In this document: positions 1 through 55,838 of the stretch, piece after piece
Numbering within the stretch: position 1 is the stretch's first letter
Layout: every line of letters begins with the position of its first letter
Origin: an uncultured Gammaproteobacteria bacterium
Lineage (GTDB): Bacteria; Patescibacteriota; Microgenomatia; Levybacterales; GWA1-39-11
Direction: 5' to 3'
DNA length: 55,838 bases
NCBI GenBank assembly: GCA_964511965.1
Contig: CAZEGF010000023.1
Coordinates: 108,887-164,724 of the forward strand
Program-made: the position numbers and the translations under genes
Notes under the pieces: generated by a model
The model's input: the letters and a program-made list of their open reading frames with translations, nothing else
Databases searched by the model: none
What the model was told of the DNA's origin: nothing

Positions 1-1244
1 TTGCGATATTGCCATGGCATATCGTTTTGTCCCGTGCGACATCTGAAGGGGTAATTGGAATGTTCTTCTTAGTAATTTCTCTTTATTTTGCTTTTGTTTA
101 TATCAGAAGACATAGTTTTAGGTTCTTAGTTTTAAGTTTGATTTTCGGACTTCTCACTTATCTTTTTTATCACGTTTACCGGCTTTTACTTCCGCTAATT
201 TTCTTGCCACTACCAATATTTTTATCTAATTTTAAGCAAAGGATAAAAATTACAATTTGTGTATTGATTTTCTTTTTGGTGACTTTGATATTGTCATTAA
301 CAAATTTTGGAAGTGGACGGTTTAGTCAAGTTGCCTTTTATAAAAATGAATCTCTTACTAACACCATCGAAAAATTCACTATAGAGGAGGGTCAAAATAA
401 TATACTTATGGCACGAATTTTCCATAATAAAGCTGTTGTCTATTCACGTGAATTTATTAGACAGTATCTTACCTATTATTCTGTGGATTTTCTTTTCGAG
501 GACAAGGGTCTTCCTGACAGGTATGTAGTACCAAATCAGGGTTTGCTATTTTATAGCTTTATTTCAATTCTATTATTGTTCTTTCTCTACTTTTATCCAT
601 TTTCAAAAGCTCATAAAACTGTCTGGTTTATTTTATATCTTTTCATCATCATGCCGTTACCGGCTGCACTTACAAATGAAGATTCACCTAACGTTCATAG
701 AAGTATGCTTATGATTTTGCCGATAGTAATTATGATGGGTATAGGAATACATACGTTTTGTCATAATTCAAATAAAAAAATTAGAAATATGTTTGTGTTT
801 GTTCTTTCAGTAATTCTAACTTTTGAATTTATTTTCTTCTGGCACCAATATTCTGTTCATCAGCAGTCATATAAGCCGGTATTTAGAAATCAAGGGGAAA
901 AAGAGTTGATTTTATACGTTATGAAAAATAGAGATAAATTTAAAACAATTTATATGCCGCTAGAAGGGGATCTACCGTTATATTATCTTTTCTACACTCA
1001 AAGGTTGGATAAATTGGAAAAAGGAACAATACAAAAAAGATTTAAAGTGAAAGCAATCGACAATATTAAATTCGTTGATGTGACATGTATTACTGACAGA
1101 ATTGTACACAAAAAACTTGTAATTGAACCAAAATCACTTATTTTAGAAAGTGGAGATTGTCCTGATAATTCAAAATTGAAAGGAGACGTCATTATTACTA
1201 GATCAGACGGGACGAAAGCGTACAAAGCTATTCAATACCAATAA
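1..1244 (+). CDS. GT39/PMT_2-like polytopic membrane glycosyltransferase (GT-C fold), 5'-truncated by the window edge
   Basis: The frame is open back to base 3 (..A-I-L-P-W-H-I-V-L-S-R..). This matches the 'LAI[ST]PWHI.LSR' block found ~150 aa into the paralogs at 37648, 42876, 44534 and 48556. The C-terminal block 'DKFKTIYMP...LYYLFY' matches their 'YD.I.V....Y.FFLFY' block. Many hydrophobic spans. Confidence 0.8.
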   Translation, partial: AILPWHIVLSRATSEGVIGMFFLVISLYFAFVYIRRHSFRFLVLSLIFGLLTYLFYHVYRLLLPLIFLPLPIFLSNFKQRIKITICVLIFFLVTLILSLTNFGSGRFSQVAFYKNESLTNTIEKFTIEEGQNNILMARIFHNKAVVYSREFIRQYLTYYSVDFLFEDKGLPDRYVVPNQGLLFYSFISILLLFFLYFYPFSKAHKTVWFILYLFIIMPLPAALTNEDSPNVHRSMLMILPIVIMMGIGIHTFCHNSNKKIRNMFVFVLSVILTFEFIFFWHQYSVHQQSYKPVFRNQGEKELILYVMKNRDKFKTIYMPLEGDLPLYYLFYTQRLDKLEKGTIQKRFKVKAIDNIKFVDVTCITDRIVHKKLVIEPKSLILESGDCPDNSKLKGDVIITRSDGTKAYKAIQYQ

Positions 1245-1253
1245 TCAAAAACA

Positions 1254-1520
1254 TCAAACTTGTGGAGAAATAATAAATTCGGTATCAAATCCTCCCGATG
1301 TACCATCAATCGAAGTTATTGCTACAGTTGCACTGGCTACTCTTTCCAAAACCTCTTCACAATTTCCAAAAGTATCAAATTCAATTCTTTTTTGTACAAA
1401 AAAGGAAGGATAAAACTGTGTCTCACCGGTTCTTCGTTGGGTAGGTAGAGATGGGGGGATTTCCGACTTTAGTGGCTCAAAAAACTCAGGCCACCGTGAC
1501 TGAGATTCAATATCCTTCAT
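1254..1520 (-). CDS. hypothetical small protein (88 aa)
   Basis: ORF with a non-repetitive, charged composition that fills an otherwise empty gap. Its ATG lies exactly 6 nt downstream of a perfect TGtTATAAT extended -10 box on the minus strand. I recognise no family. Confidence 0.5.
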   Translation of the reverse strand: MKDIESQSRWPEFFEPLKSEIPPSLPTQRRTGETQFYPSFFVQKRIEFDTFGNCEEVLERVASATVAITSIDGTSGGFDTEFIISPQV

Positions 1521-1526
1521 TCTGAA

Positions 1527-1535
1527 ATTATAACA
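1527..1535 (-). promoter_or_regulatory. extended -10 box TGtTATAAT, 6 nt upstream of the ATG at 1520 (predicted leaderless start)
   Basis: The minus strand reads acaatTGtTATAATttcagaATG. The geometry matches 10 other sites in this window. Confidence 0.55.
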
Positions 1536-1536
1536 A

Positions 1537-2196
1537 TTGTATGCTTTAATACTATATGTGGATGAAATAATTGTAAAAAGACTAGATGATTTTTTTTCAA
1601 ATTATAAATTTCAGAAATATAAGAAAGGTGAGCTTTTAATTAGAGCAGACGAAAATCCAACCGGAATTTTTTACCTAAAAAAGGGAATCGTTAAAGAATA
1701 TTCGATTTCAAAAAAGGGGGACGAATTAGTTGTAAACATTTTTAAATCACAAGCTTTTTTCCCAATGTCGTGGGCTTTAAATAACACTCAGAATTCATAT
1801 TTTTTCGAAGCAACGGAAGATTTGGAATTATGGAAGGCACCTCGTGAAGACGTTATTGATTTTTTGCAAAAAAATCCCGATGTTACACTGGATCTTTTGA
1901 AAAGAGTATATAAAGGGACTGATGGGATGCTTATTAAAATAATGTATTTGATGTCCGGAAGTGCTTACGCCCGACTAATAACAGAACTTCTTACGCACTC
2001 TAAAAGATTTGGAGGAAATGGTCTGGTTTTGGATATTACAGAAGGAGATTTAGCTTCCAGAACCGGTATGACACGAGAAACGATCAGTCGGGAGATGAAA
2101 ATTCTTAAAGACAAAAATATAGTGAAAATTGAGAAAAATAAAGTAATGATTTTAAATTTAACAAATTTAGAGCTTGAGTTAGATGGAGGGATTTAG
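1537..2196 (+). CDS. Crp/Fnr-family transcriptional regulator (cNMP-binding-like beta-barrel plus C-terminal HTH)
   Basis: Effector-domain pattern 'GELLIRADENPTGIFYLKKGIVKEY...GDELVVNIF'. C-terminal HTH 'ITEGDLASRTGMTRETISREMKILKDKNIV'. Length ~215 aa. The true start may be the in-frame GTG at 1558 rather than the TTG at 1537. Confidence 0.8.
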   Translation: MYALILYVDEIIVKRLDDFFSNYKFQKYKKGELLIRADENPTGIFYLKKGIVKEYSISKKGDELVVNIFKSQAFFPMSWALNNTQNSYFFEATEDLELWKAPREDVIDFLQKNPDVTLDLLKRVYKGTDGMLIKIMYLMSGSAYARLITELLTHSKRFGGNGLVLDITEGDLASRTGMTRETISREMKILKDKNIVKIEKNKVMILNLTNLELELDGGI

Positions 2197-2546
2197 TGGG
2201 GAAGCGATTTGGTGATAATTTCTTTTGTAGGTATAATTCTAGCTCTTTTTTTACTCTCTGTTGGAAGTCCGGTAGGAAGTAAATATCCCTGCCATTTTCC
2301 TTCACCTGCGTGTAATTCAAGATGAAGAAGGTCGGTAAGCTTTGGTTCATCTTTTACTTTATAAAGTCGGTATGACCCTTTTGTAAGAACAGATTGAATA
2401 GGATGTTTTTCATTAGAGGTGACAAGTATATCCCCGATATTCTTTGCTTTTATCCAGGCAAATGAATCGTTTTCAAGATCAAGTATTTTAATCTGATTTT
2501 GAGTCTCACTCAAACTAAATTTTCCGGATTGTATATTTTGGATCAT
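2193..2546 (-). CDS. hypothetical protein (117 aa)
   Basis: ORF convergent with the Crp-like gene, with a 4-nt overlap. Plausible soluble-protein composition. A weaker TACTAT box lies 7 nt upstream of its ATG. No family recognised. Confidence 0.5.
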   Translation of the reverse strand: MIQNIQSGKFSLSETQNQIKILDLENDSFAWIKAKNIGDILVTSNEKHPIQSVLTKGSYRLYKVKDEPKLTDLLHLELHAGEGKWQGYLLPTGLPTESKKRARIIPTKEIITKSLPH

Positions 2547-2591
2547 AAAAGAAATAGTAAATGTACTATAGTATTTTTAAAATAGTTAATC

Positions 2592-2607
2592 AGTGATGTG
2601 TATCACA
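2592..2607. promoter_or_regulatory. CRP/FNR-type palindromic operator candidate (AGTGA-N6-TCACA, or GTGAT-N4-ATCAC)
   Basis: Perfect inverted repeat GTGATgtgtATCAC in the 100-bp divergent intergenic region between the 117-aa gene and ppsA. It matches the E. coli CRP core TGTGA-N6-TCACA at 9 of 10 positions. A Crp/Fnr-family regulator is encoded ~400 bp away. Confidence 0.45.
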
Positions 2608-2646
2608 TATATATATTGATAATGATTACAGAAAAAAGGTATTATA

Positions 2647-5118
2647 TTGAGTAAAGTATTAACTATGCCTGACCGTTCTGCCTATTATATTCTTTGGTTT
2701 GATGAAATAACTAAAGATGATATCCCTCTTGTAGGTGGTAAAAACGCCAACTTGGGAGAGATGTATCAAAATCTTTCACACACAACAAGTTCCCTATTTG
2801 CAGGTGAAAAAATTCAAGTACCATTCGGATTTGCGGTTACAGCGTATTCATATCGGTATTTTGTTGAACAAAATGCGCTAGACAAAAAAATCGGTGAAGC
2901 TTTGGCGAATTTAGACACAAGAAACATAAAAGCACTTGAGGAAGCCGGTAGAACCGTAAGGGACTTAATAATGGCAAGTGAGTTCCCTCAAGATCTTTCA
3001 GATGCAATAATTGGCGCATATCATGATTTGGCTAGGAGGATATCAAACGATGGTGATGTAGATGTTGCGGTAAGGTCGTCAGCCACTGCAGAAGATCTCC
3101 CTGACGCTTCTTTTGCAGGTCAGCAAGAATCATATCTAAATGTTCGGGGAGAGCATGAATTACTCGAGTCCATAAAAAAAGCATTTGCATCACTTTTTAC
3201 TAACCGTGCAATCTCATATAGGGTTGATAAAAATTTTGACCACTTCAAAGTTGCTCTTTCAGTTTCTGTTCAGAAGATGGCCAGATCAGACAGGGGAGCT
3301 AGTGGCGTTATGTTTACCCTGGACACAGATAGTGGATTTAGGGATGTGGTTCTCATAAATGCATCATGGGGGTTGGGTGAATATGTTGTGAAAGGTATAG
3401 TAACTCCGGATGAATATATAGTTTTTAAGCCAACGCTTAAAAATGGATTTAAATCAATTATAAGTAAAAAAATAGGATCAAAAGAGAAGAAGTTAATTTA
3501 TGCAACCGAAGGAAATACTCCAACCAAAGAAGTTCAAGTAACCCCTAACGAGCGTGCGATGTTTGTTTTGGACAACGATCTTATTACTAGACTTTCAAAA
3601 TGGGGAATTATGATTGAAGATCATTACCAAAAGCCTATGGATATAGAATGGGCTTACGACGGGGAGACAAAAGATCTATATATTGTCCAAGCACGTCCGG
3701 AAACAGTACAAGCTAAAAAAAGCGCAACGGTTCTTGAAGAGTATGTTTTGGAAGAAAAAGGACAAGTACTTGCTAGTGGTGCTTCAGTCGGTAGAAAAAT
3801 TGGACAAGGCAAAGCCCATTTCATAAAAGATCCAAGCCAGTTGTCTGAATTTCAACCCGGGGAAGTATTAGTTGCTGAAATAACCGATCCCGACTGGGAA
3901 CCAATCATGAAAATTGCCAGTGCAATAGTTACCAATTCCGGAGGAAGGACAAGTCATGCTGCAATTGTTTCAAGAGAATTAGGAATACCTGCAATTGTTG
4001 GATGCGGAAATGCGACAACTGCAATACCAAATGGGCAAGACATTACTGTTTCATGTACTGATGGAGAGGTAGGAAATGTATATCAGGGAATATTGAAATT
4101 CAGAATAGATTCAACCGACATTGCGAATTTTGAATTGCCAAAGACTGACATAAAAATGATTGTTGCAAGTCCGGAGCTTGTATTTAATTACTCACAAATT
4201 CCAAATAAAGGAGTGGGTCTTGCACGTGAGGAATTTATTATTTCAAATTTTATTAAAATTCACCCAAATGCACTTCTTGACTATGACAATCTCACAGACA
4301 TGAATGTTAAAAATCAAATAGATGCCTTAACCGTTGGTTATGACAATAAGGTTCAATATTATATAGACAAGCTTGCCTATGGAATTGCTCTAATCGCAGC
4401 TCCATTTTATCCAAATGAAGTGCTTTTACGATTTAGTGATTTCAAATCCAATGAATATGCAAATTTGATTGGTGGAAAGCTGTATGAACCGGAAGAAGAA
4501 AATCCAATGATAGGATGGAGAGGTGCAAGCCGTTATACTGACCCAAATTTTTCAAAAGCATTTGCTTTAGAGTGCGAAGCTGTTAAAAAAGTAAGAAATG
4601 AAATGGGATTATATAATCTGCAAGTTATGATACCATTCTGCCGCACACCTGAAGAAGGTAAAGCGGTACTTGAGGAAATGAATAAGCATGGACTTGTTCA
4701 TGACAAAGCTAAAAACCAGCTTAATAAAGAAAGTCTCGATGAAAATCTTCACGTATGGGTTATGGCTGAGGTTCCATCAAATGTAATTCTGGTAGATGAA
4801 TTTGCCGATATCTTTGATGGATTTTCCATCGGATCAAATGATCTAACGCAACTTACTTTGGGGCTTGATCGAGATTCAAAGTTGATAGCCCATATAGGAA
4901 ATGAAAATAATGCAGCGGTTCACAGTATGATTTCAACACTTATTAAAAAGGCTCACGCAAAAAATTTGAAAGTTGGGATATGTGGACAAGGGCCTTCTGA
5001 TTTTCCGGAACTTGCCGAATTTTTGGTAAGAGAGGGAATTGACTCTATATCGCTAAATCCTGACACTGTTCTAAAGACAGCTGTAAAAGTAAAAGAAGTT
5101 GAAGCATCCCTTCTGTGA
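2647..5118 (+). CDS. ppsA: phosphoenolpyruvate synthase (pyruvate, water dikinase)
   Basis: N-terminal ATP-grasp motif 'VGGKNANLGEM'. Phospho-histidine swivel motif 'GGRTSHAAIVSRELGIPAIVG'. C-terminal PEP-utilising TIM-barrel motifs 'GWRGASRY' and 'GFSIGSNDLTQLTLG'. Length 823 aa. The TTG at 2647 is preceded by AAAAGG at suitable spacing; an alternative ATG lies at 2665. Confidence 0.93.
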   Translation: MSKVLTMPDRSAYYILWFDEITKDDIPLVGGKNANLGEMYQNLSHTTSSLFAGEKIQVPFGFAVTAYSYRYFVEQNALDKKIGEALANLDTRNIKALEEAGRTVRDLIMASEFPQDLSDAIIGAYHDLARRISNDGDVDVAVRSSATAEDLPDASFAGQQESYLNVRGEHELLESIKKAFASLFTNRAISYRVDKNFDHFKVALSVSVQKMARSDRGASGVMFTLDTDSGFRDVVLINASWGLGEYVVKGIVTPDEYIVFKPTLKNGFKSIISKKIGSKEKKLIYATEGNTPTKEVQVTPNERAMFVLDNDLITRLSKWGIMIEDHYQKPMDIEWAYDGETKDLYIVQARPETVQAKKSATVLEEYVLEEKGQVLASGASVGRKIGQGKAHFIKDPSQLSEFQPGEVLVAEITDPDWEPIMKIASAIVTNSGGRTSHAAIVSRELGIPAIVGCGNATTAIPNGQDITVSCTDGEVGNVYQGILKFRIDSTDIANFELPKTDIKMIVASPELVFNYSQIPNKGVGLAREEFIISNFIKIHPNALLDYDNLTDMNVKNQIDALTVGYDNKVQYYIDKLAYGIALIAAPFYPNEVLLRFSDFKSNEYANLIGGKLYEPEEENPMIGWRGASRYTDPNFSKAFALECEAVKKVRNEMGLYNLQVMIPFCRTPEEGKAVLEEMNKHGLVHDKAKNQLNKESLDENLHVWVMAEVPSNVILVDEFADIFDGFSIGSNDLTQLTLGLDRDSKLIAHIGNENNAAVHSMISTLIKKAHAKNLKVGICGQGPSDFPELAEFLVREGIDSISLNPDTVLKTAVKVKEVEASLL

Positions 5119-5147
5119 GCTAGATCAATTACAATAATTAATAAGGG

Positions 5148-5168
5148 CATTACAATATCCTTGTAATG
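5148..5168 (+). promoter_or_regulatory. 8-bp inverted repeat (cattacaa-N5-ttgtaatg) that includes the ATG of the downstream gene
   Basis: Read directly: 5148-5155 pairs with 5161-5168, and the right arm contains the ATG at 5166. A 9-bp direct repeat 'attacaata' occurs at 5128-5136 and 5149-5157. The stem is AT-rich (2 G:C pairs) with no T-run, so it is not a convincing intrinsic terminator. Confidence 0.3.
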
Positions 5169-5609
5169 AAACAATATCTAGTAATCCTCGCCGATCGTAA
5201 ACGAGCGCATTTAATTCTCGTTAAGAATGGAAAAGTTGTTTTATATGAAAAGCTACCCACAGATCTTGCTCCCCGAAAAGTTAAGCACGGACAAAATGAT
5301 TGGGATGCACAGGATAAAATTTTGAGAAAAAGGAATGGACTACTTGATATTCACTTGGATAAAATCTCAAAAAGCGCAATAGAATTTACAAAGAATATAA
5401 GAATAGACGGAGTTGTGTTTGGTGGACACCAGGATTTACATCATAAAATATCAGAAACCCTAACGTATCCGCTAAAAAATAAATTCATGGGTTTTTTTAT
5501 AACTGAACTTAAAATTCCACAAAATCAATTAACCGAAAAAGCTTTGCAAAGAATTTTAGAACTTGAGAATGAAAAGGAGGAGAAAAAAATTCAGGAAGCT
5601 TTATCATAA
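5166..5609 (+). CDS. hypothetical protein, possibly Host_attach / bacterial aeRF1-like (baeRF) family
   Basis: The N-terminus 'YLVILADRKRAHLILV' resembles the 'W.LVADG.RARIF' opening of host-attachment-protein-type sequences. Size ~147 aa, with an exposed 'KHGQ' tripeptide. The assignment is from memory of the family pattern only. Confidence 0.4.
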   Translation: MKQYLVILADRKRAHLILVKNGKVVLYEKLPTDLAPRKVKHGQNDWDAQDKILRKRNGLLDIHLDKISKSAIEFTKNIRIDGVVFGGHQDLHHKISETLTYPLKNKFMGFFITELKIPQNQLTEKALQRILELENEKEEKKIQEALS

Positions 5610-5683
5610 AATACGAATTAGTAATTAAAGTGTTTACTTTCTGCCAGAAATGCTTGTACTATTAATATGTACCAAAATTTACA

Positions 5684-6265
5684 ATGCCAAATCTTGATTA
5701 TAAAGAAAAATTATTGGGAGTTATTCATACCGATGGTAAGCCAAATATTATTGTAAGCCATGTAACTATCCGGCAAAGCATATTTTTCCTCCATCTGAAA
5801 TTAGTTGCAATCGAAATTTTAGAAGCATTAGCAATTATTGTTTTTTACACATTATTTATACAAGCTCCCCTCAAGCAACAAATAAGTCAAAATATAATGA
5901 TAGTAAATATCCCGATTTTAATCGGTTTAATTATATTAAAACTTTCGATAACTATTTTTGTGATACTGCAATGGTTGAATGAGTACTATGAAATAAAGCC
6001 CGAAGTTGTGGTATTTAAAAAAGGTTTTATTTTCAAGCAAGAAAAAAGATTTTTGTTAAAGCATATTGGTGCAGTAACCCTTGAGCAGGGTATTTTTGGA
6101 AGGGTATTTAACTTTGGAACACTAAAGCTTTTTAATTGGACTTCTGAAAAAGAAGAATATTTGTATCTCATTCATAATCCTGAAAAATACCAAAAAATAT
6201 TAGAAGACCTCACCCCAGAGGCAGATGAGGAGAAGGACACCATCCGAAAAGGTATTCTAAGCTAA
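5684..6265 (+). CDS. membrane protein with a bacterial PH (bPH_2 / YdbS-YdbT-like) domain
   Basis: Two to three N-terminal hydrophobic helices, followed by 'YYEIKPEVVVFKKGFIFKQEKRFLLKHIGAVTLEQGIFGRVFNFGTLKL', the typical bPH_2 pattern. Confidence 0.7.
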   Translation: MPNLDYKEKLLGVIHTDGKPNIIVSHVTIRQSIFFLHLKLVAIEILEALAIIVFYTLFIQAPLKQQISQNIMIVNIPILIGLIILKLSITIFVILQWLNEYYEIKPEVVVFKKGFIFKQEKRFLLKHIGAVTLEQGIFGRVFNFGTLKLFNWTSEKEEYLYLIHNPEKYQKILEDLTPEADEEKDTIRKGILS

Positions 6266-6295
6266 AACTACGTTATTAAGAAATAACTGCAGTCT

Positions 6296-6304
6296 TGCTA
6301 TACT
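6296..6304 (+). promoter_or_regulatory. extended -10 box TGcTATACT, 6 nt upstream of the ATG at 6311 (predicted leaderless start)
   Basis: Reads cttGcTATACTagatgcATG, with T6296 G6297 forming the TGn extension. Same geometry as the other sites. Confidence 0.5.
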
Positions 6305-6310
6305 AGATGC

Positions 6311-7504
6311 ATGGATGAGACAGGAGAACTTCCACAAGCAAAGCCAGCTGTAGAGAGAAAAATTGTAAAAAGAACAAATCTAAATCCGAATGGGTTCAAA
6401 TCTGTCGTAGATCCAAATGAACCGATAATTGGTGGACCTGCTAAGACAGAGTATATTCCGCAAGGACCCAATTCCCCAAAAAAACCTGAAGAAACTGCAA
6501 GTTTTGGGACAAAAGCCGTTCTTACTGTTGCGGGTTTGGCTACAATGGCTGGAGTTGCAAAAGGAATTGATGAAATGCAAAGTGCAGATGCTGCTGAGCC
6601 TCCAGCGCCAGTAGTTTCGGTTCGGCAGGATGAACAAAATCAACCTGTTCAAGAAGTCATGCCAGCGGCGATGGCAAAAGAGTTGGTTGCATCAGAAGTC
6701 AAATCTGATGAGCCTGACCTATTTGATGAAATTTTCCACGATCTTTCTCCTTTTCAAAAAGCAGAAGCTCAAGCTGAAGTTGCAAAGTTCAAAGAAAGAA
6801 TTTTGGCAAAAGAGGATTATGAAAAAGAGCACATAGAAATTCCCATGCAATACAAAGATGTCATTGAAAATACAGCAAATGCTTATGGTATTTCGGTCGA
6901 CACTCTCATGGGGCTTATTGGTACGGAAAATGGTGGAGGACCCGACAAAATAAATTCAATTTCAAAAGCAAGAGGTGTTGCGCAATTTATGCCAGATACT
7001 GCAGTGCAATATAAATTAATAGATAAATATGGAGATCACAGAGGAGACCCGGTTTTGAGTATCGATGCAGCTGGGAGATATTTAAGAGACACTAAAGCAC
7101 TTTTTGCAGGAGATGAGGGGATGGCGCTTTGGTCATATCATGCTGGACCCGGTAATGTGTATCATGCACTTCGCATATATTTTTATGATGTAAATCATGA
7201 GAATTTACATGACTATGGAGCTGCAATTCAAAATAATAACGCAGATGACAGAATAAAGATTGAGGAAAGAACAAAAGAATTAATTCTTCAAGATAAATTG
7301 GATATTTCAAAACTACTCGCAAACGAAAAAGTTAAGGAGTTTACTGCAACATTGAAAGATTATTCCGAAACATATCCTGCAACAGTTGTTGCGATGAGTC
7401 AGGTAATCAGGGAGTATCAAAAGCAACACCCAGTTCACGATCTTGGAAATGGTTTAAGGGTTTTTGTTGGCGACAACCCAACCGCCAAGCCGACAGGAAG
7501 ATAA
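6311..7504 (+). CDS. lytic transglycosylase (SLT domain) with a disordered N-terminal region and one membrane anchor
   Basis: SLT motifs 'GLIGTENGG' (catalytic Glu context), 'ARGVAQFMPDTA' and 'YHAGPGNV'. Hydrophobic segment 'AVLTVAGLATMAGVA'. The N-terminal third is low-complexity and rich in P, E and A. Confidence 0.8.
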   Translation: MDETGELPQAKPAVERKIVKRTNLNPNGFKSVVDPNEPIIGGPAKTEYIPQGPNSPKKPEETASFGTKAVLTVAGLATMAGVAKGIDEMQSADAAEPPAPVVSVRQDEQNQPVQEVMPAAMAKELVASEVKSDEPDLFDEIFHDLSPFQKAEAQAEVAKFKERILAKEDYEKEHIEIPMQYKDVIENTANAYGISVDTLMGLIGTENGGGPDKINSISKARGVAQFMPDTAVQYKLIDKYGDHRGDPVLSIDAAGRYLRDTKALFAGDEGMALWSYHAGPGNVYHALRIYFYDVNHENLHDYGAAIQNNNADDRIKIEERTKELILQDKLDISKLLANEKVKEFTATLKDYSETYPATVVAMSQVIREYQKQHPVHDLGNGLRVFVGDNPTAKPTGR

Positions 7505-7587
7505 ACAACTGTGCTCCGGTAAGAGAAATTTTACTCAATAACCCCTTGGATATATTTTAATTTGAATAATTCCGTTAGGATAAAGAA

Positions 7588-8787
7588 TTAATTTACAACT
7601 TTATTCAATTCCAATTTTTTATGAAATACAAGCAATATGAAAAAAGCCAGAAGTGCCATCGCGCTTCCATAAATAAATGTTGCATGTGGATTTATAAAGT
7701 GCCACATGAGCCCTCCCAAAAGGGAAGCAAGAAAAGTTCCTACTGCAGTTAGAGTATAATAAGCTCCGAAATATGATCCCGATTCCTTTTTCTGAATAAA
7801 TTCTGATAAATAGGCTTTTGAGACGCCGTCTGTTGCAGCAATATAAGTTCCATAAATAGGAAATAAAAACCACAACCAAAATGATGAGTTAATAAGTCCG
7901 AAAAGTAGATAAACACCTGAAAATACAATTAGCCCTATCGCAAATACCTTTCTTGCCCCAATTTTATCTGCAAGCATACCAGCGGGTGCTGAAAATACGG
8001 TTTGTGAAATATTATAAAGTACGTATACAGTTACTACCCCAATGGTCGCAAGTCCTAAATTTTTTGCTTGAAGTAACAAGAATACATCAGAGCTGTTGCC
8101 AACGGCGAAAATAAAACTTATAAGCAAAAATAATTTAAGACGCTGGTCCATATTCTTGAAACTTATTTTTACAAATTTAGCTTTTTCTTTTTTTACTTTT
8201 AACGCTTTTTCTTTTACAAGAAATACAAGCAAAAAAATCGCAATTACTGCCGGAATAAAAGCTACAAAAAATGTCTCACGGATATTGTCTTTTAATAAAT
8301 AGAGAACAACCAATGCCAATAAGGGTCCAAAGACAGCACCTAGACTATCAAAAGCCCTATGAAATCCGAAAATATAGCCCTTATTTTCAGGAGTAGAATT
8401 TTCCAAAAGAATGCTATCTCTTGCAGCGGTTCGAAGACCTTTGCCGAGTCTATCTACAATACGTGCAAAAAGTACCATTTGCCACCCAAGTGCCAGACCA
8501 ATCAATAATTTTGATGCCGCACCAAAAGAATATCCTACAGTCACAAATACTTTTCTTTTCTGTATATAGTCTGAGTAAGCTCCGAAAAAGTATTTTGTAA
8601 TGCTTGCTAGCGCTTCAACCAATCCTTCAATAATTCCTACTATCGGAATTGAAGTATGCAAAACTGTTGTCAGAAAAATTGGCACAATAGGATAAATCAT
8701 TTCCGAAGCAAGGTCATTAAAAAAGCTAACAACACTTAGTACAACTACGGTGAAAGGAGGAAATTTAGGTCTTTTAAATAAGCTCAT
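7588..8787 (-). CDS. MFS transporter
   Basis: 399 aa with ~12 hydrophobic helices. MFS loop 2-3-like motif 'DRLGKGLRTAARD' and a second-half 'LADKIGARK' motif. Confidence 0.85.
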   Translation of the reverse strand: MSLFKRPKFPPFTVVVLSVVSFFNDLASEMIYPIVPIFLTTVLHTSIPIVGIIEGLVEALASITKYFFGAYSDYIQKRKVFVTVGYSFGAASKLLIGLALGWQMVLFARIVDRLGKGLRTAARDSILLENSTPENKGYIFGFHRAFDSLGAVFGPLLALVVLYLLKDNIRETFFVAFIPAVIAIFLLVFLVKEKALKVKKEKAKFVKISFKNMDQRLKLFLLISFIFAVGNSSDVFLLLQAKNLGLATIGVVTVYVLYNISQTVFSAPAGMLADKIGARKVFAIGLIVFSGVYLLFGLINSSFWLWFLFPIYGTYIAATDGVSKAYLSEFIQKKESGSYFGAYYTLTAVGTFLASLLGGLMWHFINPHATFIYGSAMALLAFFILLVFHKKLELNKVVN

Positions 8788-8793
8788 TTTCTC

Positions 8794-8802
8794 ATTATAT
8801 CA
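8794..8802 (-). promoter_or_regulatory. extended -10 box TGaTATAAT, 6 nt upstream of the ATG at 8787 (predicted leaderless start)
   Basis: The minus strand reads acgaTGaTATAATgagaaaATG. Confidence 0.55.
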
Positions 8803-8964
8803 TCGTAAAAATGAACCGATTTTTGGTCGTGATAAATATGATATTCAACAAATCTCAAGGTTATATTTTTCTGATTTACTCTTTTCCCACAAAATTAAAG
8901 TAAGTTATTTGTCTTAAAATTTAGGAATGGCAACAAGTTGGGAACAAGAAAATAGACAGAATAT

Positions 8965-8972
8965 TGTATAAT
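8965..8972 (+). promoter_or_regulatory. -10 box TATAAT (preceded by TG), 6 nt upstream of the ATG at 8979 (predicted leaderless start)
   Basis: Reads atatTGTATAATtgtattATGact. This favours the ATG at 8979 over the TTG at 8964, which would lie inside the promoter. Confidence 0.5.
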
Positions 8973-8978
8973 TGTATT

Positions 8979-9362
8979 ATGACTGGTTTTGTTGGGAACA
9001 TAGAGGAACTAACACTTGCGAATAATTATTTCCGGCATGTAATTTATACCGGACAGCATTCACAGTTGGTGGTAATGAGTCTTAATCCTAACGAAGAAAT
9101 CGGGTTTGAGGTTCATGAGATAGTTGATCAATTTTTAAGGATTGAAAAAGGGGAAGGTAGGGTGATTATGAATGGAGAAGAAACCATTTTAAAAGATGGA
9201 AGTGCTATATTCGTCCCCGCAGGAGTAAAACATAATGTAGTTAACACATCTTCAGAAAATACACTAAAGCTTTATACTGTGTATTCTCCCCCACATCACA
9301 AAGATGGGACAATTCATAAAACTAGAAAAGATGCAGAGTCAGATACAGAAGACCACATCTAA
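8979..9362 (+). CDS. cupin-domain protein
   Basis: Cupin motifs 'G.EVHE...DQFLRIEKGEG' and 'GSAIFVPAGVKHNVVN'. About 127 aa from the ATG at 8979. Confidence 0.8.
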   Translation: MTGFVGNIEELTLANNYFRHVIYTGQHSQLVVMSLNPNEEIGFEVHEIVDQFLRIEKGEGRVIMNGEETILKDGSAIFVPAGVKHNVVNTSSENTLKLYTVYSPPHHKDGTIHKTRKDAESDTEDHI

Positions 9363-9475
9363 CCTCTTTTAAGTTACAAATTTAAGACAGACTTTAACCG
9401 AAGTTATCGCAAGAGTAATTTTTTGCTTACCGGCATGATCCAGGTTTTAAGAACGAAAAGCAATTACCAAAGACA

Positions 9476-9501
9476 TTTTCAATTATATAAAAAATTGAAA
9501 A
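9476..9501. terminator. weak AT-rich hairpin (ttttcaatt-N8-aattgaaaa) between the cupin gene and the 3' end of tRNA-Glu
   Basis: 9-bp perfect inverted repeat read directly, with A/T runs on both sides. It has only one G:C pair, so terminator function is uncertain. Confidence 0.25.
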
Positions 9502-9524
9502 AAAGTAGTGTAATTACTGGAATG

Positions 9525-9596
9525 TGACCCCACCGGAATTCGAATCCGGGTCTCTTGGATGAGAACCAAGTGTCCTAACCACTAGACTATGGGGCC
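9525..9596 (-). tRNA. tRNA-Glu (anticodon CUC), 72 nt, CCA not encoded
   Basis: Manual cloverleaf on the minus strand: GGCCCCA-TA-GTCT-AGTGGTTA-GGAC-A-CTTGG-TTCTCAT-CCAAG-AGAC-CCGGA-TTCGAAT-TCCGG-TGGGGTC-A. All four stems pair, the T-loop is TTCGAAT, and the anticodon loop is TT-CTC-AT. Confidence 0.9.
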
Positions 9597-9617
9597 GTGA
9601 GGTATATTTTACCTCAC
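9597..9617 (-). other. 8-bp hairpin (gtgaggta-N5-tacctcac) directly abutting the tRNA 5' end; its loop region carries a TAAAAT -10-like box
   Basis: Read directly. The minus strand reads gtgaggTAAAATatacctcac followed by G1 of the tRNA. Confidence 0.3.
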
Positions 9618-9687
9618 AGTAGGCTAATAACTCAAGCTTTGAACTAACTTTACAAAAAACTAACTTTGTAGTATCATATGACCCATA

Positions 9688-10227
9688 GTGTTAGTAGAGG
9701 GACGAACAACTCATACTGCAACTCCAATATCCCCACGAGGGGCTGATTTACTGTCTCCTGAAGAATTCACATCTTTCTATCCATATGTAGTCAGATACGC
9801 AAATAATACCCAACATCACGGAGATTCGTTAATATTCACTCCGCACTCCGGAGAGCACGACTCATTTGGTGTATTTTTTTATGCGCTTGCTGACCTATCT
9901 CAGGCTAAAAATGAGGAATATAAGAATAGATATTTATTTAAATCTGAAGATGTTGTTGCTTCTTCATCTATACCAGTAGAGGTTCGTGAAAAGGGGGTTT
10001 TGACACTTCCAGGAAAAAAATTCAAAGAGGAGGAAGAAAGAATTAGACAGATGTTGTACCCAGGTAGGGATGTCACAACTCTCAAAATAGGTGAGCATTA
10101 TACGGTTGGGGAGACAGTTTATAAAGAAAATCTCATTTTAAGAATTGCCCCAGAATCATTTGAAAGATTGCCAATTCTTACAGTTCCTACAGTTCTAACT
10201 TTAAATACCGCGTGCAGATTAGGATAG
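9688..10227 (+). CDS. hypothetical protein (179 aa), weakly supported start
   Basis: Long ORF with a non-repetitive composition. The only N-terminal start is the GTG at 9688, with no -10/N6 geometry or SD. No family recognised. Confidence 0.4.
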   Translation: MLVEGRTTHTATPISPRGADLLSPEEFTSFYPYVVRYANNTQHHGDSLIFTPHSGEHDSFGVFFYALADLSQAKNEEYKNRYLFKSEDVVASSSIPVEVREKGVLTLPGKKFKEEEERIRQMLYPGRDVTTLKIGEHYTVGETVYKENLILRIAPESFERLPILTVPTVLTLNTACRLG

Positions 10228-10260
10228 GTGCAATTTATACAAAATAATCATCAGAATGTA

Positions 10261-10266
10261 TATAAT
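10261..10266 (+). promoter_or_regulatory. -10 box TATAAT, 6 nt upstream of the ATG at 10273 (predicted leaderless start at the head of the glycosylation cluster)
   Basis: Reads gaatgtaTATAATgttgatATGtct. The ATG at 10273 gives the typical GT2 N-terminus 'MSQFLLSVVIPSYNE'. Confidence 0.55.
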
Positions 10267-10272
10267 GTTGAT

Positions 10273-11028
10273 ATGTCTCAATTCCTACTTTCAGTGGTTA
10301 TTCCCTCATACAACGAAATGGGAAATCTACAAAAAGGAATACTCAACAAGATCCAAAAGTATCTCGATCGTCAACCATATAATTATGAAGTGATTATCGT
10401 TGATGATGGATCAACAGATGACAGCAGGGATTTTATAAAAAGATTTACAAAAGAAGAAAAAGAATTTCACCTCATTGAAAACACCCACACAGGTAAAGCT
10501 GGAGCTGTAACAGCGGGAGTACTTGCTGCCCACGGAGACTACATTTTATTTACCGATATGGATCAAGCTACTCCGATTGAGGAGTTAGAGAAAATAATGC
10601 CATATATTGATAAAGGATTTGACGTAGTTATTGGATCGCGTAGTGGAAATAGAAAAGGGGCACCATTTACGAGAAAAATTATGGCAAAAAGTATGATGAT
10701 TTTAAGATCTGCAATCGTGGGGTTGCCTGAAATTACAGATACTCAATGTGGTTTTAAGCTTTTTACCAAAGAAGCAGCCAAAAAAGTTTTTGAAAAAGTG
10801 AAAGAGTCACACCATGGATTTAAAAAAATCCATGGGTCATCAGTTACTGCAGGATTTGATATTGAACTTTTGTTTATTGCAAAGAATATGGGATTTAAAA
10901 TAAAGGAAGTTCCTGTCAGTTGGTTGTATGTTGAAACAAGAAGAGTAAGTCCTATAAAAGATTCTGTTGATGGTTTTTTTGAGTTATTCAAAATAAGAGG
11001 TAATATCAAATCTGGTAAATACGACTAA
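10273..11028 (+). CDS. GT2 glycosyltransferase, polyprenyl-phosphate sugar synthase type (DPM1/GtrB/Alg5-like)
   Basis: Motifs 'SVVIPSYNE', 'EVIIVDDGSTDDS', 'FTDMDQATP' (DxD region), 'TQCGFKLF'. About 250 aa with no long membrane tail. The ORF track starts at the GTG at 10228, but the ATG at 10273 is preferred. Confidence 0.85.
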   Translation: MSQFLLSVVIPSYNEMGNLQKGILNKIQKYLDRQPYNYEVIIVDDGSTDDSRDFIKRFTKEEKEFHLIENTHTGKAGAVTAGVLAAHGDYILFTDMDQATPIEELEKIMPYIDKGFDVVIGSRSGNRKGAPFTRKIMAKSMMILRSAIVGLPEITDTQCGFKLFTKEAAKKVFEKVKESHHGFKKIHGSSVTAGFDIELLFIAKNMGFKIKEVPVSWLYVETRRVSPIKDSVDGFFELFKIRGNIKSGKYD

Positions 11029-11029
11029 T

Positions 11030-12187
11030 ATGTCAAAGAAATTCTTTGTTCCACTGTGGGTCTTTGGATCTGTTCTTTTATTTCTCTATTCATTTACTCA
11101 AGTTGATCTTTCTTTGACTCTTTCAAGAGCTTCCATCTTTCAAACTATTGAGAAGAGTTTTCAATATGTTGGGTGGTTCAATAGACCTCTATCAACCTAT
11201 TTGTATATAGGAGTTTTTGTCATTTTATTCGCACTTTATCTATGGACTTTAATCCTTGTATCCAAAAAAAAGCTCAATAGAAAAACAGTTTGGATAGGAA
11301 TAATTGTAATCACCGGTATTCTTACTTTGTCTTACAATGCATTTTCGTATGACCTTTTTAACTACATTTTCGATGCAAAAATAGTAACACACTATCATTT
11401 AAATCCTTATATTCATAAAGCCTTAGACTTTTCCGGTGATCCCATGCTTTCTTTCATGCGCTGGACTCATAGAGTTTATCCATATGGTCCACTTTGGTTA
11501 GTGCTCACTGTTCCAATAAGTTTTATTGGACACAATATTTTCTTTTTAACTTTTTATCTTTTTAAAATCATGATTGCGTCTTTTTTCATACTTTGTGTAT
11601 GGTCAATTGAGAAGATAGGAAAGAGCCTTAAGCTTGATAATGTTCTTTATCCTGTTGTGGCATTTGCTTTCAATCCATACGTTCTTAGTGAAAGCCTTGT
11701 TAGCGCTCACAATGACATAGTCATGATGGGGCTTTGCCTATATGCAACAAGTTTACTTATCGATAAACAGGCATTGAAAGGTAGTGTGATGTATATTCTC
11801 TCAGCTGCTTTAAAATTTGCTACAGGATTATCTTTTATTGGGTTTCTAGTACTTCTTGTGATCCGGAAGACTAAATTCCTTATTCCAGTTTCGCTAATTT
11901 TGATGATTGGAGCGGTAGTACTTGCTTCACTTAGGACAAATTTCCAGCCATGGTATCTTTTATATGCATTCCCCTTTGCCGCATTGCTTATTAAAAGACG
12001 TGCGATCCGATTTCCTTATTATATATTTACAATTGCAAGCATTGCTTATTACATACCATTTCTTTATAACGGAAATTGGGATCCGCCAATTCCTATGACC
12101 CTTAACTACATTATTCTAGGAGCTACAGCTCTCTCAATAGTTATTTTTTTGGTTTATTTTCCCCATTCAAAAAAAGAAACAGGCTAG
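11030..12187 (+). CDS. polytopic membrane protein, GT-C-like (DUF2029 / GT87 / MptB-like mannosyltransferase pattern)
   Basis: About 10 helices. The first-loop pattern 'SYDLFNYIFDAKIVTHYHLNPYIH......YPYGPLWL' resembles the 'S.D.F.Y..DG......NPY......YGP' signature of polyprenyl-P-mannose-dependent GT-C enzymes. Confidence 0.55.
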   Translation: MSKKFFVPLWVFGSVLLFLYSFTQVDLSLTLSRASIFQTIEKSFQYVGWFNRPLSTYLYIGVFVILFALYLWTLILVSKKKLNRKTVWIGIIVITGILTLSYNAFSYDLFNYIFDAKIVTHYHLNPYIHKALDFSGDPMLSFMRWTHRVYPYGPLWLVLTVPISFIGHNIFFLTFYLFKIMIASFFILCVWSIEKIGKSLKLDNVLYPVVAFAFNPYVLSESLVSAHNDIVMMGLCLYATSLLIDKQALKGSVMYILSAALKFATGLSFIGFLVLLVIRKTKFLIPVSLILMIGAVVLASLRTNFQPWYLLYAFPFAALLIKRRAIRFPYYIFTIASIAYYIPFLYNGNWDPPIPMTLNYIILGATALSIVIFLVYFPHSKKETG

Positions 12188-12194
12188 GCATTTC

Positions 12195-12203
12195 TGTTAC
12201 AAT
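12195..12203 (+). promoter_or_regulatory. extended -10 box TGtTACAAT, 6 nt upstream of the ATG at 12210 (predicted internal leaderless start)
   Basis: Reads ttcTGtTACAATaaccctATGgtg, inside a 22-bp intergenic gap. Confidence 0.5.
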
Positions 12204-12209
12204 AACCCT

Positions 12210-13757
12210 ATGGTGTCTATTAAGAAATTATTTCCCGAAATTCTTTTTGCTCCTGTATTACTAATTTTATTTTTAGCAACACGTCTTACAAATATTCTGT
12301 CACTCCCAATTTTTACAGATGAGGCTATCTATACCCGATGGTCCCAAATTGCCAGATATGATTCAAATTGGCGATTTATTTCACTAACAGATGGCAAGCA
12401 GCCAGCTTTTGTGTGGTTGGACATGATAGTTATGCGGTTTTTTTCTGACCCATTGCTTGGTGGAAGGGTAGTATCTGTTATTTGTGGGTTTTTTGTCGTT
12501 TTGGGATTGTATTTTTTAACTTTCGAGATATTTAAAAATGAAAAATATAAAAGAATAATGGGCATTGTCGCCTCTGCTTTGGCCGTTATTTATCCATTTC
12601 TGATTGTGTATGACAAGCTGGCACTGTACGAAAGCATGATTGCTGCTTTTATGATATGGGCTTTGTACTTTCAGATACTACTTATCAGAAGAATACGTTT
12701 TGACCTAGCGCTTGTTACCGGATTTGTCATGGGAGGAGCTGTTCTTACAAAATCTTCAGGTTTTCTAGCACTTTATTTGATTCCTTTCATATTTCTTCTT
12801 TTCAATTTTAGTAATAAAAATAATAAGCAGAGACTAATAAGGGCTGTCGGATATTTTTTAGTTGTTTTTATAGTAGTGAACGTTTTCTATTCTGTTTTGC
12901 GGCTCTCACCTTTTTACCACATCATAAATCAAAAAAATTCAATTTTCGTCTATGATGTAGGCTCTTGGATTAAGCTTCCTATTAACGCAAAAATAGATAA
13001 TTTAGTAAGCAATAGTCGCGGACTTACCGATTGGTTTTTCAATTATTTCACGATTGTCTGGGCTCTTCTTGTAGGAGTATCATTTTTTATAAAAAGATCT
13101 TTCACAAAGGAAAAGTTAGTATTGTTTTTATGGTTTTTCCTTCCATTCCTTGCGCTTTGCTTTCTAGGAAAAACCCTTTATCCAAGATATCTACTGTTTA
13201 TGACAATTCCATTGATCCCGTTAGTTGCATATAGCGCAACACTTTTGTTTTTTAAATTTAAAAATATACTTATTAGGATTATTTTAATTATTCTTGTGCT
13301 TATTATTCCTCTCTGGACTGACTATTTTGTTATATTTGATTTTGCCCGTGCACCTATTCCAAAAATTGATTTGGAGCAACTTATCAATGGATGGCCTGCC
13401 GGAGGAGGTATACGGGAAAGTGTTGAGTTCTTTAGAGAGCAATCAAAAAATGGAGAAATTATGGTAGGTACTCAAGGAACTTTTGGTCTGATGCCTGCAG
13501 CTTATGAAATCTATTTTCGTGACAATCCGAATGTACGGATTAATGGCTTCTGGCCGGTAGAGAGCGATAAGGTACCTGATTTACTGATGGATTATGCGCA
13601 TAGAATACCAACGTATTTCGTATTCTACCAACCATGTCCTACCTGTGAAGTTGCAGGAATTGCTCCAAAGACATTAAATTTAAAAGAAATTGCATCATAC
13701 AATAAAGGAATTGGGACGACAAAACTTACCATTTACCAAGTGTTACCCACTAAGTGA
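12210..13757 (+). CDS. ArnT/PMT_2-like GT-C membrane glycosyltransferase
   Basis: First-loop acidic motif 'LPIFTDEAIYTRW'. About 12 helices. C-terminal soluble domain of ~140 aa. Confidence 0.7.
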   Translation: MVSIKKLFPEILFAPVLLILFLATRLTNILSLPIFTDEAIYTRWSQIARYDSNWRFISLTDGKQPAFVWLDMIVMRFFSDPLLGGRVVSVICGFFVVLGLYFLTFEIFKNEKYKRIMGIVASALAVIYPFLIVYDKLALYESMIAAFMIWALYFQILLIRRIRFDLALVTGFVMGGAVLTKSSGFLALYLIPFIFLLFNFSNKNNKQRLIRAVGYFLVVFIVVNVFYSVLRLSPFYHIINQKNSIFVYDVGSWIKLPINAKIDNLVSNSRGLTDWFFNYFTIVWALLVGVSFFIKRSFTKEKLVLFLWFFLPFLALCFLGKTLYPRYLLFMTIPLIPLVAYSATLLFFKFKNILIRIILIILVLIIPLWTDYFVIFDFARAPIPKIDLEQLINGWPAGGGIRESVEFFREQSKNGEIMVGTQGTFGLMPAAYEIYFRDNPNVRINGFWPVESDKVPDLLMDYAHRIPTYFVFYQPCPTCEVAGIAPKTLNLKEIASYNKGIGTTKLTIYQVLPTK

Positions 13758-15397
13758 GCATGAGGAGTAAATATCTACTACTTGTAATTTTACTGTCGAT
13801 TCTTCCTATAATTCCCTATTTTATAACTTCAAATCTTCTTCATACTCATGACGGACTCGTGCATTTGCCAAGACTTGCCGCCTATTTTAAAGCACTTTCG
13901 GAGGGAAGTATTCCAGTAAGGTTTGCCGGTTATCTTAATTATGGGTATGGATTACCATTATTTAATTTCATATATCAATTTCCCTATTGGGTGGGATCCT
14001 TACTTCTTGTTTTGGGATTTGGACTCGTTAATGCTTTCAAGATCTCTATAACTTTTAGTTTTATTTTATCAGGTATTTTCATGTTCATGTTTGGACAGGA
14101 ATATTTTGAAGACGACAAGAAAGCATTTTTAGCAACCATTTTTTATCAGTTTGCTCCATTTAGAATGGTGGAGCTTTTGGTCCGTGGAAGTTATGGTGAG
14201 GTTTACACGTATGCATTTCTACCCTTGGTTTTGAATGGGTTAACATTGCTTAGTAAAAAGAGAGCACTAAAGGGATTTATAACAACAGCAATTGCGGTTT
14301 TTTTTCTTATAATTTCTCATAATTCTGTTGCATTAATGTTCTTTGGAGCTGCAGTTTTATTTGTAATGTTTACTTTCAAAAGTTTGAACAAAGCAATTTT
14401 TGCAATTTTATCAATGCTTATGGGCCTTTGTCTTTCAGCATTTTATTGGATACCTGCACTTTTAGAACACAAATACACATTCGGAGATTTATTTATGGCA
14501 AAATTATATGAGTCCTATTTTCCTTCTTTTCAAAATTTCTTCATACCAAACTTCAACAATAACCCATCTCTTCAAACAACAGGAATAACAACTTATATAG
14601 GGCTTTTACAAAGTACAGTTTTAATCCTAGGTTTAATAATGCTATTTCTCAAACGCAAAAAGATCAAAGAATATAGCCGTATTTTTTATTATGCATATGT
14701 ACTAATAATAATTTCATTTTTCTTCATGAATCCTGTCTCAAAATTTATATGGAGTTCTAATGTTGGCTCGATGCTTCGTCAATTTCAATTTCCCTGGAGA
14801 TTTCTGGCTCTTATTGTTCTTGCAACTTCATTACTTTCAGTTAGTTTTTTTGTATTAAGTAAACGGTTTTCAAAAGGACTGTTTTACTTTACTATCGTTT
14901 CTATAACAGTTTTGTCCGTTGCATTTTACTGGAAGGGTAGTCTTGGGTACGACAAAATCAATGAAAAATATTATTGGAATTTTCCACTAACAACAACCTA
15001 TTATGGTGAGACAGATGTTGTTTGGTCAGAAGGACCTGCAAAAAAATATCCAAAAGCGCGAGTTGAATTTACAAGCGGAGGCGGAACAGTTTCTAATTTT
15101 TCTAAGAAAAATACCTTTCATTCCTTTGACATATTTGCAACAAGTAATTCAGAATTAGTCAGTCACACAGAATACTTTCCCGGATGGACCGTAATAGTTG
15201 ACGGAGTAAAAGTTCCAATTCAATTTCAGAATGCAAATCATAGAGGAGAAATTCTTTTTAATGTAACACGGGGCACTCATCATATTGTTATAAAGTTTGA
15301 AGAAAGCAAAATAAGGGCACTTGCAGATATTATTAGTATATTGTCCATTATAATTTTAGCATTTGTTTTATTATTCAAAAAAAAGTTATTTAGATGA
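13754..15397 (+). CDS. PTPS_related / COG5617-type polytopic membrane protein (GT-C-like), paralog 1 of 4
   Basis: Blocks shared with 19201, 20742 and 26453: 'HTHDG..H..R', 'FPVRF...L.YGYG.P.FNFY', 'VRGS.GE', 'SHNS', 'QFPWRF', and C-terminal 'YFPGW.V.VDG'. Start is the GTG at 13754 (GTGA overlap) or the ATG at 13760. Confidence 0.7.
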   Translation: MSMRSKYLLLVILLSILPIIPYFITSNLLHTHDGLVHLPRLAAYFKALSEGSIPVRFAGYLNYGYGLPLFNFIYQFPYWVGSLLLVLGFGLVNAFKISITFSFILSGIFMFMFGQEYFEDDKKAFLATIFYQFAPFRMVELLVRGSYGEVYTYAFLPLVLNGLTLLSKKRALKGFITTAIAVFFLIISHNSVALMFFGAAVLFVMFTFKSLNKAIFAILSMLMGLCLSAFYWIPALLEHKYTFGDLFMAKLYESYFPSFQNFFIPNFNNNPSLQTTGITTYIGLLQSTVLILGLIMLFLKRKKIKEYSRIFYYAYVLIIISFFFMNPVSKFIWSSNVGSMLRQFQFPWRFLALIVLATSLLSVSFFVLSKRFSKGLFYFTIVSITVLSVAFYWKGSLGYDKINEKYYWNFPLTTTYYGETDVVWSEGPAKKYPKARVEFTSGGGTVSNFSKKNTFHSFDIFATSNSELVSHTEYFPGWTVIVDGVKVPIQFQNANHRGEILFNVTRGTHHIVIKFEESKIRALADIISILSIIILAFVLLFKKKLFR

Positions 15398-17529
15398 AAA
15401 AATATTTACCTTTAATTACATTATTAATAGTATCAATTTTTTTCTTTTATCAAACTTTTTTTCTTTTTAAAGTTCCATTCCCGGGAGATCTTCTAGTCAG
15501 TGAGTATTCACCATGGAAGTACAGTTCCTATTTAGGATACAATCCGGGCTCATACCCAAATAAAGCTCAATATTTTGATGTAATAAGGCAATTATATCCA
15601 TGGAAAATTTTAGCAATGGATTTGTGGAAGAGTGGAACAATTCCATTGTGGAATCCATACAATTTTTCCGGAAGCCCTCTTCTTGCAAATAACCAATCAG
15701 GAGTATTTTACCCATTGAATGTATTATTTCTCATAAATGAAAATGGCGCTTCCTGGAGTATGTATATTTTCATGCAACCATTTCTTGCATCTCTTTTTAT
15801 GTATGTATATATCAGATCACTAAAGCGGTCAACATTTGCTGCATTAATATCTGCAATTTCGTTCGGGTTCTCTCTTTTCATGTCTACATTTTTAGAATAT
15901 GGAAATATTGGGCACACAATATTGTGGTTGCCTCTTATTCTTTTCTGTTTTGAAAAACTGAAGGAAAAAAAGATACTTTTTGCCCCCATTCTTACCATGG
16001 CAATATGTTTTGCTTTTTTTGCCGGACACCTGCAAATAGCCGCATCAATAGTTTTGTTTTCAATAGTTTATTTACTCATAACAAATATGAAAAACAAACG
16101 GGTTCTAATTACCGGATTTTCATTTATTTTTTTGGGAATACTATTATCAAGCATTCAATTAATTCCAACGCTTGAACTTTTGCTAAATTCAGCAAGAGAT
16201 GCACATTCTAGGCATATGATAAATGACTTATTTCTTTTGCAACCCCAACAATTACTATTATTATTCGCGCCGGATTCATATGGTAACCCGGCTACCCGTA
16301 ATTACCTTTTGACAGATACATATCCGGGTAATGCTATATATATAGGTATATTGCCTCTCCTTTTTGCGACAGGTGCTATATTTCGAAAGAAAAGAGAGAA
16401 ATTTGTTAATATTTTTTCGATATTTGTAATTACATTATTAATTTTATTTATCAAAAATCCAATCTCATCCTTTGTTTTTAATCAATCTATATTCTCAGCA
16501 AGTTCACCTTCTAATTTTTTCTATTTATTAGGATTTTGCTTAAGTGTTTTGTGTGCATATGGTGTTGACACAAAACAGGTCAAATTGAAAAAGTATTTAA
16601 TACAAATTGGAATAGTTGTTTTCTTACCAATATTTTTCTTTCTATTGCATTACCTTTTTCACATTCCAATTAATACTAAGCAATTCGTTGTGAGTCTAGT
16701 GGTAATTGGAATAAGTTGTGGGGCACTTTTACTGCTTAAAATAGTTAAAAATAAATACATTTGGATTCTTCCTCTTTTCGTACTTACTCTTGAGCTTTTT
16801 TACTTTTTTAACAAATTTAACCCATTTGTCCCTAAAAGTTTTATGTACCCGACAACGGATATAATAACTTACCTTCAAAAAAATGCAGGAAACAACAGAT
16901 TTATTGGTTACAAAGCAGCAGCAGTTGAGTCCAATTTTGCAACACAATTTCGAGCATATTCCCCGGATGGTTATGATCCGCTGTATCCAAAAATTTACAA
17001 TACATATACACATTCAAAATCAAGATCGGATGTAGTAATTGATCTTGCTAACAAACAAACATTAAATGAACTTGGTGTTAAGTATGTTTTGGACCGAGTT
17101 GAAAATGGGGCAGACCAAAAAGTATTTGATCCAAATCAGTTTTCAATAAGTTATACAAATAATAATTGGCGTGTATTTAAAAATAATAATTCTTACCCCA
17201 GGGCTTATGTGATTGATAAAAATCAGATTATTAACACAAACATAATTTCTTATACTCCAAATAAAGTAATAATTGCAAAAAATGAAGGAGAAGGTACACT
17301 TGTTCTGTCAGACACTTATTTTCCCGGGTGGAAAGCAACAATTGATGGAGTTGAGGAGAAAGTTTTGAGAGTAAACAATATCTTTAGAGCTGTTGAAGTT
17401 CCAAAAGGGAACCACACTGTTGTTTTTGATTACATACCAAAATCTTTCACTTGGGGTGTAATTATTACTATAATAAGTAGTATCACAACTTTTATTGCTT
17501 ATATTTGGATGAGAAAATATTCAAAATGA
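15394..17529 (+). CDS. YfhO-family GT-C membrane glycosyltransferase, paralog 1 of 3
   Basis: YfhO pattern 'LYPW......W..G.IPLWNPY.FSG.PLLAN.QSGVFYPLN', 'FAGHLQ', 'PD.YGNP', 'GYDPLY', and C-terminal 'YFPGWKATIDG'. ATGA overlap with the upstream gene. Confidence 0.85.
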   Translation: MKKYLPLITLLIVSIFFFYQTFFLFKVPFPGDLLVSEYSPWKYSSYLGYNPGSYPNKAQYFDVIRQLYPWKILAMDLWKSGTIPLWNPYNFSGSPLLANNQSGVFYPLNVLFLINENGASWSMYIFMQPFLASLFMYVYIRSLKRSTFAALISAISFGFSLFMSTFLEYGNIGHTILWLPLILFCFEKLKEKKILFAPILTMAICFAFFAGHLQIAASIVLFSIVYLLITNMKNKRVLITGFSFIFLGILLSSIQLIPTLELLLNSARDAHSRHMINDLFLLQPQQLLLLFAPDSYGNPATRNYLLTDTYPGNAIYIGILPLLFATGAIFRKKREKFVNIFSIFVITLLILFIKNPISSFVFNQSIFSASSPSNFFYLLGFCLSVLCAYGVDTKQVKLKKYLIQIGIVVFLPIFFFLLHYLFHIPINTKQFVVSLVVIGISCGALLLLKIVKNKYIWILPLFVLTLELFYFFNKFNPFVPKSFMYPTTDIITYLQKNAGNNRFIGYKAAAVESNFATQFRAYSPDGYDPLYPKIYNTYTHSKSRSDVVIDLANKQTLNELGVKYVLDRVENGADQKVFDPNQFSISYTNNNWRVFKNNNSYPRAYVIDKNQIINTNIISYTPNKVIIAKNEGEGTLVLSDTYFPGWKATIDGVEEKVLRVNNIFRAVEVPKGNHTVVFDYIPKSFTWGVIITIISSITTFIAYIWMRKYSK

Positions 17530-19223
17530 CAAAAATTATAAATCGATATTATTTGATAATCCTGGCTCTTATTTTTGTGCTAGCGTTTTTTTTAAGATTT
17601 AACAAGTTAGCAAGTATACCAAATGGTCTCTATCAAGATGAAACCGCAATTGGTTACAACGCCTATTCAATCCTTACAACCGGAAAAGACGAATATGGTA
17701 AAGCCTTTCCACTCTATTTCAAATCATTTGGTGATCAAAAGCTTCCTGTATATATTTATACAACAGTTATTAGTGAAAAATTATTTGGGGTAAATGCTTT
17801 TGCAGTACGATTTCCATCTGCTTTTTTTGGATTATTAACAGTTGGAATATTTTATTTTTTCGTAAGGCAATTGACGAAAGATAAAAAAATTGCAATTGTT
17901 TCAACTTTTTTATTAGCCATTAATCCCTGGAGTTTGGATTACAATAGGGCAACATTTGAGGTTAGTATTTGTCTATTTTTGTTTGTTTCAGGGTCATATC
18001 TTCTCCTTAAATCGTTTGAAAAGAAAAAATTAGGATTATTTTTGGGAGGTACTATTTTATTTATTACTTGTTTGTATTCGTACAATTTAACGCGACTTCT
18101 TTCACCGGTCTTGTATGGATTACTCCTTTTTTTAAACAAAAGAAATTTAAAACATGTTCCAAAACCGGAATATTTTGTGACAACAATTGTTTCTCTAATC
18201 CTTCTACTGCCATTTATTTTTTCAATTTTTTCAAGTGGTGGGGCATCGTCCGCAACCGGCACTTTTCTTTTTTCAAGTAATGCAGTTAAAGCTCCTCTAT
18301 TAGAGTTTCGGAGTTATTTTATATATCACGAGCTTTTTTCAAAACTTTTTCTTAATACGTGGGTTCTTTTGGTTTGGCAATATTTAAGTAATATAGTTAC
18401 TTATTTCTCAACACCTTTTCTTTTTGTTTCAGGATCAACCCATGGTAATCATGGAATTGGTAATTTTGGGCAATTTTATCCATTTGAATTTCCTCTTATT
18501 ATTTTTGGCATAATTGTATTGATTAAGAAAAAGATTGAGGGTAGATCCTTATTATTTTGGTGGGGTATTTTAACAATTTTAGTGGCGTCTCTTACCCGTG
18601 ATATCCCCCAGGCTACTAGAAGTATCTTTCTTGTAGTGCCACTGGAAATTTTCTCAGCAATTGGGTTGATTAGTTTAATTTCAGAACTAAAAGTAATTAA
18701 ACAAAAATATATACAATTGTCAGTTCTAATAGTAGTTATGCTTACCATTATTTATTCAATAGGTTTTTATTTTTCATCTTATTATGTAAGATTTCCTATT
18801 TATTACGCTAAACAGTGGAGACAGCAAGATGCGGAACTCTCAAAATATATAAAAGCAAATGAAAGCTACTACGATCACATTATATTTGATTCAAAGTCGG
18901 GTTTTATTTATACCTCGTATTTATTCTATTCCCTCTATTCACCTGACTCATTTTACAATGGAGTCAAAAGATTGCCTGATGACAAAGAGGGTTTTAGTAA
19001 AGTTGAAAACTTCGGAAAATTTGAATTTCGTGATATTAATTGGCAATCCGATTACAAAACTCCAAGAACATTAATAATTACAAATAATAATTCACGTCCC
19101 AAAGAAATACCCGTTGATATCACCTTTAAATATCCGGTTAGACCCGTTGTCCAATCAGTAGGTGAGGAATTAAGCATATTTCCGGTTGAGGATATTGCAT
19201 ATGAAGTTGTCAAATCTAAGTAA
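17526..19223 (+). CDS. GT39/PMT_2-like GT-C membrane glycosyltransferase, family member
   Basis: 'NGLYQDETAIGYNAYSILTTGKDEYGK.FPLYFKSFGD.K.PVY', 'RFPSAFFG', 'AINPW', and C-terminal 'YDHIIFDS....YTSYLFY'. The ATG at 17526 forms an ATGA overlap; the ORF track TTG at 17505 is less likely. Confidence 0.8.
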   Translation: MTKIINRYYLIILALIFVLAFFLRFNKLASIPNGLYQDETAIGYNAYSILTTGKDEYGKAFPLYFKSFGDQKLPVYIYTTVISEKLFGVNAFAVRFPSAFFGLLTVGIFYFFVRQLTKDKKIAIVSTFLLAINPWSLDYNRATFEVSICLFLFVSGSYLLLKSFEKKKLGLFLGGTILFITCLYSYNLTRLLSPVLYGLLLFLNKRNLKHVPKPEYFVTTIVSLILLLPFIFSIFSSGGASSATGTFLFSSNAVKAPLLEFRSYFIYHELFSKLFLNTWVLLVWQYLSNIVTYFSTPFLFVSGSTHGNHGIGNFGQFYPFEFPLIIFGIIVLIKKKIEGRSLLFWWGILTILVASLTRDIPQATRSIFLVVPLEIFSAIGLISLISELKVIKQKYIQLSVLIVVMLTIIYSIGFYFSSYYVRFPIYYAKQWRQQDAELSKYIKANESYYDHIIFDSKSGFIYTSYLFYSLYSPDSFYNGVKRLPDDKEGFSKVENFGKFEFRDINWQSDYKTPRTLIITNNNSRPKEIPVDITFKYPVRPVVQSVGEELSIFPVEDIAYEVVKSK

Positions 19224-20745
19224 AATTATTCTTTTTCCAATACTTTCAGGAATTTTAGCGATACCTGCAATTTTTCCTCTGGTACGTGGAGGATTTTTTC
19301 TTTCGGATGATGGTGGGTGGATGATTATACGGTTTGCAGCATTTTATTCAAGCTTTTCCGACGGTCAATTTCCGGTACGGTTTTTGAAAGGTCTTAACTT
19401 TGGTTATGGATATCCGGTCGCGAATTTTCTGTATCCAGGGTTTATGTATATGGCAACTCCATTTCATTTATTAGGTTTAGGCCTTGTTGATAGCGTAAAA
19501 GTTGTATTGATTGGAAGTTTTATTTTTTCTGCAATTTTTACTTTTCTATGGTTGCGTATTCACTTTGGAAAGTTAGCCTCACTATTGGGATCTGTACTTT
19601 TTATATATACCCCTTATCATCTTTACGATTTATATAAGAGGGGATCAGTTGGAGAGATTTTATCTATGACCTTTATTCCTTTAGCGCTTTTCGGAATTGA
19701 GAAGAAAAATTTCTATATCATCTCAGTTAGTATTTTTTTTCTACTTATAACCCATAATTCCATAGCATTTCTTTTTCTACCTATAATTTTTATTTATACG
19801 TATTTGGGAAATAAAATTTCAAAACAGACTATATACGGTTTTGTTACCGGATTGCTTCTTTCATCCTTCTTTACAATTCCGGCAGTATGCGAATTAGGAT
19901 ATACATATTTCAAAAAAACATCTATTTCAAATCCATTTGAGTATTTTGCAGACACAGGACTCGTAGGAGTATCTTCGATATTAATACTGGTAGTTTCTTT
20001 AATTCTTTTTAAATTTAAGAACAAAGCAAAAATCACTGCAAGTTTATTATTATTATTTATTGGTATTTCGATCCTCAGTATCTTTTTGAGCTGGCCATTA
20101 AGTGGATTCTTGTGGAAAAGTTTTATATCGCAATTATTGCAATTTCCATTTAGGGCTCTTTCTTTATTACTTCTTTCTACGTCATTTTTGGGGGCATATA
20201 TTGTTGATAATTTTAAAAAAAACTTTCAAATAATTGTTTTTTGCATTTTTTTAATTATTATTATTTTTACTTCATACAATTTTCTTGCTCCGAAAGAATA
20301 TACAGAAATTCCTGACAGTGTTTATGCGACAAATCCAGATACTACAACTGTTAAAAATGAATATATGCCAATTTGGGTTAAAGATTTTCCTCACACACAA
20401 TATAAAGATAAAGTAGAATTTTTAAATGGTAACGCAGATGTTTCTGATCTTGTTGAGAAATCAAATGTAATTTCTTTCAATTTGTCCAATGTAACTTCAA
20501 AAAATCTTCGTGTAAATACCATCTTTTATCCCGGGTGGAATGCATACGTTAATGATAGGAAAGTATTAATAAATTATGATAACGATAAAGGAGTTATGGA
20601 TATACCGGTAAATATTTATAGTAAAAATGTGAGGCTAGTTTTTTCCGAAACACCGTTAAGGTTATTTGCTGACGTGCTTTCTTTTATAGGGTTTGCGATA
20701 TTGGTACTGTATCCGTTTAATAAACTTATAAAATTCAAAAAATGA
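19201..20745 (+). CDS. PTPS_related / COG5617-type polytopic membrane protein, paralog 2 of 4
   Basis: 'DDGGW...RF', 'FPVRFLKGLNFGYGYPVANFLYP', 'KRGSVGE', 'THNS', 'QFPFR', 'FYPGWNAYVND'. The ATG at 19201 is preferred over the TTG at 19186. Confidence 0.7.
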   Translation: MKLSNLSKIILFPILSGILAIPAIFPLVRGGFFLSDDGGWMIIRFAAFYSSFSDGQFPVRFLKGLNFGYGYPVANFLYPGFMYMATPFHLLGLGLVDSVKVVLIGSFIFSAIFTFLWLRIHFGKLASLLGSVLFIYTPYHLYDLYKRGSVGEILSMTFIPLALFGIEKKNFYIISVSIFFLLITHNSIAFLFLPIIFIYTYLGNKISKQTIYGFVTGLLLSSFFTIPAVCELGYTYFKKTSISNPFEYFADTGLVGVSSILILVVSLILFKFKNKAKITASLLLLFIGISILSIFLSWPLSGFLWKSFISQLLQFPFRALSLLLLSTSFLGAYIVDNFKKNFQIIVFCIFLIIIIFTSYNFLAPKEYTEIPDSVYATNPDTTTVKNEYMPIWVKDFPHTQYKDKVEFLNGNADVSDLVEKSNVISFNLSNVTSKNLRVNTIFYPGWNAYVNDRKVLINYDNDKGVMDIPVNIYSKNVRLVFSETPLRLFADVLSFIGFAILVLYPFNKLIKFKK

Positions 20746-22430
20746 GACAAGCAAGCAAATTGGTAATCATATTAATAGTAATATTGGGGATTGGTACTAT
20801 ATTACCTTTACTTACTAACGGGTTTTTCTCTTTTCATGATAATACTCAAGTTGAACGGGTTTTTGAAATGGCAACTGCACTTGGGGACAAAATGTTTCCG
20901 GTTAGGTGGGTATCTGATCTAGGTTACGGCTATGGATATCCTATTTTTAATTTTTACGGGCCCCTCCCATATTATATTGGAGGGGCCCTTTCTCTAATAG
21001 GGTTTAACGCTCTTGTTGCTACAAAAATAATGTTTGTGATTGGAATTCTATTTTCGGGAGTAACAATGTTTTATCTCTCTAAAAAATATTTCGGAACTGT
21101 TTCAGCTGTTACCAGTAGTATTGTTTACATGTATTTTCCTTATCATGCTGTAAATATTTATGTAAGAGGTGCTGTTGGTGAATTTTTTGCGTATGCTTTC
21201 CTACCCATTGTTTTTCTTGGACTTTTTAAATTTTTTGAAATATCAAAATTAAAAATTAATACAAATAATTATTTCGCTTTGTTGCTTGTTGTGCTTGGAG
21301 TATTTTTAGTTTCAACATCACACAACTTAAGTATTTTTATGCTTATGATTTTACTGGTACCTTTTTTACTGATAGCAACATTTCTTACAGATAAAAAAAG
21401 GATTTTTTTAGTTTTGTCTCTTGGTGCAATAGTATTAGGTCTACTTTTGAGTTCATTCTACGTAGTCCCTGCCTTTGTAGAAATGGGAAAAACTAATGTT
21501 TCATCACAGATAGGGGGCGGTGCAAATTTCTCTGATCATTTTGTTTGCCCAGCTCAATTATTGGATAGTGCTTGGGGATTTGGAGGATCAACTAAAGGAT
21601 GCATGGATGGGTTAAGTTTTAGATTGGGTAAGGTAAATATTTTCTTTCTTGTTTTGACTCTTATTATTTTGCTTCGCGTGTTATTGAGAAAGAAAATTTT
21701 ACTGCAAGATAAATTAGCATTTATAAGTTCAATTCTCTTATTATTATCGGTATTTCTAACTTTGAGTATTTCAGAAGTTGTTTGGAAAAACATTTCACTA
21801 ATGCAGTATATACAATACCCCTGGAGATTTTTAAACTTCGTAGGATTATTCTTATCAATATTGATGGGATATTTTGTATTTAAATTATCAGTCTTTAATA
21901 AAAGAGTAGGAGTAATTTTGGGTTTTACTATAATTCTTTTGACATTGATTTCAAATTTAAAATTATTTACTCCTCAAAATTATACTTTTTATACAAACGA
22001 TTATTACACAAATTTAAATCATATAAGATTTGTTACGAGTAAAATTTCTGATGAGTATTTGCCTTCCGGGTTTGCAATTCCAAGATCAGTTTCAGATCTT
22101 CCAATATCACCGGTTGAGTTATTGAAATCTAGTGGAAATATTGGAGTAGTAGAGCACAAAACCGGTTATCTTAAAGCATCATATCAAGCGCTTTCGGACG
22201 GAGTAATACATATTAATTATGCTTACTTTCCTGGTTGGAATGCATATGTTAACAACCAGAGTTTACCAATCATACCAACAGCAAAAGGAATGAATATAGC
22301 TATTCCAAAAGGTGAGGGAGTACTCGTACTAAAATTTGTCCAGACACCGGTTGAAAAAGTTGGTAATATACTTACTATTCTTGCTTTTTTTGTATTGTTA
22401 ATTGGTATAATAAAATCTGCAAAGAATTAA
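20742..22430 (+). CDS. PTPS_related / COG5617-type polytopic membrane protein, paralog 3 of 4
   Basis: 'FHDNT', 'FPVRWVSDLGYGYGYPIFNFYGP', 'VRGAVGE', 'SHN', 'QYPWRF', 'YFPGWNAYVNN'. ATGA overlap. Confidence 0.7.
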   Translation: MRQASKLVIILIVILGIGTILPLLTNGFFSFHDNTQVERVFEMATALGDKMFPVRWVSDLGYGYGYPIFNFYGPLPYYIGGALSLIGFNALVATKIMFVIGILFSGVTMFYLSKKYFGTVSAVTSSIVYMYFPYHAVNIYVRGAVGEFFAYAFLPIVFLGLFKFFEISKLKINTNNYFALLLVVLGVFLVSTSHNLSIFMLMILLVPFLLIATFLTDKKRIFLVLSLGAIVLGLLLSSFYVVPAFVEMGKTNVSSQIGGGANFSDHFVCPAQLLDSAWGFGGSTKGCMDGLSFRLGKVNIFFLVLTLIILLRVLLRKKILLQDKLAFISSILLLLSVFLTLSISEVVWKNISLMQYIQYPWRFLNFVGLFLSILMGYFVFKLSVFNKRVGVILGFTIILLTLISNLKLFTPQNYTFYTNDYYTNLNHIRFVTSKISDEYLPSGFAIPRSVSDLPISPVELLKSSGNIGVVEHKTGYLKASYQALSDGVIHINYAYFPGWNAYVNNQSLPIIPTAKGMNIAIPKGEGVLVLKFVQTPVEKVGNILTILAFFVLLIGIIKSAKN

Positions 22431-22434
22431 TAAA

Positions 22435-23148
22435 ATGAATCAAAAATTGCCTGAACTTACAATCTTTTTTCCATTTTGGAATGAGGAAAAAAATGTTACA
22501 CATGTTGTTGAAAATGCGATTCCAATTGCATCCCAAGTGGCTGAAAAATGGGAAATAATAATTGTTGATGATGGGTCTTCTGATAAGACATTGGAATTAG
22601 GAAGGCAGCTTGAAAAAAAGCATGCGCATGTAAGGGTGATAACTCATTCTCCTAATAGAGGATATGGAGCTGCTCTAAAAGAGGGATTTGAAAATGCTAA
22701 ATATGAATATGTTGTTTTTACAGATGGGGATAGACAATTTGATTTTGTTGAGGTAAAAAAGTTGATTGAGTTAATCGATAGATGCGACATTGTAATTGGA
22801 TTTCGAAAAAGGAGAAGAGATAGTCTTTCGCGACACATCTTAATGTATCTTTTGAAATTTTGGGATTTTATATTTTTTGGATTTTATTTCAAAGACATCG
22901 ATTGCGGATTCAAATTATTTACAAAACACGCTTTAACGGAAATAATGCCGCTTCGATCTGAAGGTGCAATGATAACAACTGAAATTTTAGCCAAAGCAAC
23001 CCGCAAGAAACTAAAAATAAGGCAAGTTGAAGTAAATCATTATAAAAGGGAATTTGGAGCTCAAAGTGGTGCGAATATTGCAGTAGTAGTTCGTGCAATC
23101 TTAGAGAGTTTCATATTATGGTTTGATATTCTCAACAAGAGAATTTAA
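22435..23148 (+). CDS. GT2 glycosyltransferase, polyprenyl-phosphate sugar synthase type (DPM1/GtrB-like)
   Basis: 'TIFFPFWNEE', 'IIIVDDGSSDKT', 'GYGAALKEG', 'FTDGDRQFD', 'IDCGFKLF'. 237 aa. Confidence 0.85.
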   Translation: MNQKLPELTIFFPFWNEEKNVTHVVENAIPIASQVAEKWEIIIVDDGSSDKTLELGRQLEKKHAHVRVITHSPNRGYGAALKEGFENAKYEYVVFTDGDRQFDFVEVKKLIELIDRCDIVIGFRKRRRDSLSRHILMYLLKFWDFIFFGFYFKDIDCGFKLFTKHALTEIMPLRSEGAMITTEILAKATRKKLKIRQVEVNHYKREFGAQSGANIAVVVRAILESFILWFDILNKRI

Positions 23149-23179
23149 CTGTACTAATGGCAGACGAGAAATATTTTTT

Positions 23180-24634
23180 ATGGATGAATTTGAATTGCAT
23201 GCAATTGCCACTAAGTCTGTCAAAGGTGTTTTTGCCTTAGTCTCACGCTCTTTTCTTTTACAATTATTGGGTGTTGCTACCAGTTTTGTTCTTACCCTTT
23301 TTCTTGATCCGGCGAGTTTTGGGGTATTTTTTGTAGTAAGTTCTATTATTGTATTTTTTAATTATTTTCAAGATATCGGACTTGCTGCATCTCTTATTCA
23401 AAAAAAGGAGGATCCTAGTCTTTCCGAATTACGGTCTGTTTTCTTTATTCAAGAAGTATTAGTTCTGGCACTTATCATTCCTGCATTCCTATTTTCAAGT
23501 CAGATTGTAAATTTTTATAAATTGAATGGTGATGGTTATATTCTTTATATTAGTTTGCTTCTGTCATTTTTTCTAACATCTCTAAGAACTATTCCTACTG
23601 TTATTATGGAGCGAAGACTTGATTACACCAAACTCGTAGCCCCTCAGATTCTTGAAAATCTAACGTATAATGCTTGTCTTATTATTTTTGCAATCGCCGG
23701 ATTTAAGGTTCAAAGCTTCACCATAGCAATTCTTGCCAGAAGTGCAGTGGGTCTTGTTGCAACGTACTATGTTCAGCCATGGCAAGTTGGAATAGCATTT
23801 GACAAGAACTCTCTTAAAAAATTAATTTCATTTGGTATTCCTTTCCAGACAAATAGTATTCTTGCGTTATTTAAAGATGATTTTAGGACTATTTATTTAG
23901 GAAAGGTTCTACCGATAGCACAACTAGGATATATAGGTTTTGCTGAGAAAATGGCGAATTTACCACTTAGACTTGTTATGGACAATGTAATTAAAGTTAC
24001 TTTTCCCTCATTCAGCCGCCTTCAGGAAGATAAAGATGCGTTGAAATTAGCGATTGAAAAGTCGCTTTTTCTTATATCTCTTGCAATTTTTCCAATTGCA
24101 GTTGGCATTATATGTTACTCGCCATTTCTTATTAAATTTATTCCAAAGTATCAAAAATGGGAACCTGCCGTCTTATCTATAATGTTTTTTTCATTGGGAA
24201 GTGTTCTTTCTTCAATTTCTACACCCTTAACTAATTTTCTTAATGCTATAGGCAAAGTTAAAGTTACATTATATTTCATGGTTTTTTGGACGGTTGCTAT
24301 TTGGTTTTTGACGATTCCGCTTATCAGAATTTATGGGTATAACGGAGCGGCGATGGCTTCATTTCTTGTCTCATTGACTTCAATCTTTGTATTTTATGTT
24401 TCTAAAAAGTATGTCAAATTTAGAGTTTTTGGATCAATTTACAAGCAGTTTATAGCAGCTGCACTGATGTATGCTTTTGCTATTCTTACAAGTAGTTTTG
24501 TGAGCTCATTTATGCTCATGCTATTATTTGCAACCATATCACTTCTCGTATATTTTGCAGTAATAATGCTCATTGCCCGTACTGAATTCTTAAAGACTGC
24601 GCGTTTTGTTTTAAGTTCTGTTAGAAAGCACTAA
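23180..24634 (+). CDS. Wzx-type oligosaccharide/polysaccharide flippase (MOP superfamily)
   Basis: About 12-14 helices. The N-terminal pattern 'KGVFALVSRSFLLQLLGVATSFVLTLFLDPASFGVF.......FFNYFQDIGLAASLIQ' is typical of Polysacc_synt-type flippases. The ATG at 23180 is preferred over the TTG at 23123. Confidence 0.75.
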   Translation: MDEFELHAIATKSVKGVFALVSRSFLLQLLGVATSFVLTLFLDPASFGVFFVVSSIIVFFNYFQDIGLAASLIQKKEDPSLSELRSVFFIQEVLVLALIIPAFLFSSQIVNFYKLNGDGYILYISLLLSFFLTSLRTIPTVIMERRLDYTKLVAPQILENLTYNACLIIFAIAGFKVQSFTIAILARSAVGLVATYYVQPWQVGIAFDKNSLKKLISFGIPFQTNSILALFKDDFRTIYLGKVLPIAQLGYIGFAEKMANLPLRLVMDNVIKVTFPSFSRLQEDKDALKLAIEKSLFLISLAIFPIAVGIICYSPFLIKFIPKYQKWEPAVLSIMFFSLGSVLSSISTPLTNFLNAIGKVKVTLYFMVFWTVAIWFLTIPLIRIYGYNGAAMASFLVSLTSIFVFYVSKKYVKFRVFGSIYKQFIAAALMYAFAILTSSFVSSFMLMLLFATISLLVYFAVIMLIARTEFLKTARFVLSSVRKH

Positions 24635-24637
24635 ATC

Positions 24638-24646
24638 TGCTAAACT
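24638..24646 (+). promoter_or_regulatory. extended -10 box TGcTAAACT, 6 nt upstream of the ATG at 24653 (predicted internal leaderless start)
   Basis: Reads aatcTGcTAAACTacgaatATGaag, inside an 18-bp intergenic gap. The hexamer matches consensus at 4 of 6 positions, but the TGn extension is present. Confidence 0.4.
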
Positions 24647-24652
24647 ACGAAT

Positions 24653-25552
24653 ATGAAGGTAAGTGTCGTAATTTCCGCGTTCAACGAAGAAGTTAAAATT
24701 GAGAAATGTCTTCAATCACTTAAAAATTTCGCAGACGAAATAATATTAATAGATAATTCCTCAACCGATGACACAGTAAAGATTGCTAAAAAATATACTG
24801 ACAACATATTTTCTAGAGAAAATAATCCAATGCTAAATGTTAATAAAAATTTTGGATTTACAAAAGCTTCAAATGAATGGATATTAAGTCTAGATGCCGA
24901 TGAGATAATAACGGAAGAGCTTGCCTCAGAAATTAAAGATATCAAAGAGACAAATGACGTTAATGGTTATTATATTCCCCGTAAAAATATAATATTTGGA
25001 AAATGGATACGTCACACCGGTTGGTATCCTGATTACCAATTACGGTTGTTTCGAAAAGATAAAGGTAAATTTGCTGAAAAGCAGGTCCATGAAATGATCA
25101 CACTTGATGGGGTTACGAAAAATCTCTCAAATCCAATGCTTCATATGAATTATGAGAATATCAGTCAGTTTCTTAACAAGATGGTGAGAACATATACGGT
25201 TTCTGAAGCTGAAAACTTAAGAAGTCAGGGGTATAAATACAATGCATTGGATCTTATTAAAATGCCACTTTCGGAGTTTATCAAAAGATATTTTGCAGAG
25301 CGCGGATACAGGGATGGAATGCATGGCTTGGTTCTTTCTCTTCTTCAAGGGTTTTATCATTTTGTAGTTTTTTTAAGACTGTGGGAAGCAAATAATTATC
25401 CGGATGAGAAAGATACACAAGAATTATTAAAAGAAGGCAAAAAAATGATTTCCCACGAATTTAAGTATTGGGTTGCCCACGCACAAATTGAGAATGAATC
25501 AAACACCTTAAAAAAGCAATTATTGAAAGTAAAAAGAAAAATTCTTCACTGA
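24653..25552 (+). CDS. GT2 glycosyltransferase with a C-terminal helical extension (WaaE/LgtF-like subtype), paralog 1 of 3
   Basis: 'VSVVISAFNEE..IEKCL.SL..FADEIILIDNSSTDDT', 'SLDADE', 'YPDYQLRLFR', 'HGLVLSLLQGFY'. Same layout as 30386 and 50218. Confidence 0.8.
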   Translation: MKVSVVISAFNEEVKIEKCLQSLKNFADEIILIDNSSTDDTVKIAKKYTDNIFSRENNPMLNVNKNFGFTKASNEWILSLDADEIITEELASEIKDIKETNDVNGYYIPRKNIIFGKWIRHTGWYPDYQLRLFRKDKGKFAEKQVHEMITLDGVTKNLSNPMLHMNYENISQFLNKMVRTYTVSEAENLRSQGYKYNALDLIKMPLSEFIKRYFAERGYRDGMHGLVLSLLQGFYHFVVFLRLWEANNYPDEKDTQELLKEGKKMISHEFKYWVAHAQIENESNTLKKQLLKVKRKILH

Positions 25553-26460
25553 TGCATACTGTTATTATTTCCATTCTGCATTTCAATAATGATAAAGACA
25601 CTTTCAACTGTCTAAATTCGTTACTTGATTTAAATCTTTCAGGGATCAATCTAAAAACCTACGTGCTAGATAACGGTTCAAAACAAGCATTAGAACTTCC
25701 TACTCATAAATATGATACTCTTTCCCTCACGGTTATAAGAAACCCAGAAAATTCGGGTTTTACCGGGGGTCATAATTTGGTGTTTGGTAAAGTAGAAGAT
25801 ATGGATTTTGATTATTTCATGATTCTCAACAACGACACCATAGTTGAGAAAAATTTGTTGAAAGAATTGGTCGGAACAATTCAAAAAGAAGAAGTAGGTG
25901 CTGTTGTTCCTAAAATATATTTTACACGAGGGCATGAATATCATAAGGATAGATACAGCGAAAATGATTTAGGTAAAGTTTTTTGGTATGCAGGTGGGTT
26001 TATGGATTGGGATAATGTTGCAAGTAAGCATAGAGGAGTTGATGAGGTAGATCATGGTCAATTTGGTGAAGAAGAGGAAATTGGATTTGCAACAGGTGCA
26101 TGTTTGTTGATGCGAAAAAAATTAATTAAAAAAATTGGTTTGTTTGACGAAAAATATTTTTTGTATTATGAAGACGCAGATTTAGCACAAAGAATACAAA
26201 AGTCCGGATATAAAATCTTTTACAATCCTAAAGCAATTCTATGGCACAATAACGCAGGATCCTCATCTTCAGGATCTGCTCTCCATGACTACTATTTAAC
26301 AAGGAATAGGCTGTTATTTGGAATGACTTATGCACCTTTAAAAACAAGACTTTTTCTAATAAAAGAATCCGCACACCTTTTAAGAAAAGGTAGAGTATGG
26401 CAAAAAAAAGGGGTAAAAGACTATTATTTTCATAAACTTGGTAAAGGAAGCTATGAATGA
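25552..26460 (+). CDS. GT2 glycosyltransferase (WbbL/RfbF rhamnosyltransferase-like subtype), paralog 1 of 2
   Basis: 'NSGFTGGHN', 'ILNNDT', 'ATGACLLMRKKLIKKIGLFDEKYFLYYEDADLAQR..KSGYKI.Y.P.A.LWH'. One-nt TGATG overlap. Confidence 0.8.
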   Translation: MHTVIISILHFNNDKDTFNCLNSLLDLNLSGINLKTYVLDNGSKQALELPTHKYDTLSLTVIRNPENSGFTGGHNLVFGKVEDMDFDYFMILNNDTIVEKNLLKELVGTIQKEEVGAVVPKIYFTRGHEYHKDRYSENDLGKVFWYAGGFMDWDNVASKHRGVDEVDHGQFGEEEEIGFATGACLLMRKKLIKKIGLFDEKYFLYYEDADLAQRIQKSGYKIFYNPKAILWHNNAGSSSSGSALHDYYLTRNRLLFGMTYAPLKTRLFLIKESAHLLRKGRVWQKKGVKDYYFHKLGKGSYE

Positions 26461-28105
26461 AAAGTTATCAAAACATTTTGGGCTTATCCTTGTATTGATT
26501 TTATGTTCTCTTCCTCTAATAGGTTTGTTACAACCTGGTCTTCCTGTGACGCATGATGGAATTGATCACGTTGCGAGGATTGCAAATTTTTACAAAGGGC
26601 TAACAGAGGGAATACTATTTCCGCGCTGGGCGCAAAATTTGAATTGGGGATATGGACATCCAATTCTAATGTTTCTTTACCCATTCTCTTCATATTTTGC
26701 TTCACTTTTTCATCTTGTTGGTTTTTCATTCGTTGATTCTTTAAAGTTAATTTTTGGAATTGGTTATATAGCAAGTGGAGTAACAATGTATGTCTGGGCA
26801 AAAAAACAATTTAATGATTATTTCGGCATAGCAGCATCTCTTTTATATGTATACGCTCCGTACCGGTTTATTGACCTATATGTTAGAGGGGCAATCGGGG
26901 AACATATGGCATTTATTTTCCCTCCACTAATACTTTATTTTATCTACCAATACTTCAACATTAAGAAAATTCCTTTAAAAACGTTCTCATTTATTGGAAT
27001 CAGTATGTCATTTGCTCTATTTTTACTCGCTCATAATGCTATCAGTCTTATGTTTATTCCCTTTATAATTTGCTACTCATTGATACTTTCATATCAAAGA
27101 AAAAATTATAAAGAGTGTCTTTATGTTTTTCTGGCAATTTGTAATGGCTTTTTATTGTCTTCATTTTTTACGGTTCCGGCATTTTTGGAGGGGAAGTTCA
27201 CCCTACGAGATATAGTTACCGGTGATGAGTATAAAAACAGATTTGTAACCAATCCACTTTCATTTATTTATGGTGTATGGAGTTATGGCATAACAGGACA
27301 ATTTTCAGTTCAAATTGGAATTGCTCATATTCTAGGAATTTTAATTTTGCCGTTTGTGTATCTTAAAACAAATAAAGAATTCAAGATTTTACTCATTACC
27401 CTTTTTGTCTTTTTTGTTGGAGCAATAATTTTGATGGTTCCGCAGTCTAATTTCATATATCAAACTATTACAACATTGCAAAAATTTCAATTTCCGTGGA
27501 GATTTCTTTCACTCACTGTATTTACGAGCTCACTGTTAGGATCGGGGCTTTTTCTTGTAATAAAAAACAGTAAAGCAAAAAAAATAATACTTATAATCTT
27601 AATTCTAATTCTTTTAGGATCAACACTCACTTATTGGAAAGCAAAAGGATACACGAGAATTTCAGATTCTTTTTTCGAAAATGTTTATAACGGAACTACG
27701 GATACAGGGGAAAGTTCACCTATTTGGTCGGTTAGATTTATGGAAAAAAGACCAAAAGCTCATACCGAAGTAATTACAGGTGAAGCTCAAATTAAAGAAC
27801 AGATAAGAAAATCAACACTACACAAGTATAGTATTAAAGTAGAGTCAAATGAGGCAAGAATGCGCGAGAATACATTATATTTTCCAAATTGGAAAGTAAT
27901 TGTTGACGGACGAGAACAGAATATACAATTTCAGGATCCCACAGAACGGGGACTCATAACGTATACTTTATCAAAAGGAGTACATAATGTTTTAGTAAAA
28001 TTTGAAGATACAAAGTTACGGATGATATCAAATATAGTTTCTCTGATATCTCTAATAGCAACAATAGTTGTAGGTTTTACTATTCTGAAAAAAAATGAAA
28101 AATAA
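26453..28105 (+). CDS. PTPS_related / COG5617-type polytopic membrane protein, paralog 4 of 4
   Basis: 'THDGIDHVARI', 'FPRWAQNLNWGYGHPILMFLYP', 'VRGAIGE', 'AHNAIS', 'QFPWRF', 'YFPNWKVIVDG'. The ATG at 26453 overlaps the upstream stop. Confidence 0.7.
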   Translation: MNEKLSKHFGLILVLILCSLPLIGLLQPGLPVTHDGIDHVARIANFYKGLTEGILFPRWAQNLNWGYGHPILMFLYPFSSYFASLFHLVGFSFVDSLKLIFGIGYIASGVTMYVWAKKQFNDYFGIAASLLYVYAPYRFIDLYVRGAIGEHMAFIFPPLILYFIYQYFNIKKIPLKTFSFIGISMSFALFLLAHNAISLMFIPFIICYSLILSYQRKNYKECLYVFLAICNGFLLSSFFTVPAFLEGKFTLRDIVTGDEYKNRFVTNPLSFIYGVWSYGITGQFSVQIGIAHILGILILPFVYLKTNKEFKILLITLFVFFVGAIILMVPQSNFIYQTITTLQKFQFPWRFLSLTVFTSSLLGSGLFLVIKNSKAKKIILIILILILLGSTLTYWKAKGYTRISDSFFENVYNGTTDTGESSPIWSVRFMEKRPKAHTEVITGEAQIKEQIRKSTLHKYSIKVESNEARMRENTLYFPNWKVIVDGREQNIQFQDPTERGLITYTLSKGVHNVLVKFEDTKLRMISNIVSLISLIATIVVGFTILKKNEK

Positions 28106-30386
28106 ATTTTTGCCAATTCTTGCAATTATTTTTATATGGTTAATTTTTTCCTTTCCATACTTCTTTCTTGGGAAGAGTCCATTTCCAGCAGATTATCAAA
28201 ATAATTTTTTTGCTCCATGGAATGTTTACCCCGGTCATCAAGGTCCGGTTAAGAATAATGCTCAGCCCGATATTATTACACAAATTTATCCATGGAGATT
28301 TTTTGATGTTGAACAATATAAAAAAGGACAGATACCATTCTGGAATCCGTATAGTTTTTCAGGAACGCCACATTTAGCCAATTATCAGTCTGCCGCTTTA
28401 TTTCCGATTAATATTCTTTTTTTGCTTCCAATAAAATTTATTGACATTTGGAGTCTACTGGTATTACTTCAGCCATTGCTGGCAGGATTATTTATATATG
28501 TATTTGCACGAAAACTAAAATTATCAGCTTATGCCGGACTATTGTCTTCTTTTTCTTTTATGTTTTGCGGTTTTTTGGTTACATGGATGGGTTACGCAAC
28601 TCTTGGTTATTCGATATTATTCTTACCATTGTCACTATTTTTCATCTTAAAATATGTTGACAATAAATCCACCCGATGGTTAGTAGGTATATCATTTACG
28701 TTCCTTTTTTCTTTTTTTGCCGGCCATTTCCAAACCAGTATTTATTTTACTCTTGGAGTTTTTGGTTTTATCTTGTACCACCTAGTTTTTTCAAAAGATA
28801 GAAAGCTTTATGTAAATGCCTTGTTTTTTAGTATATTTGGATTATTGTTAGCAATGCCTCAAGTACTTCCCTCTATTGAATTTTATACGTATACCTTAAG
28901 AAGTAATTTATTCCAAAAAGTTGAAGCAATTCCCTGGAATTATTTGCCTACTCTTTTGGCCCCTGATTTCTATGGAAATCCCGTAACCAGAAACGATTGG
29001 TTTGGCCACTACGCTGAGTGGAGTGGTTTTAGTGGTATTGTCACTTTTGTTTTTGCCATGGCAGCAATTTTTTTTAAAAGAACTAAAGATTCGTTATTTT
29101 TTATAATATTACTTTTCACTTCGCTACTTCTCGCCTACGACACACCGCTTTTGACCTTCCTTGTACAAATGAAACTTCCGGTTCTATCGACGAGTGCTGC
29201 AAGTAGAATAATTGTTCTTTTTAGCTTTTCGTCAGCCATTCTAGCCGGGTTTGGTTTTGATGAAATTATTTCAATTTATAAAAAAAATAAAAAGAAAATG
29301 GTTGTATGGATTGCAGTTTGTATTTTACCTGTAGTTCTAATAGGTACTATTGCATATTTACCGGTGTTAGGACCGGATAGAGCACATATCGCCCAGAAAA
29401 ATATCATATTACCCGTTATATTTTTTCTATTAACTTTAGTTGGTATATCCATTTTAATGTTATTCAAAAATAAATATGCAAGGTATATTTTTATAGGTAT
29501 TGTTCTTTTAACAAGTGCGTGTGATATGTATAGATTTGCCTCTAAATGGCAGTCATTTTCACCAAAAAAAGAAGCATATGTTTCTGTTCCAATATCAAAG
29601 TTTTATGATTACCAAAATGATTATGATAGAGCTATCGGACTATCCGGGGAGGAGGATTCAATATATTTTAATATCCCAACTCTTGGTGGATACGATCCCC
29701 TCTATATAAATGATTATGGAAAGTTTATTCAATACGTAGGAACAGGAGAGTACAAGACACCTGAAAGATCGGTTGTCACTTTTCCTATAAATGGAAAATA
29801 TACACCACAGGCAATCGATTTTCTTGGCGTAAAATATATTATTCACAAAAAATCAGATGGAGCTCTAGCGTGGGCATTCCCTTTTAACAAATATCCTATC
29901 GACAAGTTTGTGAAAGTTTATGAAGATAATTTCTATGATGTATTTCAAAATAAAACTCCATTTGACAGAGCTTTTGTTGTATCAAAAGTGTTTCAAAGCA
30001 ATACCTTTAATCTATTTGATTACGATCTTAAAAAAGTTGCATTCGTAGATGATCCAATCCCAGGTTTAAAAGAAGATGGCAGTGGGAATGCTAAGATCTT
30101 AAAATATAGTGCAAATTCAGTTGAAATCGAAGCCAATACTAACGGACCTGCACTCCTTGTGTTAACCGATATTTTCTACCCTGGATGGAGAGCTGAGGTT
30201 AATGGGAAACCTTCAAAGATTTATAAAACTGATTACACATTCAGAGGTGTTATGGTCCCCGGTGGGAAGAGTAACATTACTTTTACCTATATGCCGGAAA
30301 GTTTTCTCATAGGTATCTACCTTTTCTTAATCGGTATAATGGGAATGGTAGTCTTTAGTGTTGTTAGAAAATTTTCAAAAAACTAA
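28095..30386 (+). CDS. YfhO-family GT-C membrane glycosyltransferase, paralog 2 of 3
   Basis: 'IYPWRF......KKGQIPFWNPYSFSGTPHLANYQSAALFPIN', 'FAGHFQ', 'PDFYGNP', 'GYDPLY', 'FYPGWRAEVNG'. Confidence 0.85.
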   Translation: MKNKFLPILAIIFIWLIFSFPYFFLGKSPFPADYQNNFFAPWNVYPGHQGPVKNNAQPDIITQIYPWRFFDVEQYKKGQIPFWNPYSFSGTPHLANYQSAALFPINILFLLPIKFIDIWSLLVLLQPLLAGLFIYVFARKLKLSAYAGLLSSFSFMFCGFLVTWMGYATLGYSILFLPLSLFFILKYVDNKSTRWLVGISFTFLFSFFAGHFQTSIYFTLGVFGFILYHLVFSKDRKLYVNALFFSIFGLLLAMPQVLPSIEFYTYTLRSNLFQKVEAIPWNYLPTLLAPDFYGNPVTRNDWFGHYAEWSGFSGIVTFVFAMAAIFFKRTKDSLFFIILLFTSLLLAYDTPLLTFLVQMKLPVLSTSAASRIIVLFSFSSAILAGFGFDEIISIYKKNKKKMVVWIAVCILPVVLIGTIAYLPVLGPDRAHIAQKNIILPVIFFLLTLVGISILMLFKNKYARYIFIGIVLLTSACDMYRFASKWQSFSPKKEAYVSVPISKFYDYQNDYDRAIGLSGEEDSIYFNIPTLGGYDPLYINDYGKFIQYVGTGEYKTPERSVVTFPINGKYTPQAIDFLGVKYIIHKKSDGALAWAFPFNKYPIDKFVKVYEDNFYDVFQNKTPFDRAFVVSKVFQSNTFNLFDYDLKKVAFVDDPIPGLKEDGSGNAKILKYSANSVEIEANTNGPALLVLTDIFYPGWRAEVNGKPSKIYKTDYTFRGVMVPGGKSNITFTYMPESFLIGIYLFLIGIMGMVVFSVVRKFSKN

Positions 30387-31147
30387 TGAAAAATTTAACT
30401 GTTATCATACTTTCGAAGGAAGACGAGGATGTAATTACTGATGCAATAAAGTCCATCCACGGATTTGCGGATGAGGTTCTAGTTATAGATGGAAATTCTG
30501 ATGACAAAACAAGAGAAATTGCTGAAAAATTAGGTGCAAAAGTGCTAAAAAATAATTTCAAGAATTTTTCAGATCAAAGAAATTTTGCGATGGATCATAC
30601 TACAACACCCTGGGTATATTACATGGATTCTGATGAGAGAGTTACTCCCGCATTTATTCAGGAAGTTAATGAAACGATAAAAATCTACAATGAATATAGT
30701 GGAATTGCCGGTTACTTTGTAAATAGAAGAACATTTTATTTTGGACATGATTGGAATTTCACAGACCGAGTACAAAGACTTTTTTATAGAGAAAGATTTG
30801 TTGAATGGAAGGGAGTAGTTCATGAAACACCGGTTATTAAGGGAGATTTCGATACTATTTCAGCCCCCATTATTCATTTAACTCATAGAAATCTTTCCCA
30901 AATGGTTAGAAAAACAAATGAATGGTCTGAATATGAGGCAAAATTAAGATTTGAATCTAATCATCCTGATCTTGTCCCATGGAGATTTCTTCGCGTAATG
31001 ATTACTGAGTTTTTCTCATCCTACATAAGAAACAAGGGATATAAAAATGGAACGTATGGATTAATTGAAGCTATGTATCAATCCTTCTCGATATTTATAA
31101 CTTATGCAAAACTTTGGGAACTCCAACAAAATGATAGGAAAAAATAA
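30386..31147 (+). CDS. GT2 glycosyltransferase (WaaE/LgtF-like subtype), paralog 2 of 3
   Basis: 'LTVIILSKEDED.I.DAI.SI.GFADEVLVIDGNSDDKT', 'YMDSDE', 'YGLIEAMYQSF'. One-nt TAATG overlap. Confidence 0.8.
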   Translation: MKNLTVIILSKEDEDVITDAIKSIHGFADEVLVIDGNSDDKTREIAEKLGAKVLKNNFKNFSDQRNFAMDHTTTPWVYYMDSDERVTPAFIQEVNETIKIYNEYSGIAGYFVNRRTFYFGHDWNFTDRVQRLFYRERFVEWKGVVHETPVIKGDFDTISAPIIHLTHRNLSQMVRKTNEWSEYEAKLRFESNHPDLVPWRFLRVMITEFFSSYIRNKGYKNGTYGLIEAMYQSFSIFITYAKLWELQQNDRKK

Positions 31148-31396
31148 CTATTTTTTCCTGAACCAAGATCTAATCTCAGAAATTGTAAGCCTTTTTTTAG
31201 CAAACCAAAAAAGATAAATAATTTCCAGAATAGCTAAATCGTTAAAAGGGATAAGAATAAAAAGAGCAATAAACCAATTGCGTTGCTTGAGTTGTGATGT
31301 TCGCCAAAGCGCAACGCCTTTCCAAATAAGTTGCCATACCGATAGCAAAATGATGACAGCTATTATTAATGGGTCCGGCGGAATTCCTTTCTTCAT
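31148..31396 (-). CDS. small membrane protein (82 aa), resembles the DUF5652 type
   Basis: 'LIWKGVALWRTSQLKQRNWFIALFILIPFNDLAILEIIYLFWF' matches my recollection of the 'WKG.ALW.A......WF.......N..GILEI.Y' pattern. Two to three helices. Its own TGcTACAAA-N6-ATG box. It is the only minus-strand gene in the cluster. Confidence 0.6.
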   Translation of the reverse strand: MKKGIPPDPLIIAVIILLSVWQLIWKGVALWRTSQLKQRNWFIALFILIPFNDLAILEIIYLFWFAKKRLTISEIRSWFRKK

Positions 31397-31402
31397 AGTT
31401 TA

Positions 31403-31411
31403 TTTGTAGCA
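31403..31411 (-). promoter_or_regulatory. extended -10 box TGcTACAAA, 6 nt upstream of the ATG at 31396 (predicted leaderless start)
   Basis: The minus strand reads tgTGcTACAAAtaaactATG. Confidence 0.4.
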
Positions 31412-31434
31412 CAGTGACATTTTTTATGCAATGT

Positions 31435-31443
31435 TGGTAGAAT
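31435..31443 (+). promoter_or_regulatory. extended -10 box TGgTAGAAT, 6 nt upstream of the ATG at 31450 (predicted leaderless start)
   Basis: Reads aatgtTGgTAGAATaaaggtATGaat. Confidence 0.5.
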
Positions 31444-31449
31444 AAAGGT

Positions 31450-32517
31450 ATGAATATTGGAATTTATTCACCATATCTTGAGACATTAACCGGTGGTGAA
31501 AAGTACATCTTTACAGCTACTTCATGTCTATCCAAAGAACACAAAGTAACCGTATTTTGGGATGACCCTGCAATTCTTGAAAAAGCTTCCAAAAAGTTCA
31601 ATTTGGATCTAAAAAATGTGACGGTTTCACCTAATGTATTCAAGAAAGAATATGGTTTTCTAAAAAGAATATTACACACGGTAAAATATGACCGCATTTT
31701 ATTTTTATCTGATGGAAGTATTCCCGTTGTTGGAGCAAAAAAACTACTAATCCATTTTCAATTTCCAGTTGAGTGGGTAAATACAAATAGTTTTGTTTTC
31801 TTATTTAAAAAATCAAGAATCGCCAAAATCATATGCAATTCAAGATTTACAAAGAATTTTATTGACAAGAAATTTAAGGTAAATAGTTTTGTTTTGTATC
31901 CACCGGCAACAACTAACGAGGGAGAAATTCCTCAAAAAGAAAATTCAATACTTACCGTTGGAAGATTTAGTGTCCTTCCGAATGGCAGCGACTTCAAGAA
32001 ATTGGAGTTTTTAATTTCCTCGTTTAAGAAATTTCAGAAAAAAAGACTAAAAGGCTGGAAATTTAATATTGTAACCAGTGTTTTACCGACAGATATGGAA
32101 AAATTTGCTGAACTTGAAAAAAAAGTTAAGAGCACTCACATAAATATTTATAAAAATGCAACTTTTGAAGAAATAGTATCTCTATATAAAAAGTCAAAAA
32201 TATATTGGCATGCATCAGGATATAGTGAAAATCTAGAGAAACATCCGGATAGAGCAGAACATTTTGGTATATCTACCGTTGAGGCTATGTCATATGGACA
32301 AATTCCGATTGTTATTAATGCCGGTGGCCAGCCGGAAATTGTTGTAGACAACGATAATGGATTTTTATGGAATAACGAAGATGAATTAATAGAGATAACG
32401 CATAAGGTTGCAGTTGATAAAGATTTGCAAAAACGTATAGCTTTGCGGGCAAACGAAACATCAAAGAATTTTTCAACAGAGAGATTTTGCGAAGAACTCA
32501 ATCATTTAATATGGTGA
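31450..32517 (+). CDS. GT4 (group 1) glycosyltransferase
   Basis: C-terminal GT-B motif 'EHFGISTVEAMSYGQIPIVINAGGQPEIV'. N-terminus 'MNIGIYSPY....GGEKY'. Confidence 0.85.
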   Translation: MNIGIYSPYLETLTGGEKYIFTATSCLSKEHKVTVFWDDPAILEKASKKFNLDLKNVTVSPNVFKKEYGFLKRILHTVKYDRILFLSDGSIPVVGAKKLLIHFQFPVEWVNTNSFVFLFKKSRIAKIICNSRFTKNFIDKKFKVNSFVLYPPATTNEGEIPQKENSILTVGRFSVLPNGSDFKKLEFLISSFKKFQKKRLKGWKFNIVTSVLPTDMEKFAELEKKVKSTHINIYKNATFEEIVSLYKKSKIYWHASGYSENLEKHPDRAEHFGISTVEAMSYGQIPIVINAGGQPEIVVDNDNGFLWNNEDELIEITHKVAVDKDLQKRIALRANETSKNFSTERFCEELNHLIW

Positions 32518-34754
32518 ACAAAATCAAAAAATCGGGACTTGTTTTGATTTTGGTTTTTGCCATAGTATTTTTTTACTTGCCATTTTTTCTCACTTCCAAA
32601 CTACCAATACCTTCAGACTCAATTGTTGGTTTGTATCATCCTTATCGCGATTTTTATTCCAATACATATCCAAATGGAATTCCTTTTAAGAATTTCCTGA
32701 TAACAGATCCTGTTAGGCAAACCTATGTCTGGAGGGAATTAGCGGTTGAAATATTCAAATCAGGAAATATTCCACTTTGGAATCCGTATGAAATGTCTGG
32801 AAAACCATTACTTGGGAATTTTCAATCAAGTGTTTTTTATCCTCTAAATATATTATTTTTCGTTTTACCTTTTTCATTAGGTTGGTCATTTTTAATTTTT
32901 ACCCAAACTCTATTATTCGGACTTTTTACGTTTTATTACTTAAGAAATCTTAAGTTTCATTCTTTTACGTGTTTGCTTTCAGCTATTGCAATAGCCTTTT
33001 CCGGATTTAGTATTTCGTGGCTTGAATGGGGAAACATAATATCAACAGCACTATGGCTTCCACTAATTTTACTTTCAATCGACAAATTTACACATAAAAA
33101 GGTTGGTAATAAAGTTCCAATTTGGTATGTGACACTTTTATTTGCGTTGCTTTGTTCTTTTTTTGCAGGTCACCTGCAATCGTTCTTTTATCTGTATCTT
33201 GTATCTTTTTCTTACTTTTGTTTGAGATGGTTTGAAAATAAGAATCGTAAAGTACTCTTGTTTTTTGTAATTCTGAATTTACTTTTTGTAACAATTTCAT
33301 TTTTCCAATGGTTTCCAACTCTGGAGTATATATTGCTTTCATCACGAGCGGTTGATCAGAAATTTAACTCTATTGAGGGGTGGTTTATTCCATGGAGACA
33401 TCTCATTCAATTTATTGTCCCTGATTTTTTTGGTAACCCTACAACCCTTAATTATTGGGGTACATGGAATTATGGAGAACTTGTTGGTTACATCGGGGTC
33501 TTGCCATTACTAATGGTTCTTTTTTCATTCTATAAAATAACTAGAACAACACTGTTTTATCTTGTTGTTGTAGTAATTTGTCTTGTTATGGCTTTGCCGA
33601 CAGGTATTTCCTCGATTCCTTTTGTTCTAAATATTCCTTTTCTCTCAACAGCTCAACCAACGAGACTGCTTTTCCCAATAGTATTTTCTTTGTCTGTTCT
33701 CTCAGCAATTGGGATGAACAAATTCTTGCATATTGAAAAAATCAAACTTAAACATTTTTTACCGTTTATCATATTAGCTTCTATTTTTGGGTTAGTATTA
33801 TTTTTAATTTTTACACAAGCTGATTTTCTGTTTAAAAGCCAAACTGAAATATTAGTTGCCAAAAGAAATATTGTTTTTCCGTTTGTGGTGTTTGTAGTAT
33901 CCTCATTTCTGTTACTTCTACTTATAAAAATAAAAAATGTAAAATTTCGTACCTTATTACTTATAATAATTGTACTTGTATCGTTTGTAGATGTACTACG
34001 ATTTGCTCAAAAATTTACACCGTTTAGTTCATCTCAATATCTTTATCCTAAAACGTCAACCTTGGCATATCTCTCACAACAAAATGGTCTATTCAGAGTA
34101 GCTGTTATGGATAGAAGAATTATGCCACCTAATTTTTTCACACATTATAAAATTCAGACAATCGAGGGATATGACCCCTTATATTTGAAAAATTATGCAG
34201 AATTTATTACTGCTTTGGAGCGGGATAAACCAAATATTAATCCACCCTTTGGATTTAACAGGATAATAACACCGCATAATTATAATTCTTCCCTTTTTGA
34301 TTTTCTCAATACAAGATTTGTTATTTCTTTGGATGAAATAAAAACGGACAAATTGGTTAAAGTATTTGAAGAAGGACAAACAAAGATATACGAAAATAAA
34401 AAATACTTTCCCAGATTATTTTTTGTTCAGCATGTGATACCGGATACTGGTGATATTTCTTTATTATTTGGTAATGATCTTTTAAAAACTGCAATCGTAA
34501 AGGATTTATCTATTGAAAACAGTAGTTTGACCGTGGGTTCGGTTGATAGCATCTCTTATACCGAAAATGTAGTAACTCTGAAAACAAATAATCGTGGAAA
34601 CGGCTATTTAGTTTTTTCTGACGTTTTTTATCCAACATGGAGGGCTTATGTAGATAACGTAAAAACAAAAATCTATATAACAAATCATGCTTTCCGTGGA
34701 ATCTTTGTCCCATCAGGCACTCATACTGTACAATTTAAAAATAATTTACTTTAA
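32511..34754 (+). CDS. YfhO-family GT-C membrane glycosyltransferase, paralog 3 of 3
   Basis: 'F.SGNIPLWNPYEMSGKPLLGNFQSSVFYPLN', 'FAGHLQ', 'PDFFGNP', 'GYDPLY', 'FYPTWRAYVDN'. The ATG at 32511 overlaps the upstream stop. Confidence 0.85.
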   Translation: MVNKIKKSGLVLILVFAIVFFYLPFFLTSKLPIPSDSIVGLYHPYRDFYSNTYPNGIPFKNFLITDPVRQTYVWRELAVEIFKSGNIPLWNPYEMSGKPLLGNFQSSVFYPLNILFFVLPFSLGWSFLIFTQTLLFGLFTFYYLRNLKFHSFTCLLSAIAIAFSGFSISWLEWGNIISTALWLPLILLSIDKFTHKKVGNKVPIWYVTLLFALLCSFFAGHLQSFFYLYLVSFSYFCLRWFENKNRKVLLFFVILNLLFVTISFFQWFPTLEYILLSSRAVDQKFNSIEGWFIPWRHLIQFIVPDFFGNPTTLNYWGTWNYGELVGYIGVLPLLMVLFSFYKITRTTLFYLVVVVICLVMALPTGISSIPFVLNIPFLSTAQPTRLLFPIVFSLSVLSAIGMNKFLHIEKIKLKHFLPFIILASIFGLVLFLIFTQADFLFKSQTEILVAKRNIVFPFVVFVVSSFLLLLLIKIKNVKFRTLLLIIIVLVSFVDVLRFAQKFTPFSSSQYLYPKTSTLAYLSQQNGLFRVAVMDRRIMPPNFFTHYKIQTIEGYDPLYLKNYAEFITALERDKPNINPPFGFNRIITPHNYNSSLFDFLNTRFVISLDEIKTDKLVKVFEEGQTKIYENKKYFPRLFFVQHVIPDTGDISLLFGNDLLKTAIVKDLSIENSSLTVGSVDSISYTENVVTLKTNNRGNGYLVFSDVFYPTWRAYVDNVKTKIYITNHAFRGIFVPSGTHTVQFKNNLL

Positions 34755-35689
34755 TGAAGGTTGATATAATAATCCCCAATTATAATGGCGCTCATTTAAT
34801 AGAGCACAATCTAGCTAGCGTTGTGCATGCTTTAAGTTCATTTGATGGTCGAGTTATAATTGTAGATGATGGTTCAAAGTTGGAAGAACAAGAAAAACTT
34901 GAAGAGTTTATCTCAAAATTTAAAAATAAAGATAGAGTCGATCTATTTATCAAATCAAAAAATTCAGGTTTTCCTGGGACTGTCAATTTAGGCGTAAAAA
35001 AATCTTCAGCTAAATATGTGGTTCTCCTCAATAGTGATGTGGTTCCCCGAGAAGATTTTTTAAAGACTCCTATTGAGAAACTTGAAAATGACGATACTCT
35101 TTTTGGAGTAGGTTGCATGGATGAAAGTATTGAGGGTTCCAAGAAGGTAGCTAGAGGTAGAGGTCTTTCATATTGGAGTAATGGGTTTTTGCATCACAAG
35201 AGGGGGGACGTTGATCGTGATAACACTTTTTGGATATCCGGTGGAAGTAGTGTTATAAGACGCGAATTATTCGAAAAACTTGGTGGTTTTGATGAGATCT
35301 ACGCACCCTTTTATTGGGAAGATATAGATCTATCTTTTAGAGCACAAAAAGCCGGTTTTTCGATTAAATTTGATAATCAATCTATTGTTGAGCACTATCA
35401 TCACGAAGGAGCTATAAAAAAGCATTATAGTTACAGACGAATAACAACAATTTCATACAGAAATCAGTTCATATTTATTTGGAAGAACATAACAACAACA
35501 AAATATTTACTTAATCACTTTTTCTATTTGCCTATAAATATTTTTGGTGCAATTTTTAGATTTGATTTACCTTTTTTACAAGGATTATTTCTTGCCATAC
35601 TCTTACTTCCTGCTATAATTAATAGAAGATTTGAGCAACAAAAATTTCTAAAAGTTTCTGACGAGAAAGTTATAGGTAGCAACTCATGA
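34754..35689 (+). CDS. GT2 glycosyltransferase (WbbL/RfbF-like subtype), paralog 2 of 2
   Basis: 'VDIIIPNYNG', 'IIVDDGS', 'NSGFPGTVN', 'LLNSDV', 'GGSSVIRRELFEKLGGFDE.Y.PFYWEDIDLSFRAQKAGF'. Confidence 0.8.
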   Translation: MKVDIIIPNYNGAHLIEHNLASVVHALSSFDGRVIIVDDGSKLEEQEKLEEFISKFKNKDRVDLFIKSKNSGFPGTVNLGVKKSSAKYVVLLNSDVVPREDFLKTPIEKLENDDTLFGVGCMDESIEGSKKVARGRGLSYWSNGFLHHKRGDVDRDNTFWISGGSSVIRRELFEKLGGFDEIYAPFYWEDIDLSFRAQKAGFSIKFDNQSIVEHYHHEGAIKKHYSYRRITTISYRNQFIFIWKNITTTKYLLNHFFYLPINIFGAIFRFDLPFLQGLFLAILLLPAIINRRFEQQKFLKVSDEKVIGSNS

Positions 35690-36417
35690 ATTTATCAAAA
35701 AAAGTCCTCTCAATTGTGATTCCTGTATATAATGAAGAAAAAACTATTGGTATTGTTCTGTCAAATCTCAATAAGCTGACAATCCCCAACGTTAATAAAG
35801 AAATAATTGTAGTGGACGATGGATCAATTGATAGTTCAAAAAAAATAGTTACAAGCTTAAAAAACAAAATTAAAGGATTAAGATTTATCCAACACGAGAG
35901 GAATAAAGGAAAAGGAGCTGCTGTCCAAACCGGACTTAACGAAGCAAAAGGGGATGTTCTGATGGTTCAAGACGCAGATCTTGAATACGACACAAATGAT
36001 ATTCCTCGGTTGTTAAAGCCAATTCTTGAAGGGAAAGCAAATGTCGTGTATGGTACGAGGTTGAGGAGAATGCCGAATGTAAAGAAAGAAGAAAAAACAG
36101 GCCGATTTTTCCTTCACTATTTCGGTAACAGATGGCTAAGTTTGGTGACAAGTATACTGTATTTTAATTGGGTTACAGATATGGAAACATGCTATAAGCT
36201 TTTTTCCCGTAAATCGTTTGAAGGTATTAAGCTTAAATCAAGAACTTTTGATTTTGAACCGGAAATCACGGCAAAATTTTTAAAGAAGGGTCTTAAAATT
36301 CTTGAAATAGATATTAATACAAAACCACGTGGGTATGATGAAGGAAAAAAATTACATACATTCAGGGACGGATTTAAAGCGTTGTGGACATTAGTGAAGT
36401 ATAGGTTTGTGTCATGA
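35686..36417 (+). CDS. GT2 glycosyltransferase, polyprenyl-phosphate sugar synthase type (DPM1/GtrB-like)
   Basis: 'LSIVIPVYNEE', 'IIVVDDGSIDSS', 'NKGKGAAVQTG', 'VQDADLEYD', 'METCYKLF'. ATGA overlap. Confidence 0.85.
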   Translation: MNLSKKVLSIVIPVYNEEKTIGIVLSNLNKLTIPNVNKEIIVVDDGSIDSSKKIVTSLKNKIKGLRFIQHERNKGKGAAVQTGLNEAKGDVLMVQDADLEYDTNDIPRLLKPILEGKANVVYGTRLRRMPNVKKEEKTGRFFLHYFGNRWLSLVTSILYFNWVTDMETCYKLFSRKSFEGIKLKSRTFDFEPEITAKFLKKGLKILEIDINTKPRGYDEGKKLHTFRDGFKALWTLVKYRFVS

Positions 36418-37658
36418 AAAATCTAAGGCTTTCAGTTTCAAGTATTGTTTTGGCATGCTTGTCAGTTCCGGTAATAATGACGTATCAAATTTTTCCGGGA
36501 GATACGAATTTCATTCAGTTCGGTTTGATATTTCTCGGTCTTTTCCTTAATTTTTTAGTTGATATTATTAAAATTTCAGAGAAAAGATATTACACTTATA
36601 AATTCATTCTATTTTGGGTAATTCTAATTCTTTCAGTAGGAGGAGCTTTTGTTTCGGCAATAATAGTCAGGCATAAAGTTGCTCCGGTATTTCAAATCCA
36701 TGACATAATCCTTCAATTGGAGGCAGCTATTCAATTTTTTAGACATGGGGTAAATCCTTGGGCGGCCACTTACTTCAATACATATATGGCCTCATGGCAT
36801 TATTCCGACTCGATGATAAATCCTGCGCTGTATCATTTTGTAATGATGCCTTTATATCTTCTTTTTTCACTACCATTTTATTTTGTAGCAAATCACACAC
36901 TTGGATATTTTGATGGTCGTATACCTCTTTACTTTCTTTATTTTTCTTTGCTCATAACTGCCTTTAAATTTATAAAAGATAAGGAAAAGAAATTATTGTT
37001 TGTAACTCTGTTGGCATTTAACCCTGCCATGTTTTCATATACGTTGGAGGGAAGATCCGATATATTCATGTTCGCTTTTTTCTTTGGAGGATTAGTTTTG
37101 TTATTTAAAAAACGGTATTCATATGCAGGAGTTTTTATGGCCTCCGCTTTTGCGGTTAAGCAGTCTATCTGGCCAATTCTCCCGCTTTACATAGGATATA
37201 TATATTTTCTATCTAAAAACGTTTCAAAAACCGCAAAGAGATTGCTTTCTTTTGTCATAACATTTCTCATTTTAGTTCTACCATTTGTCCTTTGGAACCC
37301 AATGGCATTTCTAAATAGTACCGTACTTTATTTGTCAGGAAATACTGCACACAGTTATCCAATATCAGGATACGGATTAGGAGTTTTACTACATCAACTT
37401 GGATTTATCAAAAATCTTTCAGACTCATACCCTTTTGTTATCTGGCAAATAGTTATAGTAATACCTTTTATGTGTTATATGTTGTATTTACTCAGAAAAA
37501 ATACCAATGTCAGAATGCTGATTTTAACATACGGTTTATTGACAATTGTTTACTGGTATTTGTCTCGGTATTTCAACAATAGCCATATGGGATATTTAAC
37601 TATGGTTTTTTTAACCGCATATTTTTGGCCCGAGAGTTCTGACAATCATGAAAATTAA
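36414..37658 (+). CDS. polytopic membrane protein, GT-C-like, family uncertain (possibly DUF2029/GT87-like)
   Basis: 414 aa with ~11 helices. The loop 'HDIILQLEAAIQFFRHGVNPW' and the later 'AFAVKQSIWPILPLY' resemble DUF2029-type layouts, but the match is weak. Confidence 0.45.
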   Translation: MKNLRLSVSSIVLACLSVPVIMTYQIFPGDTNFIQFGLIFLGLFLNFLVDIIKISEKRYYTYKFILFWVILILSVGGAFVSAIIVRHKVAPVFQIHDIILQLEAAIQFFRHGVNPWAATYFNTYMASWHYSDSMINPALYHFVMMPLYLLFSLPFYFVANHTLGYFDGRIPLYFLYFSLLITAFKFIKDKEKKLLFVTLLAFNPAMFSYTLEGRSDIFMFAFFFGGLVLLFKKRYSYAGVFMASAFAVKQSIWPILPLYIGYIYFLSKNVSKTAKRLLSFVITFLILVLPFVLWNPMAFLNSTVLYLSGNTAHSYPISGYGLGVLLHQLGFIKNLSDSYPFVIWQIVIVIPFMCYMLYLLRKNTNVRMLILTYGLLTIVYWYLSRYFNNSHMGYLTMVFLTAYFWPESSDNHEN

Positions 37659-39366
37659 CATCTCACTTCCTCGCAATGTCATTTTCTTGTTGAGTAGCTT
37701 TTTCGTTTTGGGAATTATTCTAAGGTTTTTTGCTCTATCATCCTTCCCCAATGGGTTTTCACGTGATGAAGCGTTTTTGGGTTACAACGCATTCTCAATT
37801 TTAGTAACAGGAAGAGATATAAATAGTCATTTTCTACCATTATTTCTCGAATCTTTTTTGTACACACCCGCAGGATATGCGTATTTTTCAATACCGTTTA
37901 TTAAGTTATTTGGATTAAGTATATTTTCGGTCAGATTTGCTTCAGCACTTTTTGGATCGCTTTCCATTCCAGCAATATTTTTTCTAACTAAAAGTTTACT
38001 GTCATTTCAGCAGGATAAAAAAATTACTGAAAGATTAATTTTATTTATGAGTTTGGCATCATCCTTTTTACTAGCAATCACTCCTTGGCATATTAATTTA
38101 TCAAGAACTGCAAGTGTATCCACTTTAGTTACCTTTTTTATAATACTTGGATGTTATTTTTTCATTGAATGGATTAGGACAAACAACAAAAAATTATTAT
38201 TCTTGTCTTTTGCTGGTTATTTTATATCGTTATTTTTTTATATTGCACCTTTCTCCTTCCTGCCACTATTTATTTTGATTTCCTATTTTTTGTTTAAAAA
38301 ACATATCACAAAAAACAAAAAAACATTTATCGCTTTGTATGTTCTGTTTCTAGTACCTGTTTTATTTGTTTTATTATCTCCAACGCTTTCTTTAAGAGTA
38401 CAAACATTAAGTATAACGAAAAACCCATTAGTTAAATTAATTTTGATTGAAGACACAGGAAGAGATGGAGTTGGGAATATACCACCCTTAGTTGCCCGTA
38501 CATTTCATAATAAATTAATTGTTATATCTGATATTTTTTTACAAAACTATTTTAGCCACTTTACATATAATTATTTATTCCGAGATAATGGTTACCCTGA
38601 AAGATTCAAAATTCCGGAATCAGGACTTCTTTTCCCTGTATATTTAATATTTATTGCTATGGGTATTTACTACCTTTTTAGATCGGAAGGCAACATTAAG
38701 TGGTTTTTGATTGGATGGATCCTTTTAGGTCCAATAGGAAGTGGTTTTGCCAGCGATGATGTACCCAATTTGCAAAGAACACTATTTATGCTTCCTCCAA
38801 TTCTAATTGTATCAGCTTATGGAATTGCAAAAGTATTACAAGACCTGAGTAAAAAAGGAATTAATAAGCTCATTTTAATTCTTATTCTAATTATTGTTTT
38901 GCTTTACGAATTTATTACTTATTTACACTTATTTTATTACCATGAAAATGCATATAGGCCATGGTATAGACAAGACGGTTATCAAGATCTTATATCAAAA
39001 ATTAACAGACTAAAGAATAGTTACTCCAAAGTTGTAGTAACAAACAGAGAATCGGCACCGACAATTTTTCTACTATTTTTTAATAAATATGACCCGGCAT
39101 CCATGCAAAAAACAGTTGCTAAAAGTATTCTTCGCGATACTGATAGAATTAGCTTTTCAAATTATGAAATTACTCAAGAAGAATGTCCCCTTAGAGTTGA
39201 GCTAGACCCAAAAACGGGCATAAAAAATCTTATGGGGCAGAAAGGAATGTTATATGTAAATAGCGGGTTTTGCAAAAATGAGAACTTACCATCAAATGTA
39301 AAGATACTAGATACTGTCTATCGGGCTGACGGATCAAAAGTATTTTTAATAATGACTATACAATGA
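37648..39366 (+). CDS. GT39/PMT_2-like GT-C membrane glycosyltransferase, family member
   Basis: 'NGFSRDEAFLGYNAFSILVTGRD', 'RFASALFG', 'LAITPWHINLSR', and C-terminal 'YSKVVVTNRES.PTIFLLFF'. Confidence 0.8.
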   Translation: MKINISLPRNVIFLLSSFFVLGIILRFFALSSFPNGFSRDEAFLGYNAFSILVTGRDINSHFLPLFLESFLYTPAGYAYFSIPFIKLFGLSIFSVRFASALFGSLSIPAIFFLTKSLLSFQQDKKITERLILFMSLASSFLLAITPWHINLSRTASVSTLVTFFIILGCYFFIEWIRTNNKKLLFLSFAGYFISLFFYIAPFSFLPLFILISYFLFKKHITKNKKTFIALYVLFLVPVLFVLLSPTLSLRVQTLSITKNPLVKLILIEDTGRDGVGNIPPLVARTFHNKLIVISDIFLQNYFSHFTYNYLFRDNGYPERFKIPESGLLFPVYLIFIAMGIYYLFRSEGNIKWFLIGWILLGPIGSGFASDDVPNLQRTLFMLPPILIVSAYGIAKVLQDLSKKGINKLILILILIIVLLYEFITYLHLFYYHENAYRPWYRQDGYQDLISKINRLKNSYSKVVVTNRESAPTIFLLFFNKYDPASMQKTVAKSILRDTDRISFSNYEITQEECPLRVELDPKTGIKNLMGQKGMLYVNSGFCKNENLPSNVKILDTVYRADGSKVFLIMTIQ

Positions 39367-39384
39367 GTTGCTTGAATAAATAAA

Positions 39385-41325
39385 ATGTTTAACTTGATGT
39401 CTCCTGAATTTATTTTTTTCTTTATATATTCATTTATTGCATTATTTATTTCTGCCTATATTCCCGGAAGTGTCGTTTTAAAATACTCAAAATTAAAAGC
39501 CCCTTTTATAATTTATATAGCTCTTTCGATTTCAGTTGGTATTTCATTTTGGGCTCTTCAAGGATTTATTCTAGGATTTCTAAATTTAAGATTTTTGACA
39601 TATATTTATCTTCTTGTATTTTCCATCTTTTGGTTAAAAAATTTCAGATTTCAATCAATTAAATTTAAGTTTAATAAATTTATTATTATGTCACTGCTTT
39701 TGATCACAGCAGGTGTTCTATCTCAAAATATCGCTTCTTTTTTTATGGGAATACAAACCTCACATGGTATTTCATTTTGCTGTGTTGATGCGAGTGACAG
39801 TTTATATTTTGCATCACTGAGTCAGGAAATAGTCAATCATATCCCGCCTTTCGAGCCGGGTCTTTCGGGAACAATTGTTAAAAACTATCACTATTTATCA
39901 AATATTTTTATTGCTGAGATTTCCCGAGTTTTTTTAATACCTCTTAATATTCTTCAATTTCAAGTTTCCTCTCTATTTTTGTCTATATTGCTTGGGCTAA
40001 GTGCGTTATCTTTTGGTCTTTATGTTGTTAAAAGAGAAAAATTTACTTTGTGGATCTTATTTTTCTTATATTTTGGTGGGGATTTAATTTGGTTATTTCT
40101 TTTATTTCTAAATAAAGGTGTAAATCCATTCGTCATGAGCTCACTTGAGGATGGAGTTAAATTTTTAAGCAATCCTCCACGAGCATTTGCGATCATCCAG
40201 TTTTTTAATGGAACAGCACTCCTATATTATTTCTTGAAGGAAAAAAGATCGTTATTTGTCACAACAATTGTAGGTATAGTTTTTGGTACTCTCATTGGAT
40301 TTAAAGTTTATATCGGTATTTTTGCAATCTCTGGATTATTTGTGCTTTGTATTTATCAACTATTCAAACGAAATATTGAAACCTTAAAATTATTAATTGT
40401 TTCAGGAGTAGTTTCCCTCTTATTGTATCTACCTGTAAATAGTAATGCCGGTGGTCTTTATTTTACCGGATTTTGGTCCTTCGAAAATTTCATTTCTCAA
40501 CCGTATCTCAATTTGGGAAGACTTGAACTTTCTCGAAGGATATTTCTTGATGATAATAAAATTTTAAAATCTTATTTTTTTGAAGCAATATTTTTTATTA
40601 CAACAATTTTTTCATTTTTTGGGACAAAAATAATCGGTGTTTTTCAAACTAAAAAATCTCTTTCACAAATACCCCTACAAATCCATATTTTTTTATTAAC
40701 CGGACTTTTGCTAAGTTTTGTTCTTGGATTTTTCTTTCAACAAGCATCCGGTGGTTCCAATACTTTTAATTTTATAGTTAGCGTTTTTATTATCGGCAGT
40801 ATCTATACAGCACTTTCAATGGATTATGTTACATCTTTTAAAAAACCAATCACTTTTTTGACTACAATTGTTATCATTTCTTTAACGGTTCCTAGAGTTA
40901 TATATGAGACAACCCACAACATTCAAAGGCTTACCAGTAACTTATATCAGTCTATTACCCCGAAGCAACTAGAGGCTTTCGAATATTTACGTAGTCAAGA
41001 TAAAGGGCTTACAATTATTGACCGGAATTTTTTTGGATTGGATTCTTCAAGCCCTTATGTTTCGTTTTTTGTAAATCAACCAATGTATTTATCAGGTGCA
41101 CAAATTCTTGAGAGTCATGGAGTAAAAGTTTCCTCAAGGAATCAACGTGTATTAAGAATGCTTGATCCACTAAATATTGATAGTTCTCAAAAACTTTATA
41201 AAGAGGAGGGAATTAAGTATCTAGTGATTGGGAAAACAAGTCCTATTGCTACTGTATCGGCTACATTTTCAAAAACATTATTTTCAAATAATGAAGTTGT
41301 GATCCTTAAAATTGAGTGGCCTTAA
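39385..41325 (+). CDS. large polytopic membrane protein (646 aa), unclassified
   Basis: At least 12 hydrophobic helices followed by a C-terminal soluble domain of ~130 aa. This is the same architecture as the GT-C genes around it, but I recognise no family motif. Confidence 0.4.
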   Translation: MFNLMSPEFIFFFIYSFIALFISAYIPGSVVLKYSKLKAPFIIYIALSISVGISFWALQGFILGFLNLRFLTYIYLLVFSIFWLKNFRFQSIKFKFNKFIIMSLLLITAGVLSQNIASFFMGIQTSHGISFCCVDASDSLYFASLSQEIVNHIPPFEPGLSGTIVKNYHYLSNIFIAEISRVFLIPLNILQFQVSSLFLSILLGLSALSFGLYVVKREKFTLWILFFLYFGGDLIWLFLLFLNKGVNPFVMSSLEDGVKFLSNPPRAFAIIQFFNGTALLYYFLKEKRSLFVTTIVGIVFGTLIGFKVYIGIFAISGLFVLCIYQLFKRNIETLKLLIVSGVVSLLLYLPVNSNAGGLYFTGFWSFENFISQPYLNLGRLELSRRIFLDDNKILKSYFFEAIFFITTIFSFFGTKIIGVFQTKKSLSQIPLQIHIFLLTGLLLSFVLGFFFQQASGGSNTFNFIVSVFIIGSIYTALSMDYVTSFKKPITFLTTIVIISLTVPRVIYETTHNIQRLTSNLYQSITPKQLEAFEYLRSQDKGLTIIDRNFFGLDSSSPYVSFFVNQPMYLSGAQILESHGVKVSSRNQRVLRMLDPLNIDSSQKLYKEEGIKYLVIGKTSPIATVSATFSKTLFSNNEVVILKIEWP

Positions 41326-41358
41326 GTGGTTACAAATACTTTAAACTTATAAAATAAA

Positions 41359-42879
41359 ATGACCAATAAAAGTAATCCCTATAATTTTATAAGCAAATAT
41401 TTCAAAAAAAATAGAATTAATTATATTCTGTGTTTGATTCTTCTTTTTTCCACTTTCCTTAGATTTTATAGTTATGACACAAGATGGGGTCTTGCATATG
41501 AGCAGGCGTGGTTTGCAGTCATTGCACGGCATGCACTTTCTACTTTTCAGCTGCCATTATTGGGTCCTTTTGCCTCTGGTGGACCCTTCCAAACAGGTGG
41601 TGAATGGTTTTGGATCGTAATGGCTGGAACATTACTCAATCCATTCAGTGTAATCTCCCCATGGGTTTTTATATCAATGCTTTCTGTTTTTCAGGTATAT
41701 CTTTTATATGTACTTGGAAAACATTATGGAGGAAAAAGCTTATCTTACGTCGTAGCTATATTAGGGGCAGTATCTATCTCTCAGGTACTTCAAGCAACAA
41801 ACCTTACCAATCAGATGCCATCATCTCTGTGTGCATCTCTATTACTTATTGCAGTTGTCTTATATCTGAAGAAAGAGAGGAATATTTTTCTTTTCCTGTC
41901 CGGATTTGCAGTAGGATTATCATCCTCTATTCATCTTCAAGGGGTACTACTCGTTATACCACTCTTATGCTTTGTACTTATGACAAAATCAATAAGCCCT
42001 AAAAAATTACTCTTCGTTGGAATGGGAATATTTGTACCATGGTTACCCGTACTTTTTATCGATGCTCAAAATAATTTTTATAATACAAAAAATATGTTAG
42101 CGTACTTTACTGGATCTCAGAACCGTATATCTTATGATGAACTTGGTAGAAGATGGTTAACATTTATTATTGAATATGTTCCAACATCTTGGAGCAGGAT
42201 CGTTGGGGGAAATATATTTCTTGGTTATGCTCAAATTTTGCTTGTCGGATTTACTTTTATTTATTCCTTATACAAAAAAACTTTAAATAAGAAATGGATA
42301 ATTATCTTTGTATCAACCATTATTATGACATTTGCTCTTAGATACATAAGAACCCCTCTGTATGAGAACTATACTACTTTTATTCACCCATTCGTAATTC
42401 TTTTGATAGGTTGGTCTATTTGGAATTTATATAAATTGCGTAAATATGTCGCGATAACTTCTCTTGCAATTATAGTATCAAGTAGTGTTTTTTTTCTTTG
42501 GAAAGATATAGCAAACAGTACAAATTTCACAAATTTGACTACTAAACAGTATGTCTCATTTCTTAAGAGAAAATTCCCTAATCAAAAGTTTGCTATCTAT
42601 GATTACAACTTCAATAATAAGCAAAACACATTGCCTCTTGTTCTTTATTTACAGACCGAAGGATTACTTGATGATAGCGGTCATAGGATAGGTATGGTCA
42701 TCGTTGCTAATTCAACGATTAAAATCACTCCGCATAAAGCTATTTTCGGAGGTGATGGGGGATATCAATTGGTTGATCTTACAGCCTCAGGAAGTTCTGC
42801 CCTCCAGAAGGCTAAATGGGCTTTTGTTAATCCTTCAATTATTTACAATTCTGTCGAATATTGGTACAAGGATAAGTGA
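41359..42879 (+). CDS. polytopic membrane protein, GT-C-like, unclassified; paralog of 46210
   Basis: Shares 'RF.SY......W..EQ/DN-AW.A........LPL[LV]G' and 'G[FL]S..[IV]H' blocks with 46210. C-terminal soluble domain. A TATAAA box lies 5 nt upstream of the ATG. Confidence 0.45.
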   Translation: MTNKSNPYNFISKYFKKNRINYILCLILLFSTFLRFYSYDTRWGLAYEQAWFAVIARHALSTFQLPLLGPFASGGPFQTGGEWFWIVMAGTLLNPFSVISPWVFISMLSVFQVYLLYVLGKHYGGKSLSYVVAILGAVSISQVLQATNLTNQMPSSLCASLLLIAVVLYLKKERNIFLFLSGFAVGLSSSIHLQGVLLVIPLLCFVLMTKSISPKKLLFVGMGIFVPWLPVLFIDAQNNFYNTKNMLAYFTGSQNRISYDELGRRWLTFIIEYVPTSWSRIVGGNIFLGYAQILLVGFTFIYSLYKKTLNKKWIIIFVSTIIMTFALRYIRTPLYENYTTFIHPFVILLIGWSIWNLYKLRKYVAITSLAIIVSSSVFFLWKDIANSTNFTNLTTKQYVSFLKRKFPNQKFAIYDYNFNNKQNTLPLVLYLQTEGLLDDSGHRIGMVIVANSTIKITPHKAIFGGDGGYQLVDLTASGSSALQKAKWAFVNPSIIYNSVEYWYKDK

Positions 42880-44537
42880 GGGGTAATAATATTAAAGTAT
42901 TATTAAGCGATTCTATGCAAAAAAAGTTCTTATTGCTCATTGGGATTGTGCTAATTGCACTTTTACTGAGGTTTATTTTCCTTGGGAGTATAGCTCCTTC
43001 TTTAACATGGGATGAGACTTCTTGGGGATATAATGCATATTCGATAGGACTTGATGGCCGTGATGAGTTCGGTAAATTATTGCCTCTAACATATCTTGAA
43101 TCATTTGGTGATTTTAAGCCACCAGTGTATGCTTATCTTGATATTTTTCCCATTAAAATATTTGGACTTAATGAGTTTGCTACGCGTTTTCCGTCAGCAT
43201 TCTTCGGGACATTAACCGTACTTTTGACCTATTTCCTGGTTAAAGAAATTTTTGGCAAAGAGAAGGAGGATTTAGCCCTCATATCCTCCTTCATGCTGGC
43301 AATTTCTCCTTGGCACATCATGCTATCTCGAGCGGCTTTTGAGGCAAATGTAGCGAATTTCTTTATCGTTTTTGGTGTTTTTTTGTTTTTAAAAGCTTTA
43401 CGAACAAAACCGATTTTTTTACCTCTTTCTGTTCTGTCATTTGTTCTTGCAATGAACACATTTAATAGTGCAAGAATTGTCGTTCCAATTCTTGGTCTAA
43501 TTTTAGTAGGTGCTTTTTATAAAAAACTATTAAAACCTTTTACAATTTCAATTATTTCATTTATTTTGGGGGTTATGCTTTTGCTTCCGCTTTTACTGTT
43601 TATGAATTCACCTCAAGCCAAGCTTCGATTTAATGAGGTGAATATATTCACAGACATTGGGGTAATTGATAGAACAAACCAGGAAATAAAAAATGATAAC
43701 AATTCTTTAATTTCAAAAATTCTACATAATAGAAGATTTACTTACGGAGTAGAGTATATTCATCATTATCTTGATAATCTGGCTCCTCAATTCTTATTTA
43801 TAAAGGGTGATGGAAATCCGAAATTCTCTATTCAGGATGTTGGGCAACTTTACATTTGGGAAATACCCTTTTTTGTCGGAGGACTGTTACTGTTATTTAG
43901 AAAAAGAGAAAAATATTGGTGGATAATTCCTGTGTGGTTGGTCGTTGGTATAATTCCTGCCGGCTTTGCGAGAGAAACACCCCATGCGCTTCGTATAGAA
44001 TCGGCTCTTCCTACATTTCAAATAATAACAGCCATTGGTATTTATTATTTTTTAAAATATCTAAATACTTTAAAAAACAAAAATTGGGGAAAAGGTATGG
44101 CTGTAATATTTTTTATTGTCGTTCTATTTAACTTAGTTTATTTTGCACAAAACTATTTCTATCACTATTCATATGAATATTCAGGAGAATGGCAATATGG
44201 TTATAAAGAATCAATTGCATATGTCTCATCTGTTCAAAACAAGTACGATAATATATATATCACCGAGAGTCTTGGGAGGCCTTATATTTACTATTTATTT
44301 TATTTACAGTATCCTCCTCAAAAATTTAGGAATGAAGGAACAATCTATCGTGAAGCACTAGGATTCGTTCATGTCCAAAGTTTTTCAAAATTTCATTTTA
44401 GTGATCAAATTGGCAAAATTCACGACACAAAAGCTCTATACATAGCAACTCCAGGTGAAAGACCCGGAAATACAAATCTAATTAAGGAATTTAAATTATT
44501 AAACGGTCATGTAGCTCTTGTTGCATATACTCTATGA
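42876..44537 (+). CDS. GT39/PMT_2-like GT-C membrane glycosyltransferase, family member
   Basis: 'LTWDETSWGYNAYSIGLDGRDEFGK.LPL.YLESFGDFKPPVY', 'RFPSAFFG', 'LAISPWHIMLSR', 'YDNIYITES..RPYIYYLFY'. The likely true start is the ATG at 42915 (MQKKFLLL..), which gives an N-terminus the same length as the paralogs. Confidence 0.8.
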   Translation: MRGNNIKVLLSDSMQKKFLLLIGIVLIALLLRFIFLGSIAPSLTWDETSWGYNAYSIGLDGRDEFGKLLPLTYLESFGDFKPPVYAYLDIFPIKIFGLNEFATRFPSAFFGTLTVLLTYFLVKEIFGKEKEDLALISSFMLAISPWHIMLSRAAFEANVANFFIVFGVFLFLKALRTKPIFLPLSVLSFVLAMNTFNSARIVVPILGLILVGAFYKKLLKPFTISIISFILGVMLLLPLLLFMNSPQAKLRFNEVNIFTDIGVIDRTNQEIKNDNNSLISKILHNRRFTYGVEYIHHYLDNLAPQFLFIKGDGNPKFSIQDVGQLYIWEIPFFVGGLLLLFRKREKYWWIIPVWLVVGIIPAGFARETPHALRIESALPTFQIITAIGIYYFLKYLNTLKNKNWGKGMAVIFFIVVLFNLVYFAQNYFYHYSYEYSGEWQYGYKESIAYVSSVQNKYDNIYITESLGRPYIYYLFYLQYPPQKFRNEGTIYREALGFVHVQSFSKFHFSDQIGKIHDTKALYIATPGERPGNTNLIKEFKLLNGHVALVAYTL

Positions 44538-46213
44538 AAATTCTAAAAAAACCCATACTTTTATTAATTTCTATATTGATTCTTGCAGCAAGTTTACGAA
44601 CGTACAATATTGGTAAAGTTCCACTAAGCCTCAACTGGGATGAGGTTGCTTTAGGTTATAACGCTTATTCAATTCTCAAAACAGGACACGATGAGTATAG
44701 AAAATTTCTACCCGTAGTTTTGCAATCCTACGATGATTACAAACCGGCACTTTATTCTTATTTTGATATACCTTTTATAGCTATTTTAGGTTTGACAGAA
44801 GGGGCTGTTCGTCTTCCTTCTGCAACAGCCGGAGTTGCCGCTGTTGCCATTATCTATTTTATAGTTCTTGAATTATTAGGAGAACGGAAGCTTAAGTTAT
44901 TTGATCACGAAGTAAACGCTACAACAATTGGGTTAGTAACATCTCTGTTTTTAGCAATTTCTCCATGGCATATTCAATTTTCACGCATAGCATTTGAATC
45001 AAATGTAGGTCTGACGCTAAATCTATTAGCATTCCTTTTGTTCTTAAAAGCCCTTAAGAAACCGATGTTGTTACCGCTCTCATTTATGGTTGCCGCATTA
45101 AATATTCATATGTATCAAAGCGAAAGAGTTTTCTCTCCACTTCTTATGATTATTTTATCTCTTATATTTTTTAAAAAACTTTTAAGCTTTAAAAAGTGGG
45201 TATTCGTTTCAATAATTGCTGCGGTTGTTGTTGCTATGCCATTAGCCTTATATATCCTGACAAATAACAACGCACTTTTGAGAGCAAAAGGTGTTAGTGT
45301 CTTTTCATCACAAGAACTTGTATCAAGATCCTCTAAAAAATTATTGCAAGATAATGCATCAGGAAACACTCTTGGAAAAATTCTCGACAACAGAAGAATT
45401 GAATTTGGAAAGGCTACAGTTGCGGGATACATTTCCCACTTTGATCTTAATTGGCTCTTTGTATCGGGAGACATTGCCCGTCATCACGCCCCCTTCATGG
45501 GACTTTTGTATTTATTTGAATTGCCATTTCTTTTAATTGGTATATACTTTCTGATATTTCTAAAAATTGACAAGAGATACAAGTACGCTTTTTTTGCGTA
45601 TTTTCTATTAGTACCAATTCCTGCATCAATAACAAGTGGTGTGCCACATGCTGTACGAACTTTAAATTTTGAAGGAACCTGGGAATTATTTATTGCTTTA
45701 GGATGTATTGCCTCTATATTGTTTGTGTTAAAACAAAAAAGTAAATACAAGAGTATTGTTTTTAAACTATTTTCTATTTTCTATTTACTTTTTACTATTT
45801 TAAATATTTTCTACTTTCTCAATCAATATTTTGTTCAACTTAATTATTATGATGCGAAAGATTGGTTGTACGGATACAAGCAGGTAATTTCATACGTTGA
45901 TTCAATACACAAAAATTATGACAAAGTTGTAGTTGAAAACACATCTCCTCTTGACCAGTCGTATATGTTTTTCCTTTTTTATCTGAAAGTTGATCCATCA
46001 TATTATCAATCATTGGGTGGAACAAAGACCGCCGGATTTAGGGAAATTCATAAAGGGTTTTATAATTATGTTTTTGAACCGGTTAGGGAAACGAAGGAGC
46101 AAGGTAAACTGCTACTTATTGGTAAACCGTCAGACATTTTGGACCGAAGTACTAACAGTAAAACAATTTATTATCCGGATGGTACTCCGGCAATTTCTAT
46201 TGGCGAGAAATGA
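44534..46213 (+). CDS. GT39/PMT_2-like GT-C membrane glycosyltransferase, family member (tandem with 42876)
   Basis: 'LNWDEVALGYNAYSILKTGHDEY.KFLP..LQSYDDYKPALY', 'LAISPWHIQFSR', 'YDKVVVEN....QSYMFFLFY'. ATGA overlap. Confidence 0.8.
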   Translation: MKILKKPILLLISILILAASLRTYNIGKVPLSLNWDEVALGYNAYSILKTGHDEYRKFLPVVLQSYDDYKPALYSYFDIPFIAILGLTEGAVRLPSATAGVAAVAIIYFIVLELLGERKLKLFDHEVNATTIGLVTSLFLAISPWHIQFSRIAFESNVGLTLNLLAFLLFLKALKKPMLLPLSFMVAALNIHMYQSERVFSPLLMIILSLIFFKKLLSFKKWVFVSIIAAVVVAMPLALYILTNNNALLRAKGVSVFSSQELVSRSSKKLLQDNASGNTLGKILDNRRIEFGKATVAGYISHFDLNWLFVSGDIARHHAPFMGLLYLFELPFLLIGIYFLIFLKIDKRYKYAFFAYFLLVPIPASITSGVPHAVRTLNFEGTWELFIALGCIASILFVLKQKSKYKSIVFKLFSIFYLLFTILNIFYFLNQYFVQLNYYDAKDWLYGYKQVISYVDSIHKNYDKVVVENTSPLDQSYMFFLFYLKVDPSYYQSLGGTKTAGFREIHKGFYNYVFEPVRETKEQGKLLLIGKPSDILDRSTNSKTIYYPDGTPAISIGEK

Positions 46214-47499
46214 GCACCCAAGTAAATAAAAAATTATTTTTTCGACATAAAATATTTTCTTCAAATCTTACTTTTATAATTTTTTGTGTAATTTTTGCTG
46301 TTCTTATATTTACGAGATTTTCTTATCCTGATTCTAAAAGCGATTTTACATGGGATCAGATTGATAATGCCTGGGCTGCGAAAGATATTATATATGACCA
46401 TAAGTTGCCGCTAGTTGGCATGCAGGCAAAAGGAAATACTGGGTTTTATATAGGACCATACTATTACTATATAATTACGCCATTTTATATTGCAACAGAT
46501 CTTGATCCGTATGCTTCAGTTTTAATAGCAGGGGTTACAAGCATTCTGACCTTTCTTTTTATTTATTTTTTAATTAAAGATATGTTTAACGAAAAAATTG
46601 CGATGCTCGCTATTTTTTTTGACGCATTTTCTTTTTATATAATTGGACTTGACCGGACTCAATGGCCAGTTAATTTCATAGCTCTTGTTTCTTTAGTTAT
46701 TTTTTATAGTCTTTATAAAATCGTAAACGGGAATTCACGCTTCATGTTACTCTTAGCAGCAGCATTTGGTTTTTCCATGCACGTTCATTTTACTTCCGTA
46801 TTTTATATCCCACTAATTTTATTGTGTTTACCATTCTTTCCAAGAAATAAAGATATGATAAAAAATACCCTTTATGCTATACCGATCATTACTTTATTTT
46901 TAGTACCTTTAATCATGGCTCCTTTTGGTAAAAGTAGTACTCACTTAATTTCTTACTTAAACACAACGTTTTTAGGCATCCATTTAAGAAGATTTTTTCA
47001 GGTTGCGCAAGATGGTTTTATAGAATTTGAAGGAATTTATAGTGTATATTTTTTGAAACAGATTGGATTCGTATTATTTCCACTCTATTTACTGCAACTT
47101 TTTATAAAATCATATAAAAGCAAAAAAGTAGTTATTGTTTACCTCAGTTTGATATGGGTTTTAATACCTTGGATGTTTTTTGCAACATATGGTGGTGAAC
47201 TATCAAATTATTATTTTTCAATTACAAGACCGGTAGTTCTTATAGCTATTTCCTTTATCTTATATAATCTTGTGATATATAAAAGATTGGCCGGGTGTAT
47301 TATTGTGGGTGTATTTATTATTTTTTATGTATATACAAATACTCTAGAATTTTTTGCGTTTCACACTAGAGGGGTCGGTTACTATAGAGAAAAAGTAAAT
47401 GAAAAGATAAAAAAAGGAGAAATTATTGAATTCGGTCCAGGTAATCCTGAGTCATATTTTTATTTTATAAACAAAGAAAGGTATGATCAAAAAAAATAA
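46210..47499 (+). CDS. polytopic membrane protein, GT-C-like, unclassified; paralog of 41359
   Basis: 'FTWDQIDNAWAAKDIIYDHKLPLVGMQAKGNTGFYIGPYYYY' and 'FGFSMHVHF', with ~11 helices. ATGA overlap. Confidence 0.45.
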   Translation: MSTQVNKKLFFRHKIFSSNLTFIIFCVIFAVLIFTRFSYPDSKSDFTWDQIDNAWAAKDIIYDHKLPLVGMQAKGNTGFYIGPYYYYIITPFYIATDLDPYASVLIAGVTSILTFLFIYFLIKDMFNEKIAMLAIFFDAFSFYIIGLDRTQWPVNFIALVSLVIFYSLYKIVNGNSRFMLLLAAAFGFSMHVHFTSVFYIPLILLCLPFFPRNKDMIKNTLYAIPIITLFLVPLIMAPFGKSSTHLISYLNTTFLGIHLRRFFQVAQDGFIEFEGIYSVYFLKQIGFVLFPLYLLQLFIKSYKSKKVVIVYLSLIWVLIPWMFFATYGGELSNYYFSITRPVVLIAISFILYNLVIYKRLAGCIIVGVFIIFYVYTNTLEFFAFHTRGVGYYREKVNEKIKKGEIIEFGPGNPESYFYFINKERYDQKK

Positions 47500-47500
47500 T

Positions 47501-48559
47501 ATGAAAAAAATTTTGGTAACCGGTGGAGCCGGATTTGTTGGAACCAATTTAGTTGAGTTTTTACTAAAAAAGAATGATGTAAGCATTGTTGTTTTTGATA
47601 AGTTAGATCATCATTCCGACCCAAAACAAGCAAAGAAAATAACCTATGTAAAGGGGAATATAATTAACAAGACAGACGTTATTAACTTATTTAAAAAATA
47701 CGGTCCATTTGAAGGGGTATATCATTTGGCCGGTGAAATGCCAAATAAACTAGCCGATGCAAAACTAATGATGCAAACAAATGTTGACGGAACGTCAAAT
47801 GTGATATCTGCGGCAGTCAATAATAAATCTAAGTTCTTCATATTTGCATCAAGTAATGTTACTTATGGTATCCCTGTAGAGCTTCCTGTTACTGAAGAAA
47901 CTCCATTAAAACCACTTGAGGTATATGGAAAAAGTAAGGCGGAAGCCGAAAAAGTTCTTGAAAAATATAAAGACAAAATTAATATTCAGATGTTTAGGTG
48001 TCCTGTCATAACAGGAGTTGGGAGACTGGGACTTCAAGCTATATTGTACGAATTTATTTCTGAAAATAAAAAAGTATACGTTTTAGGAGGAGGATACAAT
48101 AAATATCAATTTGTTGATGTAGAAGATGTTATACAAGCAATGACAAAAGCATCAACTGTTACGGGTTTTGATGTCTACGTTATCGGAGCGGATGAAGTGC
48201 TAACACTTCGGGCGCTATACCAAAGAGTAATTGAATTTGCCGGGAGTAAATCAAAAATAGTTTCTCTTCCTTGGGGTCCGGCTCTTATTGCGCTTTCAAT
48301 TTTAGATAAAATAAATTATTCACCTCTTGGAGTTTACCAATATACGATGATGGGACGTTCTATATATGCTGACACCACAAAAATAAAATCAAAGCTTTCT
48401 TGGAAACCCAAAAAAACCAATGCAGATACTTTCATTGAAAATTATAAATGGTATATAAAAAATAAAGGTAATTTTGTTGAAATTGGAGGAAGCGAAGCCT
48501 CTCCGAATAAGAGTGTACCAAAAATGGGAATACTTAAAATATTAAAGAAATTTTCATGA
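47501..48559 (+). CDS. NAD-dependent sugar epimerase/dehydratase (extended SDR)
   Basis: Rossmann motif 'KILVTGGAGFVGTNL' and catalytic 'YGKSKAEAE' (YxxxK). About 350 aa. The ATG at 47501 is preferred over the one at 47483. Confidence 0.85.
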   Translation: MKKILVTGGAGFVGTNLVEFLLKKNDVSIVVFDKLDHHSDPKQAKKITYVKGNIINKTDVINLFKKYGPFEGVYHLAGEMPNKLADAKLMMQTNVDGTSNVISAAVNNKSKFFIFASSNVTYGIPVELPVTEETPLKPLEVYGKSKAEAEKVLEKYKDKINIQMFRCPVITGVGRLGLQAILYEFISENKKVYVLGGGYNKYQFVDVEDVIQAMTKASTVTGFDVYVIGADEVLTLRALYQRVIEFAGSKSKIVSLPWGPALIALSILDKINYSPLGVYQYTMMGRSIYADTTKIKSKLSWKPKKTNADTFIENYKWYIKNKGNFVEIGGSEASPNKSVPKMGILKILKKFS

Positions 48560-50205
48560 TTACAAAACACTTAAATAAATTTTTAATTGCTGTTATTCTT
48601 ATTGCAGCGGTCCTGCGTCTTTGGAATCTTAACGCTGTTCCCCCGTCTGCCTCTCTTGATGAGTCATCAATTGGATACAATGCATATTCTGTAATTAAAA
48701 CCGGTGGTGATGAGTTTGGTACATTTCCATTAATTTCCCAAAGGGGTTATGATGACTACCGCCGATCTACCTATCTTCTACTTGTTGCTCCTTTTGTTTC
48801 GGTCTTAGGACTTAATGTCATAGCCGTTAGGCTCCCAGCTGTAATATTGAGTATTTTAACTGTTTGGGCAGTATTTGGAATAGTAAGACGATTAGTTAAA
48901 AAACCTTCTGAATTTGGTGATCGTTTAGCTTTAATATCTGCGTTGATTCTAGCAACAAGTCCTTGGCATATTTATATATCCCGAATTGGTCACGAATCTA
49001 ACGCGTGTCTTTCTTTTTTTGTTTTTGCAGTTTTGTTTTTTCTTAAAGGGTTAGAAAATAAAAAACTTCTATTAGTCTCTGTGTTATTTTTTGCACTTGC
49101 GTTGGTGAGTTATTACTCCGGACAGGTTCTGGTTCCGCTCTTTGTTCTAGCTTTAGTTGTAATTTATAGAAAACAACTATTAAAAATCGTATTTTCTGAT
49201 AACAAATCAAAACTTATAACAATAAGCGTATTTATATTAGCAATTCCTATCGTGTGGTCTGTTTTTTCACCGGAGGCTCTCATAAGATTTAGAGGCACAA
49301 GTACTTTTTCCCCAAGTGCACACGAACAACTATTTAAGGAGCGTGTTTTATTACGGAATAAAGCAGTTGCCAATCACGACGTTTTAGGGTCAATTATTTA
49401 CAATCAACGACTTTTCCCTCTCGTTGTTCTTTTCCAGGGGTACATCGATCACTTTAATCCGCAATGGTTATTCTTTAATAATTCTAATGGAATATTTAAG
49501 GCTCCTCATGAAGGTTTATTATATCCGTGGCAGATTATATTTATTCTCATTGGCATTTTTGCGCTCGTAAAAACAAATAAATTAACTAATAAATCCAAAT
49601 TATTTCTTATTATTTGGTTTCTTGTAGGTGCTTTACCGGCTTCAATAGCGACGCAAACACCTCACGCGATGCGTTCTTATAACATCTTGCCTGCGTGGGA
49701 GATATTTACTGCTTTGGGTTTGACAGTAATTATTTATAAGTTTTATAAATTTAGACTTGTTCTGGGGGTTGTAATTGGTATCTTTTTCATCTTTTCATTA
49801 CAATCATTTTTAACGAACTATTTTGTTACATTCCCGAAAGAACAATCAAAATCTTTTCAATATGCATACGGGAAGGCTTTGGGGTACGTAATTACAAATC
49901 AGGATAAATACCAAAAAATTATTGTTTCAAATAAAGACAATATGTTCCAGTCGTACATGATATTTCTTTATTACAGCAAATACGATCCTTCACTTTATCA
50001 AAAACAAGGTGGGACAAAATCCGGAGGGTATGATGCTACTCATTTCTTTGGAAAATATGAATTTAGAACGGTTGATTGGAATAACGAAAAAAATACAAAT
50101 ACACTTTATGTTTTAAATCCTCAAGAAGTGCCTGTGGGAGCTCAAAAATTGTACGAAGGTAAATACCTTGATGGTACAACCGGCGCAATAGTTATATCTC
50201 GTTGA
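48556..50205 (+). CDS. GT39/PMT_2-like GT-C membrane glycosyltransferase, family member
   Basis: 'ASLDESSIGYNAYSVIKTGGDEFG', 'LATSPWHIYISR', 'YQKIIVSNKDN.FQSYMIFLYY'. ATGA overlap. Confidence 0.8.
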   Translation: MITKHLNKFLIAVILIAAVLRLWNLNAVPPSASLDESSIGYNAYSVIKTGGDEFGTFPLISQRGYDDYRRSTYLLLVAPFVSVLGLNVIAVRLPAVILSILTVWAVFGIVRRLVKKPSEFGDRLALISALILATSPWHIYISRIGHESNACLSFFVFAVLFFLKGLENKKLLLVSVLFFALALVSYYSGQVLVPLFVLALVVIYRKQLLKIVFSDNKSKLITISVFILAIPIVWSVFSPEALIRFRGTSTFSPSAHEQLFKERVLLRNKAVANHDVLGSIIYNQRLFPLVVLFQGYIDHFNPQWLFFNNSNGIFKAPHEGLLYPWQIIFILIGIFALVKTNKLTNKSKLFLIIWFLVGALPASIATQTPHAMRSYNILPAWEIFTALGLTVIIYKFYKFRLVLGVVIGIFFIFSLQSFLTNYFVTFPKEQSKSFQYAYGKALGYVITNQDKYQKIIVSNKDNMFQSYMIFLYYSKYDPSLYQKQGGTKSGGYDATHFFGKYEFRTVDWNNEKNTNTLYVLNPQEVPVGAQKLYEGKYLDGTTGAIVISR

Positions 50206-50211
50206 TATAAT
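50203..50211 (+). promoter_or_regulatory. consensus extended -10 box TGaTATAAT, 6 nt upstream of the ATG at 50218; its TGA is the stop codon of the upstream gene
   Basis: Reads ctcgtTGaTATAATagatatATGaaa. The whole 12-bp gap plus the stop codon is taken up by this element. Confidence 0.55.
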
Positions 50212-50217
50212 AGATAT

Positions 50218-50994
50218 ATGAAAAAACTTTCTGTAGTTCTTGCCACATACAACGAGGAAGAGAATCTGGACCGGTGCCTTGCTTCTGTAAAAGATTTAGC
50301 TGACGAGATAGTAATTGTTGATGGAACTTCAAAAGATAAAACTGTCGAAATCGCTAAATCCTACAGTGCAAAAGTTATTATTACAACAAATCCTCCAAAT
50401 TTCCACATAAATAAGCAGAAGGCAATTGACAAAGCATCGTGCGATTGGATTCTTCAGCTTGATGCGGATGAGGTTGTATCTGACGGACTTGCATTAGAGA
50501 TAAAGCATATTCTCAAAAGTGACCCTGAAGAAAACGGATATTGGATGCCAAGAAAAAATTATTTTTTAGGACGATTTCTTATGAAAGGTGGTCAATATCC
50601 TGATTATACGGTCAGATTGTACCGTAATGGGAAGGGGAAATTACCTCAAAAGGACGTTCATGAACAAGCTGTCATTGAGGGAAAAATTGGTTATCTTAAA
50701 GAAGCATTGCTTCATTATCCCTACAAAAATTTCAGTTTTTATGTAACAAAATGGATGCGATACAATCATCTTCTAGCATCACAAATCAATGATGATCTAA
50801 AAAAGAAGAATTTTTTGTTACGTATTTATTATGGATTCGCTTATTTACTGGCAAAACCTGCTCATTGGATGTTAACAGCCTATGGAAGACATAAGGGATT
50901 TTATGATTCTTGGCAGGGGTTGGTTTTTGCTATAATGTCAGCACTACGATTCCCGGTTTCCTATATTTTATACTTACAAAATAAATATGAATGA
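50218..50994 (+). CDS. GT2 glycosyltransferase (WaaE/LgtF-like subtype), paralog 3 of 3
   Basis: 'LSVVLATYNEEENLDRCLASVKDLADEIVIVDGTSKDKT', 'QLDADE', 'YPDYTVRLYR'. Confidence 0.8.
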   Translation: MKKLSVVLATYNEEENLDRCLASVKDLADEIVIVDGTSKDKTVEIAKSYSAKVIITTNPPNFHINKQKAIDKASCDWILQLDADEVVSDGLALEIKHILKSDPEENGYWMPRKNYFLGRFLMKGGQYPDYTVRLYRNGKGKLPQKDVHEQAVIEGKIGYLKEALLHYPYKNFSFYVTKWMRYNHLLASQINDDLKKKNFLLRIYYGFAYLLAKPAHWMLTAYGRHKGFYDSWQGLVFAIMSALRFPVSYILYLQNKYE

Positions 50995-51961
50995 TAAAAC
51001 AATCTTAGTAACAGGTGGAGCAGGCTATATTGGTGGCTTTATGGTGAGAAAACTCGTAGAGCGTGGATATACCGTTGTTGCCATTGACAATCTTTCACGA
51101 AATGATAGACCGGAATTGCCTGAGAATGTTAATTTTGTCGAAGGAAGTGTAGGAGATAGACAAATACTTAAATCAATTTTTGAAAATACTCGGATAGATG
51201 GCGTTATTCACTTTGCTGCATTCATTTCAATGGCAGAGTCCATGAAAGACCCATTCATCTATTTCGAAGATAATGTGTACGATACCCTCATTCTTCTTGA
51301 AGAAATGAAAAACCATAATGTTAAAAATATAATTTTTTCATCAACCGCAGGGGTTTATGGCAATCCAACAATTTTACCGATTCCTGAAGATCATCCAAAA
51401 AATCCGACAAATCCTTATGGACAAAGTAAGCTCATGGTTGAGCAAATTCTTGCCTGGTACCAAAAAATTCATGGTGTATCATATACAGCTCTTCGTTACT
51501 TCAACGCTTGTGGAGCTTCACTTGATGGTAAGTACGGTGAAAATCATAAACCCGAGACGCATATCATCCCTCGTGCGATAACTGCCTTAATACACAATGA
51601 ACCATTTGAGCTTTTTGGTCGAGATTACCAAACCCCTGACGGTACATGCGTTAGAGACTATATTCATGTTCTAGATCTTGTAGAAGCACACGTTTTGGCA
51701 TTGGAAAAATTATTTGAGAACCCAACAGGATCTATTTATAATGTTGGAACCGGACAGGGTCTTTCAAATAGTCAGATTTTAAAGACCATAGAGGAAGTAA
51801 CCGGGAGACAAATGAACATTGTTGAGAAGGAGAGAAGACCTGGGGATGCAAATGAATTGGTCGCTGATGTTAGTAAAATCAAAGATGAGCTAGGATTTAC
51901 CCCTCAATATTCAGACATTAAAACAATTATTGAATCTGCTTGGAAATTTCACAGTAAATAA
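50987..51961 (+). CDS. galE: UDP-glucose 4-epimerase (GalE family)
   Basis: 'ILVTGGAGYIGG', 'DNLS', 'SSTAGVYG', 'YGQSKLMVEQIL', 'LRYFNACGA', 'DGTCVRDYIHV.DL'. 324 aa. Confidence 0.85.
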   Translation: MNDKTILVTGGAGYIGGFMVRKLVERGYTVVAIDNLSRNDRPELPENVNFVEGSVGDRQILKSIFENTRIDGVIHFAAFISMAESMKDPFIYFEDNVYDTLILLEEMKNHNVKNIIFSSTAGVYGNPTILPIPEDHPKNPTNPYGQSKLMVEQILAWYQKIHGVSYTALRYFNACGASLDGKYGENHKPETHIIPRAITALIHNEPFELFGRDYQTPDGTCVRDYIHVLDLVEAHVLALEKLFENPTGSIYNVGTGQGLSNSQILKTIEEVTGRQMNIVEKERRPGDANELVADVSKIKDELGFTPQYSDIKTIIESAWKFHSK

Positions 51962-51971
51962 AAATAACTTC

Positions 51972-51983
51972 AAACTTAAAACT
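51972..51983. repeat. left arm (aaacttaaaact) of a 12-bp perfect inverted repeat flanking the four-helix-bundle gene
   Basis: Its reverse complement, agttttaagttt, recurs at 52368-52379. The left arm also lies within a short tandem (aaactta)x2. Confidence 0.6.
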
Positions 51984-51993
51984 TAAAAACAAA

Positions 51994-52356
51994 ATGCCCA
52001 ATAGATTTGAAAGCCTTCCAATTTTTCAAATTGCGCACGAATTTGTTTTGGAAGTTTATAAAACATCAAAGTTATTCCCTGTGGATGAGCGTTTTGGATT
52101 AACAAGTCAGATTAGAAGATCTGTATCTTCAATTCCAACAAATATTGTAGAAGGTAATGCGCGCGGGCATAAGAAAGAAATTGTTGAGTTTTTGTATATT
52201 GCTAAAGGATCACTTGAAGAAACTAAATATCATCTTCTATTATCAAGGGATCTAGAGTACATAAGCCCTGAAAATTATGAAGCATTGACACAATATGCTG
52301 ATTTAGTTGGAAAACAATTAAATGGATTAATAAATTACTGGAAGAACAAATCATAA
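51994..52356 (+). CDS. four-helix-bundle protein (23S rRNA intervening-sequence protein family)
   Basis: 'IFQIAHEFVLEVYK.SK.FP..ERFGLTSQIRRS.SSIPTNIVEGNAR..KKE...FLYIAKGSLEE..YHL.LS.DL.YI' is the canonical pattern of this family. 120 aa. Confidence 0.85.
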   Translation: MPNRFESLPIFQIAHEFVLEVYKTSKLFPVDERFGLTSQIRRSVSSIPTNIVEGNARGHKKEIVEFLYIAKGSLEETKYHLLLSRDLEYISPENYEALTQYADLVGKQLNGLINYWKNKS

Positions 52357-52367
52357 TTTGAATTTAC

Positions 52368-52379
52368 AGTTTTAAGTTT
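52368..52379. repeat. right arm (agttttaagttt) of the 12-bp inverted repeat flanking the four-helix-bundle gene
   Basis: Perfect reverse complement of 51972-51983. Confidence 0.6.
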
Positions 52380-52385
52380 ATTGTT

Positions 52386-52391
52386 TATAGT
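52386..52391 (+). promoter_or_regulatory. -10 box TATAGT, 6 nt upstream of the ATG at 52398 (predicted leaderless start)
   Basis: Reads ttgttTATAGTttatatATGcgt. Confidence 0.45.
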
Positions 52392-52397
52392 TTATAT

Positions 52398-53459
52398 ATG
52401 CGTATAGTTGTTGATATTGGTCCGATAGATTCAAATAGTACGAGTGGTCACAAGGTTCGGGGGGTAGGCAAATATATAAAAATACTTCGTGATAATCTTC
52501 AAAAATTTGACGAAACAAACACATATATTTTTTCTTCAAACCCGTCAAAGGAAAGGGGAATAGATTTGATTCATTACCCTTATTTTGACCCATTTTTCAT
52601 TACACTCCCATTAATAAAAAGAACCAAGAGTTTGGTAACAGTACACGATGTTATCCCGCTTTCTCATGCCAAACAATTCCCGGTTGGTATTAAAGGAAAC
52701 ATTAAATGGAAACTTAACAAAGCTCTCCTCAAACAGGTTAATGGAATAATTACCGATTCATTTGCTTCAAAAGATCAAATACACAAAATAACCGGGATTT
52801 CCGAAAAAAAAATATATCCTGTACATCTTGCCGTTGATCATGAGTTTAAGAGATTGGAAAAAGGAGCATGGGAAAATAAGATAAGAAAAAAATATAGCCT
52901 GCCGGAAGTATTTGTTTTATACGTTGGTGATGTTACTTGGAACAAAAATTTACCAAATATTGTGGTGTCAGCAAAAAAAACAAATATCCCACTGGTTATA
53001 GTTGGTAAAGCGTTAAGCGAATTGAATTTTGATGTAAAGAACCCATGGAATAGTGACCGTAAAATTGTTTTGGACCAAACTCTCAATAATCCACTTTTTA
53101 TAAAACTAGGATTTGTCCCAACAGATGAGTTAGTTGAAATCTACAACTTAGCACAAGCATTACTTATGCCGTCATTTGATGAAGGATTTGGATTGCCTGT
53201 TTTAGAAGCTATGAAATCAGGATGTCCTGTTATTACATCTGATCGTGGAAGTTTGGCAGAAGTGGCTGGAGACGCAGCAATATATGTTGATCCGGATGAT
53301 CCTGAGTCGATTAGTAAAGCTATTGGACTAATTTTAGTTTCTAAAAGTTTAAAAAATGAATTAGTTGATAAGGGATTTGAACAAGCTAAACACTTCTCCA
53401 TAGAAAAAATGATGAAAGACACAATTACAGTTTATAATACATTCTCCCATGAAAAATAA
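52398..53459 (+). CDS. GT4 (group 1) glycosyltransferase
   Basis: 'MRIVVDIGP', 'VGD...NKN', 'PSFDEGFGLPVLEAMKSGCPVITSDRGSLAEVAGDAA'. Confidence 0.85.
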   Translation: MRIVVDIGPIDSNSTSGHKVRGVGKYIKILRDNLQKFDETNTYIFSSNPSKERGIDLIHYPYFDPFFITLPLIKRTKSLVTVHDVIPLSHAKQFPVGIKGNIKWKLNKALLKQVNGIITDSFASKDQIHKITGISEKKIYPVHLAVDHEFKRLEKGAWENKIRKKYSLPEVFVLYVGDVTWNKNLPNIVVSAKKTNIPLVIVGKALSELNFDVKNPWNSDRKIVLDQTLNNPLFIKLGFVPTDELVEIYNLAQALLMPSFDEGFGLPVLEAMKSGCPVITSDRGSLAEVAGDAAIYVDPDDPESISKAIGLILVSKSLKNELVDKGFEQAKHFSIEKMMKDTITVYNTFSHEK

Positions 53460-54711
53460 AATATTTGAGATATTGAGACACCCTCTCATATCCGGTTCTT
53501 TTCTGTTGATTTCAGGTGGAATTCTAGCAAATCTCTTCAGTTTTATTTTTAACTTCTTCATGAGCCGTAATTTATTAGTCGAAGATTATGGAACATTTGT
53601 AAGTTTGGTTTCTATAATTACACTTCTTTCAATCCCTGCCGGGGCTTTAGCGCCGACAATTGTTACATTAGCTGGTAATTTTTTTGCAGACGGAAATTTA
53701 GGAATGGTAAAAGCATTATATTTAAAAATAATTACTATTTTAACGTTAATATCTATCTTTCTATTTATTCTTTTCACTATATTTGCTCCATCAATGGCAT
53801 CATTTTTTAATATAAAAGAAGCCGTTTTGCTGCCTTTAACAGCTGTGGCTATAATGTTTTCTTATATATTTACTATTAATCTTTCATTTTTTCAGGCACG
53901 ACTTTCTTTTAAACTATTACCATCACTAAGTGTGATCTCATCATTTACGAAGTTGATATTTGGAGTAATTTTAGTGCTTTTAGGATTTGGATTGGGGGGA
54001 GCAGTCGGTTCTTATTTGCTATCCTATATAATTCCAATACTTGTTGGAACATTTTTTTTGAGACACATTTTATTTCATAAATCCGCAAAAAAAACACATA
54101 TTTCTTTTAAAGAGTTAATTAATTTTGGAATACCCTCGGCAATAATTATTTTTTGTTTAAATTCATTTATAAATACGGATATACTATTGGTAAAACATTT
54201 ATTTTCTGAAAGGGATGCAGGATTTTATGCCGGACTTTCACTTGTTGGGCGTGTTGTATTTTACATAACAGCACCAATAACAACCGTTATGTTTCCTATA
54301 ATAATTAATAAAGTAAAAAGTAATCTTCCTTATAAAAATATTCTTTATGCCTCTATAGCTGTTACTGCTGCAATCTCAATATTTGTCACAGGATTTTACT
54401 TTTTGTTTCCAAAATTTACCATACTCTTTTTCCTAAAAAAAGAGGAATACTTAACAATTGCAGGTGATTTAGGAATGTTTGGAATATTTATAACAATATA
54501 TTCCCTTGTTTCAGTCCTTGTTTATTACTTTTTGTCACTTAAAAAAACTCAAATATTACCAATTTTACTAACGGGTGTAATACTTCAGGCAATATTAATA
54601 TATTTTTTCCATTCAAGTTTTTCTGTGATTATTCTAATTTCTTCAGTAGTTAGTTTTACCGTCCTAATTGGACTTACGCTTTCTTTTAAATTACTTTCTG
54701 CTAATAAATAA
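53449..54711 (+). CDS. MOP-superfamily flippase-like membrane protein (Wzx / polysaccharide biosynthesis protein type)
   Basis: 420 aa with ~12 helices. The N-terminal 'SGSFLLISGGILANLFSFIFNFFMSRNL..EDYGTF' and mid-protein 'FYAGLSLVGRV' blocks resemble Polysacc_synt-type flippases. Less certain than 23180. Confidence 0.6.
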   Translation: MKNKIFEILRHPLISGSFLLISGGILANLFSFIFNFFMSRNLLVEDYGTFVSLVSIITLLSIPAGALAPTIVTLAGNFFADGNLGMVKALYLKIITILTLISIFLFILFTIFAPSMASFFNIKEAVLLPLTAVAIMFSYIFTINLSFFQARLSFKLLPSLSVISSFTKLIFGVILVLLGFGLGGAVGSYLLSYIIPILVGTFFLRHILFHKSAKKTHISFKELINFGIPSAIIIFCLNSFINTDILLVKHLFSERDAGFYAGLSLVGRVVFYITAPITTVMFPIIINKVKSNLPYKNILYASIAVTAAISIFVTGFYFLFPKFTILFFLKKEEYLTIAGDLGMFGIFITIYSLVSVLVYYFLSLKKTQILPILLTGVILQAILIYFFHSSFSVIILISSVVSFTVLIGLTLSFKLLSANK

Positions 54712-54766
54712 TTACTTTCCGCATGGAAAATAATATATGTTTGGGTTAGAATAGACCGAAGTAATA

Positions 54767-55588
54767 ATGAAAACTAAAGGTCCACAGGTTATCTCCTTAA
54801 TTATTCCTGCTTACAAACAAGAAAAAACAATTTTCAGAGATATTACAAATTTAAAAAAAAGCTTGGATGATCTAAAGCAACCATACGAAATAATTGTAGT
54901 TATCGATGGAGATTTGGATAAAACTTTTCTGCAGTTAAAAAAGATTAAGACACGAAAATTGAAAATATATAAATTCGACAGGAACCAAGGGAAAGGTTCA
55001 GCAATTAAATTTGGTGTACAAAATGCTAAAGGAGACATAATAGGATTTATAGATGCCGGTATGGATATTGACCCAACTGGAATAGCAATGCTAATAAACC
55101 ATATGCTTTGGTACAATGCGGATATTATTGTGGGCTCTAAATTACATCCGGTTTCTCAAGTAAATTATCCTACAGAACGAAAAATTCTTTCATGGGGTTA
55201 TAGAACGTTTACGCGTATTTTGTTTGGATTTAAAGTTAGAGATACGCAAGTCGGTATAAAATTTTATAGAAGAAGAGTAGCACGTGATGTGTTTCCAAGA
55301 TTATTAGCTAAAAAATTTGCTTTCGATGTTGAGATTTTAGCATTATCTTACGCATTAGGTTATACTCGGATTTATGAAGCACCGATAAAGCTTAAATTCC
55401 GTGGTGTTAATTCAATAACCTCTAAAAATCTTTGGAAAATAATTTTTCTCATGCTTTGGGATACCGCAGCAATATTTTATCGTGTTAGAATAATTAAGTT
55501 TTATAAAAGAAGTAATAGAAAAAATTGGAGTAACACTGTTGCATCATTGAGAAAAAAAAGGAAAAAGAGTAAAAAAATTAATAAATGA
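54767..55588 (+). CDS. GT2 glycosyltransferase (DPM1/GtrB-like) with a basic C-terminal tail
   Basis: 'ISLIIPAYKQE', 'EIIVVIDGD', 'NQGKGSAIKFG', 'FIDAGMDIDP', 'DTQVGIKF'. Lys/Arg-rich C-terminus. Confidence 0.8.
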   Translation: MKTKGPQVISLIIPAYKQEKTIFRDITNLKKSLDDLKQPYEIIVVIDGDLDKTFLQLKKIKTRKLKIYKFDRNQGKGSAIKFGVQNAKGDIIGFIDAGMDIDPTGIAMLINHMLWYNADIIVGSKLHPVSQVNYPTERKILSWGYRTFTRILFGFKVRDTQVGIKFYRRRVARDVFPRLLAKKFAFDVEILALSYALGYTRIYEAPIKLKFRGVNSITSKNLWKIIFLMLWDTAAIFYRVRIIKFYKRSNRKNWSNTVASLRKKRKKSKKINK

Positions 55589-55838
55589 ATATATTAGTTT
55601 TGAATTGGAGGGATCCAAAACATCCATTAGCGGGTGGTGCTGAAATATCATTACTTCATCACGTACGATATTGGCAGAAAAAGGGTCACACAATTACCTG
55701 GTTTGCTTCAGGGTACCCAAACGCTAAAAAAAAGGAAGTATTTGAAGGAATAAATATTATTAGAGCTGGGAGTCATTATACTGTATCTTTACACTTTTTT
55801 TATAATTGGATACGATCAAAATTTAGAGATTCTGACAT
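55585..55838 (+). CDS. GT4 (group 1) glycosyltransferase, N-terminal part, 3'-truncated by the window edge (not in the supplied ORF track)
   Basis: The ATG at 55585 forms an ATGA overlap with the upstream stop. The frame is open to the window end and translates to 'MNILVLNWRDPKHPLAGGAEISLLHHVRYWQKKGHTITWF..', a typical GT4 N-terminal domain. Confidence 0.7.
   Translation, partial: MNILVLNWRDPKHPLAGGAEISLLHHVRYWQKKGHTITWFASGYPNAKKKEVFEGINIIRAGSHYTVSLHFFYNWIRSKFRDSD

Follow-up and report, generated by a model that had tools for sequence, protein, structure and literature searches.

A -10-type box six nucleotides before operon-leading start codons suggests leaderless transcription in a Patescibacteria locus

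Operon-leading genes in a 55,838-nucleotide stretch of DNA (the window; 33% GC) from an uncultured, ultra-small Patescibacteria (CPR) bacterium repeatedly carry a TANNNT hexamer that ends exactly 6 nt upstream of the ATG (N6). From sequence comparison, we put a probability of roughly 80% on the reading that these boxes are sigma-70-type extended -10 promoters placed for transcription to start at the A of the ATG, giving leaderless mRNAs. This interpretation, proposed in an initial annotation of the window, gains support from the peak at N6, the restriction to operon-leading genes, the TGn extension, a pyrimidine at -1, the limitation to ATG codons, the lack of Shine-Dalgarno motifs and replication in related loci. 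From these features we infer the transcription start at A, the mode of ribosome binding and re-initiation at internal genes.

Position of the box in the window

All 14 sites quoted in the initial annotation (11 main and 3 weaker) are present in the sequence as written, and their box coordinates were re-verified (Table 1). With start codons assigned without reference to the motif, TANNNT ends 6 nt upstream of 12 of 45 gene starts, as compared to 1-5 gene starts at each of the other spacings from 0 to 25 (mean 2.4) and to 35 of 1783 non-start ATGs (2%). The corresponding Poisson P value is 1e-5, or 3e-4 when corrected for 26 spacings. A motif-blind gene caller, which takes the first ATG of each long ORF, places TANNNT at N6 in 11 of 42 genes. 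The positional distribution of TANNNT, a plot proposed in the initial annotation, has its maximum at N6 in both the window and related loci. When gene calls are dispensed with entirely, the codon downstream of boxes that peaks at N6 is ATG, with no peak for GTG or TTG. Hexamers starting with TAA or TAG could bias a rule that takes the first ATG after a stop, but this in-frame stop artefact was rejected because the spike persists with TA[CT]NNT only (34 vs about 9.5).

Table 1. Boxes upstream of start codons, and operon-internal start codons, in the window
Feature	Site	Coordinates	Strand	Remarks
88-aa orphan ORF (1254-1520)	TGT-TATAAT-ttcaga-ATG	1518..1535	-	box 1527-1532, TGn 1533-1535
117-aa gene (2193-2546)	TACTAT-N7-ATG	2544..2559	-	weaker variant
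baeRF_family10 gene (5166-5609)	TACAAT-N9-ATG	5151..5168	+	weaker variant
SLT-domain transglycosylase gene (6311-7504)	TGC-TATACT-agatgc-ATG	6296..6313	+	
MFS transporter gene (7588-8787)	TGA-TATAAT-gagaaa-ATG	8785..8802	-	
Cupin gene (8979-9362)	(T)TG-TATAAT-tgtatt-ATG	8967..8981	+	divergent from 8787
GT2 glycosyltransferase gene (10273-11028)	TATAAT-gttgat-ATG	10261..10275	+	
First PMT_2 gene (12210-13757)	TGT-TACAAT-aaccct-ATG	12195..12212	+	
GT2 gene (24653-25552)	TGC-TAAACT-acgaat-ATG	24638..24655	+	heads packed run to 31147
DUF5652 gene (31148-31396)	TGC-TACAAA-taaact-ATG	31394..31411	-	hexamer ends in A, not T
GT4 gene (31450-32517)	TGG-TAGAAT-aaaggt-ATG	31435..31452	+	heads packed run to 39366
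PMT_2-like gene (41359-42879)	TATAAA-N5-ATG	41348..41361	+	weaker variant
GT2 gene (50218-50994)	TGA-TATAAT-agatat-ATG	50203..50220	+	12 nt past upstream gene
GT4 gene (52398-53459)	TATAGT-ttatat-ATG	52386..52400	+	-35 = TTTACA, 17-nt spacer
23 operon-internal start codons		11030..53451	+	19 overlap end of upstream gene, 9 of these ATGA

The initial annotation had predicted widespread leaderless transcription. This description fits 10 of the 22 operon-leading genes when counted strictly, or 13 of 22 when the genes starting at 31396, 2546 and 41359 are included, and does not extend to the 23 operon-internal genes, only two of which have a match at N6 (Fisher P = 0.007 for 10/22 vs 2/23). Those two of the 12 matches, TAATTT before 34754 and TAGGTT before 36414, look like chance. 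About half of the operon-leading genes are without a box at N6, which counts against the leaderless reading.

The bare pattern could also arise by chance in AT-rich intergenic DNA and have been picked post hoc, all the more as the spacing was chosen after inspection of the data. The motif TGNTANNNT-N6-ATG occurs 7 times, only about twice the shuffle expectation of 3.4, and in 6 of 100 shuffled sequences the count is as high as 7. Some 93 TATAAT hexamers are scattered through the window, mostly within genes, and a generic promoter scan found no excess of promoter-like sites (46 vs 47.6 in shuffles), although AT-rich DNA makes a generic promoter and terminator scan uninformative. The bare pattern is not rare in such sequence, and its significance rests on location at gene starts: each of the 7 matches coincides with the start of a gene-length ORF, with none elsewhere. 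The persistence of the spike after removal of stop-codon hexamers and in the test without gene calls also speaks against chance, a reading that is refuted by the replication described below and to which we attach almost no weight.

The spacing bears on individual start codons as well. The initial annotation had preferred 8979 over 8964 and 10273 over 10228, and both choices agree with the public gene calls, of 127 aa and 251 aa, respectively. The second also agrees with the Pfam domain offset, as the GT2 domain of the 10273 product begins at residue 7, like that of other GT2 genes in the window. The further claim that the pattern establishes the 88-aa gene at 1254-1520 as real was not borne out. 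The ORF has no Pfam family match, and its sole relative among 5.8 billion proteins is one 93%-identical strain variant. The two differ at 7 nucleotides, with 0 synonymous and 6 non-synonymous codon changes and no sign of protein-level selection, in a comparison that uses a contig of very low coverage. The box itself is kept as TGC TATAAT in a 98%-identical strain, and the gene is not confirmed. A Crp-like gene at 1537 lacks an ATG start, and its L008 ortholog reads TGGTATAAT-N8-ATG.

Promoter features and recurrence in related loci

Several properties of the boxes are those of promoters. The TGn extension is present at 7 of the 11 main window sites, and at 8979 a TG directly adjoins the hexamer; counted by position, T stands at -15 in 9/11 and G at -14 in 8/11. 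The best -35 match reaches 3/6 or less in 8/11 sites; at 31450 it is GTGACA, with an 18-nt spacer. In loci that carry orthologs of the MFS gene, TG at -15/-14 was found at 25 of 53 boxed starts as compared to 11 of 387 others (P = 7e-18), and it was not enriched in the set of genes adjoining close PpsA homologs (4/30 vs 20/148). A pyrimidine precedes the start codon at 9 of the 11 window sites, and at 45/53 boxed vs 224/387 other starts in the MFS-ortholog loci. A pyrimidine-purine-pyrimidine triplet centred 7 bp past the -10 element fixes the start site in 93% of cases (PMC12641261), and the boxed starts fit this element, with the pyrimidine at -1 and the A and T of the ATG at +1 and +2. Both the TGn extension and the pyrimidine at -1 are typical of promoters and not of ribosome sites. 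Folding of the 5'-terminal 40 nt of the predicted mRNAs showed no deficit of structure relative to internal stretches of these genes (mean folding energy -3.3 vs -3.6 kcal/mol, P = 0.59), a point against the leaderless reading.

The spike at N6 recurs in three related-locus sets that are independent of one another: 178 genes adjoining close PpsA homologs (30 vs 7.2, P = 2e-10), 233 genes of other Patescibacteria loci (29 vs 9.4, P = 2e-7) and 440 genes of MFS-ortholog loci (53 vs 17, P = 2e-12). It is absent from 429 archaeal genes and from distant loci that use Shine-Dalgarno sites. The restriction to operon-leading genes is repeated in the MFS-ortholog loci, where the box stands at N6 before 44 of 294 genes whose upstream neighbour is 12 nt or more away and before 2 of 81 with a smaller gap. 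The first gene of the window is truncated, and its full-length start, which lies outside the window in a held-out flank, has TGATATACT-N6-ATG; several further genes in such flanks of this genome have good boxes at N6-N7.

Among orthologs of the MFS gene at 8787 with 62-98% protein identity, TGnTAyAAT-N6-ATG is kept while the spacer, upstream sequence and first codons diverge. The box is at N6 in at least 17 such orthologs, in most cases together with TGn. Only this gene gave a deep ortholog series, because gene order around 6311, 8979, 10273 and 12210 is not conserved beyond near-identical strains. The box of the cupin gene at 8979 is kept in strains L087 and L136, and the L008 ortholog of the 117-aa gene, 54% identical, has TACAAT-N6-ATG.

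The boxes might be real promoters of genes that are nonetheless expressed mainly from leadered transcripts, through read-through or a start a few bases upstream, with leaderless mRNA a minor product. The boxed genes at 12210, 24653 and 50218 lie 12-22 nt past a same-strand gene (22 nt for 12210), and no terminators were seen in these gaps. Read-through polycistronic transcripts probably also carry all three as internal genes. At the first of them begins a series of 7 closely packed genes that extends to 23148; the gene at 23180-24634 follows after a 31-nt gap. Spacings 7-9 are somewhat raised in relatives (29, 30 and 25 vs a mean of 17 in MFS-ortholog loci), some MFS orthologs have the box at N13 instead, and held-out genes also have boxes at N7, N9 and N12. 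For the N9 box of the baeRF_family10 gene at 5166, a leader of 2-3 nt would be predicted. Set against this, the maximum is sharp and exactly at N6, and orthologs keep this spacing. A start at the A is also favoured by the triplet 7 bp past the -10 element, made up of the pyrimidine at -1 and the first two bases of the start codon. For the divergent pairs 8787/8979 and 31396/31450, the latter 53 nt apart, there is no upstream operon from which read-through could come. We therefore regard mainly leadered expression as unlikely.

Shine-Dalgarno motifs and operon-internal genes

As the initial annotation had judged by eye, Shine-Dalgarno motifs are scarce. Of 42 genes, 2 (5%) have GGAG, GAGG or AGGA between -20 and -4, a frequency equal to that of a control region inside genes; the closest relatives have such a motif at 2 of 83 genes. 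The same measure gave 47% vs a background of 7% in non-CPR bacterial loci used as a positive control. The 16S rRNA 3' end, which holds the anti-Shine-Dalgarno tail, was sought in all loci collected and is present in none. Along the series of MFS identity, loci at 74% or above have a box at N6 in 22% and Shine-Dalgarno motifs in 2% (control region 8%); loci at 61-73% have 16% and 13% (control region 8%), and loci at 52% or below have 2.5% and 21% (control region 4%). These frequencies would fit a lineage-specific switch in the mode of initiation.

For the 23 operon-internal genes, a leaderless start is not possible. The sequence upstream of them is A-rich, G-poor and without a Shine-Dalgarno motif, and the only enriched sequence there is poly-A, not TATAAT. 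AU-rich sequence close to the start can favour initiation, and with no Shine-Dalgarno motifs another initiation signal is needed; the box could thus be a translation signal, that is, a ribosome-binding or enhancer motif unrelated to Shine-Dalgarno, as in Bacteroidota. Such motifs, however, precede all genes (PMC6028130), whereas the internal genes here are at background in both the window and the MFS-ortholog loci (2/23 and 2/81) and have poly-A enriched in place of the box. The TGn extension and the pyrimidine at -1 have no known role in translation. A translation signal is on this evidence a highly improbable explanation of the box.

Under the preferred leaderless reading, expression would proceed as follows. 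Housekeeping sigma-70 promoters of the extended -10 class, with the consensus TGnTAyAAT and little or no -35 element, would direct RNA polymerase to start at the seventh base past the hexamer, on the A of the start codon. This A and the T after it, preceded by the pyrimidine at -1, would form the pyrimidine-purine-pyrimidine element fixing that site. The resulting mRNA would have neither a 5' untranslated region nor a Shine-Dalgarno site, and the ribosome with initiator tRNA would accordingly bind the 5'-terminal AUG directly. Of the window's 22 operon-leading genes, 10-13 would be served by such a leaderless start, and the 23 downstream genes would most likely be reached by re-initiation at overlapping stop and start codons, aided by A-rich unstructured upstream sequence. 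It is conceivable, though we hold it only tentatively, that this CPR lineage gave up Shine-Dalgarno pairing and has two modes only, leaderless initiation for operon-leading genes and re-initiation for the rest.

Relation to known systems and implications

A Pribnow box 6-8 nt from the start codon is a signature of bacterial leaderless genes (PMC6028130). The window resembles GeneMarkS-2 group C (Actinobacteria and Deinococcus-Thermus, including Mycobacterium tuberculosis and Deinococcus deserti), in which TANNNT lies 6-8 nt before operon-leading starts and 25-50% of operons are predicted to be leaderless (PMC6028130), as compared to 45-59% of operon-leading genes here. Unlike group C, the window is AT-rich, its boxes have a strong TGn, and only ATG peaks. 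Other genes of group C have Shine-Dalgarno sites (PMC6028130), whereas the remaining genes here do not; this is a departure from typical group C and no argument against leaderless first genes. In having TG one base upstream of the hexamer and an apparently weak or absent -35 element, the boxes are like known extended -10 (TGn) sigma-70 promoters, from which they differ in that the predicted promoter is locked to the start codon.

In haloarchaea such as Haloferax volcanii, leaderless mRNAs are in the majority and internal genes are expressed independently of Shine-Dalgarno sites. The TATA box of archaeal promoters lies about 26 nt upstream, in contrast to a bacterial -10 box at 6 nt. The arrangement predicted here, in which leaderless first genes head packed runs of internal genes that have no functional Shine-Dalgarno sites, is like that of haloarchaea (general knowledge, and group D of PMC6028130), and the spike at N6 sets it apart from the archaeal loci compared. 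Bacteroidota-type initiation (GeneMarkS-2 group B) shares the disuse of Shine-Dalgarno sites and the A-rich sequence upstream of start codons; group B, however, has one motif before all genes, whereas the box here, with its promoter features, is restricted to operon-leading genes. A subgroup of Parcubacteria has been reported to have 16S rRNA without the anti-Shine-Dalgarno motif (Tsurumaki et al. 2022, PMC9297842); leaderless transcripts are not mentioned there. Both cases concern a CPR lineage apparently without Shine-Dalgarno pairing, as judged there from the rRNA tail and here from gene starts. A search of open-access papers found no report of leaderless expression in Patescibacteria/CPR, including Saccharibacteria, TM7x, Parcubacteria and Microgenomates. 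The mechanism is thus a known one, in a group without a report found among open-access papers.

With the spacing rule, start codons in CPR genomes can be fixed, as at 8979 and 10273, and operon boundaries recognised, and gene finders that assume Shine-Dalgarno sites will misplace starts in such lineages. TGnTATAAT-N6-ATG offers a minimal expression cassette ready for use in genetic tools for hard-to-grow CPR organisms. CPR bacteria have pared-down ribosomes, and a lineage on leaderless initiation and re-initiation alone would suit asking how far bacterial initiation can be simplified, as well as being a natural case for whether leaderless initiation accompanies ribosome reduction. If the 16S 3' tail is also changed, this would link an altered translation start to the reduced ribosomes of CPR bacteria.

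A -10-type box at a fixed distance from start codons

The window (55.8 kb, 33% GC) holds ~46 genes, nearly all on the plus strand, plus one tRNA-Glu, and its genes form two blocks. The first is a mixed set that includes a Crp-like regulator, PEP synthase (PpsA), an SLT transglycosylase, an MFS transporter, and a cupin. The second is a glycosylation island. It extends over more than 40 kb, which for so small a genome is a very large fraction, and in it ~17 glycosyltransferase-like proteins, all large and spanning the membrane several times (PMT_2, PTPS_related, YfhO, MptA_B), alternate with enzymes of the GT2 and GT4 families, a pair of Polysacc_synt flippases, and a pair of epimerases. Alone within this island, and without a leaderless box, is a gene for a 120-aa protein matching 23S_rRNA_IVP/bAvd (four-helix bundle). 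A DUF5652 protein is also encoded in the window.

The same organism is present in several public metagenome assemblies, in contigs of up to 213.8 kb; ENA ERZ22302045, ERZ27282891, and ERZ27282915 are among the datasets that contain it. Strains ~98.5% identical to the window differ from it by whole-gene insertions; in one, an acyltransferase-like gene of 262 aa is inserted between the MFS and SLT genes, and the left flank of two strains includes a HAD hydrolase gene. Most genomes with the closest PpsA relatives, at 69-75% identity, are labelled Patescibacteria, Levyibacteriota, Daviesbacteria, or Doudnabacteria; a few bear labels of other phyla and may be mislabelled bins. The organism is taken as a Patescibacteria (CPR) bacterium. 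Many archaeal genomes, DPANN among them, also have a PpsA copy at 56-61% identity (fetched loci L019-L085), and exchange of the gene between CPR bacteria and archaea is suggested. Adjoining PpsA is the gene for a 147-aa protein matching baeRF_family10, a bacterial family related to archaeo-eukaryotic release factors.

Coordinates of features in the window and in related loci (L-numbers)
Feature	Sequence	Position	Strand
88-aa ORF	window	1254-1520	-
Crp-like regulator, start region	window	1537-1560	+
Crp-like regulator, TTG start	window	1537	+
Crp-like regulator, GTG start	window	1558	+
PpsA	window	2665-5118	+
baeRF_family10 protein	window	5166-5609	+
MFS transporter	window	7588-8787	-
tRNA-Glu(CTC) with promoter-like pair	window	9524-9635	-
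179-aa ORF	window	9688-10227	+
Glycosylation island	window	10273-55588	
Convergent junction, left gene	window	30386-31147	+
Hairpin	window	31135-31165	
Convergent junction, right gene	window	31148-31396	-
23S_rRNA_IVP/bAvd protein	window	51994-52356	+
Crp-like ortholog, box and start	L008	1160-1190	
Acyltransferase-like gene	L169	4251-5039	
HAD hydrolase	L169	13415-14071	
HAD hydrolase	L171	8160-8816	

The initial annotation had described a TGnTAnAAT box 6 nt upstream of ATG codons and predicted widespread leaderless transcription. All 14 sequences quoted there occur in the window exactly as written, and the box coordinates were re-verified. Gene starts were set blind to the motif (long ORFs, with an ATG near the ORF start preferred), and a -10-type hexamer (TANNNT) was found to end 6 nt before the start codon (N6) in 12/45 genes, as compared to 1-5 genes at each other spacing from 0 to 25 and to 35 of 1783 non-start ATGs. 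The peak at N6 in the window has a Poisson P of 1e-5 (3e-4 when corrected for 26 spacings), and a fully automatic caller taking the first ATG of each long ORF places the N6 box at 11/42 genes. The caveat that matters is that the bare pattern is common in AT-rich DNA: TGNTANNNT-N6-ATG occurs seven times versus 3.4 expected from shuffles, and ~93 TATAAT hexamers are spread over the window, mostly within genes. The signal is therefore one of location, and all seven strict matches lie at gene starts, with none elsewhere.

Genes were classed as operon-leading if the upstream gap was at least 12 nt or the neighbour divergent (n = 22), and the remaining 23 as operon-internal. The N6 box precedes 10 of the 22 operon-leading genes, and three others are near misses (31396, TACAAA at N6; 2546, TACTAT at N7; 41359, TATAAA at N5). 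Matches at operon-internal genes (2/23; 34754 and 36414) have poor hexamers and are at about chance level.

Among 11 aligned window sites, T occupies -15 in nine, G occupies -14 in eight, and a pyrimidine occupies -1 in nine; the -35 is weak, with a best match of at most 3/6 in eight. TGn is the extended -10 element, read by the sigma factor, and we know of no role in ribosome binding for either TGn or the pyrimidine at -1, both features of transcription. The A of each boxed ATG is the seventh base after the hexamer, and the pyrimidine at -1 plus the first two bases of that ATG make up a pyrimidine-purine-pyrimidine start element. In E. coli, 93% of the promoter variants tested had their transcription start fixed by such an element when it was centred 7 bp after the -10 (PMC12641261).

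Conservation in related loci and flanking sequence

The same motif-blind caller was run on loci fetched via two unrelated genes, those for PpsA and the MFS transporter.

TANNNT at N6 upstream of gene starts in fetched loci
Loci	Genes	N6	Mean, other spacings	P
Close PpsA relatives	178	30	7.2	2e-10
Other Patescibacteria-labelled	233	29	9.4	2e-7
Archaea-labelled	429	7	~13	no peak
MFS orthologs (80 loci, unique starts)	440	53	17	2e-12

Within the MFS set, the N6 box was found at 44/294 starts lying 12 nt or more from the upstream gene versus 2/81 lying closer to it. Boxed starts carried TG at -15/-14 in 25/53 cases versus 11/387 for the others (P = 7e-18), and a pyrimidine at -1 in 45/53 versus 224/387. 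Hexamers beginning with a stop codon are a possible bias of the start rule, and the N6 spike persists without them. Counting the triplet after every box, a test free of gene calls, gave an ATG peak at N6 in the window and in close and middle-distance relatives, with no peak for GTG or TTG.

The N6 box is retained by at least 17 MFS orthologs whose proteins are 62-98% identical, and in most of these it carries TGn (for example, TGA TATAAT tacttc ATG, TGG TACAAT tttata ATG, TGC TATACT caaagc ATG, and TGC TACAAT aaaaat ATG). Around the box these orthologs differ from one another, both in the sequence upstream and in the 6-nt spacer and first codons. The ortholog of gene 2546 in the related locus L008 has TACAAT-N6-ATG versus TACTAT-N7 in the window, and PpsA has an N6 box in several relatives and none in its window copy. 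In held-out sequence, the flanks of the same genome outside the window, the first gene of the window, truncated there, is full-length and has TGATATACT-aacaat-ATG at its start, and other operon-leading genes have TAGAAT-N7, TGATATAAT-N7, TGCTATACC-N6, and CACAAT-N6; upstream of Lon, 12 nt from its ATG, is a classic TTGACA-17-TACACT promoter. What the sequences show directly is the motif, where it lies, and that it is conserved.

Shine-Dalgarno usage and start assignments

The scarcity of Shine-Dalgarno motifs remarked on in the initial annotation was borne out, as GGAG, GAGG, or AGGA at -20 to -4 was found in 2/42 window genes, a rate equal to that of a control region within genes. Applied to non-CPR bacterial loci, the measure gave 47% versus 7%, and thus picks up Shine-Dalgarno sites where they are used. 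Across the MFS loci (L087-L166) the two signals are inversely related: with divergence from the window ortholog, box use drops and Shine-Dalgarno use climbs, from 18/83 (22%) and 2/83 (2%; control region 7/83) at an identity of at least 74%, through 31/194 and 25/194 (control region 16/194) at 61-73%, to 4/163 (2.5%) and 34/163 (21%; control region 7/163) at 52% or less. Among the window's internal genes, 19/23 overlap the end of the upstream gene, nine of them as ATGA. In the 20 nt upstream of internal genes, poly-A is over-represented (AAAA 4.3-fold) and G is scarce.

The starts at 8979 and 10273, which had been chosen with the help of the box, match public gene calls (127 aa and 251 aa, respectively), and the GT2 domain of the latter runs from residue 7, as in other GT2 genes of the window. 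A 179-aa ORF with a GTG start and its first ATG at about residue 131 matches no Pfam family; public callers call it as a gene, and a TATCAT box lies 10 nt upstream.

The initial annotation had counted the box as support for the 88-aa ORF being a real gene; the reality of the ORF is uncertain, with evidence both ways. In its favour, a 98%-identical strain retains both the box and an open ORF, four near-identical contigs have an 88-aa gene call at the same position, and the gap left without the ORF would be unusually long (290 nt). The ORF has no Pfam family and no relative other than a 93%-identical strain variant, and the seven nucleotide differences from this variant produce 0 synonymous and 6 non-synonymous codon changes, which counts against it. 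Its minus-strand box sits in the same short gap as the start region of the Crp-like regulator, which has no ATG start in the window, only TTG or GTG; the ortholog in L008 has TGGTATAAT-N8-ATG at the aligned codon.

Predicted transcripts and relation to known leaderless systems

The leaderless interpretation of the initial annotation appears correct, with the transcription start site and the mode of ribosome binding being what we infer from the sequence. Extended -10 promoters would begin transcription at the A of the ATG and so yield leader-free mRNAs, whose 5'-terminal AUG would be bound directly by ribosomes, and the downstream genes of packed operons would be translated by re-initiation at overlapping stop/start codons. 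The boxed genes 12210, 24653, and 50218 each follow a same-strand gene at a distance of 12-22 nt, and no terminator hairpin intervenes; their boxes are probably internal promoters, and read-through transcripts likely also exist there. Just one clear terminator-like structure was found at gene ends, a perfect, AT-rich hairpin (AGGAAAAAATA-loop-TATTTTTTCCT) at a convergent junction; this hairpin could act in both directions. At the tRNA-Glu gene, the -10 of a promoter-like pair (TTGAGT-18-TAAAAT) ends only 9 nt before the mature 5' end, so a precursor 5' leader of only 2-3 nt is predicted.

The accepted mark of leaderless genes in bacteria is a Pribnow box 6-8 nt before the starts of operon-leading genes, and this signature defines GeneMarkS-2 group C, a class often found among Actinobacteria and Deinococcus-Thermus (PMC6028130). 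This organism has every sequence-level feature of that group. Unlike group C, its genome is AT-rich, its boxes are TGn-extended, and only ATG is found at the leaderless spacing; its remaining genes also lack Shine-Dalgarno sites, whereas group C genomes are described as using them. Within the CPR, the anti-Shine-Dalgarno motif is reported to be missing from about half of Parcubacteria (PMC9297842). No paper linking leaderless expression with CPR was found in the open-access literature, which is weak evidence of novelty. This seems to be a known mechanism in a group where it has apparently not yet been described, with the possible extra twist of a complete loss of Shine-Dalgarno-led initiation in the lineage.

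Follow-up and report, generated by a model that had tools for sequence, protein, structure and literature searches.

GT-C membrane enzymes are of the type that adds sugars outside the cell. Glycosylation systems combining a GT-A enzyme, a flippase and a GT-C enzyme are known, including some with Wzx-type flippases in place of GtrA, and characterised YfhO and PMT-type relatives add single sugars onto pre-existing polymers or proteins (PMC8035078). We analysed a window of 55,838 nt (the whole stretch of DNA, to which all coordinates refer) from a tiny, uncultivated member of Candidatus Levybacteria (Microgenomates, Patescibacteria). About 45 kb of the roughly 1-Mb genome is one glycosylation gene array. 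We propose that it works like the multi-component transmembrane glycosylation of Gram-positive bacteria, O-antigen modification and mycobacteria, in a highly multiplexed form. Similar arrays are already present in hundreds of public MAGs; we found no paper describing such Levybacteria GT-C arrays, and the array type is apparently undescribed.

Layout of the gene array

An earlier note, made from the sequence alone, had described 36 consecutive genes, 35 of them on the + strand, most of them joined by overlaps of 1, 4 or 11 nt. The ORF listing agrees, and with a small-ORF check and a window-end check it gives 36 contiguous genes at 10273-55838, with a coding density of 99.3%. Junctions are overlaps of 4 nt (n = 9), 1 nt (n = 3) or 11 nt (n = 3), or else gaps of at most 55 nt. 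The genes are thus tightly coupled and the array is operon-like. No one arrangement of transcription units was backed by scans for promoters and terminators.

Eighteen polytopic non-flippase proteins, with 6-12 helices each by hydropathy, total 10,112 residues of the ~15,200 codons in the array, close to the ~10,000 of ~15,000 previously assigned to GT-C proteins. They are interleaved with nine GT2 genes, three GT4 genes (two full-length and a terminal fragment at the window end), two MOP flippases and two SDR proteins, namely GalE and a further epimerase/dehydratase. Pfam confirmed the counts that had been proposed for these classes, with GalE and the other SDR protein as the two sugar epimerases. 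The remaining features are as follows.

9..1244, + strand: 3′ portion of a family A PMT_2 gene lying apart from the array (g01; blastp to g32, 1e-43)
9524..9596, - strand: tRNA-Glu(CTC) (ARAGORN; Rfam tRNA, 67.3 bits)
9688..10227, + strand: 179-aa soluble protein without Pfam or NCBIfam match (g10)
31148..31396, - strand: DUF5652, 82-aa small two-helix membrane protein (g26; PF18893, 63.6 bits)
51994..52356, + strand: 23S rRNA-intervening-sequence-type four-helix-bundle protein (g42; PF05635, 121 bits)

The tRNA gene forms the upstream boundary, just ahead of g10 and the cluster. Possibly g10 is the first gene of the transcription unit; the evidence is weak, as it is for a promoter-like site at 9649-9677, 5′ of this gene. 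The sole minus-strand gene, g26, divides the array into two co-directional blocks, and a promoter-like site with an extended -10 lies at 31414-31443, upstream of the GT4 gene g27. Gene g42 is probably a passenger, and a similar gene occurs in just one of 80 related loci. A 19th GT-C gene had been placed at the window start, and in the parent contig g01 is indeed full-length, encoding a PMT/PMT_2 protein of 543 aa. It was rejected as a cluster member, since housekeeping genes surround it and separate it from the array.

GT-C enzymes and their conservation

The 18 GT-C genes are:

11030..12187, + strand: 385-aa GT-C of MptA/MptB (GT87-related) type (g12; 8 TM; PF26314 MptA_B_family)
12210..13757, + strand: 515-aa PMT_2/PMT-type GT-C (g13; PMT_2 32.7 and PMT 28.5 bits, both above cutoff; 10 TM)
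13754..15397, + strand: PTPS_related GT-C, family B (g14; PF10131, 40.9 bits; C-terminal TM)
15394..17529, + strand: YfhO-family GT-C (g15; PF09586, 109.9 bits; PxPxD motif)
17505..19223, + strand: family A PMT_2-type GT-C (g16; PMT_2 44.7, PMT 35.3 bits; C-terminal soluble domain)
19186..20745, + strand: PTPS_related-like GT-C of family B, with no Pfam match of its own (g17; blastp to g14 1.9e-51, to g23 9e-65)
20742..22430, + strand: PTPS_related GT-C, family B (g18; PF10131, 46.8 bits; weak DUF6541)
26438..28105, + strand: PTPS_related GT-C, family B (g23; PF10131, 46 bits)
28095..30386, + strand: YfhO-family GT-C (g24; PF09586, 79.2 bits)
32511..34754, + strand: YfhO-family GT-C, 747 aa (g28; PF09586, 84.3 bits)
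36414..37658, + strand: GT87 (DUF2029)-type GT-C (g31; GT87, 23.2 bits against a cutoff of 25)
37648..39366, + strand: family A GT-C (g32; PMT_2 25.5 bits, just under cutoff; paralog of g35, 1e-52; DE motif)
39385..41325, + strand: 646-aa predicted GT-C of a family without Pfam model (g33; AF2 and Foldseek)
41359..42879, + strand: PMT_2-type GT-C (g34; PMT_2 31.8 bits; 9 TM)
42915..44537, + strand: family A GT-C (g35; PMT_2 40, PMT 38.4 bits)
44534..46213, + strand: family A GT-C (g36; PMT_2 21.9 bits, sub-cutoff; paralog of g35, 2e-77, and g39, 3e-85)
46210..47499, + strand: 429-aa PMT_2-type GT-C without large soluble domain (g37; PMT_2 34.3 bits; 10 TM)
48556..50205, + strand: family A GT-C (g39; PMT_2 48.5 bits)

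All 18 proteins have GT-C evidence, as had been claimed, drawn from Pfam, paralogy, orthologs, PF26314, and AlphaFold with Foldseek: eight are PMT_2-type, four PTPS_related, three YfhO and two GT87/MptA_B-like, and one is without Pfam match. Fifteen have Pfam matches in the GT-C clan (8 PMT_2, 3 PTPS_related, 3 YfhO and 1 weak GT87); the scan returned none for g12, g17 and g33. Clan CL0111 includes PMT, PMT_2, PTPS_related and GT87 (PMC7801869). PMT_2 scores exceed gathering in six of the eight proteins and fall below it for g32 and g36, which on sequence comparison are nevertheless clear paralogs of the other PMT_2-type proteins. Similarly, g17 is paralogous to the PTPS_related genes (E 1e-51 to 1e-65). 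The one protein called ArnT-like corresponds to g13, which hhalign relates to family A at 93.6%. PF26314 appears in the g12 gene record and in g12 homologs, and g12 matches TIGR03459 MptA below cutoff (E 1e-16). PF09594 GT87 is assigned to g31 orthologs, named "glycosyltransferase 87 family protein". The terminal TM helix of g15 and g24 is absent from g28 in the alignment.

An AF2 model of g33 (pLDDT 87.9) had GT-C enzymes as its best 17 Foldseek matches (DPY19 at 6e-9, STT3, AglB, AftA, ArnT, PglB), and a g35 model (pTM 0.80, pLDDT 74), built on a 6-sequence alignment, had GT-C enzymes as its best 34. Together the two matched DPY19, STT3, AglB, ArnT, PglB, Pmt4, ALG9/12, Emb and Aft structures. 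For both models, the significant PDB matches were GT-C enzymes alone, and transporters were found only at probability < 0.2. The transporter or unrelated-fold alternative that the earlier note had raised gained no ground from these two models. The fold matches were moderate (TM-score 0.41-0.51). On its model, g33 is predicted to be a GT-C enzyme in spite of lacking a Pfam model; its homologs (at least 200) are all hypothetical or from Patescibacteria, and a few match DUF6541.

The acidic first loop described earlier is invariant within families: DE in family A (with a GYNAYS motif in the g16 alignment), HD or DD in PTPS_related proteins (HD in g14) and PxPxD in YfhO. DE also follows TM1 in g13, and an Asp stands directly after TM1 in g12. 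The loop-1 acidic residue had no clear placement in g31 and g33.

The comparison covered five groups (Levy-, Gottesman-, Roizman-, Woese- and Curtissbacteria), with 80 related loci in all. These loci (≤21 kb) contain a median of 7 and a maximum of 12 GT-C-like genes in conserved order. The number varies from 2 to 12 between species and composition varies widely, additional genes being of PMT_2, DUF2079, PIG-V-like and Alg6/8-like type. The most conserved part is g35-g36, adjacent in 74 of the 80 loci, a recurrence of gene order beyond chance. Separate orthologs of g35, of g36 and of g39 exist in Gottesman-, Woese-, Roizman- and Curtissbacteria. At the protein level orthologs are 40-76% identical and paralogs 22-34%, which indicates that the duplications are ancient. 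At the DNA level, repeats exceeding 70 nt with ≥70% identity are absent. The idea of an old diversification without DNA-level repeats was thereby borne out. Its order kept across these five groups, the array is maintained by selection. Conserved lineage-wide in Microgenomates, it is not a peculiarity of one contig. All of the computationally testable claims of the note were supported.

Partner genes and a proposed mechanism

The remaining genes of the array are:

10273..11028, + strand: GT2, candidate polyprenyl-phosphate sugar synthase (Dpm1/GtrB/ArnC-like), 251 aa (g11; Glycos_transf_2, 108 bits)
22435..23148, + strand: GT2, candidate polyprenyl-phosphate sugar synthase (g19; 93.5 bits; C-terminal TM 215-233)
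23123..24634, + strand: MOP (Wzx-type) flippase (g20; Polysacc_synt_3, 162 bits)
24653..25552, + strand: soluble GT2, Glyco_tranf_2_4/SunS-like group (g21; Pfam, NCBIfam)
25552..26460, + strand: GT2, rhamnosyltransferase/MftF-like (g22; Pfam, NCBIfam)
30386..31147, + strand: soluble GT2, Glyco_tranf_2_4 group (g25; Pfam, NCBIfam)
31450..32517, + strand: GT4, GT-B fold, cytoplasmic (g27; Glycos_transf_1, 69.9 bits)
34754..35689, + strand: GT2 with C-terminal TM, EpsD/rhamnosyltransferase-like (g29; Pfam, hydropathy, NCBIfam)
35686..36417, + strand: GT2, AglJ/Dpm1-like (g30; 124.7 bits)
47483..48559, + strand: SDR nucleotide-sugar epimerase/dehydratase (g38; Epimerase, 130 bits)
50218..50994, + strand: GT2 with C-terminal TM, Glyco_tranf_2_4 group (g40; Pfam, hydropathy, NCBIfam)
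50987..51961, + strand: UDP-glucose 4-epimerase GalE (g41; TIGR01179, 392 bits against a cutoff of 262)
52398..53459, + strand: GT4 (g43; Glycos_transf_1, 87.5 bits)
53449..54711, + strand: second MOP (Wzx-type) flippase (g44; Polysacc_synt_3, 55.2 bits; 12 TM)
54767..55588, + strand: GT2, candidate polyprenyl-phosphate sugar synthase (g45; 77.5 bits)
55585..55838, + strand: GT4 gene, 5′ part only, as window and contig stop here (sequence)

Four GT2 proteins (g11, g19, g30, g45) align full-length with the AglJ, PgfS, ArnC, PpgS and Dol-P-hexose transferase profiles, all far under equivalog cutoffs. The top NCBIfam matches were PgfS, ArnC and PpgS for g11 and g45, joined by AglJ for g19. The best candidate polyprenyl-phosphate hexose synthase is g30, on sub-cutoff matches to AglJ (116.9 bits over 3-217 of 293 profile positions), Dol-P-hexose transferase and PpgS and without activity data; the g29-g30 order is kept in 40 of the 80 loci. 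A crude hydropathy scan detected a TM helix in g19 and in none of the other three candidates. The flippase g20 matched MOP flippase and O-glycosylation Wzx models sub-cutoff, and g38 reached no NCBIfam equivalog.

Neither the Pfam scans of the window nor the scanned ORFs of related loci contained a GtrA-type flippase. An initiating phosphoglycosyltransferase was found neither in the window nor in the set of ORFs classified from the 80 loci, which is the pattern expected if single sugars come on polyprenyl monophosphate.

We consider it fairly probable that the locus is an envelope-glycosylation super-operon encoding a multiplexed, multi-component transmembrane glycosylation system, an inference from family membership without biochemical or expression data. 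On the cytoplasmic face, GalE, g38 and the downstream aminotransferase and acetyltransferase would diversify nucleotide sugars. The GT2 proteins g11, g19, g30 and g45 would put single sugars on polyprenyl phosphate, and the remaining GT2 and GT4 proteins may make or extend a lipid-linked primer. Lipid-linked sugars would be flipped, plausibly via g20 and g44, as proposed for GacK. On the outer face, each of the 18 GT-C proteins would move a sugar from a polyprenyl-phosphate donor, via its loop-1 Asp, to a defined site on a single acceptor or on several. Lipoglycans, surface proteins (S-layer, pili) and a wall polymer or secondary polymer are candidates, singly or together. What the analysis shows is which genes are present, that they have the GT-C fold and motifs, that the array is conserved and ancient, and that the assembly is intact; the donors, the flippases, the acceptors and the number of products of the 18 enzymes, one or several, are inferred only. 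Nothing in the analysis identified an acceptor, a donor sugar or a flippase for polyprenyl-phosphate sugars.

The more usual cargo of MOP flippases is Und-PP-oligosaccharides, yet the priming enzyme was not found, and this counts against the super-operon reading. So do the missing GtrA-type flippase, the far sub-cutoff GT2 synthase matches, the lack of a TM helix in three of the four synthase candidates, the moderate fold matches, the unplaced loop-1 residue of g31 and g33 and the unsupportive promoter and terminator scans.

Alternative readings and assembly integrity

The array might instead be an island of independent, co-located GT2 and GT-C modules, each with its own acceptor, a tentative reading that we consider somewhat unlikely. 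Protein acceptors would be O-glycosylated S-layer proteins, pilins or Ser/Thr-rich surface proteins, as for PMT and streptococcal Pgf; teichoic-acid-like polymers (as for YfhO-like enzymes), peptidoglycan and lipids are others. If so, phages or host recognition would have driven the set to diversify. GT2-then-GT-C modules do repeat along the array, which has two flippases, and the consecutive g39 (PMT_2-type GT-C), g40 (GT2) and g41 (GalE) echo the PgfS/PgfM/PgfE composition of the Pgf system (PMC12041528). A g40-like gene occurs in 56 of the 80 loci, usually followed by a GalE-like gene in the gene maps. Family A, g13, g34 and g37 are PMT-like, with the DE motif in g13 and family A, and both the strong variation of GT-C content between species and the strain-level rearrangement described below fit such an island. 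However, Pfam scans of the array proteins detected no MIR or other known protein-acceptor domain, the window encodes no candidate acceptor protein, and the g35-g36(-g39) core is too conserved for a purely diversifying cassette.

It is also possible, though we think it rather unlikely, that the 18 GT-C enzymes act sequentially on the outer face to build one heteropolysaccharide or lipoglycan sugar by sugar, much as mycobacteria make lipomannan, lipoarabinomannan and arabinogalactan (MptA/B, PimE, Emb, Aft) or as ALG enzymes act in the ER lumen. The genes form a single co-directional, translationally coupled array whose core keeps its arrangement from one Microgenomates order to another, and g12 and g31 (MptA/B- or GT87-type) belong to families known for polymer elongation. 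Just four candidate donor synthases stand against 18 transferases, which fits linkage-specific enzymes sharing few donors. Yet interchangeable modules explain the varied GT-C sets better than a fixed pathway does, neither a lipid anchor nor a priming enzyme came to light, and the characterised YfhO and PMT-type relatives decorate existing polymers or proteins (PMC8035078).

An ordinary Wzx/Wzy-dependent O-antigen or exopolysaccharide locus, in which most of the polytopic proteins would be polymerases, ligases or transporters and not GT-C transferases, is very improbable. MOP flippases, GT2, GT4 and nucleotide-sugar enzymes are present as in EPS loci, but the window has no Wzy_C, O-antigen-ligase, Wzz or phosphoglycosyltransferase match, and the GT-C clan and structure matches of the polytopic proteins largely refute this reading. 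Only one of 80 long ORFs scanned from related loci carried Wzy_C.

The locus was assembled nearly identically and independently from several samples and is not chimeric. The 11 kb at 44767-55838 is 99.93-99.94% identical in three other assemblies, the last 4.9 kb of the window is 99.82% identical in a fourth, and g24-g41 gene order is identical in ENA and Logan assemblies from different samples. GC content is uniform (0.30-0.37). The earlier note had named a chimeric contig as a possible refutation; joining of several glycosylation loci from different genomes found no support beyond a common assembly end ~250 nt into the last GT4, is refuted by these copies together with the cross-species synteny, and retains practically no credence.

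Several assemblies stop at that same point, and the cluster extends past the window end in a near-identical strain, with aminotransferase and acetyltransferase genes just downstream. The terminal GT4 is a full 371 aa in one copy of the locus (L005) and truncated to 286 aa in another (L004); there is strain-level rearrangement at the 3′ end, in which a GT4 and a DegT gene are truncated.

Layout and membrane proteins of the array

The ORF listing gave 36 contiguous genes from position 10273 to the window end, 35 of them on the + strand, which is the layout that the earlier note had described. GC content across the window was 0.30-0.38. Gene junctions in the array were mainly overlaps of 4, 1 or 11 nt, the biggest gap was 55 nt and the coding density reached 99.3%. 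The sole gene on the opposite strand and the gene cut by the window end are as follows.

31148-31396, − strand: DUF5652 two-helix membrane protein of 82 aa
55585-55838, + strand: 5′ part of a GT4 gene

Scans of the window for promoters and terminators gave counts at or below the shuffle expectation, except for terminator-like sites in 29000-48999, where 18 were found against 9.4 expected and none matched a gene junction. The few promoter-like sites in the scarce intergenic gaps were at 9649, 31414, 52363 and 54724. Therefore, the operon structure of the array is unresolved. The coding region of the DUF5652 gene starts one base past the stop codon of g25 (genes are numbered in window order), and an extended −10 promoter-like site (31414-31443) lies ahead of the next + strand gene. 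The DUF5652 protein might be, among other options, a small flippase subunit or a regulator.

Apart from the flippases, the array encodes 18 polytopic membrane proteins of 385-763 aa each. They make up 10,112 of ~15,200 array codons, in line with the earlier estimate of about 10,000 of 15,000 codons for proteins of the GT-C type, a fold class of polytopic membrane glycosyltransferases. A crude Kyte-Doolittle hydropathy scan predicted 6-12 helices in each of them. A Pfam gathering score was passed by 12 of the 18, and g31, g32 and g36 were just under it. In Pfam, PMT, PMT_2, PTPS_related and GT87 all belong to CL0111, the GT-C clan (PMC7801869).

Family assignment of the 18 polytopic membrane proteins
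g13, g16, g32, g34, g35, g36, g37, g39: PMT_2/PMT group (Pfam), g32 and g36 with scores slightly below gathering
g14, g18, g23: PTPS_related (Pfam)
g17: PTPS_related-like, without a Pfam match; 29-30% identity to g14, g18 and g23 (E 4e-26 to 9e-65)
g15, g24, g28: YfhO (Pfam PF09586, 79-110 bits; 109.9, 79.2 and 84.3 bits, respectively, against a cutoff of 28.5)
g31: GT87, sub-threshold (23.2 bits); its orthologs have PF09594 and the name "glycosyltransferase 87 family protein"
g12: MptA_B family; unmatched by the local Pfam copy; its gene record and its homologs bear PF26314, and it is weakly similar to the NCBIfam models MptA/MptB
g33: no family; at least 200 homologs, all hypothetical Patescibacteria proteins

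All-against-all BLASTP revealed a paralog family with five members in the array, g16, g32, g35, g36 and g39 (family A), to which g01 at the window start also belongs. Alignment of shallow family profiles with hhalign linked the PTPS_related group g14, g17, g18 and g23 (family B) to YfhO at 98.5%, and family A to g13 at 93.6% and to g37 at 91%; it was otherwise mostly uninformative. Protein g12 scored 30.1 bits for MptB (cutoff 40) and 61 bits for TIGR03459 (cutoff 439). Judged by these profile scores, it is a member of the MptA_B family and not an MptA/MptB equivalog. The YfhO paralog g28 (32511-34754) stops just past the conserved C-terminal beta domain and is without the final TM helix that g15, g24 and the four PTPS_related paralogs all have.

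We obtained AlphaFold2 models for only two of the 18 proteins, g33 and g35. For family A, which g35 represents, the sequence search against the PDB was unusable (the sole match was ArnT, E 0.83), so a fold search was needed. The g35 model (pTM 0.80, pLDDT 74) was built on only six sequences. Its top 34 PDB matches were exclusively GT-C proteins, with TM scores up to 0.51, and transporters appeared only at probability <0.2. The g33 model (pLDDT 87.9) had 17 significant PDB matches, all GT-C (E 6e-9 to 4e-4, TM 0.33-0.48), which included DPY19, STT3/OST, AglB, AftA, ArnT and PglB. Both models consisted of a helical bundle with a C-terminal soluble domain, in family A an uncharacterised alpha/beta domain.

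Within families, the acidic residue of the first extracytoplasmic loop (loop 1) was invariant: D-E in family A, with the motif DExxxGYNAYS, HD/DD in the PTPS_related family and PxPxD in the YfhO family. In the loop-1 region we also found DE in g13, D directly after TM1 in g12 and WDQ in g37. The position of this residue was not clearly placed in g31 and g33. The acidic first loop claimed in the earlier note was thus recovered in these three families and in g13, g12 and g37, and stays unplaced in g31 and g33. Its assignment of the proteins to GT-C is upheld by profile and paralogy evidence at the family level and by the GT-C-only fold matches of g33 and g35. That they are transporters or unrelated folds was rejected, by fold match in the case of g33 and g35 and by Pfam in that of the others. 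The use of polyprenyl-phosphate sugars on the outer face by the 18 GT-Cs is inferred.

Despite the PMT/PMT_2 matches and the DE motif, we rejected the possibility that the PMT_2-type proteins are GT39 PMTs, since the Pfam scan found no MIR domain in any array protein and the only PDB match by sequence was that to ArnT. As far as sequence can tell, they are PMT_2-type relatives of GT39.

Conservation and age of the locus

A scan of genome collections with the family A motif DEx[SAF][ILW]GYNA[YF] confirmed at least 593 loci. Of these, the best 80 were named as Candidatus Levybacteria/Levyibacteriota, Gottesman-, Roizman-, Curtiss- and Woesebacteria, Microgenomates and Patescibacteria, and the nearest Candidatus Levybacteria match among them was 75% identical. 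Many MAG records with the locus were titled "uncultured Gammaproteobacteria bacterium", one was titled Deltaproteobacteria and one Bacteroidia; these titles seem to be placeholders or misnomers. In public data, family A comprised 5,986 representatives at 50% identity (E ≤1e-30).

We mapped the window proteins by phmmer onto the ORFs of the best 80 of the at least 593 loci, using only stretches of ≤21.7 kb around the matches. The median number of GT-C-like genes per stretch was 7 and the maximum was 12. Across the best 80 loci a gene order recurred, which starts with GT4 (g27)-YfhO (g28)-GT2 (g29)-GT2 (g30)-[GT87]-family A (g35)-family A (g36) and continues with [PMT_2/family A (g39)]-PTPS (g23)-GT2 (g40)-GalE (g41)-MptA_B (g12)-PTPS. 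Genes g35 and g36 were neighbors in 74 of these 80.

Gottesman-, Woese-, Roizman- and Curtissbacteria each had a separate ortholog of g35, g36 and g39 at 40-50% identity, whereas these three paralogs are only ~30% identical to one another. The duplications are therefore older than the split of these lineages. A recent amplification was rejected, as the longest DNA repeats in the window were 30-70 nt with ~70% identity, lying at conserved motifs, and the array paralogs were 22-34% identical. The separate orthologs in four Microgenomates lineages bear out the old, maintained diversification that had been suspected from the sequence.

Among the ORFs of related loci not matched by any window protein, we took the 80 longest (extra ORFs). 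At least seven TM helices were predicted in 65 of them, and most had no Pfam match. Further GT-C-clan families were matched by 22 (17 PMT_2, two DUF2079, two PIG-V-like and one Alg6/Alg8), which implied that the GT-C-like repertoire of the locus as a whole exceeds that of any single genome. The unmatched polytopic ORFs are probably further undescribed GT-C-like families at the locus. One of the 80 extra ORFs matched Wzy_C, and none was a phosphoglycosyltransferase or GtrA.

Separate assemblies from ENA and Logan, made from different samples, agreed in the order of genes g24-g41. The 11 kb at 44767-55838 recurred in three other assemblies at 99.93-99.94% identity, and their last 4.9 kb in a fourth at 99.82%. 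With independent assemblies 99.8-99.9% identical and collinear, and with synteny in other species, a chimeric contig could be rejected.

Possible mechanism and comparison with known systems

The other genes of the array encode mainly glycosyltransferases, among which the nine GT2 genes fell into three groups by Pfam and NCBIfam.

Other genes of the array
g11, g19, g30, g45: GT2 group 1, full-length alignment with AglJ, PgfS, ArnC, PpgS and a haloarchaeal Dol-P-hexose transferase
g21, g25, g40: GT2 group 2, Glyco_tranf_2_4/SunS-like
g22, g29: GT2 group 3, resembling rhamnosyltransferases/EpsD
g27, g43 and the terminal fragment: GT4
g20, g44: Wzx-type MOP flippases, substrate not identified
g41: GalE (392 bits, cutoff 262)
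g38: SDR epimerase/dehydratase, specificity not identified
g42 (51994-52356, + strand): "23S rRNA intervening sequence" four-helix-bundle protein

All four GT2 proteins of group 1 scored far below the equivalog cutoffs of the polyprenyl-phosphate sugar synthase models. By hydropathy, a C-terminal TM helix was present in the GT2 proteins g19, g29 and g40, so that within group 1 only g19 has one. A g42-like gene occurred in only one of the best 80 related loci, and g42 therefore looks like a passenger gene. It also had a sub-threshold match to bAvd, the fold of DGR accessory proteins. A diversity-generating retroelement around g42 was unsupported, as the window has neither a reverse transcriptase nor a template/variable repeat pair.

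In multi-component transmembrane glycosylation, a GT-A enzyme puts one sugar on C55-P, a flippase of the GtrA type, or of the Wzx type as proposed for GacK, brings it to the other side of the membrane, and a GT-C passes the sugar to an acceptor outside (PMC8035078). The composition of the array fits a multiplexed system of this kind, in which donors, flipping and acceptors are all inferred. About four candidate donor synthases, the two Wzx-type flippases and the nucleotide-sugar tailoring enzymes would serve the 18 GT-Cs. Pfam found no phosphoglycosyltransferase (Bac_transf, Glycos_transf_4), Wzy_C/WaaL, Wzz or GtrA in the window, the rest of the genome being outside the scope of the search. 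The lack of a priming phosphoglycosyltransferase or polymerase in the loci examined, apart from the one Wzy_C match among the extra ORFs, supports a polyprenyl-phosphate-sugar route, as does the loop-1 Asp that is invariant within families.

It is undecided what such a system would make. The 18 GT-Cs might assemble a single large product, a polymer or a lipoglycan, step by step as mycobacteria do, and the conserved core of the array points to such a common product. They might also act as independent modules decorating several acceptors, e.g. proteins, wall polymers or lipids; the variable periphery favors interchangeable decorating modules, and so does the 3′ end, which differs between strains (described below). 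A mix of a common-product core and decorating modules is likely. A Wzx/Wzy-dependent locus was largely rejected, as its defining genes are missing from the window and the extra ORFs held one Wzy_C and no phosphoglycosyltransferase.

In gene composition the array resembles the three-component systems CsbB/GtcA/YfhO, GtlA/GtcA/GtlB, GacI/GacK/GacL and Gtr O-antigen modification (PMC8035078; also PMC5836110, PMC11127046). Like them, the array encodes GT-A (GT2) candidate synthases, candidate Wzx-type flippases and polytopic GT-Cs together, and it has true YfhO-family members above the Pfam cutoff. Its Wzx-type flippase could stand in for the GtrA that is missing from the window. However, three-component systems have one GT-C per module and few per genome at most, whereas the array has 18 from at least six sequence families with ~4 candidate donor synthases, and the polymer being decorated has not been identified. 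Streptococcal Pgf comprises PgfS (GT2), PgfM1/PgfM2 (GT-C) and the epimerase PgfE (PMC12041528), and g39-g40-g41 has the same composition (GT-C, GT2, GalE). The PMT_2/PMT profile matches and the loop-1 DE motif recall GT39 PMTs as well. Besides the missing MIR domain, the weak PDB match and the uncharacterised C-terminal alpha/beta domain of family A, the array differs from PMT and Pgf in that no acceptor proteins have been identified.

Many GT-Cs also cooperate outside the membrane on polyprenyl-phosphate monosaccharides, as inferred for the array, in the mycobacterial and corynebacterial machinery for arabinogalactan and lipo(arabino)mannan (MptA/MptB, PimE, EmbA/B/C and AftA-D, with donors made by Ppm1 and related enzymes). 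Proteins g12 and g31 lie in the MptA_B/GT87 sequence neighborhood, and Emb and Aft were among the fold matches. Unlike in mycobacteria, g12 is under the NCBIfam MptA/MptB cutoffs and the array gave no evidence for arabinose or mannose donors. In mycobacteria the GT-C genes are spread out, no more than about four standing side by side (aftA-embCAB), and the genomes are roughly four times larger. In number and diversity of GT-Cs, the array is comparable to the eukaryotic ER-lumenal set (ALG3/6/8/9/10/12, STT3, PIG-B/M/V/Z, DPY19 and TMTC), which works with polyprenyl-phosphate sugars on the side of the membrane that faces away from the cytoplasm. STT3, DPY19 and ALG9/12 were the best fold matches of the g33 and g35 models. 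However, this likeness is at the fold level only (8-17% identity), and the eukaryotic genes are dispersed without an operon. To our knowledge, characterised bacterial loci have one or two GT-C genes, and four in the aftA-embCAB region. Among studied systems, an array of 18 GT-Cs has no known precedent, but the array is typical in kind for Microgenomates.

One further reading is speculative, and we consider it rather unlikely on present evidence: that Microgenomates assemble their main envelope glycoconjugate nearly wholly outside the membrane, by an ancient conserved line of 10-20 GT-Cs fed by few polyprenyl-phosphate sugars. Such a line would be the equivalent, in these bacteria, of the ER-lumenal ALG pathway or of mycobacterial arabinomannan synthesis, set in one operon that takes up ~4% of a 1-Mb genome. 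Its product could be an S-layer or host-contact glycan governing attachment and recognition by ultrasmall cells. The g33 family, family A and many polytopic ORFs of related loci would then be GT-C families without a characterised member at the locus.

The genomes of Patescibacteria are drastically reduced, and the lifestyle assumed for these bacteria is attachment to other cells. As retained genes are informative in such genomes, the outlay of ~45 kb on extracytoplasmic glycosylation, with more past the window, is notable; a complete related Levybacteria chromosome has 1.14 Mb. All component families are already known, and the genes are in public MAGs, mostly annotated as hypothetical. In our full-text searches of the literature, no paper describing GT-C arrays of CPR bacteria came up; the nearest was a brief mention of "29 genes of glycosyl transferases" in a paper on a Microgenomates genome (PMC7143001). 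The array is real, conserved, unusually large and mechanistically interpretable, without an experimental anchor, and its design is common to several Microgenomates lineages. If the mechanism is true, the surface or envelope glycans of a large uncultivated group would be far richer than assumed and made mainly outside the membrane. The locus would then be a compact natural library of GT-Cs with differing specificities, of use in glycoengineering and in deducing GT-C acceptor rules; family A alone forms ~6,000 clusters at 50% identity. It would also be a genetic marker or target for studies of host attachment, phage recognition and cultivation of Microgenomates.

Edges of the cluster and strain variation

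The window covers the last 55.8 kb of an ENA contig of 164 kb. The upstream boundary of the cluster is formed by housekeeping genes (MFS transporter, SLT, PEP synthase and Crp-type regulator) and by a tRNA gene, no other RNA gene having been found in the window.

9524-9596, − strand: tRNA-Glu(CTC)

The 19th GT-C that the earlier note placed at the window start, g01, is a family A PMT_2 gene, complete in the parent contig (543 aa). It is isolated and does not belong to the cluster. It (9-1244) adjoins a Crp/FNR-type cNMP-binding regulator (1537-2196), 9 kb upstream of the cluster; in the matching contig L090, this gene pair is at 8077-10660. A small baeRF family-10 (eRF1-like) protein, unrelated to the array, is encoded at 5166-5609 (+ strand) downstream of the PEP synthase/PPDK-like gene.

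At the other edge, the 213.8-kb contig of a 99.94%-identical strain (L004) showed that glycan genes run at least 10 kb past the window end, with DegT aminotransferase, acetyltransferase, epimerase, methyltransferase, GT2 and large unknown proteins. The GT4 gene cut by the window end encodes a truncated protein of 286 aa in L004 and a full one of 371 aa in another matching contig, L005 (10819-11934). The DegT of L004 abuts the truncated GT4, the two being within 10819-12574, and is itself truncated at the N-terminus (first ~98 profile positions missing). Several independent assemblies end at the same point, ~250 nt into the last GT4. The truncated genes and the shared end point imply that the 3′ flank is strain-variable, and suggest that a junction left by deletion or recombination in individual strains lies at the 3′ cluster edge. 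Downstream of the cluster, L004 has an open frame of 755 aa (13306-15573, + strand), weakly matching an HD domain, which the public gene call presents as a 292-aa gene and an opposite-strand 89-aa gene; this split may be a mis-call or reflect a degraded gene.
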